64,000 nucleotides of DNA from an uncultured candidate division Zixibacteria bacterium (GTDB lineage Bacteria > Zixibacteria > MSB-5A5 > UBA10806): contig CAWDFP010000006.1 of NCBI GenBank assembly GCA_963801605.1, positions 224,001 through 288,000 of the forward strand, given 5' to 3'. The notes beneath the pieces were generated by a model. The model was not told the origin of the DNA. It saw only the letters and a list, made by a program, of their open reading frames with translations, and did not search any database. Shown here one piece after another: positions 1 through 64,000 of this stretch (its first letter is position 1; every line of letters begins with the position of its first letter). The translations under genes and the position numbers were made by a program.

Positions 1-660
1 GGATGCTACATAAGCATAATTACCTTCTACCGTTATTTTTTTGCCGCCTCCCAATAAGCTGCAACTACCAACTAATTCAGGACTCTGAGGATATCTCACA
101 TTAATAACGTCTAAAGAACCTTCGTAAAAGTTGCTGGCATAGGCATAATTCCCCAAAACATATACACCACCATAAGCACCAGAGGCGATGATCCCCTCCA
201 GAGTTGGATTGGCCGGATTTGAAATACCCAAAATATTCAAGCCTAGAAATCCAGCGGCGATATAAGCATAATTGCCATCGATACACAGGTCGCTTGTATA
301 GTCCTGCAAATCATAGCTACCTTCCAAAACGAGGTTAGCCGGATTGGCGATATTTATAATCTGAAACAAGCCCTCATATCCGGATAACAAATAGGCATAA
401 TCGCCAACAATTTTTAGCTCGCCTTCCCTTGAGGGGAATAAAACCGTGGCAATTTCTAATGGAGATGCCTGGTTGGCGATATCTAAAATCTTCAAACCTT
501 CGGAATACAGGCAATAAGCATAATTACCGGAGACCTCGATCCCATAGACATTGCTCCAGAGGGTCGAAGCGACATATTCAATATTCTGGGCGGGTACAAG
601 ATTGGCGGAATAAATGACTGCAAAAACCGATAAAATCAAAATCTTAATAAATCGTCCCAT
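1..660 (-). CDS. LVIVD-repeat secreted protein, 3' end runs off the window (absent from the ORF track)
   Basis: I read it manually from ATG at 660 (SD GGAGG just upstream): MGRFIKILILSVFAVIYSANLVPAQNIEYVASTLWSNVYGIEVSGNYAYCLY... The frame is open to base 1 and the sequence is a clear paralog of the neighbouring genes. Confidence 0.9.
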   Translation of the reverse strand, partial: MGRFIKILILSVFAVIYSANLVPAQNIEYVASTLWSNVYGIEVSGNYAYCLYSEGLKILDIANQASPLEIATVLFPSREGELKIVGDYAYLLSGYEGLFQIINIANPANLVLEGSYDLQDYTSDLCIDGNYAYIAAGFLGLNILGISNPANPTLEGIIASGAYGGVYVLGNYAYASNFYEGSLDVINVRYPQSPELVGSCSLLGGGKKITVEGNYAYVAS

Positions 661-792
661 GCTTTCCTCCCATCATCCCGGTCAGATTCAATTAATTAGA
701 TTGTACAGACGCTGTGCCAGCAGCGTCATCGTCCTAAAAGGATTATATACTACTTGCTCCGAGATAACAAGCCAAGCATGGGCGGCGTTCCA

Positions 793-2923
793 TTACTTCA
801 GCAGCGTCATCTTGATCGTCTCGGTTTTATCCCCTGCCTCCAACCGTGCGAAATAAATGCCGGAGGGAAAAGCGGAGGCATCCCAAGTGAGATTGTGAAT
901 GCCCGCGGTTTGAGCGCCATACGAAGGGGACCGCCACCCGGCAACCAAGAATATCATAAATCTCAAGTTTGATATGGCCATTTTCGGGAAGCGAATAGCT
1001 TATGGAGGTTGTGGGGTTGAAAGGGTTGGGGTAGTTACGCAAAAGAGAGTAACTTTCCGGAATGCTGCCTGCTTCTTCAAGGCCGGTGGGGCTAACTCTC
1101 AAAATAATCATCGAGTTTACATCGGAGACATAAACATAATCTCCGGCCACATATACGTCTCCCGCCCCGCCAGGGGTATCATAGCCGCCGATAAGCTGGG
1201 GATGGCCGGGATCGGAGATATCGATCATTTCGACACCGGAGAGACCATCGGCTAAAAAAGCATGATCGCCGGAGACGAAAACGCCGCCGGCCTGCCCCGG
1301 CGAATCAAATTGTCCTACCAGGGTCGGAAGCTCCGGATCGGCGATACTTATAATCAACAGCCCGGCCTCATTATCAGCCACATAAACATAATCACCCGAC
1401 ATAGATAATCCCCAGGCAACATCGGGAGTCTGATAGAACCCAATCGTAACCGGATTATCGGGGTCAGAGATATCGAGGATATCGAGCCTTCCCCCGTAGG
1501 CAGCAAGGCAGGCATAACCTCCGTCAACAGCGATATCGGTGAACGTACCAGAGATTTCCAAGCTATCTGCAAGTACGGGATTTGCAGGATTGGTGATATC
1601 AACCACTAGAAGGCCCCGCGACCAACTCCAATTGGGTAAATAGGCGTAATGGCCTGAAATGGCTATTCCGACAATGTGTCCTCCCAGATTAAGGCCGCCG
1701 ATAGCTTGAGGATTGATGGGGTCCGAAATGCTAATTATTTCCAAAAGCCCTTCATAACCTGCTTCATAAATATAGTTGCCACTGACGGCGGTTTGGAAAT
1801 CATCTGTTAGCGTCATAGATGAGCCGACGCAAATCGGATTTGAGGGATTGCCTATATCCATTACTTGAAGTCCGCCCGGCCCGGTAGCTACGTAGGCATA
1901 GGGCCCGGCAACCATAATATCTCCAGTCGGACCTGCCAGGCCGTAGCTGCCAGCGGAAAATGGGGCAGAGGGGTCGGCTACATTAATTATTTGAATGGAT
2001 GATTCATCGGAGATATAGGCGTAGTCTCCGTAGATAGCGACATCTTGGGCGTTATCGGGTGTATCGCAAAAGCCCGATAAAACCATATTGGCCGGATCTG
2101 AAATATCCACAATATCAAGGCCGGCATGGTATGTGGAAAGGTAGGCGTAATGGCCGGCGACACAGATGCCATAAGAGCCATCGCGGGATGTATAAAGCCC
2201 GACAGAAAAAGGATGCGACGGTTCTGTTATATCGATCGCCTGAATGCCGACTTCCTCTATGGCCAAGTAAGCGTAATTTCCTGCAATGTTGATTTCACTG
2301 TTGTATTCCCGAATGTAGCAGAAGCCCATAGGTATGGGATTTGACAGATCCGAGATATCTATGATTTCAAGCACCGTGCTAAAGCCGCTGTAGACGTTGG
2401 CATAGAGGTAATTGCCGGAAACATAGATTTCACTATAGCACTCTCCCATATTGATATTTGCCACCAATATTGGGGCTGAGGGATCGGTGACATCCAGGAC
2501 ATCCAAACCATATCCATTTCTCGCGAGAAAAACGTAATTACCATCGATGACGGCGTCAAAGGCCTCAGGAACATCATAATGATATATTAAAGCGGGATTG
2601 GAGGGATCAGATATATCTACGATGCACAATCCAGTCCAGACATTTAGCAGGTAGGCGTAATTTCCGTATAATTTGATTTTATTTCTATCGGTCCCCAGAG
2701 AATTGCTAAAATATGGAAGGATTAACCGTCCAACAGGCGTCGGGTAGATAGGATTGGTAATATCCAATATTTGGAGGCCGTTGGCATAAAGACTGTAGGC
2801 ATAGTGACCATCGATCTCGGTATCGAAAACGTCGGTCCAAAGCGAGGAACTTTCAAATTCAAGGATTTGGGCATATAGCGCTCCGTTGAACAGAAGGATG
2901 AAAAAGAGTATCCAGCGTTTCAA
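793..2923 (-). CDS. LVIVD-repeat (beta-propeller) protein with T9SS-type C-terminal sorting domain; +1 frameshift near 921
   Basis: TTG start at 2923 after AAGGAGG; signal peptide; many GxYAYVA...GLxIIDISDPxNP repeats; NYPNPFN. The CTD tail (GAQTAG...KMTLLK) continues in the frame of ORF 793..981. Confidence 0.88.
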
Positions 2924-3109
2924 GTGTCCTCCTTTGGTAGATGAAAACCCAGCGCCCGCGATTTCTTTCTTAAATAAATAAATTTCCCGTATCAACTCTA
3001 AAACGCACCCTGACAACAGAATGAAAAGTATTACAGTTCCACAATTTGCGGTAATCGCTGGTCCGGACGTTGAGTATCGGTTTTGCGAAAGAGAGAATTA
3101 GCGCCGCAT

Positions 3110-5239
3110 TTATTTGAGCAGCATCATCTTGATCGTCTCGGTTTTCTCCCCTGCTTCCAACCGGGCAAAGTAGAGGCCGGAGGGAAAGTCGGAGGCGTTC
3201 CAAATAATTTATGCAAGCCGGCAGTTTGTGTGCCATCGTAGGGAGCGTGTTACCTGCTGGCCAAGTATATTATAGATCGTAATCCTAACATGGCCGCTTG
3301 ATGGCAGAGAATATCTGATACTCGTGGTTGCGTTGAAAGGATTGGGGTAGGCAGTAGGAAACGAGATTGCCTCAGGCTGCGCGCTGCCGGGATCGATACC
3401 CTCCGAGTGCAGTCTGACTACCAATAGAGCCGTCAAATCCGCCAAATAGATATGATTCTGGCTCTCCGCTATTCCTCGAACATAGCCCGGTGTTCGCAGG
3501 CTGTCAACAATAGTTGGATGATAAGGATCGGCCACATCAATTACATAAAAGTAACGGTCATCACCTCCAACATAAGCCAGATTGCCGCAAATATAAACTG
3601 TGTAACCGCCACCTTGAATGGGGCACCTGGAAATATACTCCGGGAGCAACGGGTTGGAAATATCAACTATAGCCAGGCAGTCATCCATCTCATTGCCGTC
3701 GTCCTTTCCGGCTACATAAGCATAATCTCCGGAGACTGCTACCCCGAAAATACTACCTGTCGGTCTGTACCGCCCGGCCACCGTGGGGTGCGTTGGATCG
3801 GTGATATTATAAATACCGAGACCGGCAAAACCGTCCGCGATATAAGCGTAATTGCCCTCTGTGACAACGTCAAGGCTAAATTGCACCGAATCATATTGCC
3901 CAACCAGCGTTGGAATGGAAGGATTTGATATATCCACAACTTGAAGTCCTTCCACTCCAGTGGCCACATAGGCATATGATCCGCCGACTTCGACAGCAAG
4001 GGCCTCCTCGCCTAATCGACAGCTGCTTTCGATCTGAGGATTGGAGGGGTCGGCGATGTTAATTATTTGAAGGGAGCCGCTATCGCCGGATGCTATATAG
4101 GCATAGGCTCCCTGGGTAACAACATCATTGGCGTAACCCGGCAGCGCAAGACTTCCAATTTGCGCAGGGTCTGTTGGATCAGTGATATTAACTATCTTTA
4201 AACCAGCCAGCCCATCGGCGACATAGGCATAACCTCCTGATGTTACCACTCCCACCGGGTTTCCCGAAGCGTCGTAGCTTCCAGCCAAGGATGGATGGGA
4301 AGGGTTGGAAATATCGATTACCTGAAGAGAGTAAAGATCAGCCATGAAAACATAATTACCTGAGATCTTCAGATCATAAGGATAACCGGGAGAATCATAG
4401 AATCCGACCCGGACGGGATTGCCTGGATTTGAGATATCGACAATATCGAGGCCGATCATATATGAAGCCAAAAAAGCATAGCTGCCCTCAACTCCCATGC
4501 CAAAAGTATCAAATCCCCCATGATAATGGCCTACCTCGAACGGATTATTGGAATTGCTGACATTTATTATCGTAAAATCTGTTTCCTCGCCCGGCACATA
4601 GGCATAATTTCCCGATACAATCACCTGCCAGCCGTGGTCATACGTTGGGCAGCTGCCGACAAATTCCGGAGTGGCAGGGTAGCTAATATCAAGGATTTGT
4701 ATGTTGAAATCCGCTGCCAGGTAAGCGCATTGCCCCTTGACATAGACACCTCCGTAATCGCCGTAATTTACGTTTCCCTCAAGGAATGGATTGTCGGGAT
4801 TGGAAATATCCACAATCTTTAATCCATTGTAGCTGCATGCCACGTATGCGTATCGTCCCAAAACAAAAACGTCGCCGGCAAACCAGCCAAGCTCGGCTCT
4901 CCCTAGCATAACAGGATGAGCAGGATCCGCAACGCTGACAATCTGAAGGATACCGTTGTAGCCGGAAGTAATATAAACATAGTTGCTATCGACAAAAAGG
5001 CTGCCATATTCCGAGGGAAACATGGTCTGACTGATTTCCACCGGTGTTAGAGGGTTGGCAATATCAATTATCTTAAAGCCGTTTGCATAAAGGAGGTAAG
5101 CATAATTGCCGGCGATTTCGACATGATCGGTTTCAGCCCAAAGACTTGAGCCAACCATTTGGATGTTTTGCGAAAACGCGAGGCCCGAGACAAATGCCAG
5201 GATAGCAGCAATTCGTATCAGAGTTTGCATCATGGTCAA
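3110..5239 (-). CDS. LVIVD-repeat protein with T9SS-type CTD; two compensating indels (~3208-3248) create an internal TAA at 3209
   Basis: Signal peptide, LVIVD repeats, AYPNPFN. After the TAA the same frame continues [32 protein letters not shown] to a stop at 3110. Confidence 0.85.
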
Positions 5240-5286
5240 CCTTCAACAATCCTTGAATATTTTATTAATGCCAAAAATTCATTCCA

Positions 5287-7408
5287 CTATTTTAGCAGCA
5301 TCATCTTGATAGTTTGGCTCTTCTCCCCTGCTTCCAAGCGGGCGAAGTAGAGGCCGGAGGGGAAGGCGGAGGCATCCCAGGTGAGATTGTGATTGCCTGC
5401 GGTTTGAGCGCCATTAAATGGAACAGCCACTCGATGGCCCAGGATATCGTAGATCTCAAGCTTGATATGGGCCATTTTCCGGACAGCGAGTAGCTTATGG
5501 TAGGTCGTAGGATTAAAAGGGTTGGGATAATTCCCAAAAATCGAAAACAAATTCGGAGTGATGTTGTGTTCCTCAACACCGACAGAATTGAACCTCATGA
5601 TGGTGAGCGCCGTAACATCGGCAAGATAAATATAATCTTGATCTATAAATATTCCCCTGGCGTGGCCCCCCATATAGCAAGTATCAGATAAAACCGGATG
5701 CGCCGGATCGGAAATATTTACTGCATAAAAACTATTCCCATCCTGTCCTACAAAAGCATAATCGCCTGAAATTGAGACGCTATAAATGCTCTCATCCGTC
5801 AGAAATCTGCTAACCAAAGTGGGACTAGAAGGATTGGAAATATTAACCACGTAAACGCCGTAATTATAATTGGCCAGATAAGCATAATTTCCGGATATGG
5901 CTACGCCAAATACCAATCCGGAAATTGGGTATCTGCCGGTGAGCGTCGGATAGTGTGGATCAGAAATGTTGATAATGGTAAGGCCGTGAGAACCGTCGGC
6001 AATATACGCGTAATTGTCAACCACTTGTACATCGAGGCAATTCACACCTGCGTCATACCAACCCACGGCAGATGGAATTGACGGATCACTTATGTCGATC
6101 ATTATAAGACCCTCCAAGCCGTGGCAGACATAAGCATAATTCCCGCTGACCTGCACCTGATAAGTATCCTCTCCTATCAGGCAAGATCCTACAGGCTGAG
6201 GGTTAGCGGGATCGGTAATATCAACGACCTGAAGGCCGAATATGTTATCGGCTATATATGCATAGTTACCCTCGACCCAGATGCCATCGGCATCTCCAAA
6301 AGAATCATTACTTCCCAAAATTTGTGGGGCGGCCGGATCGTCAACGCTCAATATTATAAGGCCCTTATTGCCGTCCGCGACATAGGCGCGATTTCCCAAA
6401 ACATAAACATCATTGACAGCCCCGGATGCATCATAGCTTCCGGTAAAAGTGGGAATTGATGGTTCCGTGATATCTATTATTTGAAGAGAAGACTCGTCTG
6501 CAGAATAGGCATAATTGCCCGAAAGAAAAACTTCGAACATAGAACCGGGTGTGTTGTAGCTGGAAAGGAGCGCAGGATTTGCAGGATCGGTCACATCAAC
6601 TATCTCCAGCCCGGATAGATATTCAGCCAGGTAAACATAATTATCCCTGACTGTTATGCCAAAAGAGACGGATGTGCCATTATAATGACTTACGGTATCC
6701 GGATGGATAGGATTGCTTATATCGATTACCCAAAAGCCCATTTCGTATGACGTAACATAGGCATAGTCTCCGGCTATTGTAAGCTTGCCTACTTCATACC
6801 CGAGGTAGCAACTGCCGACAAATTCGGGGCTTTGCGGATACGATACATTTATGACATCTAAGCTCGCCTCGAAATAATTAGATACATAAGCATATCGCCC
6901 GGATACGAAAATACCATTGTAACCGCCGGCCGCAATGCAGCCTTCCAACGTTGGATTACCCGGATTCGAAATATCAAATATTTTCAGGCCTTCATAATCG
7001 GTGGTTATGTAGGCATAGCGGCCATCGATGAATATGTCACTCGAATAAGCCTGACACTCATAACCGCCTTCCGGGGTGGGATTGGCAGGATCGGATATAT
7101 TAAAAATTTGAAAACGACCTTCATATCCCGACACGACATAGGCGTAGTCGCCGGAAATTTTCAAGGCCCCATCGTGCGTGGGGAAAAAGGCATTACTAAC
7201 TAACACCGGAGAAGTCGAATTGGTGATATCGAGAATCTGAAGCCCGTTGGTATAGAGGCAATAAGCGTAATTACCGGAGATCTCGACCCCATAGAGATCG
7301 GCCCAAAGAGTCGATGACACAATCTCAAGATTCTGGGCTTGTACCGAATTGGTGGAAAAAGTATAGTGCAAGCATCGCGACGATTGATATCTGAAGAAGT
7401 CGTCCCAT
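5287..7408 (-). CDS. LVIVD-repeat protein with T9SS-type CTD; +1 frameshift in the signal peptide (~7364) and compensating indels at ~5475-5500
   Basis: ATG at 7408 matches the intact duplicate start at 7773 (MGRLLQISIVAMLALTFSTNSVQAQ). This copy has gtatagtgca where the duplicate has gtaagtgca. LVIVD repeats; ends KMMLLK. Confidence 0.85.
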
Positions 7409-7925
7409 CAAAGCTCCCGCCAACCCTATCGCAAATATCGTTATTCAGATAATAAAACCGCAAAGCAGATAGCGGCTATCGCTCAAAAGCAAATAATAGC
7501 TAACTATCTCTGTGATAACAAGGAAAAGATTGCTATCCGTTCCATTATTTAAGGAGAACCACCAACCAACATCGGTGAGGCCGGATCGGTGATATTCAGA
7601 ACCTGCAGGCCGTTGGTATAGAGGCAATAAGCGTAATTACCGGAAACCTCGACTCCATATAGATCGGCCCAAAGAGTCGATGACACAATCTCGAGATTTT
7701 GGGCTTGTACCGAATTGGTGGAAAAAGTAAGTGCAAGCATCGCGACGATTGATATCTGAAGAAGTCGTCCCATCAAAGCTCCCGCCGACCCTATCGCAAA
7801 TATCGTTATTCAGATAATAAAACCGCAAAGTAGATAGCGGCTATCGCTCAAATCAGATAATAGCTAACCATCACTGTGATAACAAGGAAAAGATTGCTAT
7901 GCGTTCCATTATTTGAGGAGAACCA
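7200..7925. repeat. Tandem direct repeat, unit ~365 bp (gene end + intergenic spacer + gene start)
   Basis: 7245-7562 aligns with 7610-7925 with few substitutions; start codons at 7408/7773 and stop codons at 7545/7909. Confidence 0.93.
7545..7773 (-). pseudogene. Internally deleted LVIVD paralog: first ~70 codons fused out of frame to the final CTD codons (VLLK*)
   Basis: The N-terminus is nearly identical to the 7408 gene. At ~7560 it joins GTT CTC CTT AAA TAA, which matches the end of the 7909 gene. Confidence 0.8.
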
Positions 7926-10900
7926 TCTTGATTGTCTGCCTCTTCTCCCCTGCTTCCAGGCGGGCAAAATAGAGGCCGGAGGGGAAGGCGGAGGCGTTCC
8001 AGATGATTTGATGTTCACCTGCAGCCTCAGGGGCATTTAATAGCGTGGTCACCTTTTGGCCGAGGATGTTAAAGACAGTAAGCCTAACGGCGCAGCCCGA
8101 TGCAACCGAATACTTGATAGTCGTAGCCGGGTTAAATGGGTTGGGGTAGTTTTGGGAGAGGGAAAAGGTTAAGGGAATTGGTAATTGCTCTGGATTCAAG
8201 CCCGTTGCGATGCCAAGCCTTATATCCAGTTTCGAGGTATTGCCTATCAAGACATCGACATCAAGCGTCGTATCCGGATATAATTGATGCGAAATGGATA
8301 ATTGGCGGAGTCCTGGATGGATGCCTGAAAGGGCGAATCGGCCTACTAGGTCGGTTGTGTCGGTTTGTGGATAATTCTCGACACGAATAATTGCGTTGAC
8401 AAGCGCCATGGAATCATTGCTAACGGTGCCAACTATCTGGCCATAGCCCTGATACTTTAGAATAAAAAAATAATAGTCGGTGGCGGTATAAATATAATCG
8501 CCTGAGACCAAGACGCCGAAGGTCATACCCTCAGTATCAAATGAACCGCTTAAGGAAGGATGGCTGAAATTATTGGCCATATCGAGTATTTTTATGCCAT
8601 CAAGATAGTTGGCCATGTATGCAAAATCATCCTGTACCCAAATATTAAGGGGAGGAGACTCGCCGAAATCATAATAAATTCCGGCATGGGTTGGGTTCGC
8701 GGGATCAGAAATATTTATTATTCGGAATAAATTTCTATCAATTTCTCCGACATAAGCATAATTTCCCGAAAGGAAAAGGCCTTCTAATGCTCCGCGCATG
8801 AAAGTAGGAATGCTTCCCTCGAGGTGGGGATTCGCAGGATCTGATATATCAATAATAAGAAACGTATCGCTGAAATTTACATAGGCATAATTTCCTCTAA
8901 CTCTGACATGGCGTCTGGCCCCAAGATTGACCGGTAGAAGATAGCGGCCGACTAAAAATGGTTGTGCGGGATTGTTTATATTGAGGATATACATGGAGCC
9001 ATCCTCATACCACTCGCCTTCAAGAAGAAAGGCGTAATACCCTTGAACATCAATCGAAATCGCCGAATCGGAACGGTATGCACCGTAGTGTATAGGCGAA
9101 GTGGGATTAGTGATATCAACCACTTCCAAGCCGTAGGAACCTCCAGCAATATATGCTTTATTGTCCTGCAAGCAAATCTCCCAGGCGTTTCCGGCAAACC
9201 CGTAACGATTGATTCTTACGGGCGCCTGCGGATTGGAGATGTCCATTATCTGCACTCCAAGGTTGGATGACGCCGTATACAGATAGTTTCCTCGAATCGC
9301 CATTCCGTATGCGTTTCCCGTATTGAAGCAAGAACCAACGAAATCAACTTCACCTGATGGCCGCAGAAGCCCCACGAAAATCGTCGTATCGCCGAGCATT
9401 ACATTGATATCCTGAAATATTGAATCATGAAAATCAGAATGAGATATCGCCAAGCTGTATGTGCCCGGCCTGAGTCCGTTGAGCTCGAATGAGCCGATTG
9501 AATCAGTGACAGCGGAAATATCCTTGCCGCTTATTTTTACAAATGCGCCAAGAATTGCGGTATGGGAAGTATCAAATACCGCTCCTCTGATGATACAATT
9601 TGGCGCCAAAGTAATATCTACCCGCGTTGTGTAATGGTAGTTTACATTTATATTGCCCAATCCATTTTCGACAAATCCGGGGCATGAATAGGACAAACTG
9701 CATGGCCCAGTGTGGATTTGGTCCAACAAAAAATGGCCTTGAACATCTGTTGTGGTTTTAACCCGCGAATCGGCAAGCTTTATTTCTACACCTTCAATCG
9801 GGTTACCGTTCAAATCATTCACATACCCTTCTATGTTCCCACCCGGCATATTTGTTAATCTTAATATTGTCAAATAATTGCCGCCTGCCAGATAGATATA
9901 ATCATTAGAGAGGCATAAATCCCAAACGGGGCTAATAGTATTAAATTGTCGAAATAGTGTAGGCCGTGTCGGATTGCTTATATTAACTATTTGAAAAATT
10001 CCGCCCGCAATATATGCATAATCACCTTGAACGACAATATTGTTGCCTCCATTAGATATTCGAGTAGAACCCACCAAGTTGGGAGATGATGGATTGGAAA
10101 CATCGATTATTCGCAAAGATTTAGGCGAATCACCCACAAAATATACATACCTTCCGCGCACATATAGGCTAGTGGAATAATTAATGGGGCTAACCCCAAC
10201 TATCGCGAGATTTGCCGGATTGGTAATATTAATAATAGAAAGACCATGATTTAAATCGGCCGTATACGCATAATTTCCTTGTGTCTTGACATCAAGGAAA
10301 TCATGTAATTCCGAACCATATTGGAGAATCCCAATTAGTGTCGGATCCCTCAGATTAGAGATATCATAAGCATAGAAATACGGCCCGGCAGCCGTAAACG
10401 CATATTGGCCTTGAAGGGAAAGCGATCTGCCATATCCATTTAATAGATCCTCTCCAATCAAAACGGGATAATGAGGATTAGAGATATTTACTATTGCGAT
10501 AGTTCCTGAGCCTAGATAGGCATAATCTCCTCTAAGTTTAAGATCGAAAATTGGATAAGTGATATCTGATAGCCTGCCAACTAAAGCTAAGCTATCAATA
10601 TTCGAAATATCCAGAACAAGCAAGCCATCCAATTCAGAATTTATGTATGCGTGATCATCTTTAATGGCAATTCTCGTAGCGCCGTAATAGGGAAAATAAA
10701 AGGTATCAATAAATTGTATCCCGACTGATAGATGTCTTTGCAAGACATTGATGCTCGTTACACTATCCGCAATTACTAATATTTCTTCGAGGCAAGTGTC
10801 TGCAAAATCTAGGCACCAACAACATACGTCGTAAGCTCCTGGGGATAAATAATTAAATAGAAACGCTCCTGAAGAATCGGTGACGCTAGAAATTGAATCT

Positions 10901-11085
10901 ACCACAACGGTGACATTGGCGAGAGGATTATTTGTCCAGGAATCGGTCACAATGCCTGAAATTGCCCCATACCTACCGGGTTGGGCCAGAGCGCCTATGG
11001 AAATATAGAAGACGAACAGGATGCAAATGAAGGCGGGGAATGTTTTTGCCATTTTGGGTTTAATAGACATTGATAATTTCATCAT
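7909..11085 (-). CDS. Secreted protein with two LVIVD-repeat blocks, several carboxypeptidase-regulatory-like (prealbumin-fold) domains and a T9SS-type CTD
   Basis: SD GGAGG at 11089-11093; GxISGxVTD...TDSSGxF domains interleaved with LVIVD repeats; NYPNPFN...KMVLLK. Confidence 0.85.
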   Translation of the reverse strand: MMKLSMSIKPKMAKTFPAFICILFVFYISIGALAQPGRYGAISGIVTDSWTNNPLANVTVVVDSISSVTDSSGAFLFNYLSPGAYDVCCWCLDFADTCLEEILVIADSVTSINVLQRHLSVGIQFIDTFYFPYYGATRIAIKDDHAYINSELDGLLVLDISNIDSLALVGRLSDITYPIFDLKLRGDYAYLGSGTIAIVNISNPHYPVLIGEDLLNGYGRSLSLQGQYAFTAAGPYFYAYDISNLRDPTLIGILQYGSELHDFLDVKTQGNYAYTADLNHGLSIINITNPANLAIVGVSPINYSTSLYVRGRYVYFVGDSPKSLRIIDVSNPSSPNLVGSTRISNGGNNIVVQGDYAYIAGGIFQIVNISNPTRPTLFRQFNTISPVWDLCLSNDYIYLAGGNYLTILRLTNMPGGNIEGYVNDLNGNPIEGVEIKLADSRVKTTTDVQGHFLLDQIHTGPCSLSYSCPGFVENGLGNINVNYHYTTRVDITLAPNCIIRGAVFDTSHTAILGAFVKISGKDISAVTDSIGSFELNGLRPGTYSLAISHSDFHDSIFQDINVMLGDTTIFVGLLRPSGEVDFVGSCFNTGNAYGMAIRGNYLYTASSNLGVQIMDISNPQAPVRINRYGFAGNAWEICLQDNKAYIAGGSYGLEVVDITNPTSPIHYGAYRSDSAISIDVQGYYAFLLEGEWYEDGSMYILNINNPAQPFLVGRYLLPVNLGARRHVRVRGNYAYVNFSDTFLIIDISDPANPHLEGSIPTFMRGALEGLFLSGNYAYVGEIDRNLFRIINISDPANPTHAGIYYDFGESPPLNIWVQDDFAYMANYLDGIKILDMANNFSHPSLSGSFDTEGMTFGVLVSGDYIYTATDYYFFILKYQGYGQIVGTVSNDSMALVNAIIRVENYPQTDTTDLVGRFALSGIHPGLRQLSISHQLYPDTTLDVDVLIGNTSKLDIRLGIATGLNPEQLPIPLTFSLSQNYPNPFNPATTIKYSVASGCAVRLTVFNILGQKVTTLLNAPEAAGEHQIIWNASAFPSGLYFARLEAGEKRQTIKMVLLK

Positions 11086-11210
11086 CAACCTCCTAAACCA
11101 CATTTGGTTTTCGGGCCCGAAACTGAGGGAAATTTATGGATAGGAAATTTAGTCTATTAAATGGTTCTTGGCAAGTGAATTATAATCGGTTCTCCCCTCC
11201 AACTTCCCAT

Positions 11211-11238
11211 TTGACATTACCCCCCTTTGAGTTATCTT
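11211..11238 (+). promoter_or_regulatory. Putative sigma70 promoter of the DUF4159 operon
   Basis: TTGACA-N16-TATCTT; overlapped by the perfect inverted repeat CTTGAAT-T-ATTCAAG (11236-11250). Confidence 0.55.
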
Positions 11239-11365
11239 GAATTATTCAAGTGCGGTCAAGGGCCCGATCCTGACCGGAATCAGTTCTTTGCGTCGGGTTC
11301 GGGGACCTGACGACACAATGATTTTTCATGGAAAGAATAAGCCGCGTTAAGCGTATAACAATAGA

Positions 11366-12043
11366 ATGAAAAAGCTCGCTTTAGCTCTCCTGGCATTCTC
11401 ATTTATGGCCGTCATTTCCGATGGCCAATCCCAAAAAGCCGCTAACCCATCGGCGGTTACAATCGCCCGTCTAAAATACGACGGCGGCGGCAACTGGTAT
11501 TGGGGCCGATCCGCTATCCCTAATATGCACAAGTATTTAGCTGAGAACACCTCGATTCAGGTCGAGGACCGCGAAGTGGTCGTTACGGCCACCGATCCGG
11601 ACCTTTTCAAATACCCATTCCTGTTTTTGACAGGGCATGGCAATATAAAATTTTCCGATGATGAAGTGACGGCCCTGCGAACCTATCTCGAAAACGGCGG
11701 ATTCCTCTTTGCAAACGACAGCTATAGTCTAAATGAGGCATTCCGACGAGAAATGGCGCGTGTATTCCCCGACAAACAACTTGTCGAACTGCCCTTTTCT
11801 CATCCGATTTATCATCAGCTTTATGATTTCCCCAACGGCCTGCCGAAGATTCATCAGCATGACGGCAAACCGCCGCAGGGATTTGCGATAATAATCGATG
11901 GCCGGGTGGCCGTCTTTTTCGACTTCGAATCAGATATCGGGGACGGCTGGGAGGACGCCGAGGTTTATAATGATCCTCCGGAAAAGCATCTGGCAGCCCT
12001 TCGCATAGGCGCCAATTTAGTGTCCTATGCCTTGACGCATTAA
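11366..12043 (+). CDS. DUF4159 domain protein
   Basis: Motifs ARLKYDGGGNWY, YPFLFLTGHG, LRTYLENGGFL, HPIY, SDIGDGWED; N-terminal signal peptide. Confidence 0.85.
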   Translation: MKKLALALLAFSFMAVISDGQSQKAANPSAVTIARLKYDGGGNWYWGRSAIPNMHKYLAENTSIQVEDREVVVTATDPDLFKYPFLFLTGHGNIKFSDDEVTALRTYLENGGFLFANDSYSLNEAFRREMARVFPDKQLVELPFSHPIYHQLYDFPNGLPKIHQHDGKPPQGFAIIIDGRVAVFFDFESDIGDGWEDAEVYNDPPEKHLAALRIGANLVSYALTH

Positions 12044-12051
12044 GAGGTCGT

Positions 12052-15000
12052 ATGCCGCAGGAACAATATTCGGGAATAGTGGCCCGTCTACGAGCACTGC
12101 AAGCCAAAATGGCCGGACTCGACGCCGCCCGCGGCCTGGTCCGATGCTTAAGTCTGCTGATTTTGGCGTTTGTGCTTCTGGTGTTGCTGACAAAAATAGT
12201 TTGGCCGTCAAGCACCCTCAGGATTATTATTGATTTGATTATCATACTGGGATTAGCCGCTGCCTTTTATTTTTTCGTGATAAAGCCATATACTCAACGC
12301 CAGGGATTTTTAGCTCTCGCCAGGCTTTTGGAAACAAAGTATGGCAAGTTTCAATCGCGCCTGATCGCCGCCCTTGAGCTTCATGAGACTGCCGTAAAAA
12401 ACCGCGAGGGTTACTCGCTGGAGCTGATCGAAAAGACAATCGATGAAGCCGGCGGTGTGATCGCGGATATCGATATCAATGCGGTTGTAAATTACAGACC
12501 GATACGCCGTTCAATTTCGCGTTTGGCGGTAGCGTTGGTGGTGATATTATCGGTGTCGTTCCTAAATTCCACATCAGCCTATAACGCCTGGATGCTCTTT
12601 ACTCATCCGACAGCAAATTTGGAGAAGCCGCCTGAATTTTCACTTACGATTAAGCCCGACGGCGGTGAGATTTTCAGAAATACTGATTTGGCAGTACAAG
12701 CCAAGGCAGATGGCAGGATTCCTCGTCACGTAGATCTTTACTATAAATTTGAGGATGGCGCCTGGACATCCGAAGCGATGGGGCGAAGCGATAGTATCTC
12801 TCTGGCAACGTTTGCTTATACATTTAAGAAGGTCAAGCGTTCAGTCGATATTTATGCCAAATCGGGCGGAGTGAGCTCGCGCCGAGCGCATCTCGAAATT
12901 GTCGATCCGCCACGGCTGACCGATATCTCCCTAACATTTGATTACCCGCAATATTCGGGTTTACCGCAATCGCATGGCAATCCCAATGATGGCAACGTGG
13001 CTGCCCTGCGCGGGACAAAAATCACAATTACGGCCTCGAGTAATAAGCCTCTTTCGGAATGTTATCAGCTATTTGCCGATTCAGCGCGGGTCCCGCTTGA
13101 AGTCGATGGCGACAAAATCTCCGGCGGATTCGCAGTCAAAGATAACGGGCGATATACGCTTATCATGAAAGACAAGGCGGGTCGGATCAACCCTGAGCCT
13201 ATTTGGTATGATATTCAGGCAATGGACGATTACCCTCCAACTATAACAATCCGTTTTCCCGGAGCCGACATTGATCTCGATGAGCATATTACCCTCCCGC
13301 TTGAACTGGGTATCACGGACGATTATGGATTTGACAAGCTGAACTTGGTTTATTGGATGCAATCGGAAGGGGGCCAGACCGAACCGGTTAAAGAAGCTAT
13401 TAAAATTCCGGATAAACGAACGCTCGATCAGGTAGTTGATTATACATGGAGCCTGCAAAGCCTGAATCCTTTGCCGGGAGATCTTATTTTTTATTATTGC
13501 GAGGTTGCCGATAACGATATAGTCTCCGGCCCCAAATGGGCCAAATCGCGGACTTTCAGCGCTCGGCTGCCCAATCTGGATGAAATTTTGGCCGATGTTC
13601 AGGGGTCGCAAGAACAGCAGATGGAATCGCTCGATCAAGCCCTAAAAAATCAGAAGGACCTTCAAAAGCAGATCGAGGATATCGCCCGCGAGATGCAAAA
13701 AACATCCAATGTAAATTGGGAGAAAAAACAGCAGGCTCAACAGGTTCTCGAAAAACAGCAGGAAGTTGCCAAAAAAATCGAAGAGCTTTCCAAAGACATG
13801 CAAAGCAATCTCGATAAGCTGGAAAACAATAAGCTTGTCGGAGAACAGATTGCGGAAAAGATGCAGCAGTTACAGCAGCTTATGGAAGAAGTTGCACCGC
13901 CGGAATTAAAAGATGCCATGCAAAAGCTGCAGGACGCACTGCAAAAAATGGACCCAGAGGCGCTTAAGAAAGCTCTTCAACAGTTTCAATTGACATCAGA
14001 GCAGCTTCTTGAAAACCTGGAACGCACTATATCCCTGATGCAAAAGCTGGCCATTGAACAGAAGATGGATATGCTGGTGCAGATGGCCGAAAAGATTAAT
14101 GAAGCCCAAAAAGAAATAAACAAAGCTGTCGACGCGGCCAGGGATTCCTCCGAACTAGCCAAACAACAATCGCCGGAAAACATCAACTCATCCGATTGTA
14201 AATCCTTGCAGAAACAGTTTGACGAGCTTCTGAAGATGGACGAAAAAGAGCAGATGGTCCCCAAGAATGAGAAAGCCGACGCAACTGAAAAAGTCAACAA
14301 CCCCGAGATCCAGCAGGATTTCCTTCAGATGAATCCCAGCCTGTGCAGCGGCGGGAAACCAAGCAGCCAGAAAACCGGTAAAAAACTACAAAGCGAACTC
14401 TCTGATATGGCTGATGCCCTGAAGAAAGCGCAACAAGCAATGCAGAATGAGCAGAAGATGGAGATCGCCAAGAAAATGCAAAAAGCCGCCGAAGACCTGC
14501 TCTATCTTTCGGGACGTCAGGAAAATCTGCTTGATTCCACCAAGACCAATTTGACAACAGGCGATGGCCTGCGCCGGATGGCCTCAAATCAGATGCAGAT
14601 CGCCAATGCTTCAGCGCGGATCGCAGATAATATCTCGGAGCTTTCCAAAGAAAGTATCTTTATTAATATGGCCTTGATGAATCTTCTGGGATCATCCCTT
14701 TCAAATATGAATATTGCCACCGATCAGCTCGATAAACGCTTTGCGCCTGGGGCGATCCAAAACGAACAACTGGCCATGTCGAATCTTAACAAAACAGTTT
14801 ATCTCCTTCTTGACGCCCGCAATAACGCCATGAACTCCGGGTCCGGTTCGGGAATGCAGGAGATGATGCAGCAGATGCAGAAAATGTCGGAAATGCAGGC
14901 CGGAATTAACGGCCAGACCATGATGCAAATGCCGCAGCCGGGAATGTCGATGAACTTCGGCCAGCAACAGGCTATGGGGCAATTGGCCGCCCAGCAGGAA

Positions 15001-15408
15001 GCGCTTCGCCAGCAGCTTCAGGAGATGAACGATCAATTCGGAAAACAAGGCGATATGTTAGGAAGACTCGACCAGCTTGGCGAAGAAATGAAAAAAGTTG
15101 TTGACGATATGCAAAGATCGAAAGTCAATCAGGAAACGATAAAGCGTCAAGAGGGAATCTTAACCAGGCTTCTTGATGCTCAGAAGTCTGTCAACCGCCG
15201 CGACTATTCCAAAAAACGCCAGGCGGAAACCGGAGAGGATATCGTCAGAAAAAGCCCCTTATTGCCGGATGAACTGGCCAAAGGTCAGGGAGAGCTTTCG
15301 GAAATGATTAAGAAAGCGCTCGAAGAACAGTATCCCAGACAATATGATAAACTGATCAAAGCTTATTTCAAATCATTCCAAAACCAGGAAGTCCAGAATG
15401 AAAAATAA
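12052..15408 (+). CDS. DUF4175-like membrane protein with Ig-like domains and a long Q/E/K-rich coiled coil
   Basis: Three N-terminal TM segments, DxPPxI Ig-like repeats, DDYG and PGDxxxYYxEVxDND motifs, coiled coil, C-terminal YxxLIKAYF. Confidence 0.75.
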   Translation: MPQEQYSGIVARLRALQAKMAGLDAARGLVRCLSLLILAFVLLVLLTKIVWPSSTLRIIIDLIIILGLAAAFYFFVIKPYTQRQGFLALARLLETKYGKFQSRLIAALELHETAVKNREGYSLELIEKTIDEAGGVIADIDINAVVNYRPIRRSISRLAVALVVILSVSFLNSTSAYNAWMLFTHPTANLEKPPEFSLTIKPDGGEIFRNTDLAVQAKADGRIPRHVDLYYKFEDGAWTSEAMGRSDSISLATFAYTFKKVKRSVDIYAKSGGVSSRRAHLEIVDPPRLTDISLTFDYPQYSGLPQSHGNPNDGNVAALRGTKITITASSNKPLSECYQLFADSARVPLEVDGDKISGGFAVKDNGRYTLIMKDKAGRINPEPIWYDIQAMDDYPPTITIRFPGADIDLDEHITLPLELGITDDYGFDKLNLVYWMQSEGGQTEPVKEAIKIPDKRTLDQVVDYTWSLQSLNPLPGDLIFYYCEVADNDIVSGPKWAKSRTFSARLPNLDEILADVQGSQEQQMESLDQALKNQKDLQKQIEDIAREMQKTSNVNWEKKQQAQQVLEKQQEVAKKIEELSKDMQSNLDKLENNKLVGEQIAEKMQQLQQLMEEVAPPELKDAMQKLQDALQKMDPEALKKALQQFQLTSEQLLENLERTISLMQKLAIEQKMDMLVQMAEKINEAQKEINKAVDAARDSSELAKQQSPENINSSDCKSLQKQFDELLKMDEKEQMVPKNEKADATEKVNNPEIQQDFLQMNPSLCSGGKPSSQKTGKKLQSELSDMADALKKAQQAMQNEQKMEIAKKMQKAAEDLLYLSGRQENLLDSTKTNLTTGDGLRRMASNQMQIANASARIADNISELSKESIFINMALMNLLGSSLSNMNIATDQLDKRFAPGAIQNEQLAMSNLNKTVYLLLDARNNAMNSGSGSGMQEMMQQMQKMSEMQAGINGQTMMQMPQPGMSMNFGQQQAMGQLAAQQEALRQQLQEMNDQFGKQGDMLGRLDQLGEEMKKVVDDMQRSKVNQETIKRQEGILTRLLDAQKSVNRRDYSKKRQAETGEDIVRKSPLLPDELAKGQGELSEMIKKALEEQYPRQYDKLIKAYFKSFQNQEVQNEK

Positions 15409-17224
15409 AGCGTTTTTCATTCTGGCTTTATTGGCTTTGGCAACGCTGTCTATATCAAGCGTAAATGCCCAGATCCTGCCCAAAATCAGCCCCGACGGCG
15501 ATAAGCTAAATGACGATTTGTCGGCCGTTTCGAGTCTCCTGAGAATGGGCGAGATGGCGCGGGCTATCGCGCTTCTCGATCACCTAAAAACCGATTACGG
15601 TGATGATACCCGAATCAGGGCATATTATAAATTAGCTTATAAGGAAAATAAACAATACCCGGAACTCGAGAAAATAATAAGAGATGACTTATCCCGTGAT
15701 CCTCAAAACCCGTACCTGATTACCGAACTTGGCGAGGCCAGATTCCTTCAAAACGATCAAACCGGGGCGGATTCACTTTGGAATCTAGCTTTGAAAGTCG
15801 GGCGCCTCGATGAAAATACTTACCGGCTTGTAGCTGATAATATGATGCGTTATGGTTTGTATGAATCGGCAATTGATATCTTTCAAAAGGGAAGACAAAG
15901 TTTAAGCCGTCCCACGGCATTTGCGCCGGAACTTGCTAATCTTTATGAAACTCAAAGAGATTATCCAAAGGCGATCGGGGAATATATTACCCAGGTGCTT
16001 TTTGATCCGTCTCAAATCGGTATCGTCACCCTAAAAATCAGGGGATATCTTGAGGATACCGATAATCCCGGGCAAATTATCGATGCGGTTTCAGCCAAAA
16101 TCAAGGAAACCCCCAACCATACCGAGTTATATGAAATCCTGGGGGATCTTTATATCAAGCAAAATGAAATGGATAAAGCCCTGGAATGCTATCGAACTAT
16201 CAGCGCCAAACAGAATGACGATGGTCAGGCGCTTGTCAAGTTTGCCGCTCGCGCTTATGATTCCAAGGTATATGGCACTGCAATCAGCGCGGCGGACGAT
16301 TATCTTAGGGTCACTCAAAAAGGCTCATATAAAGAATTAGCTCTTTCGATAAAGGCTAAATCTCAATTAAAAGCGGGCCTGGTAGATCAAGCCCTGGCCG
16401 GATTCGAATCTTTAACGAAAGCGTCGGATTTTCATATCAGGGATGACGCCGGTTATATGCGTGGCCTGATTTATGCTCAAAATAAAAACGACTGCGATTC
16501 GGCCCTGGCGATCTGGAATAACATACAGCAAAACGCCCAGGATATAAGTCTACAGGGCCGGGCCTGGCTCGAAATGGCGGTTTGTTATCTCAAGAAGGAC
16601 GACCTTCTTGCCGGCGAAAACCTCCTTAAGCAAGTTGTCTCGGGCAAGTTGCCTGATAGCAGTATGGAAAAGGCGGCGTTTTTATTAAGCGAGATGACGT
16701 TCTATAGAGGTAATTTCAAAGACGCCGGCGAGGAGTTCAAGGCGCTTATCAGGCAGTACCCCCAAGGCGATCATGCTAACGATGCCTTGATTAGGATTGA
16801 CGTCATCTCTTTAAGCGGGGAGGATTCGACTAACCAAAGCTTTCTTTCCAAATTCGCTTTGGCTATGAAAGCTCAGCTTTTTGGAAAACCGCTGGAAACT
16901 GCGGCTATTCTTTCTGATACTATTTTTGAAAATTCGCCGATTGCCGAGCAAGCCGCGTTTTATGCTGCGAATGCATTTGCCAATGCAGGAATACGGCAAA
17001 ACGCTATTGATGCTTTTAAGGGATATATAGAAAAATTCCCCGACGGGCTTTATATCGATCGCGCTTATTTAGGATTAGGCGATCTTTACATGCAGGACGC
17101 AGCCACATACGGCAGCGCCAAGGCTGCTTATGATAAAATATTAGAGTCTTTTCCCAATGGACCGGCTACAGAGCTTGCCAGACAACGGTTACTGCAACTT
17201 ACCGCCCCGGGGAAAATCGGTTAG
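15398..17224 (+). CDS. Exported TPR-repeat protein (BamD/CpoB-like C-terminal TPRs)
   Basis: Signal peptide; TPR patterns; LIRQYPQG, IEKFPDG and ILESFPNG caps; start overlaps the upstream stop. Confidence 0.8.
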   Translation: MKNKAFFILALLALATLSISSVNAQILPKISPDGDKLNDDLSAVSSLLRMGEMARAIALLDHLKTDYGDDTRIRAYYKLAYKENKQYPELEKIIRDDLSRDPQNPYLITELGEARFLQNDQTGADSLWNLALKVGRLDENTYRLVADNMMRYGLYESAIDIFQKGRQSLSRPTAFAPELANLYETQRDYPKAIGEYITQVLFDPSQIGIVTLKIRGYLEDTDNPGQIIDAVSAKIKETPNHTELYEILGDLYIKQNEMDKALECYRTISAKQNDDGQALVKFAARAYDSKVYGTAISAADDYLRVTQKGSYKELALSIKAKSQLKAGLVDQALAGFESLTKASDFHIRDDAGYMRGLIYAQNKNDCDSALAIWNNIQQNAQDISLQGRAWLEMAVCYLKKDDLLAGENLLKQVVSGKLPDSSMEKAAFLLSEMTFYRGNFKDAGEEFKALIRQYPQGDHANDALIRIDVISLSGEDSTNQSFLSKFALAMKAQLFGKPLETAAILSDTIFENSPIAEQAAFYAANAFANAGIRQNAIDAFKGYIEKFPDGLYIDRAYLGLGDLYMQDAATYGSAKAAYDKILESFPNGPATELARQRLLQLTAPGKIG

Positions 17225-17493
17225 TGAGCAGATTCTTTCTCGGCAGGCTTACGCTGCTGGGCCGCAGTACTGGCCTTAAATCGGGTAAGCTCTTCCTCAA
17301 GATCGGTAACTTTGGCAATAAGGCCTTCGACTCTTTTAATTTTCATTTTCATACTGGTCCGAACCAGAAGGCCAAGTGAAATGAGCATGAAAATAACGGA
17401 ATCGACCCGGCGGAAAATTTCGCCATAGCCAAAGAAGGTATCCAGAAAGGCTAGAACCCCGAGGATAAATAGAATAACGCACCATGCCAACAT
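17221..17493 (-). CDS. Small membrane protein (2 TM + coiled-coil tail), hypothetical
   Basis: SD GGAGG before the ATG; two hydrophobic helices followed by a heptad-like tail. Confidence 0.7.
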   Translation of the reverse strand: MLAWCVILFILGVLAFLDTFFGYGEIFRRVDSVIFMLISLGLLVRTSMKMKIKRVEGLIAKVTDLEEELTRFKASTAAQQRKPAEKESAH

Positions 17494-17569
17494 ATTTCCT
17501 CCAAATTAAATTGACTCCTATTATGATGTCGACAGGCGGGGAACCTTTCTTAAGCCGGAGAATTAAAAA

Positions 17570-17598
17570 TTGACAAAACTGTGCTCGGTGACTATGTT
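17570..17598 (+). promoter_or_regulatory. Putative sigma70 promoter of the DUF2723 gene
   Basis: TTGACA-N17-TATGTT, followed by AAGGAGG and the ATG at 17625. Confidence 0.55.
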
Positions 17599-17624
17599 GA
17601 GTGGTTTGATATTTAAGGAGGCGC

Positions 17625-20330
17625 ATGAATAATCAATTTAGCAGCAATGATAAGATTTTAAGGAATGTGGGAATCCTTATTGGGGCACTTAGCTTTATTA
17701 TTCCTTTTATAATTTATTTTAAAACCATGGCCGCCACGCTGTCGTTTTGGGATTGCGGCGAATTTATCGCTTGCGCCAAAACATTAGGCGTCCCTCATCC
17801 GCCCGGCACTCCTTTCTTCGTTATACTTGGCAGATTATTTATCATGCTGAACATGTTTTCAAATATTGCCCAGCGAACCAATTTTATGTCGGTTCTAAGT
17901 TCGGCTCTCACGGTTTGGGTATGCTATTTAATAGTAGTTCGCGTTTCGCAACGATTGCCTTTTGTCTCCAGCGGCCCGGCTTTATTGGGTCAAATAGGCA
18001 TCAGGATCGGAGCGCTTTCATCAGCACTTTTGTTGACTTTCTCCAGCACATATTGGTTCAGCGCCGTTGAAACTGAGGTGTATGGCGTTACAATGATAGT
18101 CATGATGCTGATCGTATATTTGACTATCAGATGGGCAGATGAGAAGGAAAAAGGCGGAAATGACAGGTTATTAGTCCTTATCGCATATTTACTATTCCTT
18201 TCGGTCGGTATTCACCTGACAGTCTTCTTGCTCACGCCGGCATTGTTCCTGTTTTTTATAATTGTCGATAAAGAGAAGCTTAAAGATCCGTTATTCTGGG
18301 CTACCTGGGCAATTTTCTTCTCGCTGGCCGTACCAGTCTATTTTATGATCGGCATGGTGATTTCCTGGGTGGACGATAAATCCTACTGGATCTGGGTAGC
18401 CTTAATGATTCTCGGAACCATCTTTACCGGATATATGGCTAATCGTCAAAGAGTTAGCGGGCGTCATGGCAGAGCTAATTATTCGCTGGCATTTGCCCTT
18501 TTTATAGCCGGCGTGGTTGGCTATTCGACTCACCTGTATATTCCCATCAGAGCGGCGCAGCATCCCTCGATAAACGAAAATGACCCCACAAATTTCAGCC
18601 GTTTTGAATCTTATGTTGAACGTAAACAATACGGTCAGGAATCGATGATCACGCGGATGCTTTACCGGCGCGCATCCTTATCGCACCAGTTTGGACGATA
18701 CCAAAACATGGGATTTGGCGGGTATTTCTGGGGTCAATACACTTCTATCAACTGGACCGGGCAAACGGACGATACAAAGGGCCTTGCTTTGGCAACCACT
18801 ATTAATTTGGCAATTTTCGCCTTTGGCATCCTCGGTACAATGGTAGGACTCTATTATGCCCTTAAGAAATACCGAGCGCATCCCATGTTACTTCTGTTTA
18901 TGATATTTATTATCAGTTCGCTGTTGTTAATTTTGTACCTTAATTTTTCCGATGGCACCAAGCCCGACCCCAACAATCCGGGAGAATTGATACCGCTGGA
19001 GGTCAGAGAAAGAGATTATTTCTACACTCCGGCGTTTGTAGTATTTGCGACCATGATCGGGGTGGGTATGGCGGCAGTTATGTACTTTTTGGGAGAAAAA
19101 CTGAAATATACCCATGATCAGCGCAATAATTTATTCAGATATATTGGATTTGGTGTAGCCAGCGTTCTTTTACTTGTTATGCCGTTGAATGCGGGTTTCG
19201 CCAATTATCATACCCATGATCGTTCCGAGGACTTTGCGCCCGCCGATTATGCCTGGAACATACTGCAATCGTGTAAACCCAATTCGATCATTTTTACCAA
19301 CGGCGACAACGATACCTTTCCTCTTTGGTATCTGCAGGAAGTCGAGAATGTTCGTAAGGATGTTCGGGTGGTGAATCTGAGTCTTCTTAATACCGATTGG
19401 TATATTCTTCAGCTCAAGCACCAGATGGGCATTAAGATGAATTTAGATGACGACCAGATATCCTGGATACCCGCTGCCAGACGAGGCTCGATCATTTACT
19501 ATAGGCCGGCCAAGAAGTTTAATGATACCATCAGAAAACAAATGCGCTATCTCACCGCCGAACAGGACCCGCGGACCGGCCAGATTATCAGGGTACAGGA
19601 TCAAATGATCGAACAGATAGCGATTTCCAATATTAACGATGTCCCGATTTATTTCTCGAGTTCGGTGCCAACATCCAACCGTTGGACTCTCGACAGCCGC
19701 CTTATTCGCATGGGAATCGTCATGCAGGTCGACCCGGATACAAGCAAACCACGTCTCGATTTGCCGGTGGCCGATTCATTGGTGACCAAGGTATATCATT
19801 ATCGAGAGCTTGACGATATCCATAGCTATAAAGATGAGAATAATGTCGGTTTGACGACGACCTTCCCGGAAAGATTCTCCGAGCTTGCCGATGCATACAA
19901 AGCCAAAGGCGATACAGCCATGGCTATAAGCCGTCTCTGGATGGGCATTAAGCTGATTCCTTACTACCATCAGAACTATATGGATCTAGAGGATACGTAT
20001 AATCAGATGGGCAATAAGGCTATGGCAGATTCGGTCAAATCGCTGGGCATTAAAAACCTGAAAGCCGTATGCGAAGAGTGGCCGGATATTATATTGTACC
20101 ATCAATTCCTGGGAGTATTTTATTATCATAATAATATGCTACCAGAAGCTCTGGAAAAATATCGGATCGCGTATGGGCTTCAACCCGATAACGCCATAGC
20201 TTTCAGGCTTTATCGCGACCTGACAGCCCGTATGGGAAACATGCAAATGGCCCAAGCTTTGATGGTCGATTGGACAAGACGTCATCCGGAAGATTTGGAA
20301 ATTCAAAATCAGTTAAACAGGATGAGATAA
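17625..20330 (+). CDS. DUF2723 polytopic membrane protein (TMEM260-like GT-C glycosyltransferase) with C-terminal TPR
   Basis: SFWDCGEFIA, LGVPHPPGTP, FSAVETEVY, EVRERDYFY, IFTNGDNDTFPLWYLQEVE and NLSLLNTDWY motifs. Confidence 0.85.
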   Translation: MNNQFSSNDKILRNVGILIGALSFIIPFIIYFKTMAATLSFWDCGEFIACAKTLGVPHPPGTPFFVILGRLFIMLNMFSNIAQRTNFMSVLSSALTVWVCYLIVVRVSQRLPFVSSGPALLGQIGIRIGALSSALLLTFSSTYWFSAVETEVYGVTMIVMMLIVYLTIRWADEKEKGGNDRLLVLIAYLLFLSVGIHLTVFLLTPALFLFFIIVDKEKLKDPLFWATWAIFFSLAVPVYFMIGMVISWVDDKSYWIWVALMILGTIFTGYMANRQRVSGRHGRANYSLAFALFIAGVVGYSTHLYIPIRAAQHPSINENDPTNFSRFESYVERKQYGQESMITRMLYRRASLSHQFGRYQNMGFGGYFWGQYTSINWTGQTDDTKGLALATTINLAIFAFGILGTMVGLYYALKKYRAHPMLLLFMIFIISSLLLILYLNFSDGTKPDPNNPGELIPLEVRERDYFYTPAFVVFATMIGVGMAAVMYFLGEKLKYTHDQRNNLFRYIGFGVASVLLLVMPLNAGFANYHTHDRSEDFAPADYAWNILQSCKPNSIIFTNGDNDTFPLWYLQEVENVRKDVRVVNLSLLNTDWYILQLKHQMGIKMNLDDDQISWIPAARRGSIIYYRPAKKFNDTIRKQMRYLTAEQDPRTGQIIRVQDQMIEQIAISNINDVPIYFSSSVPTSNRWTLDSRLIRMGIVMQVDPDTSKPRLDLPVADSLVTKVYHYRELDDIHSYKDENNVGLTTTFPERFSELADAYKAKGDTAMAISRLWMGIKLIPYYHQNYMDLEDTYNQMGNKAMADSVKSLGIKNLKAVCEEWPDIILYHQFLGVFYYHNNMLPEALEKYRIAYGLQPDNAIAFRLYRDLTARMGNMQMAQALMVDWTRRHPEDLEIQNQLNRMR

Positions 20331-20364
20331 TAGAATTTCAATTTAGAGATCATAGATTCTTCTG

Positions 20365-20399
20365 GCGGTCGGGTTACTATTAGCCCGACCGCTTTCTTT
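20365..20399 (+). terminator. Rho-independent terminator
   Basis: GCGGTCGGGTTA-CTAT-TAGCCCGACCGC followed by TTTCTTT. Confidence 0.75.
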
Positions 20400-20544
20400 A
20401 GCGGCCAAATTTTTGATATCAATCATTGCCGAAAATAAACCATATCGACATGCAAAATTAAAATTCGTTCAGGACTGGAACCAAAATTGATAATCAAAAA
20501 CAAAAAAATTGACAATGAGAGCCAGCCGCTCCTAAGAATGATTT

Positions 20545-20970
20545 ATGGAAATTGATGTTAATCAGACCCTGCTAATTGTGGTAGGCATGGATATCGAGCC
20601 GGAGGAAGCCGACAGGCCGTTAGCCTATACGCTTAAAAAAGCGATTGAATCATCAACTTACTTTGGCGGCCATCCCTTTAGAAAATGCCTGGTAATATCT
20701 GATGCTTTATACGAGCACGACAAATTGATTCAGGTTTGCCCAACAATTGTCATTGGCGGACCGGGGGTTAATTTGGTGGCGGGAACGATGGTGGAAAAGC
20801 TTCCCGTTTATCTATCAAAGGACAATCGATACTTCATTCAGCTCGATAAGGATTTTACCGATCAGAAAATATCTATCTGGGGCCTGGACAGAGACTCAAC
20901 ATCAGAGGCCATTGATATGTTTATTGCCAACGGGATATTGGATGATTTCCTTAAGACGATTTGGGGATAA
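20545..20970 (+). CDS. Hypothetical protein
   Basis: 141-aa alpha/beta-looking ORF with IVIGGPGVN; fills the gap between convergent genes. Confidence 0.7.
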   Translation: MEIDVNQTLLIVVGMDIEPEEADRPLAYTLKKAIESSTYFGGHPFRKCLVISDALYEHDKLIQVCPTIVIGGPGVNLVAGTMVEKLPVYLSKDNRYFIQLDKDFTDQKISIWGLDRDSTSEAIDMFIANGILDDFLKTIWG

Positions 20971-21010
20971 GTCAGGGTGCCATAAAGGACTCTTGTTGCC
21001 CGGCAAATCA

Positions 21011-23621
21011 TCACCAGCTATAGCCGATATCAAGATAAAATAGATCGAGCCCCGTGCTGGTTCGTCCATACCAGGTTTCAACCGGCCCGATGGGGGTTTT
21101 AAGGCCGATTCCCACTCCACCTCCGTGAATAATCTTTGAGAGGCGAACTCTTTCGAGATTATCCCAGATATTTCCGGCATTGTAGCGGGCCAGAACAAAG
21201 AAGCGGTCTCCAATTTTTTGCCGAAGCTCCAGCGAACCAACCACCAGCTTATCTCCCAGAACCTCATCCTGATAAAGCCCCAGAAAACTCTCCTGCCCTC
21301 CCAATGAGAACTCATCAAAAAACGGCATAAAATCGCTGGAAGCTCCCAGCGATATTTTGGGATGGAAGTTCAGCCTTTTGGTAATTTTATAATAGGCCTC
21401 AAGCGTTGTCTCAAAACGAGTATAGGCGGTTTTATCGTTACGCAGGTCGCTGGCAATTTGCAGGTTGAAATAATGATATTTCCCCGTTTGGGGAAAGCTG
21501 ATGGCATCACGGGTATCCACTATCGATTCAAACCCGACGCTCAGCTTGGTGAATTTCCCCCGTACGATCTTTCCCGGCTCGTCCCAATCGATCTGGCGCA
21601 ACTGTCCCACAATAGAAATCATTCCAAGCTGCGGAAATTGCCGTCCCGGAGCCATTTTGATTCCATAAGAGTTCTGCTTGGAGTAGCCGTCATATTTATG
21701 TGCTACATATCTGTTGCGCTTGAATTCGGTATAGTCAACTGAGAATGAATTGGTAAAAAGGGTTTGGAGAATTCTATCGGATCGGAAATTCGCCGAAATC
21801 GATCTTTTTTTCTCGCCAATATTGGCCGAAAGGTAAGCCTCCTGCCCGCCGCCAATAATATTATCAGCTACAAAATCAACAAAAGCCTGGGCGTTATATT
21901 CGAGATCATATCGAGCACCGCCGCGAATAAAGTTATAGGGCTTCTCCCTTACCTTGAGCTCCAGGGTGATACCGGTTGTATCGGGGACAGCCACCATCTT
22001 GACAGTTTCGAAAAGGCCGGTTCCGTAAAGCTCGTCAACCATTTTTTCACCCTTGCTCTGACGAAAAACATCGCCGGGCTTAAAATGCAAATGACGGCTA
22101 ATAACCCAGTTTCTGGTTTTCTCATTTCCCTCGATAACAATGCGGTTGATCTGACCTTCGTCTATCTTAAATGCAAGAACGCCCGCTAAGGAGTCGAACA
22201 CCGGATTAACTCTGACGAGAGTAAAATCTGATTTAAGATAGTGATCCTCAATAGCCCTTTTGTCGCTTTCCAATTTATTGGTATTGAGAACTGCTCCGGG
22301 TCGGCTGGTTACAAGACCATAAAGCTGATCTGGTGTAAAGGTATGAGCGCCCATAAAGGAAACGGATTTAATCCTGGGATAATCCCGTAAATGATAATTG
22401 AGCACGGCGCCGGATGAATCGGATTCTATCTCGGCCCAGGCGCTTTGAAGGTAGCCTGACGCGCAGGCCTTTTCGAGATTTGATTTAATCTCGTCCTGCG
22501 ATAGCCTCGCTGAATCGGTAAACGTGGCATCGAAAAATGTCTTGGGCAATGATGTAAGATCGTAAATGCCTGTTTTGGAGATATTATAAAAAGGTTCGTT
22601 AATTTGAACAACGCTTTTACTCGTAAGAAGCTCTTTTATGGCGGGAATGGCGGCCTCGGCCGTTCGTTCTCCGATTGTTATCAAGCTGTCGATATGCGCA
22701 AAATCCGTGGCGGCGTAGCCTCGAAGATCCGGAGCAATAGATAGATCGGCCATGGCAAGCGAGACGCGCTTCTTGTCCATCGCCATGATCGTTGTCGTCT
22801 GATCGGCGATACCGACAATATCATTGATTTGCGTTTGAGGCAGCAGATCTGACGAGACATTGATCGCAACCACCGGATGTCCTCCGGTCTCGATAGCGAT
22901 ATCGACAGGAATTGGATCAACCAGGCCGCCATCAACTAATAATCGTCCGCTGATTTCGGCCGGCGTAAAGGCAACCGGTACCGCCATACTGGCGCGAAGA
23001 GCCTCGCTGAGGCTTCCAGATGACAGAACCACTTTCTCCCCCGTCAGAAGATCAGTGCAGACTCACGCGCAAGGGGGGATTTAGATAATCAAAACTTATG
23101 CTGGAACGGATACCTCCGCGCGCAGTTAACCTTTCTAAAAGCTGGCTTAGTTTTTGAGCGGATGTAATCGCTTGCGGAATGACCGGTTTCCAGTTCTGAA
23201 AGCGAAGGTTGAAGAGGCTTTTTTCCGCCTGGCCCTTTTGAGTGGTAAGCAAAGTTTTCCTTGTTGGGCTGGGAGATAGAATTTCTCCCCAATTTACCTG
23301 ATAGGCGATTTGTTCAATCTCCTCCGGCGAGTAACCGCAGGCATATAAGCCGGTAACAATGCTGCCTATAGAGACACCCGCTACGCATTTTATTCTGATA
23401 TGCTCCCGTTCCAGTACTTTCAAAATGCCGATTACCGCCAATCCGCGGGCGCCGCCGCCAGAGACTGCCAGACTAATGCCCGGACTGGAGGAATAAACCT
23501 GATGCGATTCCGCTGGACTGGAATCGGGTTTTATGATTATCTTGCCGGTAGTGTAATTTTCGGCAATAGCCACCGAGGCCAGGCAGATAGATATAGAAAC
23601 GGCCCAAAATGCTCGCATCAT
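21011..23621 (-). CDS. Patatin-like phospholipase fused to POTRA domains and an Omp85/BamA-type barrel (PlpD/type Vd-like); +1 frameshift at ~23063
   Basis: SGGGARG, GVSIG (GxSxG) and DGG motifs are split over ORFs 23052..23621 and 21011..23032; removing one base gives RVVCTDLLTGEKVVL. POTRA motif IEGNEKTR; ends ...YLDIGYSW. Confidence 0.85.
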
Positions 23622-23661
23622 AAATAGGATATTAGCTCTTAAGGAGCCTTAAAGCAAGCGG

Positions 23662-24429
23662 ATGAATCAAAATGAAATAAAAAAAGTCAGCTCACTGGCC
23701 CACGGAAAATACCGCAAGGAATACGGTTTGTTTCTTGCCGAAGGGATTCACGTAATCGAGGAATTACTTAAATCGAGCTGGGAAATCCAGGTAATTATAG
23801 TGAGCCATGAAGCCGCCGATTCGGGCGATCTTAATTCCTTAATCGATACCGCCTCAAGACATAGAATGCCGATTGAGACCGTCAACCGGATAATTTTCGA
23901 CAAGATGGCTACCACAGATACGCCTCAAGGGATATTGGCGGTTATTAAAATCCCTCGTAACGATCCTGGCGCTCTTATTCCCAAAAATAGAATCCTGATT
24001 GCCGATGGGGTATCGGACCCGGGCAATCTTGGTACCATGATCAGAACTGCGGCGGCATTCGGATTTGGAGGGTTTGTAACCACACCCGGTTCGGCCGATA
24101 TTTTTAATCCTAAAACTGTTCGGGCTGCTCAGGGGGCATTGTTTCATCTAACGGTCGCCAATCATCTTGGCCATGAAGATATCGCTGGAAAACTCAAAAT
24201 GTCGCATAAGATTTATGCACTCTCCGCCGAGGCCACCATCGACCTGAAAAGCGTAAAACCTGCTATCAAATCTGCTCTTGTGGTAGGAGCGGAAATTTCG
24301 GGAGTAAGCCGAGAAATTTCAAAGATGGCCGATCAAATTCTACGAATACCGATGAGTGGGCGGGTGGAATCGCTTAATGCTGCCGTAGCGGCCGGAATCG
24401 CCATGTACGAGTTTGTAAGACGGGGATAA
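23662..24429 (+). CDS. TrmH/SpoU family RNA 2'-O-methyltransferase
   Basis: DPGNLGTMIRTA, VVGAEISG and IPMSGRVESLNAAVA SPOUT motifs. Confidence 0.92.
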   Translation: MNQNEIKKVSSLAHGKYRKEYGLFLAEGIHVIEELLKSSWEIQVIIVSHEAADSGDLNSLIDTASRHRMPIETVNRIIFDKMATTDTPQGILAVIKIPRNDPGALIPKNRILIADGVSDPGNLGTMIRTAAAFGFGGFVTTPGSADIFNPKTVRAAQGALFHLTVANHLGHEDIAGKLKMSHKIYALSAEATIDLKSVKPAIKSALVVGAEISGVSREISKMADQILRIPMSGRVESLNAAVAAGIAMYEFVRRG

Positions 24430-24580
24430 AGCCGAATTCTTATAAGGCAATTTGAATCGGGGACCAGCGCTACTCTCCTTTTCGCATATTTGGCTTAGTT
24501 TTTCGGCTTGAGTTGCCCACGAGGCTTAAAATAATTATACTTGGCCAGGCAGTATAATTCGAAAAGGGACAGGAGGAAAC

Positions 24581-25774
24581 GTGTTACCGTTTGATTTTAA
24601 TCTTCCAACAAAAATCTACTTTGGGCCCGGCAAAATTAATAATGTGGGGAAATATCTTCAGCCGATTGGAAAAAAGGCATTGATTGTAACCGGCCAGGGC
24701 TCCATGAGAAGACTTGGCATTATAGATAAAGTATCGGATCTATTAAAAAAATCGAATATAGGTTCGGTCGTATTCGAGGGGATTGAGCCCAATCCCAGGC
24801 ATACCACTTGCGATAGGGCCGCGGCCCTGGCGCGCGAAAATGGATGCGATATGATTATCGGACTCGGCGGCGGATCGGTTATGGATGCTACCAAAGGAAT
24901 TGCTGTTTCCGCCAAAACAGGTTACTCGATTTGGGATTATGTCTATACTGTCCCGAGCCAGCCCAAGAAAAAGATTACCGAAGCTTTGCCTATCATCTGT
25001 ATCCCTACGGTGGCGGCCACTGGCAGCGAGGCCGATTCGGGTGGTGTCATTACCAATTGGGAAACCCATGAGAAAACCGGTATCTGGGGAACAGCCCTAT
25101 TTCCAACCGCATCAATAGTAGATCCGGAGCTTACATTCTCCTGCCCGCCGGACTATACAGCCGATGGCGGAGTGGATATCATCTCGCATGTTATCGAGAG
25201 TTATTTTACCGGGACATCAGAGGCTTACTTGCAGGATCGATTTTCGGAATCCGTTATCAGGACTGTCATTAAATATCTTCCGAGAGCGATGCGTAACGGC
25301 AACGATCTTGAAGCGCGAACGCATCTTTCGTGGAGTTCAACCGTGGCGCTTTCGGGTTTTATTAACTCCGGCCGCGGCGGATCGTTTCCGCTGCATGCGC
25401 TTGAGCATGTGATCAGCGCGCATTATGATATCAGCCATGGACGGGGCCTGGCGTTGCTTCTCCCCGCTTTGATGGATTACACCATGCCGGCCCGTCCGGA
25501 TAAGTTCGTAGAACTTGGCCAGAATGTATTTGGTCTATCGTTCGACACGGAGGATGTAACACACGCCGCCCAACTCAGTATCGATGCTATGAAAGGATGG
25601 CTGGCATCGATAGGACGATTGTTGACTTTTACCGATCTTGGCATTGACGATTCCAAATTCGAGATAATGGCCGATGAGCTGGTTCGTCTCAATATGCAAA
25701 CCCAGCCTCATATTACAAACCCCAAACCGATAGACAGGGCTGGTGTGATCTCAATTTTCAAGATGACGAAGTAA
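24581..25774 (+). CDS. Iron-containing alcohol dehydrogenase (butanol dehydrogenase-like)
   Basis: PTKIYFG, IEPNP, GLGGGSVMD, PTVAATGSE, DIISHVIE and HALEH...HGRGLA motifs; SD AGGAGG before the GTG. Confidence 0.92.
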   Translation: MLPFDFNLPTKIYFGPGKINNVGKYLQPIGKKALIVTGQGSMRRLGIIDKVSDLLKKSNIGSVVFEGIEPNPRHTTCDRAAALARENGCDMIIGLGGGSVMDATKGIAVSAKTGYSIWDYVYTVPSQPKKKITEALPIICIPTVAATGSEADSGGVITNWETHEKTGIWGTALFPTASIVDPELTFSCPPDYTADGGVDIISHVIESYFTGTSEAYLQDRFSESVIRTVIKYLPRAMRNGNDLEARTHLSWSSTVALSGFINSGRGGSFPLHALEHVISAHYDISHGRGLALLLPALMDYTMPARPDKFVELGQNVFGLSFDTEDVTHAAQLSIDAMKGWLASIGRLLTFTDLGIDDSKFEIMADELVRLNMQTQPHITNPKPIDRAGVISIFKMTK

Positions 25775-25841
25775 ATTACGAGGTATGGGTTAAGAGTTTT
25801 TAATTGAGCCAATCAAAGGTATTAACCATATACTTAAATAT

Positions 25842-25883
25842 AAAAAGCCGTCAGGTGTTAAAACCTGACGGCACTTTATTTTT
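25842..25883. terminator. Bidirectional rho-independent terminator
   Basis: AAAAA-GCCGTCAGGT-GTTAAA-ACCTGACGGC followed by a T-rich tract, between convergent genes. Confidence 0.8.
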
Positions 25884-25897
25884 GCTCCAAGAATATT

Positions 25898-28361
25898 TTA
25901 TTTTAACAAAAGCATCCGCGTTGAAACACTCTTATCGCCGGATTGCAGACGGCAGAGATAAACGCCGGAGGCAAATTTACCCGCATTCCAGGTGACAGAA
26001 TGAGTGCCGGCATCAAGGGGGCCGCTTAGAAGCGTAGCTACCTTGCGGCCCAATAGATCGTAGATCGACAGATTTATATCAGATTGGGCGGTAATCGAAA
26101 AGGAAATCGACGTCTCGGCGTTGAAGGGATTGGGATAATTCTGATGCAATGCAAATGCGCTGGGAATTTCCCCGTTTTCCGGTACGCTCTCGCTGGTGGT
26201 ATCAATTATAGCCAGGGTGGCAACGGAAGCGGTAGCGGCTTTGACATAATTTGTAAATAACAGCGTATCGATATGAGTCATGTTGTCGTTAGTGGTATGA
26301 TAGTAAGGATTGAAATCATTTCCAAAATCCTCGATCCCCAGCATGGCCGGATAATTGTAATCCCAGAACGAGGCGTGGTCGCTGCGATCGGTGGAATTCC
26401 AAGTCAGTATTTCAGGAGAGAGCGATATACCGTAATCATTGACTACGCCCTGGAATAAATTGCCGAGTGTCAGTGACGATGGCATGGTACCGCAATGCAG
26501 CTCAATCGAATTATCGTTGTTACCGTCAAATGCAATCATGTCATAATTGAAGACTCCCATTATGGAATCGCCTCTGGCAGCGACGTCGGCTGCATATTGA
26601 GCCGAACCAAATAATCCCTGCTCTTCGCCGGTCCATAGACAAAACTTGACCGTCTTCTTAAAATCCTTTTGAGCCAAAACTCTGGCGGCCTCTATAACAC
26701 CGGTCGCGCCGGAGCCGTTATCGTCGGAACCGGGCGCCTGATTGAGAGGCAACTCAGAGGTATCATCGAAATGGCCGCAGATGATAACCTGCTGGTTAGG
26801 TTCTGTAGTGCCAAGTTTGGTTGCCACGACGTTGCGCCATGAGGTTTCAACACCGCCAGCCTGGCTAAACCAGGTTGCTCCGCCATCGGTAGTCTTTGGT
26901 GACTGTAAGATCGCCCACAGCATATCCGGTCAGGCTATCGGAAAATGTAACGCCGTAGAAGTTCCAATTCAATTGAGCAGGCATGGCGTTCCAATTTAAA
27001 CCGCCATCGATAGTAGTAAATACTTTGCCACCCCAACCAACGATACAACCATGTAATGAATCCGTGAATGCCACGTGATAAAGTCGCGTATTCAACCAGA
27101 GGTTGACCGCCGCCCAATTCTCGCCACCATCGGTGGTATGAAGTACCATACCCTCCCATCCGACTACCCAGCCAACATTTCTGTTGGTGAAAGCAACTCC
27201 GTAAAGACGCTGTAATGAATTCGAAATCTGCTCGGACCAATTTGTACCGCCATCAGTGCTATGCACAATGGTTCCATTTTGCCCTACCGCCCAACCGTAG
27301 GATGAATCTACAAAACAGATGTCATAAAATCTCGATAAGGACGGAGTGGTCTGACGGATCCAGTTGGCACCGCTATTAGTGGTATGTAACACCAATCCGG
27401 TATCGGCGGCAATCCAACCGGTAGTGTTATTTATAAAATTTATTCCAAAAAGAAACCCATTGGTATTGGCTCGCTGGGGAGTAAAGGTTTGACCGCCATC
27501 GGATGAAAATTTGATAGTACCGATGTTGCCGCTGATCCAGACAGAGTCGGGGCCGCTGTTTTCAACACCCCAGAGCGCATTGGCGGTATTGTCGGGCATC
27601 AGGACCCAGTTCGCACCGCCATCAATAGTGCGAAACGCCTCCGAACCCTCCGATACAAACCAGGCTTTATTGGGACCGTAAGCGGCTACATGTCGTCCGG
27701 TCCCCTTGTAGAACTTGTGATACGCGGTCTGATATCCATAGCGCTCCAGAGTCTCTTTGAGATATTGCGCCGCCAGAATATTATCCGGTACATAAGAATA
27801 TCTGGTATGGATTGTATCAATTCCGCCGTTAATTTGAATGGGAGAGTTGCCCGATAATTTATTCAGGTATGATACTATCGAATCTTGATTAACATGATGA
27901 ATCAAAGTATCGATTCGGGAGTTGTACGACAATATTGATTCTCCAGGATCGTTTATTCCGTCGGGAGGCATCGCTCGAAGATTTAATCGTCGGCAGAATG
28001 AGGCCCTGCCAATCGGACTCCTGGTTATAACATAGCCGGGTCCGGAAAATATCGTTTCCGTGGGATTTGTTATATCGTTTTGAGATCTAATGTAACAAAG
28101 AAATAGAGTCGAGGTTTCATCATTAAAACTAAATGCCTGATATGTTATATTATAATTATCCAGCCAGGCAAGCTCCCGCTCTCCTCCGTCCAAAAAGACT
28201 TTATCGATTGTCGTACCCCAATAGTAACCGGGAAAGCCTTTAATGGCAGATTGCGTTTGGGTACCATTATTAGGCACGGCAATCAGATAATTATCTGAGG
28301 CTATGGCTGATGAAACGGATATAAAGAGGGAAAATACCAGCAAAAGAGTCGGGGATTTCAT
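25898..28361 (-). CDS. Secreted M28 family metallo-aminopeptidase with an inserted YCF48/BNR-like beta-propeller and a T9SS-type CTD; +1 frameshift at ~26897
   Basis: ATG at 28361 after AAGGAG; TxDGGxNW repeats; GHFDD, GSDDNGSG, GEEQGL, NYDMI, SDHASF and YHTTND M28 motifs; NYPNPFN...RMLLLK. Confidence 0.85.
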
Positions 28362-28447
28362 TAGTGCTCCTTTTCTATTTACTGACAACAATTTACGATG
28401 ATCGCTAAAAATGTCAAGCCGCAATAAGGCCCAATGAAATGGACTTA

Positions 28448-28495
28448 CCACGATATATAGTGTATTGAAATGCATTGAGGCACAACATGTTGTAT
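28448..28495. promoter_or_regulatory. Tandem NrdR boxes
   Basis: ccACGATATATAGTGt (28448-28463) and gCACAACATGTTGTat (28480-28495), 32 bp start to start. They match the acaCwAtATaTwGtgt consensus and lie upstream of thyX-nrdJ. Confidence 0.8.
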
Positions 28496-28523
28496 TTTTT
28501 TATAAAATTGGAAGAAATTATTC

Positions 28524-28552
28524 TTGACAGAAATGCGCCGCTGTGATTTAAT
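28524..28552 (+). promoter_or_regulatory. Putative sigma70 promoter of thyX-nrdJ
   Basis: TTGACA-N17-TTTAAT. Confidence 0.55.
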
Positions 28553-28645
28553 AGGCGCTCCGTTGCCATTGCGGAATGGGCCGATTAAGTTTGGATCGGA
28601 ATGAGGTAGTTCAGTCTACAATTGATATAGAGAAGAGTTTGTATT

Positions 28646-29401
28646 TTGGGGGAGGTTTTAATCATTTTGTCAAAAATCCCTGAGAAGAACAGCGTGACCG
28701 GGCCAAACAGCCCAAACATATCTAAGGTTTCTGTGGAGCTGATGGCGATAACTCCCGGAGCCGAGGATATTATTGAGCGGGCTTGCCGCACCTGTTATCT
28801 CTCCTTCTACAGATATGATCCTCCAAAATCAACAGAGGAGCTCATTAAGAAAATTCTGCTTAAAAAGCACTTCTCTGTATTAGAGCATTCCAGCGCTACA
28901 TTTCGAATAGAAGGCGGCTCCAGAGTATTCACGCATGAGCTTGTCAGGCATCGCTTCATCTCCCCATCACAGGAGAGCCAGCGTTATGTGGTCTATGCCG
29001 ATAAGCCTGGCCGTAAAAAAACGACGGATTTCCGTTTCGTGCTTCCGGAAACGATTAGAAACGCCAGGATGTCCAATAGCTCCGAGGACGCAGCCTCAGC
29101 TTATGAAAAAGCCATCCTCAACAGCTACGAGCTTTATGAACGTCTCCTGGATTCCGGCGTACCACCCGAGGATGCCCGTTACGTACTTCCCAACGCCACC
29201 GTATCTCAGATTGTTATAACCGCCAATTTCCGGGAGCTTCGTCACTTTTTCTGCGTTCGGACTCATCCGAGAGCCCATTGGGAGATCAGGGAAATCGCCC
29301 TGGAAATGCTGAGAATCATGCAGAAAGAAGCCCCTATCGTATTCGGAGACTTCAAGATAGACGAGGGAACCAAATCGGCCACTTTTGAATTCGAGTCTTA
29401 G
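28646..29401 (+). CDS. thyX: FAD-dependent thymidylate synthase (true start probably slightly downstream)
   Basis: HFSVLEH, SRVFTHELVRHRFISPSQESQRY (RHRxxS signature), EDARYVLPNA, NFRELRHF, AHWEIR. Confidence 0.93.
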   Translation: MGEVLIILSKIPEKNSVTGPNSPNISKVSVELMAITPGAEDIIERACRTCYLSFYRYDPPKSTEELIKKILLKKHFSVLEHSSATFRIEGGSRVFTHELVRHRFISPSQESQRYVVYADKPGRKKTTDFRFVLPETIRNARMSNSSEDAASAYEKAILNSYELYERLLDSGVPPEDARYVLPNATVSQIVITANFRELRHFFCVRTHPRAHWEIREIALEMLRIMQKEAPIVFGDFKIDEGTKSATFEFES

Positions 29402-29444
29402 AAGGACGCGCAATTACGCGTATTATATGGAGGGAGGAAGAGAA

Positions 29445-31718
29445 TTGGAAAAGTTACAGGTCGACATAAAGCCGCAACTAACGCCAAATTCCCTGGCGGT
29501 ATTGAGGCGGCGTTATTTGACCAAGAACGACCAGGGGCAGGTGGTCGAAACACCCGAAGAGCTGTTCATTCGGGTAGCGTCTACCATTGCGGAAGCCGAT
29601 ACTAATTTCGGGGCAACTCCGGCGGAGATAGAGGAAACTGCCAAAACCTTTTATCGGATTATGGCCAAATTGGAATTCCTGCCTAATTCGCCAACGCTTA
29701 TGAATGCCGGACGAAAGTTAGGGCAGCTTTCAGCCTGCTTTGTTCTGCCGATTGGCGATTCGATGGATTCCATTTTCGAGACCGTGAAGAATACGGCGCT
29801 GATTCATAAATCGGGCGGCGGCACCGGCTTTTCGTTTTCTCGTCTCAGACCTAAAAATTCAGTTGTCGCTTCAACATCCGGTGTAGCATCCGGGCCGGTC
29901 AGTTTTATGAAAGTCATCAATGCGGCCACCGAGGCTGTCAAGCAGGGCGGCACCAGGCGCGGCGCCAATATGGGGATATTGCGAGTCGATCATCCCGATA
30001 TCATGGAATTCATCAAGTGCAAAGATGATTTAAACGAACTGAACAATTTTAATATTTCGGTTGCTGTAACAGACGAGTTTATGCGCGCTGTTAAAAACCG
30101 GACATCATACCCGTTACTCGATCCTCGAACCGGCCGGCAGTACGTCCTTGACGGCAAGCCTCAAACGTTTGACGCCAACGAGGTATTTCAGGCCATAATC
30201 GACCACGCTCATCGCACCGGCGAACCGGGAGTGATATTCATCGATCGCATCAATGCCACGGAGAACACGCCCAAAGTAGGTTTGGTGGAGGCCACCAATC
30301 CCTGCGGCGAACAACCTCTCCTTCCCTACGAGAGCTGCAATCTCGGCTCCATCAATCTTGCCAAGATGGTCCGGGCAGTGGTTGATCCGTCGGATACCTC
30401 AAAGATGTTTCGCAACGAGATCGATTGGGATAAACTCAGGGAAGTTGTTCATGAGGCGGTTCATTTTCTCGATAATGTTATCGAGCAAAACCGTTACCCG
30501 CTATCGGAAATTGGCCAGGCCACTCGCAACAACCGCCGTATCGGGTTGGGCGTGATGGGCTGGGCAGACCTGCTGATCATGCTCGATATCCCCTACAACT
30601 GCGACGATGCCTTGAAGCTCGGCGATCAGCTTATGGAGTTCATCGAAACCGAAGCTGATAAGGCCAGTATGGAGCTTGGCGAAACCCGCGGCGATTTCCC
30701 CAATTGGGAGAAATCGGTTTTTAGCGGTAAGGGCCTCTCCCCGGCCAAACATCGACGCAATAGCACAGTCACGACCGTGGCGCCGACCGGCACAATTTCG
30801 ATAATCGCCGGATGCTCATCGGGAATTGAGCCGATTTTTGCGGTCAGCTATGTTCGAAACGTGATGGACAATACCAAGCTTATCGAAACCAATCCGATAT
30901 TCGATTCCAAGGCTAAGGAGTTGGGATTTCACTCGGATCGCCTGATGGAACGAATCGCCGAGAATAACTCAATCGCCGGATTCGAAGAGATTCCTGAGGA
31001 GATTAAGAACGTATTCGTGACCGCCCACGATATCACCCCTGAATGGCATATCAAGATGCAGGCGGTGTTCCAACGGCATACCGAGAATGCAGTTTCCAAG
31101 ACAATCAATATGCGCCGAGAGAGCACTGTTGATGATGTTCGAACGGCCTACGAGTTGGCTTATAATCTCAACTGCAAAGGCGTCACAATTTATCGCGATG
31201 GTTCCCGCGCTTACCAGGTTCTCTCCACCAAGCAAAGCGAGAGCGGCACTGCAACTGAGGCTGAAAAAGGAATTGTCAAAGACCGTCCGGAGGCGCTCCA
31301 GGGAATCACAAGCAAGATTAAAACCGGTTTTGGCAATTTGTATGTGACGATAAACACATTCAACGGCAGGCCATTCGAGGTTTTCGCGCAGATCGGCAAA
31401 TCGGGATATGACACTATGGCAGACACCGAGGCGATCTGCCGGCTCATCTCGCTATCGTTACGCAGCGGAGTTGATGTCGAGGAGATCATCGATCAGCTTC
31501 GCGGCATAGGCGGCGATACGCCGGTTTTCGGCGCGGGCGGCTTGATTCGTTCGGTGCCGGATGCGATCGCCAAGATTTTGCAGAAGCATTTCGGCAACGG
31601 CAAGGGCCGCAAATCCGAAAACGATCTTAAAGCATTAATCTGCCCCGACTGCGGTTCCGGCCTCAAAGCGGAATCGGGCTGCATTCTCTGCCCGGAGTGC
31701 GGGTATTCGAGGTGCTGA
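29445..31718 (+). CDS. nrdJ: Class II (adenosylcobalamin-dependent) ribonucleotide reductase with C-terminal TSCPD-like and Zn-ribbon domains
   Basis: PNSPTLMNAG, QLSACFV, GGTRRGANM, ATNPCGEQPL, APTGTIS and terminal CPDC...CPECGYSRC; TTG start after GGAGG; no adjacent nrdB. Confidence 0.93.
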   Translation: MEKLQVDIKPQLTPNSLAVLRRRYLTKNDQGQVVETPEELFIRVASTIAEADTNFGATPAEIEETAKTFYRIMAKLEFLPNSPTLMNAGRKLGQLSACFVLPIGDSMDSIFETVKNTALIHKSGGGTGFSFSRLRPKNSVVASTSGVASGPVSFMKVINAATEAVKQGGTRRGANMGILRVDHPDIMEFIKCKDDLNELNNFNISVAVTDEFMRAVKNRTSYPLLDPRTGRQYVLDGKPQTFDANEVFQAIIDHAHRTGEPGVIFIDRINATENTPKVGLVEATNPCGEQPLLPYESCNLGSINLAKMVRAVVDPSDTSKMFRNEIDWDKLREVVHEAVHFLDNVIEQNRYPLSEIGQATRNNRRIGLGVMGWADLLIMLDIPYNCDDALKLGDQLMEFIETEADKASMELGETRGDFPNWEKSVFSGKGLSPAKHRRNSTVTTVAPTGTISIIAGCSSGIEPIFAVSYVRNVMDNTKLIETNPIFDSKAKELGFHSDRLMERIAENNSIAGFEEIPEEIKNVFVTAHDITPEWHIKMQAVFQRHTENAVSKTINMRRESTVDDVRTAYELAYNLNCKGVTIYRDGSRAYQVLSTKQSESGTATEAEKGIVKDRPEALQGITSKIKTGFGNLYVTINTFNGRPFEVFAQIGKSGYDTMADTEAICRLISLSLRSGVDVEEIIDQLRGIGGDTPVFGAGGLIRSVPDAIAKILQKHFGNGKGRKSENDLKALICPDCGSGLKAESGCILCPECGYSRC

Positions 31719-31737
31719 AAATAAATAATCTCTAAAG

Positions 31738-31777
31738 AAAAAAATGCCGCCGGGTTGAAAGACCGGGCGGCATTTTT
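31738..31777. terminator. Bidirectional rho-independent terminator
   Basis: AAAAATGCCGCC...GAAA...GGCGGCATTTTT between the convergent nrdJ and GH35 genes. Confidence 0.85.
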
Positions 31778-31793
31778 AATTTTAACCGGAATA

Positions 31794-33968
31794 TTACTTC
31801 TTCGGAATATACAAAATCCGGGCGTCGTGGTAACCGACCGAAAAGACCATCCCCTCTTTGAGATCCTTGGATGTCACATCATGAATATGGTCATCAAGGA
31901 CATCATACATTTTAACCTTGGCGGCCCGAATCCCCAAAGCAGGCAGATCCACCGAGATCACAACCTTCTTTGAAAACTCGCTGGTAGGCGCCGTGAAGGT
32001 GGTATCGGTATTGACCAGGTATAGTATGACTCCCTTATCGTTGACCTGCGCTATGAGATCGACCTTGGGGTCGGATGTAGCTACCGGTGATGTAATCTTT
32101 TGGGCGCTTAATATCGATTGGAGCATATCGAGTTTACCAGGCTCGAGCTTGGGCGAGATATCGAAAGTAAATAAATAAACAGTTCCGCTTCCAACCTTCT
32201 TGGATGCTCCCAGTACCTTGGTGCCGGATTTCGCCAAAGCCTTCTCCGAGCCATGCGATGAGATAAAACCATAGCGGATAGCTCTAATAGTATTTTTATC
32301 CCAGGCAACATTGCAGGGCTCCCAATCAAGCGTAGTGGACATTCCCAGTCCTTTGGCCAGAGTGCGGCAAGGATTGAACTGATCATCAAATTTGGGAAGA
32401 AGGCCCACCAACACTACCGTTTTCCCGCCCTGAATAGCCTTTAGAATCATCTCCTGGCTTTTTTGCCCCATGTATTCGGCAGTGGGAATAAAATACAAGT
32501 CTTTGTCTTCAAGCGAATTTTCGGAATCGATATCGACAACGGAATAATCATATTTGATATTCATCAGGTCTAACCCCAGAGGGTTCATGGTCTGACCGAT
32601 TAGATCGTAGATATAGGAGAACTGGCCAGTCATCCCAAGATGATGCTGCATGAGATAAGGCTTGTGATAGCCAATTCCGACTCGCGAAACCGGTTTGGCG
32701 GTATTTATGCCGATGTGTTCCAGCGCGACACTGACTTTGCGGACCATTTCGTAGTTTTCATTGACCGTGCCATCGAAACCGAGTGGCGAACCCAACCAGT
32801 GATCTCGTCCCACGAACATATAATGATTCATCCCTTTGAGTCCGGCAGCCAGAGAACTGACTATCAGATATCTATGATACCTGGTGTTCATGGCGGCTGC
32901 GTTTTTGGGCTCAGCCGGATGGCGATCTACGTTTTCGGTAGGGTAACCGGCATAAAGTTGCGGCGTCCAGGAAAATCCGGTTTTACTTCCCAGGTAGCGC
33001 AGATTACGGCCCAGGCGGCAGTAGTCTTTAGGATCGGGGACCTGCATTCCCAACAGCATTTTTTCGCCGGCCAGAGTATTCCAATCGGCGGGAAGGCTAA
33101 AATCGTCGGTCCAGGATAGATTGATGGCAAACAGACAGCCGACTCCCAACCCCTCAAGACGCTCCTTCATGGCCTGAATATATTTGGAAAGCACCTGACC
33201 TTTGAAATCGAGCCAGTCGAAATACTTGACCAAATCCTCGGGCTTTTTGGTTTCAATTCCGGTGGGTGGTTCGAGTGTCGCAAAACTTTTATTTTTCTTA
33301 CCGTAAGCCTCGGGAAGCTTGTCGGGCGTTTTATATTTTTCCTCGAGAAACTGATGATAATATTCCCCGATAATCTGGATGTTATAATCAGCGGCAAAGG
33401 GTCCGCTATTTCCCCCAAAGCTTAACTCTTCATCAAGCTGCATGATAAAAACCGGTCCTTTGGGGAAAATATAATTCTGTATGACTTCGATTAATCCGCC
33501 GAGGTACCGTTTGACGTGCCCCAGATATTTCGGATGCAGATAGCTTGGCTGGTAACTTTCGGGCACTCCGGGGCCGTTTTTGGCCATAACCAGTTCGCCT
33601 TTTTGATCGCGAGCAACAACGGCCTCATCAGTAAAGATATACTGCGGTAAGCCGCCATTAGACCATTCGGCCTTGATCCAGGGTCCCGGTCTTAAGATAA
33701 CCTTAAAACCAAACTCCCGGCAGAGTTCCAGGAACACGATGAGATCCTTTTCAGGGCCATTAATTCCCCTGAAATCGAACTCTCCGGGATGAACTTCATG
33801 GAGGTTCCAGGGAACAGAAGTTGAGATGATTCTGAAGCCGGCTTTCTTGATCCGTTCAAAACAGATGGACCAATAACGCTTCTCAACTCGAAAATAGTGC
33901 ATTTCGGCTGAGAACGGGAAAAACTCGTCTCGCCCAATGATGAATTTGTTTTCAATAATACCTAGCAT
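31794..33968 (-). CDS. GH35/GH42-like beta-galactosidase family protein
   Basis: AEMHYFRV, VPWNLHE..PGEFDF, VILRPGPWIKAEWSNGGLP and GMNHYMF motifs; C-terminal trimerisation-like domain; no signal peptide. Confidence 0.8.
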   Translation of the reverse strand: MLGIIENKFIIGRDEFFPFSAEMHYFRVEKRYWSICFERIKKAGFRIISTSVPWNLHEVHPGEFDFRGINGPEKDLIVFLELCREFGFKVILRPGPWIKAEWSNGGLPQYIFTDEAVVARDQKGELVMAKNGPGVPESYQPSYLHPKYLGHVKRYLGGLIEVIQNYIFPKGPVFIMQLDEELSFGGNSGPFAADYNIQIIGEYYHQFLEEKYKTPDKLPEAYGKKNKSFATLEPPTGIETKKPEDLVKYFDWLDFKGQVLSKYIQAMKERLEGLGVGCLFAINLSWTDDFSLPADWNTLAGEKMLLGMQVPDPKDYCRLGRNLRYLGSKTGFSWTPQLYAGYPTENVDRHPAEPKNAAAMNTRYHRYLIVSSLAAGLKGMNHYMFVGRDHWLGSPLGFDGTVNENYEMVRKVSVALEHIGINTAKPVSRVGIGYHKPYLMQHHLGMTGQFSYIYDLIGQTMNPLGLDLMNIKYDYSVVDIDSENSLEDKDLYFIPTAEYMGQKSQEMILKAIQGGKTVVLVGLLPKFDDQFNPCRTLAKGLGMSTTLDWEPCNVAWDKNTIRAIRYGFISSHGSEKALAKSGTKVLGASKKVGSGTVYLFTFDISPKLEPGKLDMLQSILSAQKITSPVATSDPKVDLIAQVNDKGVILYLVNTDTTFTAPTSEFSKKVVISVDLPALGIRAAKVKMYDVLDDHIHDVTSKDLKEGMVFSVGYHDARILYIPKK

Positions 33969-34021
33969 CCGAAATTCCTTATATCAGGTTCTCGCCCCAA
34001 CAGCCAAGAAAACAAGTTACC

Positions 34022-34050
34022 ATATTACCCCAATATATCCACAAAGTCAA
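34022..34050 (-). promoter_or_regulatory. Putative sigma70 promoter of the GH35 gene
   Basis: Minus strand TTGACT-N17-TAATAT. Confidence 0.5.
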
Positions 34051-34145
34051 TTAAAAAAAGTTATCCGCTTATCATAAAATGTGTTACATTTTCATGTCAA
34101 ACTGGCAGTATAGGCTGTCATTTGAGCGAAAATGGCCATAAATAT

Positions 34146-34220
34146 TAAGCCGGGCTCGCTTAATTTCGCGAGACCCGGCTTAGTTATTCATCCTAACCTG
34201 TTTTAATAAAACATGTTAGG
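34146..34220 (-). terminator. Two tandem stem-loops downstream of the 39214 gene
   Basis: TAAGCCGGG-CTCGC...GCGAG-A-CCCGGCTTA (34146-34182) and CCTAAC-C-TGTTTTA-A-TAAAACA-T-GTTAGG (34192-34220). Confidence 0.6.
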
Positions 34221-34253
34221 AAAGGCGTAAGCCCTATCCTTTGGGGATATTGC

Positions 34254-37200
34254 TTATTGGCCAGCTCCGTTCTGTGCAGGAGCATTAATGACAGGCGTTC
34301 CAGGGTTCAGAAGAATGTCGCCAGCAGGCAAGCAGTCGGGGCATCCATGAACCATCGGACCACCCTTGAAGTAGCTCACCATGAAGGTAACATCGAGACC
34401 GTTGAAGGAACAGGACGCATTAACGTCACCAGCGACAAACCAGGTATGACCAGGTGTGCATTCGCAGGAGTACGGCGGAGGCGGACCACCCTTGAAGTAA
34501 CCAACTGAGTAAGTTACGTCAAGACCGTTGAATACCTGACTGTTGTTGGCATCACCGACGTGATAGTTGCAGGTGCCGCCACCCGTAATCTGGAAGGTAA
34601 CGGGGATAGTGTGCACTGCAATTGTAGGCTCGTTGGTGGTAATAATGACTGCACCATAGTAGGTACCCACCGCGAGACCGGTACCGTTCATCATAACGTT
34701 CATCTGGGTAGTATTACCAGGAGCAACGCTGAATGAGGTCTGGTCGATTGTGAGCCATGGAGTAAAGGTGGTGCCCATTAAGCACAGCGAAAGGTCATAG
34801 GCGCCGACCGTAAATGTCGCACCGCCATCAGGCGATTGCAGCGACATCATATCGCCACCAAATGAATCCTGCCAGAGGAAGTTACAACCGTCAACGCTGA
34901 TATCCTGAACTGAAATCCAGCCAGAGAACAGGGTGACTTCTTCCGGTAGAGTAACATCGAATTCCACTTCCGGCCATCCATTGAAGAGATTACCGGTTTG
35001 GACTGGGCTGACAGAAACATCATAAGATGCAATCTCAGCGCCGGGGAATCCGCCAGCATCCTGATAGAACTTAACCTGGAGCATTGCAGGATCTTCAACG
35101 CATGAAGACCAACCAGCGTTGTATGTAAGCTGGAGACCCCATACCTTAACTTCGTTGATGTGAGCGGTTAGGCCAACGAAGCTCTCATAAGCAGTATATC
35201 CAAGCTCTGCAGAAGAAGTGGCAAATGTCCAAGCTTCATCAGGTAGAGTCGGACCCTGGGAGACGATCGAACCTTCGGGGCAACCCGGAGGAGGAGGAGG
35301 AGGTACGACGGCCGCTATATTCAGCGTGTAAGAGCCTGAGGCACCAGTATAACCATCAACAACAACCAGGATTTGCTGGCCGGCTAATAATGGAATGTTG
35401 GTGAGCTCTGACTGCAGACCGCAAGCGTCATCATTACCGCAGATGATGTCGGCCTCGGTAGGCTCGGTCGGGCAGGTGAAGTTGTAGAGAAGCAGACCGG
35501 AATCGTAACCGCTGCCGCAGAGCGAGAAGGTGTAGATGCTGTCATACGGAGCAGTCCACTTGAAGGTCACATCGGGGCCGGCGCAAGAGCCATTGGCGAA
35601 GAAGGAACCCTGCCAGCAGGCGGGCTGAGCAGTAAATGGACCGTAGTTATTTGCATAACCAGCAGTAGTACCAGCATCGCTGACTGGCTCGGTGTTGCCG
35701 AGATCGATGAAGTCGGCGCAGTTATCACCGCCCTGGAGAATCGCACGCTGATCCTTCGGGGGCATCGGGACTTCAACCTTCAACGGAGTTGGAGGAGCAG
35801 AAATTGCGCCCTTGTTATCAATCGGAGTGGGCGGCAGAGTCCGCAACGGTGATGGAGCCTGAATTGTGATATAAGCAGTACCGTCTAACTGAGCGTCACC
35901 AGTATTGCTAATGGTAAGAAGCTGGTTAGCGGAACCACCTGGCGCAGCCTGACCATTAACTTCGGTCGGGTTTACGCCAAAGATCGGTACGCCGCAAACG
36001 ATGGCGCCAGTGCAAGGCACGCCATCATCGGTGATATCGAGTTGGAAATCACCAGTAGCGCCGCCGTAACCCTGAACCAAAACCAGGTAGGTGGCTGTGG
36101 GATCGGAACACCAGCTAAGAGAGCTTCTTAAACCAAACTCAACGCAGTTATCATCATTACCGCCGACGCAGATCGGAGTCTCGCAGCTATAGCAGAAGAC
36201 GTTGATCTTGGTGTCATAGGTAGTGTAAGCATTACAGGTTGAGGCAGTCATGGTGTTGCCGGTACCTTGAACGCTGTACCAAATACCAGCGGCGTCAATT
36301 GTGGTTCCGCAAGTCGGGAACTCGGAATCGAGAGTAGCATCAGCTGTAGAGCCGACTTCCGTGCCGGGAACAGTCATTTGAATCGCGCCGCTGCACAGAT
36401 CGTTGGCAGGCGGAGGCGGGCAGGCGGTACCGTTTACATTAAGTGTATACGGGCCAACTGAGCCAGTGGCGGGATCGTTCATAACTGGATAATAATAAGT
36501 TCCGGCAGGAACGTGGCGGAATACGACAGTAACATTGCCGTCGGGGCAAGTTGTTACGTCGAACGAGAAGTAGGGGACAGTGCCGGTGCAGGGGCAATCG
36601 ATTGCCATGCCCAGCCAGGCATTACCGAAAGCAGGAGTGGTGCCGCAGTAATCGACTGTAATGTCGAGGCACTCTGTGGTGGTAAAGCCTTCCCATACAT
36701 TCGCGAAGGAAGAGAAGCTGGCGCAATCACCAATTGCTAATGCATTAGTGTTGTCACCGGTGAAGGTCAACGGTGTTCCAGCAACTAACGGTACTGGGAC
36801 CACGTTTTCGCACAGGTCGTTCGGAGGAGGAGGAGGAGGAGTAGTCAGGGTTACGGATGCCACATAGTCGGCTCCGCAAGGTACCCCTGTGAACACTGAC
36901 GGGCCGACCCACAACCAGTAGGTGCCGGCGGTCACGGTAGTGGAAATTGTAAGAGGAGTGCACTCGATTGCAGTGCCACTTGCGAGAGTAATTGCGCCGG
37001 CGCAACCATTGTTACCATCAAGGATGAACAGAAGCAGCGGGAATTCCGCATCGACTGTGAAATTGATGGTCTTGAGTTCGCTAACGGTCAACTGATACCA
37101 GTCGGTATCGCGATAGTTGAGGCCGGTGAACATGAATGTACCAGAAGTTCCGCAAATGACGTCGCCGTCAAAGAGATCCTGGAAAACCGCTGGGTCTGAA

Positions 37201-39214
37201 TTGCAGCCGCCATTGGTGACGTCAACATATTCGTCATAGCAAGTCGGCTCACCTTCGGGCACGCCCTCAGGAGGACAGGTAACGACGCACGGAGGTTCGT
37301 AAGTAACGTCGAGTTGGTATGGGCCGCAATAAGTGTCGCTAAAACCTTCCACGGTCAGATAAACTACGCCCGCGGTAAGATTAGTAACTCTAAGTTCGGA
37401 CATTAAGCCAGGGCAATTGAGGCCGTCGTCATTATAGCCCAGGTCCTGGGAACAGGGCGACGTACCGAGGTAAATATAGGAATCCCAATCGGTAGCTGAA
37501 TTGCACAAGCTGAATGTATAAGTACCATCATTGGGAAGTGTGATTTCCCAGATCTGATCTTCGGAAGCGCGCAAGGTGCAATTGTTGATAGCGCCGCAGG
37601 TATTGCCATCAGTCCAGGTACCGGGAGCGGTAACTTGGAAATCTGCTGTCGGCGGAGGAGGAGGATCAGTAACGGAAGCCGTAACATAGTACGGGGTTCC
37701 GCAGGTCACGCCTGTAAATACCGACGGACCTATGAAAATGTAATAATCGCCAGGATCAACCACGGCGGAAAGAACGCCGGTGGAGCATGGCAGAACGGTC
37801 AACGGGCCGGCAGTGACACCACCGGGGCAGGGAGCTGAAATGATGTACATTAACATCGGGAATTCAGCAACTGCTGTAGCGGTAATGGTCTTGCGCTCGG
37901 CAACCGAAAGGGTGTACCAATCGGTATCACGATATTGTAAACCGGTGAACAAGTATGTGCCGGCTGTTGCGCAGATGGTCTCGCCATCTACGATTGTTCC
38001 AAATACGTTTGGAGTGGAATTGCAGCCGCCATTGGTGACGTCAACATATTCGTCATAGCAATCGGGCTCGCCTTCCGGTGTATTTGGATCGGGGCATACT
38101 ACGTTGCACTCGGTGGCCGCATTAATGGTCAGCATGAAATCTGAAATGCAAGTGGGGGACGGCCAGGTATCAATCATAATATAATAAGTGCCCGCTGTAA
38201 GGTTAATTGCAGGAAATCCGTGCGGGGTAGAGCCGCCCATTGTGCTGGTGGCAATACAGGTTGTCGGATTTGGCGGGCAGGCGTTATCGATCAAAATACC
38301 AGTCCAGGTGGTACCAAGAGGATCAAGGTTGATTCCATAAGTACCATCTTCAGTAACGTCGAGCTGGTAGATGATGTCTTCGCCACCATCGTATGAACCC
38401 AGGCAGGTAGCATTATAATCGTCGAGTCTGCCGCAGGTATGGTTTTCGTCAGAATAGGGCAGCTGAGCAGGAAGAGTAACGACGATTGGGTCTGTGCAGT
38501 TGTCGCCGGGAGTCGGGGCAGGGGTTTCGGTAACGTTCAAAGTGTAGTCGCCGGTGTAAGTGCTGTAACCGGTAACAACAATGTAATAGGTGTGTCCGGC
38601 CAGAACAGGAACGTTATCGACTTCAGATGCGGTACCGCAGAAATCGTCGTTGCAGGCGATTTGCGTAGAAGCATCGCCGTCATAGATGGCAATGCCGGTG
38701 TCGAAAGTGGAGCCGCACAGGGAGGCGTTAATCGCACCATCAGCAGCGGGAGCGTAGAAGTATACCACGTCCGCACCGCTTGAACCCAGGCAGCTCGGGC
38801 TATAGTCGTGGGCATAGCCAACGTTTGTGCCAGCATCCGAATACGGAAGCGACGGAATCTCCGTGGCATCAGCAAAAGTATCGCCACCCTGGAGGATAAC
38901 TCTCTGGTCAACCGGAGGAAGAGTGCCGCCGGAAACCTTAACGATTTCTGGATGGACTGGCACTGTTGAGTTATCAGTAGCAGAGGTCATCGGCTGAGCC
39001 GAGGCTGGCTTAGCTTTCGAGGTTTGTTTTTGAACTACCGGCTGTAGATTGGTTGTTGCCTGATGAGTCGCATCAATAGCCGCTTGGGGAGAGGTAGAGC
39101 AGGACGGAGAGTAGTAACCTGAGGCTGCTCACCCTTTACCACGGAATTGCCTGCGAAAGCAAAGCTCCAACACAACAGCATAATAGCCAAAGACAATAGA
39201 AGAGTTTTCTTCAT
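34254..39214 (-). CDS. Large (~1650 aa) secreted Cys/acidic-rich multidomain protein (repeated PPC-like beta-sandwiches, Ig-like domains) ending in a dockerin-like module; frameshift at ~39085-39110
   Basis: Signal peptide MKKTLLLSLAIMLLCWSFAFA in ORF 39035..39226; repeated SLCGSxFDT..CNDDxCG and EGEPxCYDEYVDVTNGGCNS domains; poly-Pro linkers; GDANNSQVFNGLDVTY...GDVNASCSFNGLDVTF; no CTD. Confidence 0.8.
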
Positions 39215-39342
39215 ATCGTTCTCCAATTAATCTTCAGTTTGAAAAAAAAGCGAAACTAACGAAACCTAAGGTCCTGATTTCCTGTTGGTTTTTTACGGTT
39301 TACGAAGAATAGAAGTCACTATAAAAAATGCAGCTTCTGCAA

Positions 39343-39353
39343 TCACCTCCTTC
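39343..39353 (-). promoter_or_regulatory. Orphan perfect Shine-Dalgarno (GAAGGAGGTGA), 129 nt upstream of the 39214 start
   Basis: No properly spaced start codon follows. The same 11-mer sits at the same offset upstream of the 57799 gene. Confidence 0.55.
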
Positions 39354-39539
39354 GTTACTTTTAGTATTTGATTGATTTCTAAAATAAACATAAGTAGAAA
39401 TTAGCGTTGCTGATTTGCTTTGTAATTTCACTTTACCCGAAAGATCCTCCAGAGAAGTTGTCATTCTGGATATGCAGGAATATAGATTGATCCGCTATAA
39501 ATTAAAGCAGGACCCGTCACCAAATATCCCGCAACTGAT

Positions 39540-39567
39540 AATATAAGATTATCGAATATCTTGTCAA
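39540..39567 (-). promoter_or_regulatory. Putative sigma70 promoter of the 39214 gene (~320-nt leader)
   Basis: Minus strand TTGACA-N16-TATATT. Confidence 0.5.
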
Positions 39568-39642
39568 GCCAATTATCCAAAGTTCCCATCTTTTAAATTA
39601 GCTTTATTACACCCGAAAATGCCTCTTAATTCGATGAATTAT

Positions 39643-42432
39643 TTAGCGCTTGCAGTTCCCGGCAAAAGGCGGAGGACCTCCCTTTAAGAAGGTCACCAGG
39701 TAGGTGACATCCAAACCATTGACTGAGCATGAGCCATTGGCATCAGCGCGCAAAATAGGATCGGGGGGCGGCGGGCCTCCCTTCAGGTAGCTGATCAAAT
39801 AAACAACATCCAAACCGTTAACGTCACCCGAGCCGTTAGCGTCGCCAGGGACAAAGGTTGGCCCAATAAGTGTAGTATCCACAAGCGTTTGCGCTTCGGG
39901 AGCACCTGTAAACGGTTCAAGATTTCCGGCCAGATCGCGGGCTCGGGCCTCGAAATAATAAGTATGGCCATTTAATCCGGAGAATGTTGATGATAGTCCT
40001 GAAATGCCTATTCGCCAGTCAACCCAGGTTCCTCCGGATCCATCGCGCGAACGGACATCGTAAATGCCTGAGAGACCGGAACCTACATCGCCTCCCGTGC
40101 TCCAGCTGACATTGAAATTGAGCAAATTGGTCTGTTCCGGTGACGAGGCGACACATCCGGACGGCGGAACATTATCAAACTTGATCGTATCCTGAGCACG
40201 GTTCAGGCATGATTTATTTCCGGCGCCATCGACCAGCCACAGGTATAGAATTGACTGGCCGCTGACAAGGGCGGTGTAGCTTACCGGCGGAGTGCTGGAT
40301 AGATGTCCGGTGGTGTCGTTATCCGAACCTGGGACTGAACCAACTTTATAAAAGGCCTGAACAATACCGGAAGGATCTGTCGGGTTGGTCCAATTCAGGG
40401 AGAAGACCGGATTGGTCGTCCAGGTATGGGGCGTGATGGCGAAGCCAATCGGAGCATTAGGAGCGGTATTATCGAGGGTGAAAGCTCGGCTGGCATAAGT
40501 GGCAAAATTACCGGCAACATCCCGCGCTCTGACGCGCCAGAAAATCCGGCTATCGGCAGGTAAATTTGACGCTGGGGTATAATTCGTGATGGTTGTGGAA
40601 TCGTTAACCGTCTGCGGGTTGGCAAAAAGCGAATCTGTATCGATTTGAATGAAATATTTGCTGATGCCCGATCCGCCAACGTCAGTTACGGTCTGCCAGG
40701 AAAAAGCGGGACGGCGATTATTGGTGAAAGCGTTCTGGGCCGGGGCTACCAATACAGCCGTATTGGGCTTGCGGGTATCTATTTTGAATGATGAAGTTGG
40801 CGTGTAGCTTGTCCAAATCGTGCCGTTACCGGCTCTGGTTCGCCAGTACCAGGTACCGTCTATAAGGCTATCGGGCGATACATAGGTCGTATCCGTAATC
40901 GTGGAATCGTTGATATCGGGCGAAGCGAAGGTGGTCTGCTGATCGACCTGGAGATGGTAAACAGTCGCCTGGGCAGTATCAATCCAGATAAATGTGGGAT
41001 GAGGATTATTTATCCAAACCGCTGCGATGGGCGAAACGTTTATCGGCACCGCCACGGGTATCCCCAGGCCGGCTACCGCGCTGGCAGCATTGATTCGGCC
41101 ATGGCCAAGCTGATTGGGATAGCCCGGATTCAAGGAACTGATATCATCGGCGGTATTTTCAATGCGGGTTATCACTGCGGCCCGCGTCATCGACGGCGCG
41201 AGGGCTCGAATCAGCCCCACCAGCCCGACCACATGAGGGGCGGCCATCGAAGTGCCATCCATATAAGTATAGGTATCGTTAAAATAGGTCGAATAGATAT
41301 TGACTCCGGGAGCAGAGATATCAACCCAACTTCCGTAATTCGAAAAAGTAGCTTTATGATCGGTTTGGTCGGTCGCCGCCACCGCGACGACATCGCTTCT
41401 GGTGCAAAGATAAGGAGCAGTGGTATTATCATCGTTGCCGGCGGCTGAGACTATTACGATGCCGGCATTGGAGGCATGAGTGGCCGCTAAAGCAATACCG
41501 CCGGAATTATCTGATCCCCAGGAGCAATTAATCGCTTTGGCGCCATTGTCAGCGGCATAATCAAAAGCTGACGCCGCATAGCTCATCTGGACATAGCCGT
41601 TGCCATCGGTGCCTTCATAGCCGATTCTCAAACACATGATCGAACATTTAAAGCCCAAACCGGCGATGCCGGTGCTGTTGTTGGTTTCAGCCGAGGCGAT
41701 GCCGGCGCAGTGAGTCCCATGACCATAATGATCCATTGGATTATTATCCGGGACACTGCCATCATCGGTAGGATCGACCGGAGGCCAGAACGGGCTATCG
41801 ACCCAATCCCAGCCGCGGATATCATCGATATAGTTGTTGCCATCGTCGTCGATGCCATTGACGGGATCGTCAAAATTATACCAGATATTGCCATCGAGAT
41901 CGGGATGATCCCAGTCCACGCCGGTATCGGCAATTCCCAGAATGACTGTGGAATCGCCGCGGCCGACATCCCAGGCCTGGCGGGCGTCGATGGTTGTCAG
42001 CGCCCATTGAGAACTCAGGGAGGGATCGTTGGGACTATAAAAGACGCGGTGAATGCCATCAGGCTCGACATGCTCGATGGTGGCGAGCTTGGCGTAAGCT
42101 TCGAGGACTAACTCGAGATCAACCGTATTTTTAAATATCAACGAATAATATCCGGCCATAGCCTTTTCTCCACGCTTCTCTGCGCCGGGGAAAAGGGGAC
42201 GTATCCGAACAACTTCAAATTGACGATTTAAGGCATCAATATCCTGTAATCCGGTAACAATAATCCCCTGATTTACGACCGGAGATACGGGAGCATATTG
42301 AGGCTTAATTGCGATAACTATATTATTGGGAGAATAGGTAACACCATCTTCTAAGTACTTTGCATGGGATATGTTGGGGATCGAGACAAGTGCGGCTAGT
42401 AGTAATACCAGAGCCGCTCCATAGCATTTCAC
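39643..42432 (-). CDS. Secreted S8 subtilisin-like serine protease with Fn3/Ig-like domains and a C-terminal dockerin-like module
   Basis: Catalytic triad GIADTGVD / HGTHCAG / GTSMAAPHV; prodomain; GDANGSGDVNGLDVVYL...ADANGSCSVNGLDVTYL; no CTD. Confidence 0.92.
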   Translation of the reverse strand: MKCYGAALVLLLAALVSIPNISHAKYLEDGVTYSPNNIVIAIKPQYAPVSPVVNQGIIVTGLQDIDALNRQFEVVRIRPLFPGAEKRGEKAMAGYYSLIFKNTVDLELVLEAYAKLATIEHVEPDGIHRVFYSPNDPSLSSQWALTTIDARQAWDVGRGDSTVILGIADTGVDWDHPDLDGNIWYNFDDPVNGIDDDGNNYIDDIRGWDWVDSPFWPPVDPTDDGSVPDNNPMDHYGHGTHCAGIASAETNNSTGIAGLGFKCSIMCLRIGYEGTDGNGYVQMSYAASAFDYAADNGAKAINCSWGSDNSGGIALAATHASNAGIVIVSAAGNDDNTTAPYLCTRSDVVAVAATDQTDHKATFSNYGSWVDISAPGVNIYSTYFNDTYTYMDGTSMAAPHVVGLVGLIRALAPSMTRAAVITRIENTADDISSLNPGYPNQLGHGRINAASAVAGLGIPVAVPINVSPIAAVWINNPHPTFIWIDTAQATVYHLQVDQQTTFASPDINDSTITDTTYVSPDSLIDGTWYWRTRAGNGTIWTSYTPTSSFKIDTRKPNTAVLVAPAQNAFTNNRRPAFSWQTVTDVGGSGISKYFIQIDTDSLFANPQTVNDSTTITNYTPASNLPADSRIFWRVRARDVAGNFATYASRAFTLDNTAPNAPIGFAITPHTWTTNPVFSLNWTNPTDPSGIVQAFYKVGSVPGSDNDTTGHLSSTPPVSYTALVSGQSILYLWLVDGAGNKSCLNRAQDTIKFDNVPPSGCVASSPEQTNLLNFNVSWSTGGDVGSGLSGIYDVRSRDGSGGTWVDWRIGISGLSSTFSGLNGHTYYFEARARDLAGNLEPFTGAPEAQTLVDTTLIGPTFVPGDANGSGDVNGLDVVYLISYLKGGPPPPDPILRADANGSCSVNGLDVTYLVTFLKGGPPPFAGNCKR

Positions 42433-42478
42433 AAGAAAATTCTCCTTTCTCGGTAGGGCCGATAACCTCGAGCAAGTT

Positions 42479-43957
42479 TTATTTCAAGAAAGACAGCTTG
42501 GTTGTCTGCGTCTGGGAATCGCCCTGCAGGCGTACGAAATAAGTTCCGCTGGCAACCTCTCCTCCGGCCTCATCGCTGCCATCCCAGATGATTTGTCCGG
42601 AACCGGCCGGCTGATAGCCGCTGAGCAGGGTTTTCACTTTTCTTCCCAGAATATCATAAATCGCCATCTGATATTGGCCGGCATCAGGCAGATTGAAACT
42701 TAACAGGGTCGATCTGTTGAATGGGTTGGGGTAGCCTGAAAGCGTAAGGACGGTTTTGGATTGGATCACGTCGCCGCCTGACTGAGCCCCATTCAAATTA
42801 TAGACGGGAGTAATTGTCTGACCGTTATTATCCGAAAAATCGGCGCTTTCTATGCTGAACGGCCGGCCGTCGGGACCCTCGGGCTGATCAAAATGAAGAC
42901 TAAAGAGCTTGCCGCCGGTGAAGGAATTGTTGGAGGCATCCCAATTTACTATGGTGATTCTCAAATAGCCATCCACGAAATTGCAGTACATCTGCATATA
43001 GGCGGCATCAGGAGCCAGCGCTATTTCGCTGGGCGTAACACCGTTGTCGGGCAGATAGATTATAAAGGATGCTCCTCCCAGTGGAATATTATTTTCGATA
43101 GAGATATCATAATTTTCGCCGGATGGCGAGAGCGATAAAGCCTTAGGCGGCGCGCCTTCGGGCTCCCAATTAGAACCGCCTAATGGCATATCGGGCCAGG
43201 ATCTATCCAGAATGGAATCCTGGGTCACTACCCTGAGCAGAAAAACCAGATCCGCAATCGTGGCCTGAACGCCGTCGCGGTTGCAATCGGAGTTGGCATA
43301 CTGACAGCGATTGAAATGGGCGGTACCGTTAAAAAAGTTGAGAAATAAAACGGCATCAGCGATTTCATAGGGATAAGTGTTGAGATTTATATCGCCGTAG
43401 AGCGGATGTTTAAGAATCATATCTCCCTGGTGCAGGATAAGCAGAGGGGGATTGACCCGATCGTTGGTTTCCAGAACGATAAAATTATCGGGATAAGGAG
43501 TTACGGGATCCTCGTAATATCCGAAATGGGTCAAAAAATCATAACCGATATCCCTGGTGGACACCACAAAAGATATCCAGGCAATGGTGGTATCGCCTCG
43601 CAGCGGAGCCACTGTGGGCGGAGGCGGTAGATCGGTTACCAGGCTCATTTTGATTTTTCCCGGAAGGCTCAGATCATAGGTAAAACTTTGAAAGAACATG
43701 TTGGGCGCCATCAGGGTGGGAGTCAGAACAACGGGATCATAAGTGATAATGAGATTGACTCGAACCGTAGGCCGTGATACCGAAATTTTGATGGGCACAA
43801 AATATTGAGGGTCTCCCAGGCAGGCATCCATAGGTGCGCCGAAGGAAATATCATAATTTTCGGTAATATGCGGCGGTTCACCGGGACGGAGATCGGCCCT
43901 ACAGGGAATCCAGAGTAATCCCGTTAATAATCCGATCGCTATAAGTGTCCGCTTCAT
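42479..43957 (-). CDS. Secreted cohesin-like + dockerin-like + cohesin-like protein with FlgD/T9SS-type CTD
   Basis: FVPIKIS...VNLIITYDPVVL cohesin-like strands; YGDINLN...EIADAV / NSDCNRDG..TIADLV; GYPNPFN...WDGSD...KLSFLK. Confidence 0.7.
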   Translation of the reverse strand: MKRTLIAIGLLTGLLWIPCRADLRPGEPPHITENYDISFGAPMDACLGDPQYFVPIKISVSRPTVRVNLIITYDPVVLTPTLMAPNMFFQSFTYDLSLPGKIKMSLVTDLPPPPTVAPLRGDTTIAWISFVVSTRDIGYDFLTHFGYYEDPVTPYPDNFIVLETNDRVNPPLLILHQGDMILKHPLYGDINLNTYPYEIADAVLFLNFFNGTAHFNRCQYANSDCNRDGVQATIADLVFLLRVVTQDSILDRSWPDMPLGGSNWEPEGAPPKALSLSPSGENYDISIENNIPLGGASFIIYLPDNGVTPSEIALAPDAAYMQMYCNFVDGYLRITIVNWDASNNSFTGGKLFSLHFDQPEGPDGRPFSIESADFSDNNGQTITPVYNLNGAQSGGDVIQSKTVLTLSGYPNPFNRSTLLSFNLPDAGQYQMAIYDILGRKVKTLLSGYQPAGSGQIIWDGSDEAGGEVASGTYFVRLQGDSQTQTTKLSFLK

Positions 43958-43974
43958 CCTCACCAGCCTCAATC

Positions 43975-46900
43975 CTACAAGCCGTCGGAATTAAGCTGAC
44001 CAACCGGCACAATTTTAATGTCGGTCTTCCCGCCTATTAACAATGGCGGCGGAGGTCCGCCCTTAAAATAGTTTAGCAGATAAACAACGTCAAGCCCGTT
44101 AACGACGCCATTGCCGTTAGCGTCGGCGGCCTCCATTACAGGCGGCCGCGGTCCACCTTTGAAGTAGTTGACCAGATATATGACATCTAAACCGTTAAGT
44201 TCGCCGCTATTATTGGCATCACCGCGGATATAAGTTATAACGGTAAATACGATCCGCAAGGAATCCGTAAGACCAAGAGGATCGGTTGCCACCAGAGTTG
44301 CTACTGTATCGCCATGCTGCAGGGGTTGCGGTATCCAGTATAGGGCAGCCTGATTGTTGCCATGATCCGTCAGGGTCATGCCGAATGGCAAATTGTAAGC
44401 TGATGTTATAGTCAGCAAGTCGCCATCATAATCGGTAGCCGTAAGGGTAATATTCAGGGTATCGTTGGCTCTCATGCGGTGATTCGGTTCTCTGGCGAAT
44501 ATAGGCGGATGATTTCCGGCCAGGATTACATTGATAACTACCAATTGCGAATCCGACATGGCTGGATTGCTTCGATCGCGACATCCGAGGTAAAGATTAT
44601 GAGTCCCGATATCGGCAATTCTCGGGCGCCATTGAAGCGTGCCAGAGCCCTGATTGTTATCCAGGAAAGTTGCCGAGTCTGGTTTTCCCCGCTGGAATAG
44701 GATTGGCGGTATGGAATCGGGATCGGTGGCAACGAAATTTATCGTGATCAAGAATCCATCGCCGAGAGTCGTATCGGCCGGGATATAACCGAGAATCGGC
44801 CGACGATTGACATTAAGGATTGTGATGCGGACGGTTCTTATGGTGAAAATATTCGGATCGACAGCATCGACCGCAATGAACCGCGCTGAATCAACCCCCG
44901 CCTGGAAATAACTGGGATTGAAATTGAAGAATCCGGTACCGTCGCCGTTATCCACGAAAGATGCGTTAGGCGGGATATGTCCCACAGTGAGATGCGAGAT
45001 AGTAGCGTCTTCATCATGCGATACCACCGTGAAGGCCAGATTGGCGCCCTCATTGACCGTGAAGGGTCCGATGGAATCTATGGTCGGAGCTCTATTAATA
45101 TTTATTACATTAATGCTGACTTCGGCAGAATCCGCCACGTCGGGATATTCTCTATCTATGGCGAGGAAAGTAACATGATAGGTTCCATTCTGGGAATAGC
45201 TGGGCGAGAACGTAAACAATCCTCGGCCATTACCGCTATCAGCAAGCGTCGAATTCAGGGGCATATTATGGGCAGTAAGGATTGGCACTATGGAATCGGG
45301 GTCGGATGAGGAAACGCGGAGACGCAGAACCATTCCTTCGTTTATGGACCAATTGGACATGGGAGTGATTCTTGGTCTCTGGTTACCGGCTTCCAGCACC
45401 GTTAGGGTTGTGCTTTGAGTATCTGCGTACTGACCATCGGAGGCCAAAAACGACAGATTGTAAACTCCGGCCTGATTATAGAGGGCGTGATAATTTAGCG
45501 ATCCGTGACCATTAGTCGAATCTATGAAAACCATATTACTCAAAGCTCCGATGATGCTGAGCGCGGGGCGAGTCGAATCGGGGTCTGTGGAGATAAGGTG
45601 GATTGCCAGACTGTCGCCCTCGGTAATGGTAAATGCGCCGATCGGATTTAATGTCGGCGGTTGATTGCCTAAATCGTGTATCTGGATGAGGCCCGGCTTG
45701 GTATCGATGAGATTTCCGTCGGTAGCCGCGAAATTTATGATGTAGATACCGCTCTGGGTATAATCGGGGTGGAAGATAAAGCGCCCGACTCCGCCGCCAA
45801 GATCCTCGAATGTGGAATTGACGGGAATTCGCGGCTCGGTTAATGAATTGATAAACAAAGTCACAGGATCGCCGTCGGGATCAATTGCATGGAGGGCCAG
45901 AGTAAGCGTATCACCCTGATCAATCTCGCTTGGCGGGACCTGTTGAAGCAGGGGCCGGCGGTTAACATTATTAATTCTGAAATGAACCCATCGATTTGCC
46001 GAAAGAGGCGGCACATCGCTATCGACCGCCACAAAGTAAGCTGAATCCACTCCAGCTTGATTAAAAGCCGGCTGGAATACAAAACGTCCGATTCCATTTC
46101 CGATAATGGTAAGAGTGGCGTTGGGCGGCATATAGCCGTGGGTTAGAGAAAGGGTCCCGGGCTGGTAATCGGTTGAATCGTAAACCACAACAGTATCGAC
46201 CAGAGCGACACCTTCGGCAACAACGGTATCTCCCCTGAATGAAATCCAGGGCGCGCGATTGACATCGGTGACGGTAATAGCGACATCCTCATAATCCGTG
46301 AGACCGCCGTTATCCATTGCGATGAATCTGACCGAATGCACTCCCGCCGAGTAATAATCCGGATGGTAAACAAAGCGTCCGGTGCCATTGCGATTATCTA
46401 CAAAGCTTGAGAAGCCGGGAGGATTATCCAAATATAAGAACGGAATAAAACCCTCAGGATCGACTGCCGAGACATTGACAACTAAAGAATCGCCCTCGGC
46501 TACTGTCCGCGGTCCGATGGGAGCCAGCACAGGGTATTGGTTCCCCTGCTCAGCCACATAGATTCTGGTGGCGGCCGAATCGAAAGCAACGCCATCGAAG
46601 GCGCGAAACATGATTACATAATTTCCGGCCTGCTGGAAATTGGGATGGAAATTAAGAGTTCCGGTTCCGTTGGAATTATCCACGAAAGTCATATTGGTAT
46701 AAAGCGGCACGGCCGAAAGCGCCAGCGGATTGCCATCGGCATCTGTAGCCGCGATATTTACCCTGAGTGACTCGCCTTCAGTTACATAATAGGCGGTGTC
46801 GATACTCGCCAAGCGAGGGGCCTGGTTTCCGGCATCGAGAACAGTTATTCGGACGATTTCTGAATCGGCCAGAGAGCTATCCGCGGTAATAAAGGTAACG

Positions 46901-49900
46901 TCATAGATACCGCTTTGCATAAAGTTCGGCCTGAATCCGAAATTAGCGGTGCCGTTTAGGTTATCAACAAAAACCATATTGGGAACGAGCGGAACGGCCG
47001 AAAAAGCGATAGTATTACCATCGGGATCGCTTGCGGTAATGCTAAGAGCCAGCGAATCACCCTCAGTGATGGTTTGCGCACCAATCGGGGAAAGTATCGG
47101 CGCGCGATTAATATTATTGACAGTAATAATAACATGTTCGGAATCAGCTAACATGCCATCCGTGGCGAAGAAGTTGATGGTATCAACTCCCGCCTGGTCA
47201 TAGCTCGGATTGAACGTGAAGGTCCCGGTCCCATTTCCATGATCCAGATAGTTGGCGTTAAGCGGTAAATTCAGCGCTCCCATCATCGGATCATTTCCAT
47301 CAGCGTCGCTGGCAGTTACAGTAAACTGCAGCAGTTGCCCCTCGTTAACCGTTTGAGGACCGATCGGAGCTAACACGGGACTTTGGTTGCCGGATTCGAT
47401 AGTTGTTATTTGAACGCTGAGAGTATCGGAATCCAAGCCGTCGCTGGCGTAGAAATCTACAAATGTAATTCCTGATTGCGTGAAATCAGGCTGATAGCGA
47501 AATACGCCGGTTCCGTTACCGCTGTCGGCAAAGGTGGCATTTAAGGGCAGGTTAGCGGATGTCAGGATAGGTATCTGGCCATCGGCATCAGTAGCATGTA
47601 CCGCGAATATCAGGGTTCCGCCCTCAATGATGGTTTGATTGGGAATGGGGTTGATAACCGGCGGTTGATTGCTGCTTGAGACTGTTATATGTACCAATTC
47701 GGAATCGGCAGAGATACCATCGAATGATGTAAAAAGAACATAGTAATCGCCCTGCTGATTAAAATCAGGTGCGAAATTGAAAACGCCGTTACCATTGGTG
47801 GAATCATAGAACGATGCATTAAGCGGCAGTTGATAAGCTGAAAGCACGGGGATATTGCCGTCGAGATCGTACGATTGCACCACAAATTCCAGATGCCCGC
47901 CTTCGCTAACGCTATGAGGGCCGATAGTAACCAGCACCGGAACACGATTTACGTTAAGAACTGTGACCGGAACCAGTTCAGAATCTGCGGCAATGCCATC
48001 ACTGGCGATAAAAAGTAACTGATAAATTCCGGATTCGAAGAAATTTGGATAAAAAGCAAAGTGGCCGGTGCCGTTTAGATTATCTACAAAAGACGCGTTG
48101 GCGGGAAGTCCCGAAACAGTCAGTATCGGGAAAGTTCCGTCCGCGTCGGTGGCACTGATATTAAATACCAGACTATCGTTTTCAAAAACAGATCTTGGTC
48201 CGATCGGGGCTAAAATTGGAGGCTGATTACCAGCGTCGTTTACGGTAATTTGGACATATTCCGAATCGGCCAGAGGACCAATCGAAGCGATAAAGAGAAC
48301 AGTATATATTCCGTTTTGAGCATAATTGGGAGCGAATCTGAACAGCCCGTGGCCATTAAGCGAATCGGCAAACGTGGCGTTCAACGGCAGCGGACTGGCG
48401 CTAAGATGTGGAAGCGAGCCATCCGGATCGCTTGATGTCACTACAAACTGCAACATGGCACCCTCGTTTACTACCCTTGGACCGATAGGATCCAGAACCG
48501 GCATCAAGGGGGTATTAAGCACAGTCACCTGCACCCAAAGGGAGTCATATAGCGAGCCATCGAAGGCGCGGAAGAGAACGTTGTAGCTTCCGGTCTGATT
48601 AAAGCTTGGATTGAAAATAAACGAACCCCGTCCATTACCGCTATCGGCAAAAGCCGAATTGGCCGGTAAATTGAATGCTTGAAGGGCGGGAATAGTGCTA
48701 TCGGGATCGTGACCTACAATTTCGAGAGCCAGACGCTGACCTTCATAAACTGTTTGCGGAGGAATGGAATCAAGCACCGGCGCCTGATTGCCGGCATCAA
48801 GTACCGTTATCCTGACAAGTTCCGAATCGGCTAAAGAACCGTCAGATGCAATAAATCTGATATCGTAAAATCCGGATTGAGTATACCCGGGAGTGAATCG
48901 AAACACACCGGAGCCGTTCGTGGAATCAACGAAAGTGGCATTTGTGGGAAGATTCTGAGCCACCAAAGTCAGCGACTGCAAATCGGGATCGGTGGCCGAA
49001 GTCCTGAAGCTGATCGTACTGCCCTCGATGACTGAGCGGTTTCCAATCGGATTTAAGACCGGCGGACGGTTGACATTATTTACGGTGATATTGACATTTT
49101 CCGAATCAGCGAGAACGCCGTCACTGGCGATAAATAAAACAGTATATGGACCAGCCTGAGTGTAATCAGGATCGAATACAAACAACCCGCGGCCATTGAG
49201 GCTATCTGTGAAAGCGGCATGCAACGGCAAATTGTGGGCAGTTAAGGTGGGGATTTGACCGTCGAGATCGGAGGCTGAGACAATGAAACTCAAACGCTGG
49301 TTTTCATTGATAGAATGAGGTCCAATGGGATTCAATACCGGCGCTGCATTGGTATGCAGTACGGTAACGCTGACGATCATCGTATCTCTCAGAGCCGGGC
49401 TATTTGAAGACGCAAAAAATGAAAGATTATAGGAGCCCTCTTGAGTTAGATCGGGGCTGAAAACAAGCCTTCCGGCGCCGCCGCCGAGATCGGTAAATGT
49501 CGCATTGGCGGGCAGAGTCCCGCTGGTCAGCGTGATGATATCGCCATCAGGGTCCGAGGCGCTTAAATTGAGATTTAAAGTCTGGCCCTCGGATAAGCTT
49601 TGCGGGGCAACATCGATGAAGACGGGCGCTCTATCAACGTTAGTTACAGTGATATTGACCAGTTCAGTATCAGCCAATGCATTTGAGTTCGCAATGATTG
49701 TAACTTGATATGGGCCGGCTTGAGTATAATTCGGATCGAATATCAGTGAGCCAATACCGCCGGTTGAATCGTGGAATACAGCATTGCCTGGAAGATTGTG
49801 CGCCAGAAGCGTGATCGTATCGCCATCGGGATCGGTTGAAGCGACCCTTATGGCTAAATGCCCGGCCTCCGGTATGGTTTGAGGAGAAATCGGAGTAATG

Positions 49901-51948
49901 GTTGGAGCACGATCGATATTGGTCACGGTTATGTTTACATATTGAGTATCAGCCAAAGCATTAGAATTCGCGATTAATCTTACCTGATAAGGACCAGCCT
50001 GACTGTAATTAGGATCGAAAATCAAGGCTCCAACTCCACCGGTAGAGTCGTGGAATGAGGCGTTGGTTGGAAGCTGTTGGGCAAGTAAAGTTATAAGATC
50101 GCCATCAGGATCAGAGGCGGCGATTCTCACTGCCAAATGACCACCCTCGGCAACGCTCTGCGGGTTGACAGGGGTGATAACGGGCTTGCGATCGACGTTG
50201 GTAACGGTAATAGAAACAATCTCGGTATCGGCGAGAGTATTCGAGTGTGCAATGATACTAACCTGATAGGCCGCTGCTTGAACGTAACTGGGATCAAATA
50301 TTAGACCCCCTCTGCCACCGGTGGAATCAACGAAAGAAGCGTTGGCTGGAAGATTTAAAGCAGTCAGTGTTATAACGTCACCGGCATCAGGATCAGTTGC
50401 CGAGATCCGAACTGCCAGATGGCCGCCCTCAGGTACCGTTTGAGGCGGCACCGTGGCGATCACAGGTGGACGGTCTATTGCGGTAACTGTAATGGGAACA
50501 AGTTCGGTATCGGCCAAACCGCCTGCATTGGCGATAAATATAACCTGGTAGTTGCCGTTCTGAGTGTAATCCGGATTAAAAATGAATCCACCAATTCCTC
50601 CGGTGGAATCGTGGAATGAGGAATTTAGCGGCAGTTGCTGTGCAAGCAAGGTAACGATATCGCCATCCGGATCAGCAGCCGTAACTCGAATCTCCAGATG
50701 CCCGCCCTCGGCGACGCTTCTGGGACCGATGGTCGTAAAAACCGGCGCTCTATCGACATTGGTTACCGTTATATTAACAATCTGGGTGTCTGCCAAAGTA
50801 TTGGCGTTAGCTATAAGCCTGATCTGGTAGCCCCCCGATTGAGCATAATTGGGATCGAAAATCAAGCTACCAACGCCTCCAGTGGAATCATGAAATGCGG
50901 CGTTAGTCGGGAGTTGCTGAGCAAGAAGAGTAATGATATCGCCATCGGGATCAGTAGCGGTTACTCTTAACGCTAAATGTCCACCCTCCGGAACTGATTG
51001 GGCCGATACAGGTGTAATTACCGGTTTGCGATCAACGTTAGTTACCGTGATATTGACAAGCTCTGTGTCCGAAACAACGTTAGAGGTAGCGATAATCCTG
51101 ACTTGATAGCCTCCGGCTTGAGCGTAACTCGGATCGAATATTATACCACCAACTCCGCCCGTAGAATCGTGGAATGTAGCATTTGCCGGCAAATTCTGGG
51201 CGCTGAGTGTAATTGGATCTCCATCCGGATCCGAGGATGTAATTCTTACGGCCAGATGACCGCCTTCAGGCACAGTCTGAGGAGAAACCGGCGCAATAAC
51301 CGGCGCTCTATCGGTGTTGGTGACTGTAATATTGACCAGTTCCGTATCCGCCAAAGCGTTCGATGTCGCTATAATCCTGACGGCAAATAATCCTGCCTGG
51401 GTATAATCGGGACTAAATATAAGGCCACCAACGCCGCCCGTAGAATCGTGAAAAGAAGCGTTCGCGGGAAGCTGCTCCGCATGAAGAGTTATGATATCGC
51501 CATCGGGATCGGTCGCGGTAGTCCTGACGTTTAATATCGCACCTTCAGCCACGCTTTGGGCGCCGATTGAAGTAAGCACCGGGGCGCGATCAACATTAAT
51601 TACGGTAATATCGACGAGCTCGCTATCCGCCGAACCGGCGGTATCGCTAACGATGAAGCGAACTTGATATAGCCCTGCCTGGGAATAGTCCGGTAAAAAT
51701 GTGAATCCGCCGACACCACCCGTGGAATCATTGAAAGTTGCATTGGTCGGAAGCGATTCAGCAACCAGGCTGATAATATCGCCCGCATCGGGATCGCTGG
51801 CAGTGACCCGAATATCTAAACGGCCACCTTCGTTCACAGATTGAGCCCCGATCGGCGCGAGGATCGGAGCATTATTTTGGGCCAGTGACGTTTGAGCAGA
51901 AAACAATATTCCACTGAGTGCTATAGCGAGAATTATCAAGCGCCTCAT
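43975..51948 (-). CDS. Giant secreted Ig/cadherin-like tandem-repeat protein (~26 repeats of ~96 aa) with a C-terminal dockerin-like module
   Basis: Repeat NRAPVLxxIGxxxVxEG..AxDPDGD..LPxNAxFxD..FxPxYxQxGxY; ends RGDANNSGELNGLDVIYLVNYFKGG...ADANGNGVVNGLDVVYL; no CTD. Confidence 0.9.
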   Translation of the reverse strand: MRRLIILAIALSGILFSAQTSLAQNNAPILAPIGAQSVNEGGRLDIRVTASDPDAGDIISLVAESLPTNATFNDSTGGVGGFTFLPDYSQAGLYQVRFIVSDTAGSADSELVDITVINVDRAPVLTSIGAQSVAEGAILNVRTTATDPDGDIITLHAEQLPANASFHDSTGGVGGLIFSPDYTQAGLFAVRIIATSNALADTELVNITVTNTDRAPVIAPVSPQTVPEGGHLAVRITSSDPDGDPITLSAQNLPANATFHDSTGGVGGIIFDPSYAQAGGYQVRIIATSNVVSDTELVNITVTNVDRKPVITPVSAQSVPEGGHLALRVTATDPDGDIITLLAQQLPTNAAFHDSTGGVGSLIFDPNYAQSGGYQIRLIANANTLADTQIVNITVTNVDRAPVFTTIGPRSVAEGGHLEIRVTAADPDGDIVTLLAQQLPLNSSFHDSTGGIGGFIFNPDYTQNGNYQVIFIANAGGLADTELVPITVTAIDRPPVIATVPPQTVPEGGHLAVRISATDPDAGDVITLTALNLPANASFVDSTGGRGGLIFDPSYVQAAAYQVSIIAHSNTLADTEIVSITVTNVDRKPVITPVNPQSVAEGGHLAVRIAASDPDGDLITLLAQQLPTNASFHDSTGGVGALIFDPNYSQAGPYQVRLIANSNALADTQYVNITVTNIDRAPTITPISPQTIPEAGHLAIRVASTDPDGDTITLLAHNLPGNAVFHDSTGGIGSLIFDPNYTQAGPYQVTIIANSNALADTELVNITVTNVDRAPVFIDVAPQSLSEGQTLNLNLSASDPDGDIITLTSGTLPANATFTDLGGGAGRLVFSPDLTQEGSYNLSFFASSNSPALRDTMIVSVTVLHTNAAPVLNPIGPHSINENQRLSFIVSASDLDGQIPTLTAHNLPLHAAFTDSLNGRGLFVFDPDYTQAGPYTVLFIASDGVLADSENVNITVNNVNRPPVLNPIGNRSVIEGSTISFRTSATDPDLQSLTLVAQNLPTNATFVDSTNGSGVFRFTPGYTQSGFYDIRFIASDGSLADSELVRITVLDAGNQAPVLDSIPPQTVYEGQRLALEIVGHDPDSTIPALQAFNLPANSAFADSGNGRGSFIFNPSFNQTGSYNVLFRAFDGSLYDSLWVQVTVLNTPLMPVLDPIGPRVVNEGAMLQFVVTSSDPDGSLPHLSASPLPLNATFADSLNGHGLFRFAPNYAQNGIYTVLFIASIGPLADSEYVQITVNDAGNQPPILAPIGPRSVFENDSLVFNISATDADGTFPILTVSGLPANASFVDNLNGTGHFAFYPNFFESGIYQLLFIASDGIAADSELVPVTVLNVNRVPVLVTIGPHSVSEGGHLEFVVQSYDLDGNIPVLSAYQLPLNASFYDSTNGNGVFNFAPDFNQQGDYYVLFTSFDGISADSELVHITVSSSNQPPVINPIPNQTIIEGGTLIFAVHATDADGQIPILTSANLPLNATFADSGNGTGVFRYQPDFTQSGITFVDFYASDGLDSDTLSVQITTIESGNQSPVLAPIGPQTVNEGQLLQFTVTASDADGNDPMMGALNLPLNANYLDHGNGTGTFTFNPSYDQAGVDTINFFATDGMLADSEHVIITVNNINRAPILSPIGAQTITEGDSLALSITASDPDGNTIAFSAVPLVPNMVFVDNLNGTANFGFRPNFMQSGIYDVTFITADSSLADSEIVRITVLDAGNQAPRLASIDTAYYVTEGESLRVNIAATDADGNPLALSAVPLYTNMTFVDNSNGTGTLNFHPNFQQAGNYVIMFRAFDGVAFDSAATRIYVAEQGNQYPVLAPIGPRTVAEGDSLVVNVSAVDPEGFIPFLYLDNPPGFSSFVDNRNGTGRFVYHPDYYSAGVHSVRFIAMDNGGLTDYEDVAITVTDVNRAPWISFRGDTVVAEGVALVDTVVVYDSTDYQPGTLSLTHGYMPPNATLTIIGNGIGRFVFQPAFNQAGVDSAYFVAVDSDVPPLSANRWVHFRINNVNRRPLLQQVPPSEIDQGDTLTLALHAIDPDGDPVTLFINSLTEPRIPVNSTFEDLGGGVGRFIFHPDYTQSGIYIINFAATDGNLIDTKPGLIQIHDLGNQPPTLNPIGAFTITEGDSLAIHLISTDPDSTRPALSIIGALSNMVFIDSTNGHGSLNYHALYNQAGVYNLSFLASDGQYADTQSTTLTVLEAGNQRPRITPMSNWSINEGMVLRLRVSSSDPDSIVPILTAHNMPLNSTLADSGNGRGLFTFSPSYSQNGTYHVTFLAIDREYPDVADSAEVSINVININRAPTIDSIGPFTVNEGANLAFTVVSHDEDATISHLTVGHIPPNASFVDNGDGTGFFNFNPSYFQAGVDSARFIAVDAVDPNIFTIRTVRITILNVNRRPILGYIPADTTLGDGFLITINFVATDPDSIPPILFQRGKPDSATFLDNNQGSGTLQWRPRIADIGTHNLYLGCRDRSNPAMSDSQLVVINVILAGNHPPIFAREPNHRMRANDTLNITLTATDYDGDLLTITSAYNLPFGMTLTDHGNNQAALYWIPQPLQHGDTVATLVATDPLGLTDSLRIVFTVITYIRGDANNSGELNGLDVIYLVNYFKGGPRPPVMEAADANGNGVVNGLDVVYLLNYFKGGPPPPLLIGGKTDIKIVPVGQLNSDGL

Positions 51949-52035
51949 CTATTTACCTCATTTTGATTCAAATTTTCAATCCGCATTCGAAAACTCGAAG
52001 TAATTCCTATGCAAAAAATCGCAACCGCGCGATTC

Positions 52036-54165
52036 TTATTTTACCAGAAGCATTCGCTTAGTCTGATCAAAATCTTTTGACTGCAGACGATAGAAGAATA
52101 CGCCCGTAGCCACACTTTCACCATTATCGGAACGTCCATTCCAGGTGACGCTATGATTTCCAGCCGACATATTTTCATTTAAGAGCGTAGTTACTTTTCG
52201 TCCCAGCACATCATAAATCGAGAGCTCGACCTGCCCGTTGTCAGGCAGATCAAAACTTATCATAGTGCTGGAGTTAAAGGGATTGGGATAATTCTGATTC
52301 AAAATATAATCGGTCGGCAACTGGCCTTTAATCTCTGAGGGAATAAAAGCCGAGGCACGATCGACGATCAGAAATTCGTTTAGTCTGATATCCCGCGGGC
52401 TGAAACTGTTGTTCTTGAGACGGAATCTGAAAGTCGCCAATTCACCGGTAGACGGTCCAAAAGTGGAGCCGCCGAGATCGTAGAAAACGCCTTTGGCTTT
52501 GCCATCACCAACACTGTGATCGAATCTGAGATTTTGAACCATTGATCCCGGTTCAACATCGAGAGGTTCCAGGGTCTCGGCGTTGTAGCTAAGATCATAT
52601 TGCAGCGCTGCGGCTTCGGTACCGACATCGGCCCACAAAGGTATGGTGATGATATCCCCCGAAATATCGGCGTCCTTTTTGAGTTCGACAAAGGCAAGTG
52701 GTGTCGGCGGGACTGGCCCTGGTGAAAGAGGTATTTGTAAAATTTGATCGATGACGTTTTGAAGATCGCTGACATTGACTCTGGTATCGCGGTTGATATC
52801 CGCGGCGTCAAATTGCCTGACATCGAGCGTTACGCGATCGATGATGAAAGCCACGATAGTAACACAGTCACCGACATTAACGTGCTCATCAAGATTGGCA
52901 TCACCGAAGCGATCCACAGTGAAATATCCGCTATTAGTTACCAGGCTCCGCGAGGTGCCAATGCTGTCGATAACTTCGATGGCCGAATCGAGAACTACCG
53001 GCGTACGCCCTACGAGCGCGGCAGTATTAACATTGGTTACAAATCGCATTATGGGCCCGGTGCCGCCAATGATTGGATCAAGGCCCGGAGAGAAAACGAG
53101 CACTACGATTCGACCGAGTACCGGTTCGCTATACCAGAATCCCAATCCGGCACAGCGATCGGTGGGAATAACATCGGCAACATCAATCTGGTTATGATCA
53201 TAAAAATAATTAAACTGCAAGCCGTAAACATTTCGGGAATTGAAAAGCTCGATATTAATATCCCGAGTTAAAGCCCCGGGAACACCTCCCTGGCCGCCAA
53301 CAACCGAAAGGAAATCGTTAGGTTGATCCAATACAATAATTGGAACCATCATCGGAGTGGTGTTATTGTGATCGTCGACTGCCGTAAAGGTAACAATAAA
53401 GGTATCTGGCCCCTGCTCAAAAGTCGGCGCAAATGTAAAGGTTCCCGATACAGTCGAATCGCCTTGTACGGTCGGGAAAGAGGCATTGGCTGGCAGGCTC
53501 GAAGCCGATAATGTTATTATATCGCCGTCGAGATCATAGGAAGTAACGGGAAATTGCAATATTTGGCCTTCCCTAACCTCCTGTGTACCTATGCTTCCTA
53601 TAACCGGCGGCTGGTTAGAAGTGCCTCCGGTGACAGTGATGGAACCGTCTACCAACCGCGGGTAAAAAATATCGCCGCTGCCGGTCGTATCCGCCCAGGC
53701 GTTTTCAAAATGATTAGTCGTCGGATCAGTTCCAAAACGTAAATATGTTCTATCTCCATACTGGGTTGATGGCCTGATTCTGAAAGTCATCCTGGCCACA
53801 ACTCCATGGCCATGATGGAGCACATGTCCCGGAATGTTGGGGCTCCAGGTGACTGCCGATATAACAAGCATGCTATCGATATATATTCTACCATCAATAG
53901 TCTCGAGGGTGTCGCCATTGCGCCCGATTCTCTGAATACCGATGTATTGAAGGGCGTTGGGATTTAAGAACACCACCGCACCGTAGCCCTGTAAAACGAT
54001 ATCCATGTTCGAAATATATAAGTCGACCTGGATCGTATCGCCTGGCCGGCCGTAGCTGTCCACAACTTTCATAGTGTCGTTTGGCAATTGTATCTGCGCC
54101 AGGGCGCTCGATGCCACCCCAAACAAAATTCCGATTATCATCACCGGTAATATCAGCCTTCTCAT
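52036..54165 (-). CDS. Scaffoldin-like secreted protein: three cohesin-like domains, one Ig repeat, an internal dockerin-like module and an FlgD/T9SS-type CTD
   Basis: GRPGDTIQVDLYISN, GVPGALTRDINIELFN..VYGLQFNYFYD and GDIITIPLWAD..AAALQYDLSYN; FGDANLDEHVNVGD..AADINRDTRVNVSD; NYPNPFN...RMLLVK. Confidence 0.75.
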   Translation of the reverse strand: MRRLILPVMIIGILFGVASSALAQIQLPNDTMKVVDSYGRPGDTIQVDLYISNMDIVLQGYGAVVFLNPNALQYIGIQRIGRNGDTLETIDGRIYIDSMLVISAVTWSPNIPGHVLHHGHGVVARMTFRIRPSTQYGDRTYLRFGTDPTTNHFENAWADTTGSGDIFYPRLVDGSITVTGGTSNQPPVIGSIGTQEVREGQILQFPVTSYDLDGDIITLSASSLPANASFPTVQGDSTVSGTFTFAPTFEQGPDTFIVTFTAVDDHNNTTPMMVPIIVLDQPNDFLSVVGGQGGVPGALTRDINIELFNSRNVYGLQFNYFYDHNQIDVADVIPTDRCAGLGFWYSEPVLGRIVVLVFSPGLDPIIGGTGPIMRFVTNVNTAALVGRTPVVLDSAIEVIDSIGTSRSLVTNSGYFTVDRFGDANLDEHVNVGDCVTIVAFIIDRVTLDVRQFDAADINRDTRVNVSDLQNVIDQILQIPLSPGPVPPTPLAFVELKKDADISGDIITIPLWADVGTEAAALQYDLSYNAETLEPLDVEPGSMVQNLRFDHSVGDGKAKGVFYDLGGSTFGPSTGELATFRFRLKNNSFSPRDIRLNEFLIVDRASAFIPSEIKGQLPTDYILNQNYPNPFNSSTMISFDLPDNGQVELSIYDVLGRKVTTLLNENMSAGNHSVTWNGRSDNGESVATGVFFYRLQSKDFDQTKRMLLVK

Positions 54166-54178
54166 AACTTTGGCCTCA

Positions 54179-55003
54179 TTACTTTAAAAGTGTCATTGTT
54201 TTTGTTAAATCCCCACTCTTCGAACTATGCAATCTATAGAAATAAACCCCCGAAGTAATATTCTGCCCGGCCGAACTACCATCCCAGTACACAACAATTT
54301 CGCCAGGGCCGGTCCAGCCCGAATATAGGACGCTCACGCTCCGTCCAAGCAGATCGTAAACGGTAAGATCAACCAAATCGGATTCCTTAAGCGTAAATGA
54401 AATCCTGGTCGTACCGTTAAACGGATTGGGATAGTTTTGCGCTAACGCGAATTGGCCAGGAACAATAGCATCTTCAGCGGCATCCGAGCCGGGTAATATT
54501 TGTATTTCCTGCCCAATTAAAACCGGCACAACCAGAGAGTCTCCGGTACAGTTTGAAAGAGAGTTTTGATGTGAGGTGGAATCGCTATCCTCGTATTGAA
54601 ATAGATAATAGCCGGGTTGAGCTCCATTTTGAATGACAAAGTCCAGAGTGGCAATTGCCCCGTTTCCGGGTACTATCGCGTTTTCGATCGGGCGCCAGGA
54701 CGTGCCAAATATTTCAGCTACACCATCCTCATCAAAATTCGCACCGAACAAATCGAATCCGTGTGAGCGTATCGTGAGATGCATGTCAAGCGGCCTGAAG
54801 GACCATTCATCGAAAGTAATGCGCGCCTGAAATCCACCGACCGCAAATGAATTGACGAGAAGCACGGGAACAGTAACTGTATCGCCCGGACTGCCAACTA
54901 ATGATGCGATGCTGAGCGTATCCAAGGTGGAATAGACTTGCGCCCAACAGCCGACTGAGATCGCTAATACGCACAAAATTACAACGACCTGCAATCTTAT
55001 CAA
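54179..55003 (-). CDS. Single cohesin-like domain protein with T9SS-type CTD
   Basis: TTG start after GGAGG; signal peptide; GSPGDTVTVPVLLVNSFAVGGFQARITFD...GNGAIATLDFVI; NYPNPFN...MTLLK. Confidence 0.75.
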   Translation of the reverse strand: MIRLQVVVILCVLAISVGCWAQVYSTLDTLSIASLVGSPGDTVTVPVLLVNSFAVGGFQARITFDEWSFRPLDMHLTIRSHGFDLFGANFDEDGVAEIFGTSWRPIENAIVPGNGAIATLDFVIQNGAQPGYYLFQYEDSDSTSHQNSLSNCTGDSLVVPVLIGQEIQILPGSDAAEDAIVPGQFALAQNYPNPFNGTTRISFTLKESDLVDLTVYDLLGRSVSVLYSGWTGPGEIVVYWDGSSAGQNITSGVYFYRLHSSKSGDLTKTMTLLK

Positions 55004-55237
55004 CCTTTTTCCTCCCTTAATCGTCCGCTACCTGCCATCAGTCCCTAAATAGGCCTTTGTTATTGCTGCTTAAGTATTTATCGGCATTGACGATGGCGGT
55101 GTTTAGAAGCCGCCAAAGTTTAGGCTCAGGTGCAGAGTTGCTAATATTAGTTAGGATTGTGACGATTCGATTCAATTAGCTTTCCTAATAATTAATTACG
55201 AAATTCCAAAATTCCAGCGGATTGCTTCAATATAATG

Positions 55238-55253
55238 TGCAAAAGCCGTGCCC
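55238..55253 (-). promoter_or_regulatory. sigma54 (-24/-12) promoter upstream of the 55003-39643 operon
   Basis: Minus strand GGGCACGGCTTTTGCA = GG-N10-GC, close to TGGCACG-N4-TTGCW; an AT-rich tract lies upstream. Confidence 0.65.
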
Positions 55254-55498
55254 CAGGCTGTAAGTTTTTAGATGATAGCAGATTAAGTTGATTCAAAGCC
55301 TTATGGCCCTTCAATGTTTCGGGAAAATAGGCGCTTGTTATTATTAAAAAAAAGAGGACGAGATTTACATAAAAAACTGATATTATAAAAAAAATACAAC
55401 TACTCACTTACTACTCCTGCGTTAATTAACTAATTTTTTGCATACTTTCTCTATATCGACCCCCTCTCCTTTTTCCAACCTTGTTTCATCTTTATGCA

Positions 55499-55531
55499 GG
55501 ATAAGAGAGGGAGATAATCCCTCTCTTATCC
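55499..55531 (-). terminator. Perfect 14-bp stem-loop just downstream of the 57799 gene (terminator or 3' stabiliser)
   Basis: GGATAAGAGAGGGA-GATAA-TCCCTCTCTTATCC; no poly-U tail. Confidence 0.6.
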
Positions 55532-55559
55532 AATACTACCTTTGAATAGAACCGCTGAA

Positions 55560-57799
55560 TTACTTCAGTAAGGTCATCTTCATGGTCTGGCTGTTGGAGC
55601 CAGCGGAGACCTTGGCAAAGTAAACGCCGGAAGCCACTTGGGAAGCATCCCAGGTGATCGACTGCGGGCCAACACCAAAGTGACCGTTCAAGGTCTCTAC
55701 CAACTGGCCGGTGATCGAGTAGATAGCTACTGTCACATCGGATTCGGTCGGCAGGGAGAACTTAATCAGTGTCTTGGCATTGAACGGATTCGGATAGTTC
55801 TGGCTGACTGCGAATTCGCTCGGTACGGGAGCGCCGACACGGCTCTCAAGCAAACGACCATAAGAATCGGCTGCGGAGGCTTCGGAAACGGTACCGGTAC
55901 CGGTCACTGTGAACAGAGTCTGTTCGCCAGCGGCAATTCTCTTGCCGGCCATGGAGTAAACCACAACAGAGAGCACGCCATTGGCGTCATTGGAGAGAAG
56001 CTCCATACCATTGGCTGCGACTGGGGTTCCGATTGTGCCATTGTGGGCAATGCGCACGAGGGCGCCACCAACCTCGACACCGGAATTGATGCTGACTACG
56101 CCATTAACCATATTGATGGAGGCGGAACCAACAGCAGGATCCAACTTCGGGGTGATGAAACCGTTAAGAATATTGATGAAGCGGACGAGATCAGCGATAT
56201 CGGCATGACCGTTACCGTTGAGGTCAGCGCCGGCCTCTTGGAGAGCGTCGTTACCAACATAGTGGGTATCGAACAAGCAGTGCGGGGACTGTCCGAAACC
56301 ATCGTCCTCTAACCACACAGCGGTACCTTCGATCAGCCTGCGAGCAACGAGAACGGCATCAGCTACTTCGTAGAAATAGCAGTTGAGGTTCGGGTCGCCT
56401 TTGAAGCTCTCGGGGTTAACAGTGGTCACGCAACCAGCGGTTAAGCCGGGATGAATGAACCAGTTACCAGTCTCATCAGAGACGGTATTGGAGGTGTAGT
56501 CACCAGGGCCTTCGGTAATGAAATCAATCGGGATTTCCATACCCCAGGGAAGGCCGGGGGCGACTGCATAGTGCAGTACGAGAACGCGGGAGTCAGCGAG
56601 ACCCCAGTACATCGGAGGACCATCTACGCCGTCATTGACGTCGGCGATCCAGACGAATCTGTCGGAACCAGCACCTACGGGATCCTGGATCCAGTTATGA
56701 TATTCGCTGCCATTATTGATGGCGGGCATCCAATCGACACCAACGAGATTAAGAGCGGTATTGTCGGTGTTGATGAGGATCTCAAAACCACCGATGCAGA
56801 TGTCGGTGTTGAGGGTGATAGCAACGTCAGTGATTGAGCCGGGGATACCAGCTGCGCAATGAGGCATAGAAAGGGCGGTAACTGCATGTTCGGCATCACC
56901 GCAGGTAACTGTAACTGTAACATTCAATGCCACGTGGTCAGTACCATCGAACAGATCGAATGCAACGACTTCGCCGTCTGTGAAGTTGGCGCAATAGCTG
57001 CCGGAAATTGTTCCGCCGGTACCAGTAGCGATAACGCCACCGGGGCCAGTGATGGTCAGAGTGTTCTCGGTATCGGTGTCATGACCGGCCAGAGGAATGC
57101 AACCGTACGGAGGCAGGGTGATGGTGGTCGGGCTATCCCAAACCGGGGCGGCGTTGGGAGAGAAGAACAGACCGGAGTACACTTGAGTCGGTACCACGTT
57201 GCGAACGCCATCCTGCATGCCCCAAAGGAGGCCTGCATTGGCTGGGTTGTGACCCTGGGAGAACGGATTGACTGTTGTGCCAATCAGGGCAGGGTTATTG
57301 ATGGTGTGCATATCTGAAGGTGGCGAGTAACTGCCAGGCACCAAGCGTGTAGATGAAATTCTGGCTCGTCACGAGGATCGGTCAGATATGCAAAACCCAG
57401 GAACGACTGGCTGGTGAAGCCAACAGGATATCGCCTATGACAAGAGCCGGAGGGGTATGGGGTGGGCTTGTAGACGTTATTGAGCACGGGGGTGAGGAAG
57501 GACCTATCATCCCAGAGGCCTACGCCAAAGGCGGGGAAGATGCCACCAGTGCGGGCTGAGATGATAAGATCGTCACTCATTAATGGTACATGCACGAAGT
57601 TGACTGAATCCGGATTTCCGGGTGTAGGATCAGTGGCGCCCCAAACCGGGATTTGGATATCTTTATCGATACCAACAGTCACCGGTGAACCATCAACGTT
57701 TCCAAAAGCGATGTGGAAGTTGGCGGGATCCGGCATTTGGGCCAGCGCCATGCTGAAAGGAAGGCATGCTGCCAATGCGAACAGCAACAATTTCTTCAT
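55560..57799 (-). CDS. Secreted multi-cohesin-like protein with an internal dockerin-like module and a T9SS-type CTD; +1 frameshifts at ~57364 and ~57312
   Basis: Signal peptide in ORF 57284..57799; bridging frame QNFIYTLGAWQLLATFR; GIPGSITDVAITLN..IGGFEILI; KGDPNLN..EVADAV / GADLNGNGHADIADLV; NYPNPFN...KMTLLK. Confidence 0.75.
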
Positions 57800-57927
57800 A
57801 ATTTACTCCTTAAACATTGCATGGGCGTTAAACTATTGACATTCTTAAGATTGCAATTTGCGGAAATCCCTTTCCACGGCAATCAAATACAACCCCTCTT
57901 TGAAGCTGTTTCTTCTCTCTGGTTGTC

Positions 57928-57938
57928 TCACCTCCTTC
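57928..57938 (-). promoter_or_regulatory. Orphan perfect Shine-Dalgarno (GAAGGAGGTGA), 129 nt upstream of the 57799 start
   Basis: No start codon at RBS distance; identical 11-mer and offset to 39343-39353. Confidence 0.55.
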
Positions 57939-57983
57939 AAGGAAATCAGGTATTGTCAAAACTATCGTAAAAAATACAAAAAT

Positions 57984-58752
57984 CTATTGACAGGGATCCG
58001 GCGGCGGATTAAAGCCCTTAAAATAGCCAACCAGATAGGTTACATCGATTCCATTGACCGAGTCTGAATGATTGGCATCGCCCGAGCAGAGGCAGCAGAA
58101 TCCCGGACCCAGTCCCTTTAGATAAGCCACAAGATAAGGTGACATCGAGGCCGTTGAGCTGCCCGCTGCAATTGACATCGCCTCGCGGATTGTTGCCGCA
58201 GCGGCCAGCCAAAACATAAACATAGTCTGTGTTTAGAGTTACGGAATCATAAAGAATGTTGCCGCTGGGATCCGAAACGTTGCCCCTGGTGAAAGCCAAA
58301 GCCTGGCTGCTGTCGCAGATAAGGTTATTATAATAATTCATGTGGATCGTAAATATAAGTCCATTGCCGGGAGGCAAAAATACTGAATGAGTGTCAGGCG
58401 GCATGACGGCTATACCAGTAACGATGATTTGAGAATCGGCGCCGGCGTGAACATTGGCACTGAACATTCTCCAGTTGCTGATCCGGCTGCCAGTAGTATC
58501 AGCGGCCTGAGGGTCACCGGGCTGAAACGTTAGCCAGGCTCGTTGAGTGGTAATGATACGAAATTCGAACCCTCCAACCGCACAACTGTTGTTCATGTAA
58601 ACAGGAATACTTATTCTTTGCAGCGAGCACGGCTCAACAGTAGCGCTGCCCAACGTAACAGTGATAGGACAATCGGCAAAGGCATACTGTGCCGCAACGA
58701 TTACCAATACAAATACAACCAGTGTTAGTTTCTTGAGATTTAGGTCAGCCAC
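57984..58752 (-). CDS. Small secreted cohesin-like + dockerin-like (adaptor) protein; +1 frameshift at ~58138
   Basis: GTG start after GGAGGG; signal peptide; ISIPVYMNNSCAVGGFEFRI...GNGLIFTIHM; RGDVNCSGQLNGLDVT|YLVAYLKG...SGDANHSDSVNGIDVTYLVGYFKG; no CTD. Confidence 0.75.
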
Positions 58753-59183
58753 ATGGCCCTCCGGTTTGAGTGTCTTCAATAGTTACTTCGCCATCCCCGC
58801 GTTGTAGCTTTGTAGCACTAAAACTCCTCCTAATCATTTGAGCCAATTGATGCAAATAGTTTGCCTTACACATTATTTTCGCAATGAAGATAAAGACTAT
58901 GCTTGAAAAAGGTATTAAGTTTTTTCTCGTCAGAGTGGCTAACCACAAGCTCCCCATGCTTTTCTGAAGTTATCAGGGCAGCAGCAAAACGATATCCCAA
59001 CTTTTCGATTTTGCCAGAACAAAGAGACCCGGATCAGGATCAACATAGCCGCTTTAGCTACTTTATGTTGCAAACCTGATGCAAGGGATTTTCATCATTT
59101 AAGGGTCTGTCTCCAAAAAAAGTTGCCTTCTTGTAAGAAGCACACATTTTACGAAGTTCAGCGGAGCTACTTTAGGCAACAGG

Positions 59184-59211
59184 AATATACCCGCATTCAT
59201 CCACATGTCAA
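59184..59211 (-). promoter_or_regulatory. Putative sigma70 promoter driving a ~425-nt leader and the 58752 gene
   Basis: Minus strand TTGACA-N16-TATATT, the same form as 39540-39567. Confidence 0.55.
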
Positions 59212-59403
59212 GAACTTTTTTTCGCCAAAATTATAAAATTTAATGCCAAACCCTCAAATTGAAGTTTTAGCTTGACAGGCGGGGTATTATTGTTTTCTTT
59301 TTGAACAGTAGTTTTGTGGGTATTTTACTTTTATAAATTATACAACTAAAAGGGGCTTCATTAATATCTCAAACTTTCAGACGCCTCGGAAGGAGGTGAC
59401 GCA

Positions 59404-59469
59404 ATGTTCGAGATCGAAGAACTGGAGGAAAGGATCGCCCCAGCTGGTTATATAGGAGCTGGTTCCTGA
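59404..59469 (+). CDS. Stand-alone 21-aa peptide MFEIEELEERIAPAGYIGAGS (candidate precursor/signalling peptide)
   Basis: Perfect SD GAAGGAGGTGA just before the ATG; own terminator 26 nt after the stop; too short for the ORF track. Confidence 0.8.
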   Translation: MFEIEELEERIAPAGYIGAGS

Positions 59470-59495
59470 GCCGCCGCCTCTTAACCAAACTGATC

Positions 59496-59525
59496 GGCCC
59501 CGCCCTACGCGGGGCCTTTTATTTT
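59496..59525 (+). terminator. Rho-independent terminator of the peptide gene
   Basis: GGCCCCGC-CCTAC-GCGGGGCC-TTTTATTTT; the U-tract is oriented for the + strand. Confidence 0.85.
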
Positions 59526-59626
59526 GGGGCGATCCATCCTCAGATATTTATTATTATTGCCATTCGGACGATTTTGTAGATCGCCAGGCAATCAGCATTT
59601 GTCTTTCAAAGAACAAAACATTCATT

Positions 59627-62600
59627 CTATATACTAAGGCACTCTTCCGTTTGATTCCGTAAGGCTTCCAGTCTGCTTATTGCCGGCAACCGAGAAAAGG
59701 CCTGTCGAGAAACTTCATCAGGAAGAGATCCTACAATTCTATCGGCGTAACTGAACGCTCTCCGCAGTGTTTCCTGTCCCCTTGATGATTTTCCGCACTC
59801 AAAGAAGATTTCCGCCAAACCAATAGCCCCATCGAGCGCATCCGGCAAAAAACCGTCACCTGCGGCCTGAATTTCGGCTTCGGAAAATAATTTTATCGCC
59901 TGATCGTAATTCTTTTGAATCGATTTTAAGTTCCCCAAAAGTAGGCGGGCTTCAAGCGCGACCTTTCGGCTTTGACCCGGCCGGGAATAGATATCGTCAA
60001 TCAAAGGCTCGGCGCTTAAAGGATTTCCTTGTGCAAGATAAGCTTTGGCGGAGGCCAAATTGGCCGATTCTGCAATGTCGTTATGTCCCAGATTGAGTGC
60101 CTTGGGGGCTAATTCTCTCAAATCGGACAGAGGATTTACACAGTCATCAATTGATAAAGCCAGCAAGAACGACAGGTTAGCTTCAGATTCCAGGCGCTGG
60201 TTGCCAACCGATTTTGCATAATCCGCAATTGATTCTGCCAGATTTCGCGCCGATTGGGTGTCGCCGACGACACGATACCACCATGAACGCAGGAGATCAA
60301 CTTGCTTGGCGAAAAGCTTGTTTTCGGCGTAAATGCGGTCGCCTTCAAGAGATTTTAAGACCTTATCCGCCAGCGAAAAATTACCCATCAGGATTCCGAC
60401 CTCTGATAAGAAAAGCTGAGCTTCGGAAGCCTGGTGTTTATTATTGATGGTTTCGGCCATTTGTATGGCTTGTTGGCAGTAATCGATAGCGCTAAAAAGA
60501 GCTCCAGCCCTGAGGTTACATAGTCCAAGATTCGATAAGGTGTTGATTACATTCTCGGTGTAGCCAATTTTGCTTGATATTTCCAAAGCTTGTGAAAGAT
60601 AAATTTGGGCTTTATCGAGTTCGTTTTGATTAATATAAAAATAGCCTAAGTTGTTGGCAGTAAGGGCTTCCAGCCAATAATCCCCGGCGCGTTGAGCGAA
60701 GATTAGGGCTTTTTCAAAGTGGCCGGCTACCTCGGAGGTTCTGCCCATGATATCTTTAACAATTCCCATATTCGATTGAATCTTGACCTGCTCCTGGAAA
60801 TTTCCCAAACTTTGATTTAGCTCAAATGCCGAGCTAAAAGAATCCAGAGCTTTCTCATACTCTTCCTTGACCCAGCAAATAAGTCCGATATTGTTATGAC
60901 AATTTGCCATTCCTTGCCGATTGTTGAGCTTGTTGAAAAGAATCAGGGCTTTTTGAGTATAATAAAGAGCTCTACCCGGCTTTTTGATAGAGCGGTTGAG
61001 GTCTCCCAGATCCTTGAAGGTTTCCGCCCGCAATTCCGCATTCTGGTTTTTATCGAGATTCAGCAACAATTCCAGGTATCTTTTTCTAGCATTGATATAG
61101 TCGCCAGCTTGCTTGGCGATGTCCCCAGCGAGCATCAGGGCGTCCGATAATGGACCTCCGCCATTCCGGGCGATTGTTAAAAGAGTCTCGGAGTACAGAT
61201 TTGCCTTGGCGAAATCGCTTTTTTTAAATAGCTCTCTGGCAGCCTCGATGTTGGCTTGATATCCTTTTTGAGGATTGTCAGATCGTCCCCAATGAAGGGC
61301 CAGAAGCTCAAGACGGCCATCGTCCTCAGCGATATAATTTTCGACTGCCTCGGCCCAGAAACGATGATTGCATTGCCGTTTCTTTTCCGGAGTTTTCCTA
61401 TAGATAATCTGCCGGAAATCATCGGATGGAAAAGCTATTGAATCCTTACCTCTATATAGATGAGCGCTGGCAAGAAAATAATCTATCAGTTTCCTTTGAG
61501 AATCTGAAAACTCCGCCAATAAAATTAAGGGGATATCACCGTCCCAGGCAGCCAGAGTGGAATATATTTCAGTTTGATCCTCATTTAATACACAAATACA
61601 TCGTTCGAGAATGGCCTCAATTTCCGGCGTTATCTCTACAGATATATTCGTTGTTCTCTCAGTCGATGCCAGGTCGAGCAGTCCTGTTTCGATAGAAGAT
61701 AAAATATGCATCCTGACAAGCTCAGGATTACCTCCGGTGGCCAAACTTAGGGCTTCCATGTTTGATACAGACTGATTCTTTTTAAGGAAAGCAATAAGGG
61801 TGTCGGCTGTAGCATTTTGAGCAGTCCGATCCCTGAGGGGATTGCCTGGCTGGCGAGGTAATTCGCAAGGCTTCCAGCAATCACCATAAAATATAATAGG
61901 GTACTGCCTGGGGTGACGCAATAGAGCGCGTAAACCAGCAAGTGAATCCGGTTGTAGCGAAGAGTAATTATCTATTAACAGAATGGTTTTCTGGCATATA
62001 GAGGCTTCCGTTTGATTTAATAGATAATCAAAAGCGGAAGAAACCCACGCCGGATGGTAATCATACTTGATTCTCTCGATATGATAACCTCTCAAACCAA
62101 ACTCGGCGGTGAGATAGTCAAATTCGCCGGTTCCCCAGCCAGAACCTGATATAGAGAGAGCCTTTTCGGATTTGCCTGCGAGGTATTCCGTTACTGTCTT
62201 CTTTAGCTCCTCGAAAAATGGTGGGTTGCCAGCTGACAGATAATAATTGGCACGGGAATTCGTTAGTTCGGTAAAACGTTGTTCCAAACCAAAAGCGGCC
62301 GCCGCGGCAAGTCCATTTTGAGGTCGTCCCTTGGCATCTCTCATGAGGAGAGCAGCCAGGCCGTCTCTAAAGCGCAATGGAATTGGAGAAAGATCGAGCG
62401 GCCCGTTTTCGGTAATTTGCCTGATTAGCTCGGCGCTATCATCTGATGAATACGGCGGCGCTCCCGCAAAAAGCTCATAGAGGGTTGCCCCTATTGAATA
62501 AAAGTCTGATGCAAATGCAGGAGTTTCGCCGAGAAGTACCTCGGGTGCGGCATATTCGATCGTGCCCCGCCGGGCCAGGTGTTCACCAAGCTGCGATACC

Positions 62601-63085
62601 AGATTAAAATCCAGCAAGAGCGGTTGGACCTGATTGCCCTGTTTGGAATCACTTTTCCAAATAAAATTCGATGGCTTATAGTCATTATATAGATAACCGC
62701 AGTAATGAATAAAGGCGGCACATTCGAACAGCTCGACAATAAAGTTGTCAATCCACTCATCGCCTCGTCTGACAGCGGAATCCATGATCGCCTTCAAATC
62801 GCATTGAGAAAATCCATTTACATAAGGCATGACGATGACAGTTCTATTCTCATCGTCTAAAATATTTATGGGATTTATCAGAGAAGGATGACGATGGGTC
62901 ATTGCAAAGCGAAATTCTGATCTAACAGCATCCACGGCCAACGGATCATTTTCGAGGGCCATCTTGAGAGCAACCGGTTGATTGGATAAAATATCGGTTG
63001 CGCTGTAAACGCGGGCAACGCCGCCCTGGCCTAATAATTCACCCAGGCGATAATGACCCCCAATGAGAGCGGAATCGGTTTTCAT
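59627..63085 (-). CDS. Hanks-type Ser/Thr protein kinase with a degenerate central (STAND-like) region and a C-terminal TPR array
   Basis: GQGGVARVY, VALK, YNDYKPSN, DFN, GTIEYAAPE and DFYSIG; TPRs of the NNIGL/SNMGI/NNLGY/SNLGL type. The ATG at 63085 abuts the stop of the histidine kinase. Confidence 0.85.
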   Translation of the reverse strand: MKTDSALIGGHYRLGELLGQGGVARVYSATDILSNQPVALKMALENDPLAVDAVRSEFRFAMTHRHPSLINPINILDDENRTVIVMPYVNGFSQCDLKAIMDSAVRRGDEWIDNFIVELFECAAFIHYCGYLYNDYKPSNFIWKSDSKQGNQVQPLLLDFNLVSQLGEHLARRGTIEYAAPEVLLGETPAFASDFYSIGATLYELFAGAPPYSSDDSAELIRQITENGPLDLSPIPLRFRDGLAALLMRDAKGRPQNGLAAAAAFGLEQRFTELTNSRANYYLSAGNPPFFEELKKTVTEYLAGKSEKALSISGSGWGTGEFDYLTAEFGLRGYHIERIKYDYHPAWVSSAFDYLLNQTEASICQKTILLIDNYSSLQPDSLAGLRALLRHPRQYPIIFYGDCWKPCELPRQPGNPLRDRTAQNATADTLIAFLKKNQSVSNMEALSLATGGNPELVRMHILSSIETGLLDLASTERTTNISVEITPEIEAILERCICVLNEDQTEIYSTLAAWDGDIPLILLAEFSDSQRKLIDYFLASAHLYRGKDSIAFPSDDFRQIIYRKTPEKKRQCNHRFWAEAVENYIAEDDGRLELLALHWGRSDNPQKGYQANIEAARELFKKSDFAKANLYSETLLTIARNGGGPLSDALMLAGDIAKQAGDYINARKRYLELLLNLDKNQNAELRAETFKDLGDLNRSIKKPGRALYYTQKALILFNKLNNRQGMANCHNNIGLICWVKEEYEKALDSFSSAFELNQSLGNFQEQVKIQSNMGIVKDIMGRTSEVAGHFEKALIFAQRAGDYWLEALTANNLGYFYINQNELDKAQIYLSQALEISSKIGYTENVINTLSNLGLCNLRAGALFSAIDYCQQAIQMAETINNKHQASEAQLFLSEVGILMGNFSLADKVLKSLEGDRIYAENKLFAKQVDLLRSWWYRVVGDTQSARNLAESIADYAKSVGNQRLESEANLSFLLALSIDDCVNPLSDLRELAPKALNLGHNDIAESANLASAKAYLAQGNPLSAEPLIDDIYSRPGQSRKVALEARLLLGNLKSIQKNYDQAIKLFSEAEIQAAGDGFLPDALDGAIGLAEIFFECGKSSRGQETLRRAFSYADRIVGSLPDEVSRQAFSRLPAISRLEALRNQTEECLSI

Positions 63086-63086
63086 T

Positions 63087-64000
63087 TCAATGGAGCGGCA
63101 ATTCAACAGTAAATACCGCGCCTCCATCGGGACTGTTTTGCCCTATGAGGCGTCCCTTGTGGTTAGAAATAATCCTGTAACTTGTGGAAAGACCCAGACC
63201 ATGGCCGGTCTTTTTAGTAGTAATATAAGGTTCAAATATTCTTGGAAGTACTTCCTCGGAGATTCCAGGGCCATTATCGGAAACAACAATTTCCATCATG
63301 TCACCCTTGTCCCGACAGGAGATACTGATCCGACCATCACTGGTGTCGCTGTCTTTGATGGAATCAGCGGAGTTCATAAGCAGATTAAGAAGCACTTGAT
63401 GAATCTGTCCCACGTCGATTTCGGCCTTGGGAAGATCAGGGGCCATATCGAGCTCGATTTTAATGCCCTTAAATTTCTGCTGCGGTTTAACAAAGAAAAC
63501 CACATCGTCAACCAGACGCGGCATATCGCAGATAACTTTTCTGGTTTCGAGATTCGAGAAATCCATAAGCCCGGCGGTAAAGCGCTTCATTTTATCGATA
63601 TTGCTTACCATAGCCTCAACTTTTGGCGCCACTTTCTCATAATGTTGATTGGCGATATTGATCGAGAGCAGCTGGGCATTGGATGAAATTGTCGCCAGGT
63701 AATTATTTAGCTCATGGCCTATCGAGGCTGCCATCTCGCCTTTGGCAATCATCTTTTCGGACATTATAAGGTATTGTTCTAAAATGATTTTTTCTGTGAT
63801 ATCCTCAGCGACGATAATTCGTCCATTTAAATCACCTTCCATGTGATCAAATGGCGAGAAGTGCAGTCGTATAAAGATATCGCTGGCGCCGGCTTTAAGT
63901 TTGTGCGATTCAACCTCGACGGTTTTGAGATTGGATTTTCCGATATTATCCCACCAGAATTCGCGCTCGCCTTCCGGTAAAAGGTGAAGGAGGTTCTCTC
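63087..64000 (-). CDS. NtrB-like sensor histidine kinase (PAS-like + HisKA + HATPase), 5' end outside the window
   Basis: ASIGHELNNYL (H box), QVLLNLLMNS (N), DNGPGI (G1), IFEPYITTK (F), GHGLGL (G2); the frame is open to the window edge. Confidence 0.92.
   Translation of the reverse strand, partial: ENLLHLLPEGEREFWWDNIGKSNLKTVEVESHKLKAGASDIFIRLHFSPFDHMEGDLNGRIIVAEDITEKIILEQYLIMSEKMIAKGEMAASIGHELNNYLATISSNAQLLSINIANQHYEKVAPKVEAMVSNIDKMKRFTAGLMDFSNLETRKVICDMPRLVDDVVFFVKPQQKFKGIKIELDMAPDLPKAEIDVGQIHQVLLNLLMNSADSIKDSDTSDGRISISCRDKGDMMEIVVSDNGPGISEEVLPRIFEPYITTKKTGHGLGLSTSYRIISNHKGRLIGQNSPDGGAVFTVELPLH

Follow-up and report, generated by a model that had tools for sequence, protein, structure and literature searches.

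A cohesin–dockerin gene cluster

The window (the whole stretch of 64,000 nucleotides that was analysed) holds a reverse-strand cluster of cohesin and dockerin genes, the order of which is conserved throughout the taxonomic order. The features, with terminal dockerins called class 1 and internal ones class 2, are as follows:

57984..58779 (−), gene A: signal peptide, cohesin 58231–58665, class-1 dockerin 57984–58185, no CTD
55560..57799 (−), gene B: N-terminal cohesin-like domain, linker, cohesin 56424–56858, class-2 dockerin (EVADA/DIADL) 56160–56402, X domain 55839–56099, CTD 55563–55826
54179..55003 (−), gene C: signal peptide, single cohesin 54509–54925, CTD 54182–54460 (PF00963 and TIGR04183 above cut-off)
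52036..54165 (−), gene D: cohesin 53632–54081, Ig repeat, cohesin 52915–53319, class-2 dockerin (NVGD/NVSD) 52735–52908, cohesin 52327–52689, CTD 52039–52320
43975..51948 (−), gene E: 2657-aa stalk of Ig/cadherin repeats, class-1 dockerin 44041–44226 at the end, no CTD
42479..43972 (−), gene F: cohesin-fold domain 43412–43861, class-2 dockerin (EIADA/TIADL) 43226–43402, X domain 42785–43141, CTD 42482–42751
39643..42432 (−): subtilase (S8) with Ig-like domains, class-1 dockerin 39649–39849 at the end, no CTD
34254..39214 (−): large secreted repeat protein (PPC-like domain), six-cysteine class-1 dockerin 34329–34559 at the end, no CTD

The cohesins of genes C and D lie above the Pfam cut-off (PF00963), and the gene C cohesin profile matches solved cohesins (5e-10); relatives have 1–3 copies of gene C per cluster. 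Cohesins are also the top Foldseek matches of the gene F model (6KGF, 2e-10; pTM 0.45) and of a model of a gene A orthologue (4DH2, 3e-10), an AlphaFold model from 12 sequences (pTM 0.63) in which the cohesin is confident and the dockerin has a pLDDT of 36–60, making it uninformative on intramolecular docking. The N-terminal domain of gene B and the X domains are recognised by our own profiles only.

In gene A, an extra base near 58137 parts repeat 1 from repeat 2 of the dockerin, and the orthologues in relatives are intact; as a cohesin is also present, the protein is a cohesin–dockerin adaptor within class 1. A frameshift, probably of assembly origin, breaks the reading frame of gene B near 57312; the base at 57312 is absent in 4 contigs from 2 RNA runs of related organisms, and in relatives the gene is a single ORF of 729–782 aa. 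The RNA contigs (three metatranscriptomes) come from related organisms, with a share of 0.06–0.10, and cover mainly gene B, giving no ranking of expression and having no bearing on the gene A frameshift. In gene 34254..39214, the signal peptide from 39214 sits in a different frame.

The class-1 dockerin and its recognition residues

The genes ending at 34254, 39643, 43975 and 57984 have a twin NG(L/I)DV repeat 7–33 residues before the stop, and the original observation that all four proteins lack a CTD is borne out. PF00404 matches 77 of 80 class-1 members at E ≤ 0.01, and the class-1 profile matches solved dockerins, best 6KG9 (4e-6). The same G-L/G-I pair, noted earlier in both repeats, is found in 37 of the 44 complete repeat pairs at relative positions 10/11, numbered by alignment to solved dockerins. 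Both repeats (44 pairs) keep G10, L/I11, Y15, V17, Y19, K21 and G22, and this internal symmetry of the recognition residues is, at the sequence level, that of a predicted dual binding mode. Of the canonical Ca2+ ligand positions of the loop (1, 3, 5, 9 and 12), D1, N3, N9 and D12 are retained; position 5 is mostly Ser and not Asp (29/44 and 36/44 repeats), because of which Ca2+ binding may be weakened. The module is furthermore disulfide-rich, with paired cysteines, and comes in a short two-cysteine and a long six-cysteine form.

The 10/11 pair is uniform inside a genome and varies between lineages, where G-S, I-S, I-D, I-L and P-L occur outside G-L and the terminal dockerin of one genome (G007) has I-A/I-S; G-L as a phylum-wide pair was therefore rejected. 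Uniformity per genome coupled with dependence on lineage is what a single receptor acting on many tags would lead one to expect.

Mutual exclusion and exchange of the two tails

Genome-wide, 50 proteins have a terminal NGLDV dockerin, and the predicted mutual exclusion was found on counting, with an in-frame type IX secretion CTD in 0/50; the same genome has about 115 CTD proteins. All six of its class-2 proteins carry cohesins and a CTD, so that CTD occurrence differs sharply between the classes (0/50 vs 6/6, Fisher p 3e-8, the paralogues being non-independent). The exclusion is partly built in, because the tag and the CTD are both terminal modules. Frameshifts conceal no dockerin–CTD fusions, since the nearest CTD downstream of the 50 class-1 ORFs lies at least 1302 nt away. 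At 179 loci in other genomes, none of the 207 terminal dockerins has a CTD; the same profile gives six internal matches there, and the one with a CTD is the cassette dockerin of a gene D orthologue. A trade-off between CTDs and dockerins across genomes was considered and rejected: candidate counts from a first look, in the 118 of 151 genomes with listed CTD counts (the other 33 being left out), give a Spearman coefficient of +0.13, which is not negative and thus indicates no simple trade-off.

A paralogue ending in a CTD exists for 28 of 45 class-1 bodies; in 14 of the 45, the homology reaches within 25 residues of both tails, and in six it extends over at least 70% of both proteins. The alignments thus indicate that dockerin and CTD tails are interchangeable. 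Branching in the family trees bears on this to different degrees: the C25 tree requires at least two tail changes, on fully supported branches, one change suffices in a second family, and the LVIVD tree branches without resolution. The tagged cargo includes C25 (three proteins), S8, M28, M14, Omp28, LVIVD and Kelch proteins, with lengths up to 2657 aa. No glycoside hydrolase family was matched at E 1e-7 in 37 tagged ORFs, several of which are fragments or lack a Pfam match, nor in the four tagged proteins of the window.

Class-2 dockerins

The three class-2 proteins of the window (42479–43972, 52036–54165 and 55560–57799) carry the internal motifs originally described and, as had been claimed, both cohesins and a CTD, with cohesin or cohesin-fold domains and TIGR04183 above cut-off. 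Class 2 is, however, not one class but several types, namely EI(A/G)DA, NVGD and a third type at G000:C6:1905617. PF00404 matches just 6 of 17 EIADA-type dockerins, and the gene D dockerin is above cut-off. At 10/11 the class-2 pairs are V-G, I-G/I-A and I-A/I-S, conserved between lineages (V-G in 12 of 15 gene D orthologues). Class 2 is always found inside one conserved cohesin–dockerin–X–CTD cassette, and 35 of 36 complete EIADA-type ORFs in other genomes have a CTD.

Distribution across the phylum and secretion machinery

The tag occurs in 148 of 151 genomes of the phylum and a Pfam cohesin in 147. Two of the three tag-less genomes, G024 and G025 (96% and 94% complete), have neither tag nor cohesin by three cohesin profiles and retain 139 and 122 CTDs. 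The third, G131, has cohesins. The tag-less genomes represent only two families. G092, a candidate counter-example with tags and no Pfam cohesin, was dismissed, as the phylum profile gives eight cohesins. G150 (96% complete, with a gapped scaffold), likewise negative for a Pfam cohesin, has 40 tag matches, and no cohesin–CTD gene was found in it.

In the genus g76 the tag is retained, with 33 and 40 matches in the two genomes for which they were counted; a cohesin–CTD gene of 265–267 aa is present in 4/5 genomes, and class 2 in 1/5. Profile A8 gave no matches in 4/5 g76 genomes as against matches in 9/9 control genomes of that family, and the genes it missed were recovered with profile A6. With class 2 missing from four of the five genomes of a genus that has the tag, class 2 is evidently unnecessary for it, and the minimal pair is likely the tag plus a single cohesin–CTD protein. 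In the genome of the window, about 15 cohesin-like ORFs, with at most three cohesin-like domains per protein, stand against 50 tagged proteins, and two ORFs (G000:C6:1732366 and C7:388818) have a signal peptide and cohesin only, with no CTD.

Type IX parts are present in this genome, with SprA, PorU and eight PorV/PorQ-family genes all above curated cut-offs and CTDs of type A; SprA is found in 150 of 151 phylum genomes. GspD reaches its curated cut-off in 0/18 genomes tested. The genome's own secretins are one PilQ above cut-off and a second, in a pilin-like cluster, that falls below the cut-offs of both PilQ and GspD; because it is neither by these cut-offs, a separate export route is still to be reckoned with. 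The tag-less genomes, too, have secretins.

A probable docking tag for cohesins with a CTD

Mutual exclusion, tail swapping, signal peptides, the SprA, PorU and PorV-family genes, conserved gene order and joint presence across the phylum are all observed, and the NGLDV dockerin is, we believe, probably a docking tag for CTD-anchored cohesins. The exclusion, the tail swaps and the joint phylum presence with cohesin–CTD proteins lend good support to the earlier view of class 1 as a general cargo tag in place of the CTD. As an overall explanation, we lean towards the terminal dockerin, at the place of the CTD, being a genome-wide docking tag that binds free cohesins of CTD-bearing partners; against it are the missing cohesin–CTD gene in G150, the cohesins without a tag in G131 and the small number of cohesins (~15) per 50 tags. 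Tagged proteins would cross the inner membrane by Sec, after which the dockerin would fold in the periplasm with Ca2+ and disulfides and bind a cohesin in either orientation. The partners are most likely gene C, a candidate receptor or carrier for the class-1 tag, and the N-terminal cohesins of genes B and D, and anchoring of the CTD-bearing partner in the manner of PorU substrates would keep tagged enzymes at the surface of the cell.

For the outer-membrane step we favour a route in which tag and cohesin would pair in the periplasm and the complex be drawn through SprA behind the CTD of the partner. Such hitch-hiking export is plausible, if short of an even chance, and tagged proteins of up to 2657 aa would be a large load for it. 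Anchoring only, in which cargo is exported by another route (the unclassified secretin, or a PorV-family shuttle recognising the dockerin) and then captured by surface cohesins, strikes us as unlikely. It would accommodate very large cargo and a genome such as G150, which has tags and no detected cohesin–CTD gene, and both the second secretin in its pilin-like cluster and the eight PorV/PorQ-family genes offer it machinery; but secretins are shared with the tag-less genomes, GspD is nowhere above cut-off in the 18 genomes, and paralogues exchange CTD and dockerin with little else altered, which is simplest if both tails enter one pathway. It is quite improbable that the dockerin is no export or surface tag at all, the proteins being periplasmic or shed and the module a Ca2+- or disulfide-stabilised cap, or a ligand of cohesin-only proteins lacking a CTD. 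Although two such cohesin-only ORFs exist, and a degenerate Ca2+ loop with paired cysteines would suit a cap, the surface residues 10, 11, 15, 17, 19, 21 and 22 are conserved in both repeats (44 pairs) and shift together by lineage, paralogues of the cargo bear CTDs, G024 and G025 lose tag and cohesins together, and a 2657-aa stalk suits the surface better than the periplasm.

Class 2 had been read as linking scaffold to scaffold; that it would be a second, orthogonal specificity, with different scaffolds joined into a hierarchy, is a possibility that we regard as somewhat doubtful. Its 10/11 pairs are unlike G-L and are conserved across lineages, the linker of ~3 residues between cohesin and class-2 dockerin argues against pairing with that adjacent cohesin, and the gene F model has no confident packing between domains. 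On the other hand, every class-2 protein has a CTD anchor of its own, so that no link is needed for attachment, four of the five genomes of g76, where the tag is retained, lack the cassette, the tag-less G131 has a related cassette by itself, and the I-A/I-S pair is also that of the terminal dockerin in G007. Class 2 would rather be a fixed part of its cassette, likely pairing scaffolds with themselves or with each other.

Returning to the docking tag, its most far-reaching version is a second tier of sorting on top of type IX secretion, in which dozens of CTD-less proteins hitch-hike through SprA with a small cohesin–CTD carrier and are then anchored, the lineage-specific 10/11 residues act as a self-recognition code, and tails are swapped freely; we offer this tentatively. 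If true, a cohesin–dockerin pair would be a general sorting signal across the outer membrane, beyond cellulosome assembly, CTD-based prediction of secretomes would overlook about one third of this genome's surface proteins (50 tagged vs about 115 with a CTD), and the phylum would be a source of many new orthogonal cohesin–dockerin pairs. The question of whether a type IX translocon can move a non-covalent complex also becomes testable in Flavobacterium johnsoniae.

Comparison with known systems

Among the openly available papers listed in our literature search there was nothing on a dockerin/cohesin system in Zixibacteria and no report of a CTD-less partner co-exported through a cohesin–dockerin link. 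Clostridial cellulosomes, with their type I and type II cohesin–dockerin pairs (e.g., C. acetobutylicum CaDoc0917–CaCohA2, PDB 6KG8–6KGF), share the twin Ca2+-loop/helix repeats, the symmetric 10/11 residues, a lineage-specific recognition pair and the cohesin fold (PMC8063739), and OlpA and OlpC of C. thermocellum (PDB 3UL4, 4DH2) are likewise single-cohesin anchors. Unlike these, the present system has an outer membrane to cross, a T9SS-type CTD anchor and a disulfide-rich dockerin. The features of a cellulosome proper were looked for and not found: no cellulase or hemicellulase among the 37 tagged ORFs scanned and the four of the window, no long tandem-cohesin scaffoldin in this genome and no CBM match in the window genes. 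The “Planctosome” proposed for Nemodlikiaceae (Planctomycetes), hypothetical as well, is similar in that peptidases would be displayed on a diderm cell by cohesin–dockerin pairs that form no cellulosome, and in an adaptor with both modules, and is described with a Lamin-tail anchor and no CTD or T9SS (PMC6461901).

In the T9SS as described, a type A CTD, the PorV shuttle and the PorU sortase act on cargo that has its own CTD (PMC10994853, PMC5445135); the present genome has SprA, PorU and genes of the PorV family as well, along with about 115 CTDs, and the cargo families overlap. A close parallel has been put forward in silico for Ca. Stygibacter (Cloacimonadota; Williams et al. 2021, PMC8542988), also of a Gram-negative candidate phylum: a cellulosome-like system in which signal-peptide enzymes, S8 and C25 included, have C-terminal dockerins and a cohesin scaffoldin has a CTD for surface attachment; the passages that describe it do not discuss how the CTD-less enzymes cross the outer membrane. 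That system has one 3755-aa multi-cohesin, CBM-bearing scaffoldin and few enzymes, glycoside hydrolases among them, in contrast to the 50 tagged proteins, several small cohesin–CTD proteins, conserved cluster, two kinds of dockerin and tail swapping seen here. CTD-anchored cohesins with dockerin enzymes have thus already been proposed for Cloacimonadota, and what the present work contributes is the exchange of the two tails, the probable minimal pair and a recognition code that differs by lineage.

Gene cluster and dockerin classes

Because single-base frameshifts are scattered through the assembly (3.06 Mb, 87% complete), all counting used stop-to-stop segments in six frames, with the neighbouring DNA checked too. 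Terminal dockerins are called class 1 (the "tag") and internal ones class 2; CTD is the type IX secretion C-terminal domain, and C6 and C7 are contigs of the genome studied (G000), the window being C6:224001-288000.

Genes of the cluster
34254 to 58779, minus strand: cluster of eight genes
Gene A: cohesin, twin NG(L/I)DV dockerin at the end, no CTD
Gene E: 2657-aa Ig stalk, twin NG(L/I)DV dockerin at the end, no CTD
Subtilase gene: twin NG(L/I)DV dockerin at the end, no CTD
Large repeat protein gene: twin NG(L/I)DV dockerin at the end, no CTD
Genes B, D and F: cohesin, internal dockerin, further beta-sandwich and CTD, in that order
Gene C: single cohesin and CTD

The four CTD-less proteins with a terminal dockerin (A, E, subtilase, large repeat protein) and the three internal-dockerin proteins with cohesin and CTD (B, D, F) are as originally described. 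Gene B (window 55560-55860) and a 1740-aa paralogue at G000:C6:178514 share an identical 100-residue C-terminus (294/300 nt), suggesting recent tail duplication or conversion. RNA contigs from three runs of related organisms fall, within window 55500-57950, mainly on gene B and the region upstream, a weak hint that it is abundant. Upstream, the cluster is preceded by a Ser/Thr kinase-TPR gene (window 59627-63127); in one relative (G046, L242:2050-3000), a kinase-like ORF comes after a cohesin-CTD gene.

Exclusion of tag and CTD

The class-1 set was seeded by motif and its profile then searched down to 12 bits; Pfam and broader profiles bring in only class-2 proteins and one 66-aa fragment beyond it. 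The mutual exclusion expected genome-wide is borne out: with 123 CTD loci in the genome (112 at ≥25 bits; 115 by TIGR04183), none of the 50 class-1 proteins shares a reading frame with a CTD, and 1302 nt separate the closest CTD downstream from its tag. The frame of a lone half-motif at C6:564092 is likewise free of a CTD. All six proteins with internal dockerins have cohesins and a CTD. Among relatives, a CTD is found in 0/127 class-1-like ORFs (71 loci, chosen by a pattern containing NG) and on 0/207 terminal dockerins over 179 non-self loci, where it occurs in one of six internal hits, a D orthologue; for complete EIADA-type (class-2) ORFs of non-self loci the count is 35/36. Part of the exclusion follows from both modules being terminal; the informative part is that no CTD was found to follow a dockerin of the class-1 sequence type, though class 2 plainly shows that the dockerin-then-CTD order works.

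Interchangeable tails and cargo

Judged by sequence homology, dockerin and CTD tails are interchangeable. A CTD-ending paralogue exists for 28 of the 45 class-1 bodies of at least 60 aa; in 14 of the 45 the homology stops no more than 25 residues short of both tails, and in six it spans at least 70% of each of the two proteins. The tree of the C25 gingipain-like family (three dockerin, three CTD) requires no fewer than two tail changes, on branches with full support, and that of another family one; the LVIVD tree does not settle tail changes. Window 1-11103 holds a tandem array of genes for LVIVD-repeat beta-propellers with CTDs, two of them frameshifted within the CTD, and paralogues elsewhere end in dockerin. 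An M28 peptidase with CTD (window 25898-26923) has a paralogue at C6:1452519 with a class-1 dockerin from the same junction.

Tagged cargo (domain scan of 37 ORFs plus four in the window) includes C25, S8, M28, M14, Omp28, LVIVD, Kelch, sortilin-like and cupredoxin proteins, with no glycoside hydrolase among those scanned. A signal-peptide-like stretch is found in 34 of 49 tagged segments of at least 100 aa, the other 15 looking like frameshift fragments, and a clear internal membrane helix in none of the 49. Two adjacent 115-aa ORFs (C6:961413-961757 and C6:961799-962143) comprise only signal peptide and class-1 dockerin, and might act as caps or compete for cohesin sites.

Dockerin sequence and structure models

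Aligned to solved dockerins, class 1 has G-L at relative positions 10/11, which are specificity determinants according to PMC8063739, where sequence symmetry is taken to indicate dual binding. G10, L/I11, Y15, V17, Y19, K21 and G22 are kept in both repeats, and the originally noted G-L/G-I pair recurs in both repeats of 37/44 complete pairs in the genome. Two subtypes occur, with repeat spacing of ~42 and six cysteines or ~33 and two; in 43/44, repeat 2 carries a Cys at position 6 of its loop.

The terminal pair is uniform inside one genome and differs by lineage: G-L, G-V, G-S, G-G, I-A/I-S, I-S and I-D among gene A orthologues, I-L in 16/28 repeats of G150 and P-L in 24/36 of G122, both relatives. 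Class-2 pairs are stable across lineages (V-G in 12/15 D orthologues; I-G/I-A and I-A/I-S in F orthologues). The pair alone is insufficient to define class, because one relative's terminal dockerin (G007) has I-A/I-S. Cohesins directly ahead of class-2 dockerins are better conserved, with a mean top-residue frequency of 0.67-0.68, than free cohesins, with 0.48-0.56, computed on different sequence sets. These patterns fit one lineage-specific receptor serving many tags and, for class 2, a partner that stays fixed.

In the gene F model (pLDDT 81, pTM 0.45) the class-2 region forms three helices, and the best fold matches are to cohesins; the model of an A orthologue shows a cohesin fold and a poorly resolved dockerin. 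By profile, the nearest solved dockerin and cohesin are a C. acetobutylicum pair, a closeness that may be due to chance.

Conservation across the phylum

In most of 20 relative loci, as far as contigs extend, the genes run A, B, C (one to three copies), D, E; a looser version of this order occurs in another three families, and F comes after E in the sole relative locus extending that far. Of 151 phylum genomes, 148 match the tag profile, 147 Pfam cohesin, 146 the class-2 profile and 150 SprA. Tag, cohesins (by three profiles) and cassette (the cohesin-dockerin-further domain-CTD unit of class 2) are all absent from G024 and G025, which have 139 and 122 CTDs; G131 lacks the tag and has a lone cohesin-dockerin-like-cohesin-CTD cassette. 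As these tag-less genomes represent two families, at most two events are indicated. CTD and dockerin counts show no negative correlation across genomes, which argues against a simple trade-off.

One genus (g76) retains the tag (33 matches in G122, 40 in G150) and has the class-2 cassette in one of five genomes, with a 265-267 aa signal peptide-cohesin-CTD gene in four of five; none was found in G150, these genomes being gapped scaffolds. Since this genus keeps these genes while class 2 is mostly absent, its gene content suggests that the minimal pair consists of the tag and a single cohesin-CTD. Other g76 cohesins examined precede a terminal dockerin, with no CTD. Loci L213-L239 of this genus and L120 hold many CTD-less enzyme-cohesin-terminal dockerin proteins, which could chain head to tail. 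Adaptor-like ORFs of another relative (G092; L125:1-1848 and L124:1159-3306) have dockerin(s) then cohesin, the former with a complete end and no CTD.

Export route and mechanism

SprA, PorU and eight PorV/PorQ-family genes score above curated cut-offs in the genome. Two papers describe substrates leaving SprA CTD-first through a lateral opening, PorV-bound (PMC10994853), and most type IX cargo folding in the periplasm, with PorU replacing the CTD by a lipid anchor (PMC5445135). On this account, a tagged protein without a CTD must either ride on a carrier or leave by another route. The original reading of class 1 as a cargo tag replacing the CTD stands as far as exclusion, tail interchange and joint presence with cohesins go; receptor binding and export route we infer. 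Tagged proteins would probably enter the periplasm by Sec export, fold there and bind through the tag to free cohesins on CTD proteins, leading to surface display. Export by hitch-hiking on such carriers is a real possibility, short of probable, and separate export followed by capture, the other route, is unlikely. GspD is above cut-off in 0/18 genomes, and the two secretins here are one PilQ and one unclassified. That class 2 links scaffold to scaffold, as first proposed, is possible but less likely than not; otherwise, it would be self-pairing or a structural part of its own cassette.

The unclassified secretin belongs to a second pilin/secretin cluster (C6:995000-1013000), is followed by large exported proteins and may be part of a divergent type II-like route. 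Two proteins of signal peptide and cohesin only, with no CTD (C6:1732366-1732992 and C7:388818-389396, the latter directly after a dockerin-tagged gene), are possible periplasmic chaperones or shuttles.

Comparison with known systems

The system resembles the cellulosome in its proposed way of working and is not one: no cellulase was found among the tagged ORFs scanned, and no multi-cohesin scaffoldin in this genome. Our search, mainly of open-access papers, found no literature on Zixibacteria dockerins or type IX hitch-hiking. CTD-anchored cohesins with dockerin enzymes are already proposed: PMC8542988 describes, in silico, a scaffoldin of this kind and dockerin enzymes for Cloacimonadota. 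PMC6461901 proposes, also in silico, a peptidase "planctosome".
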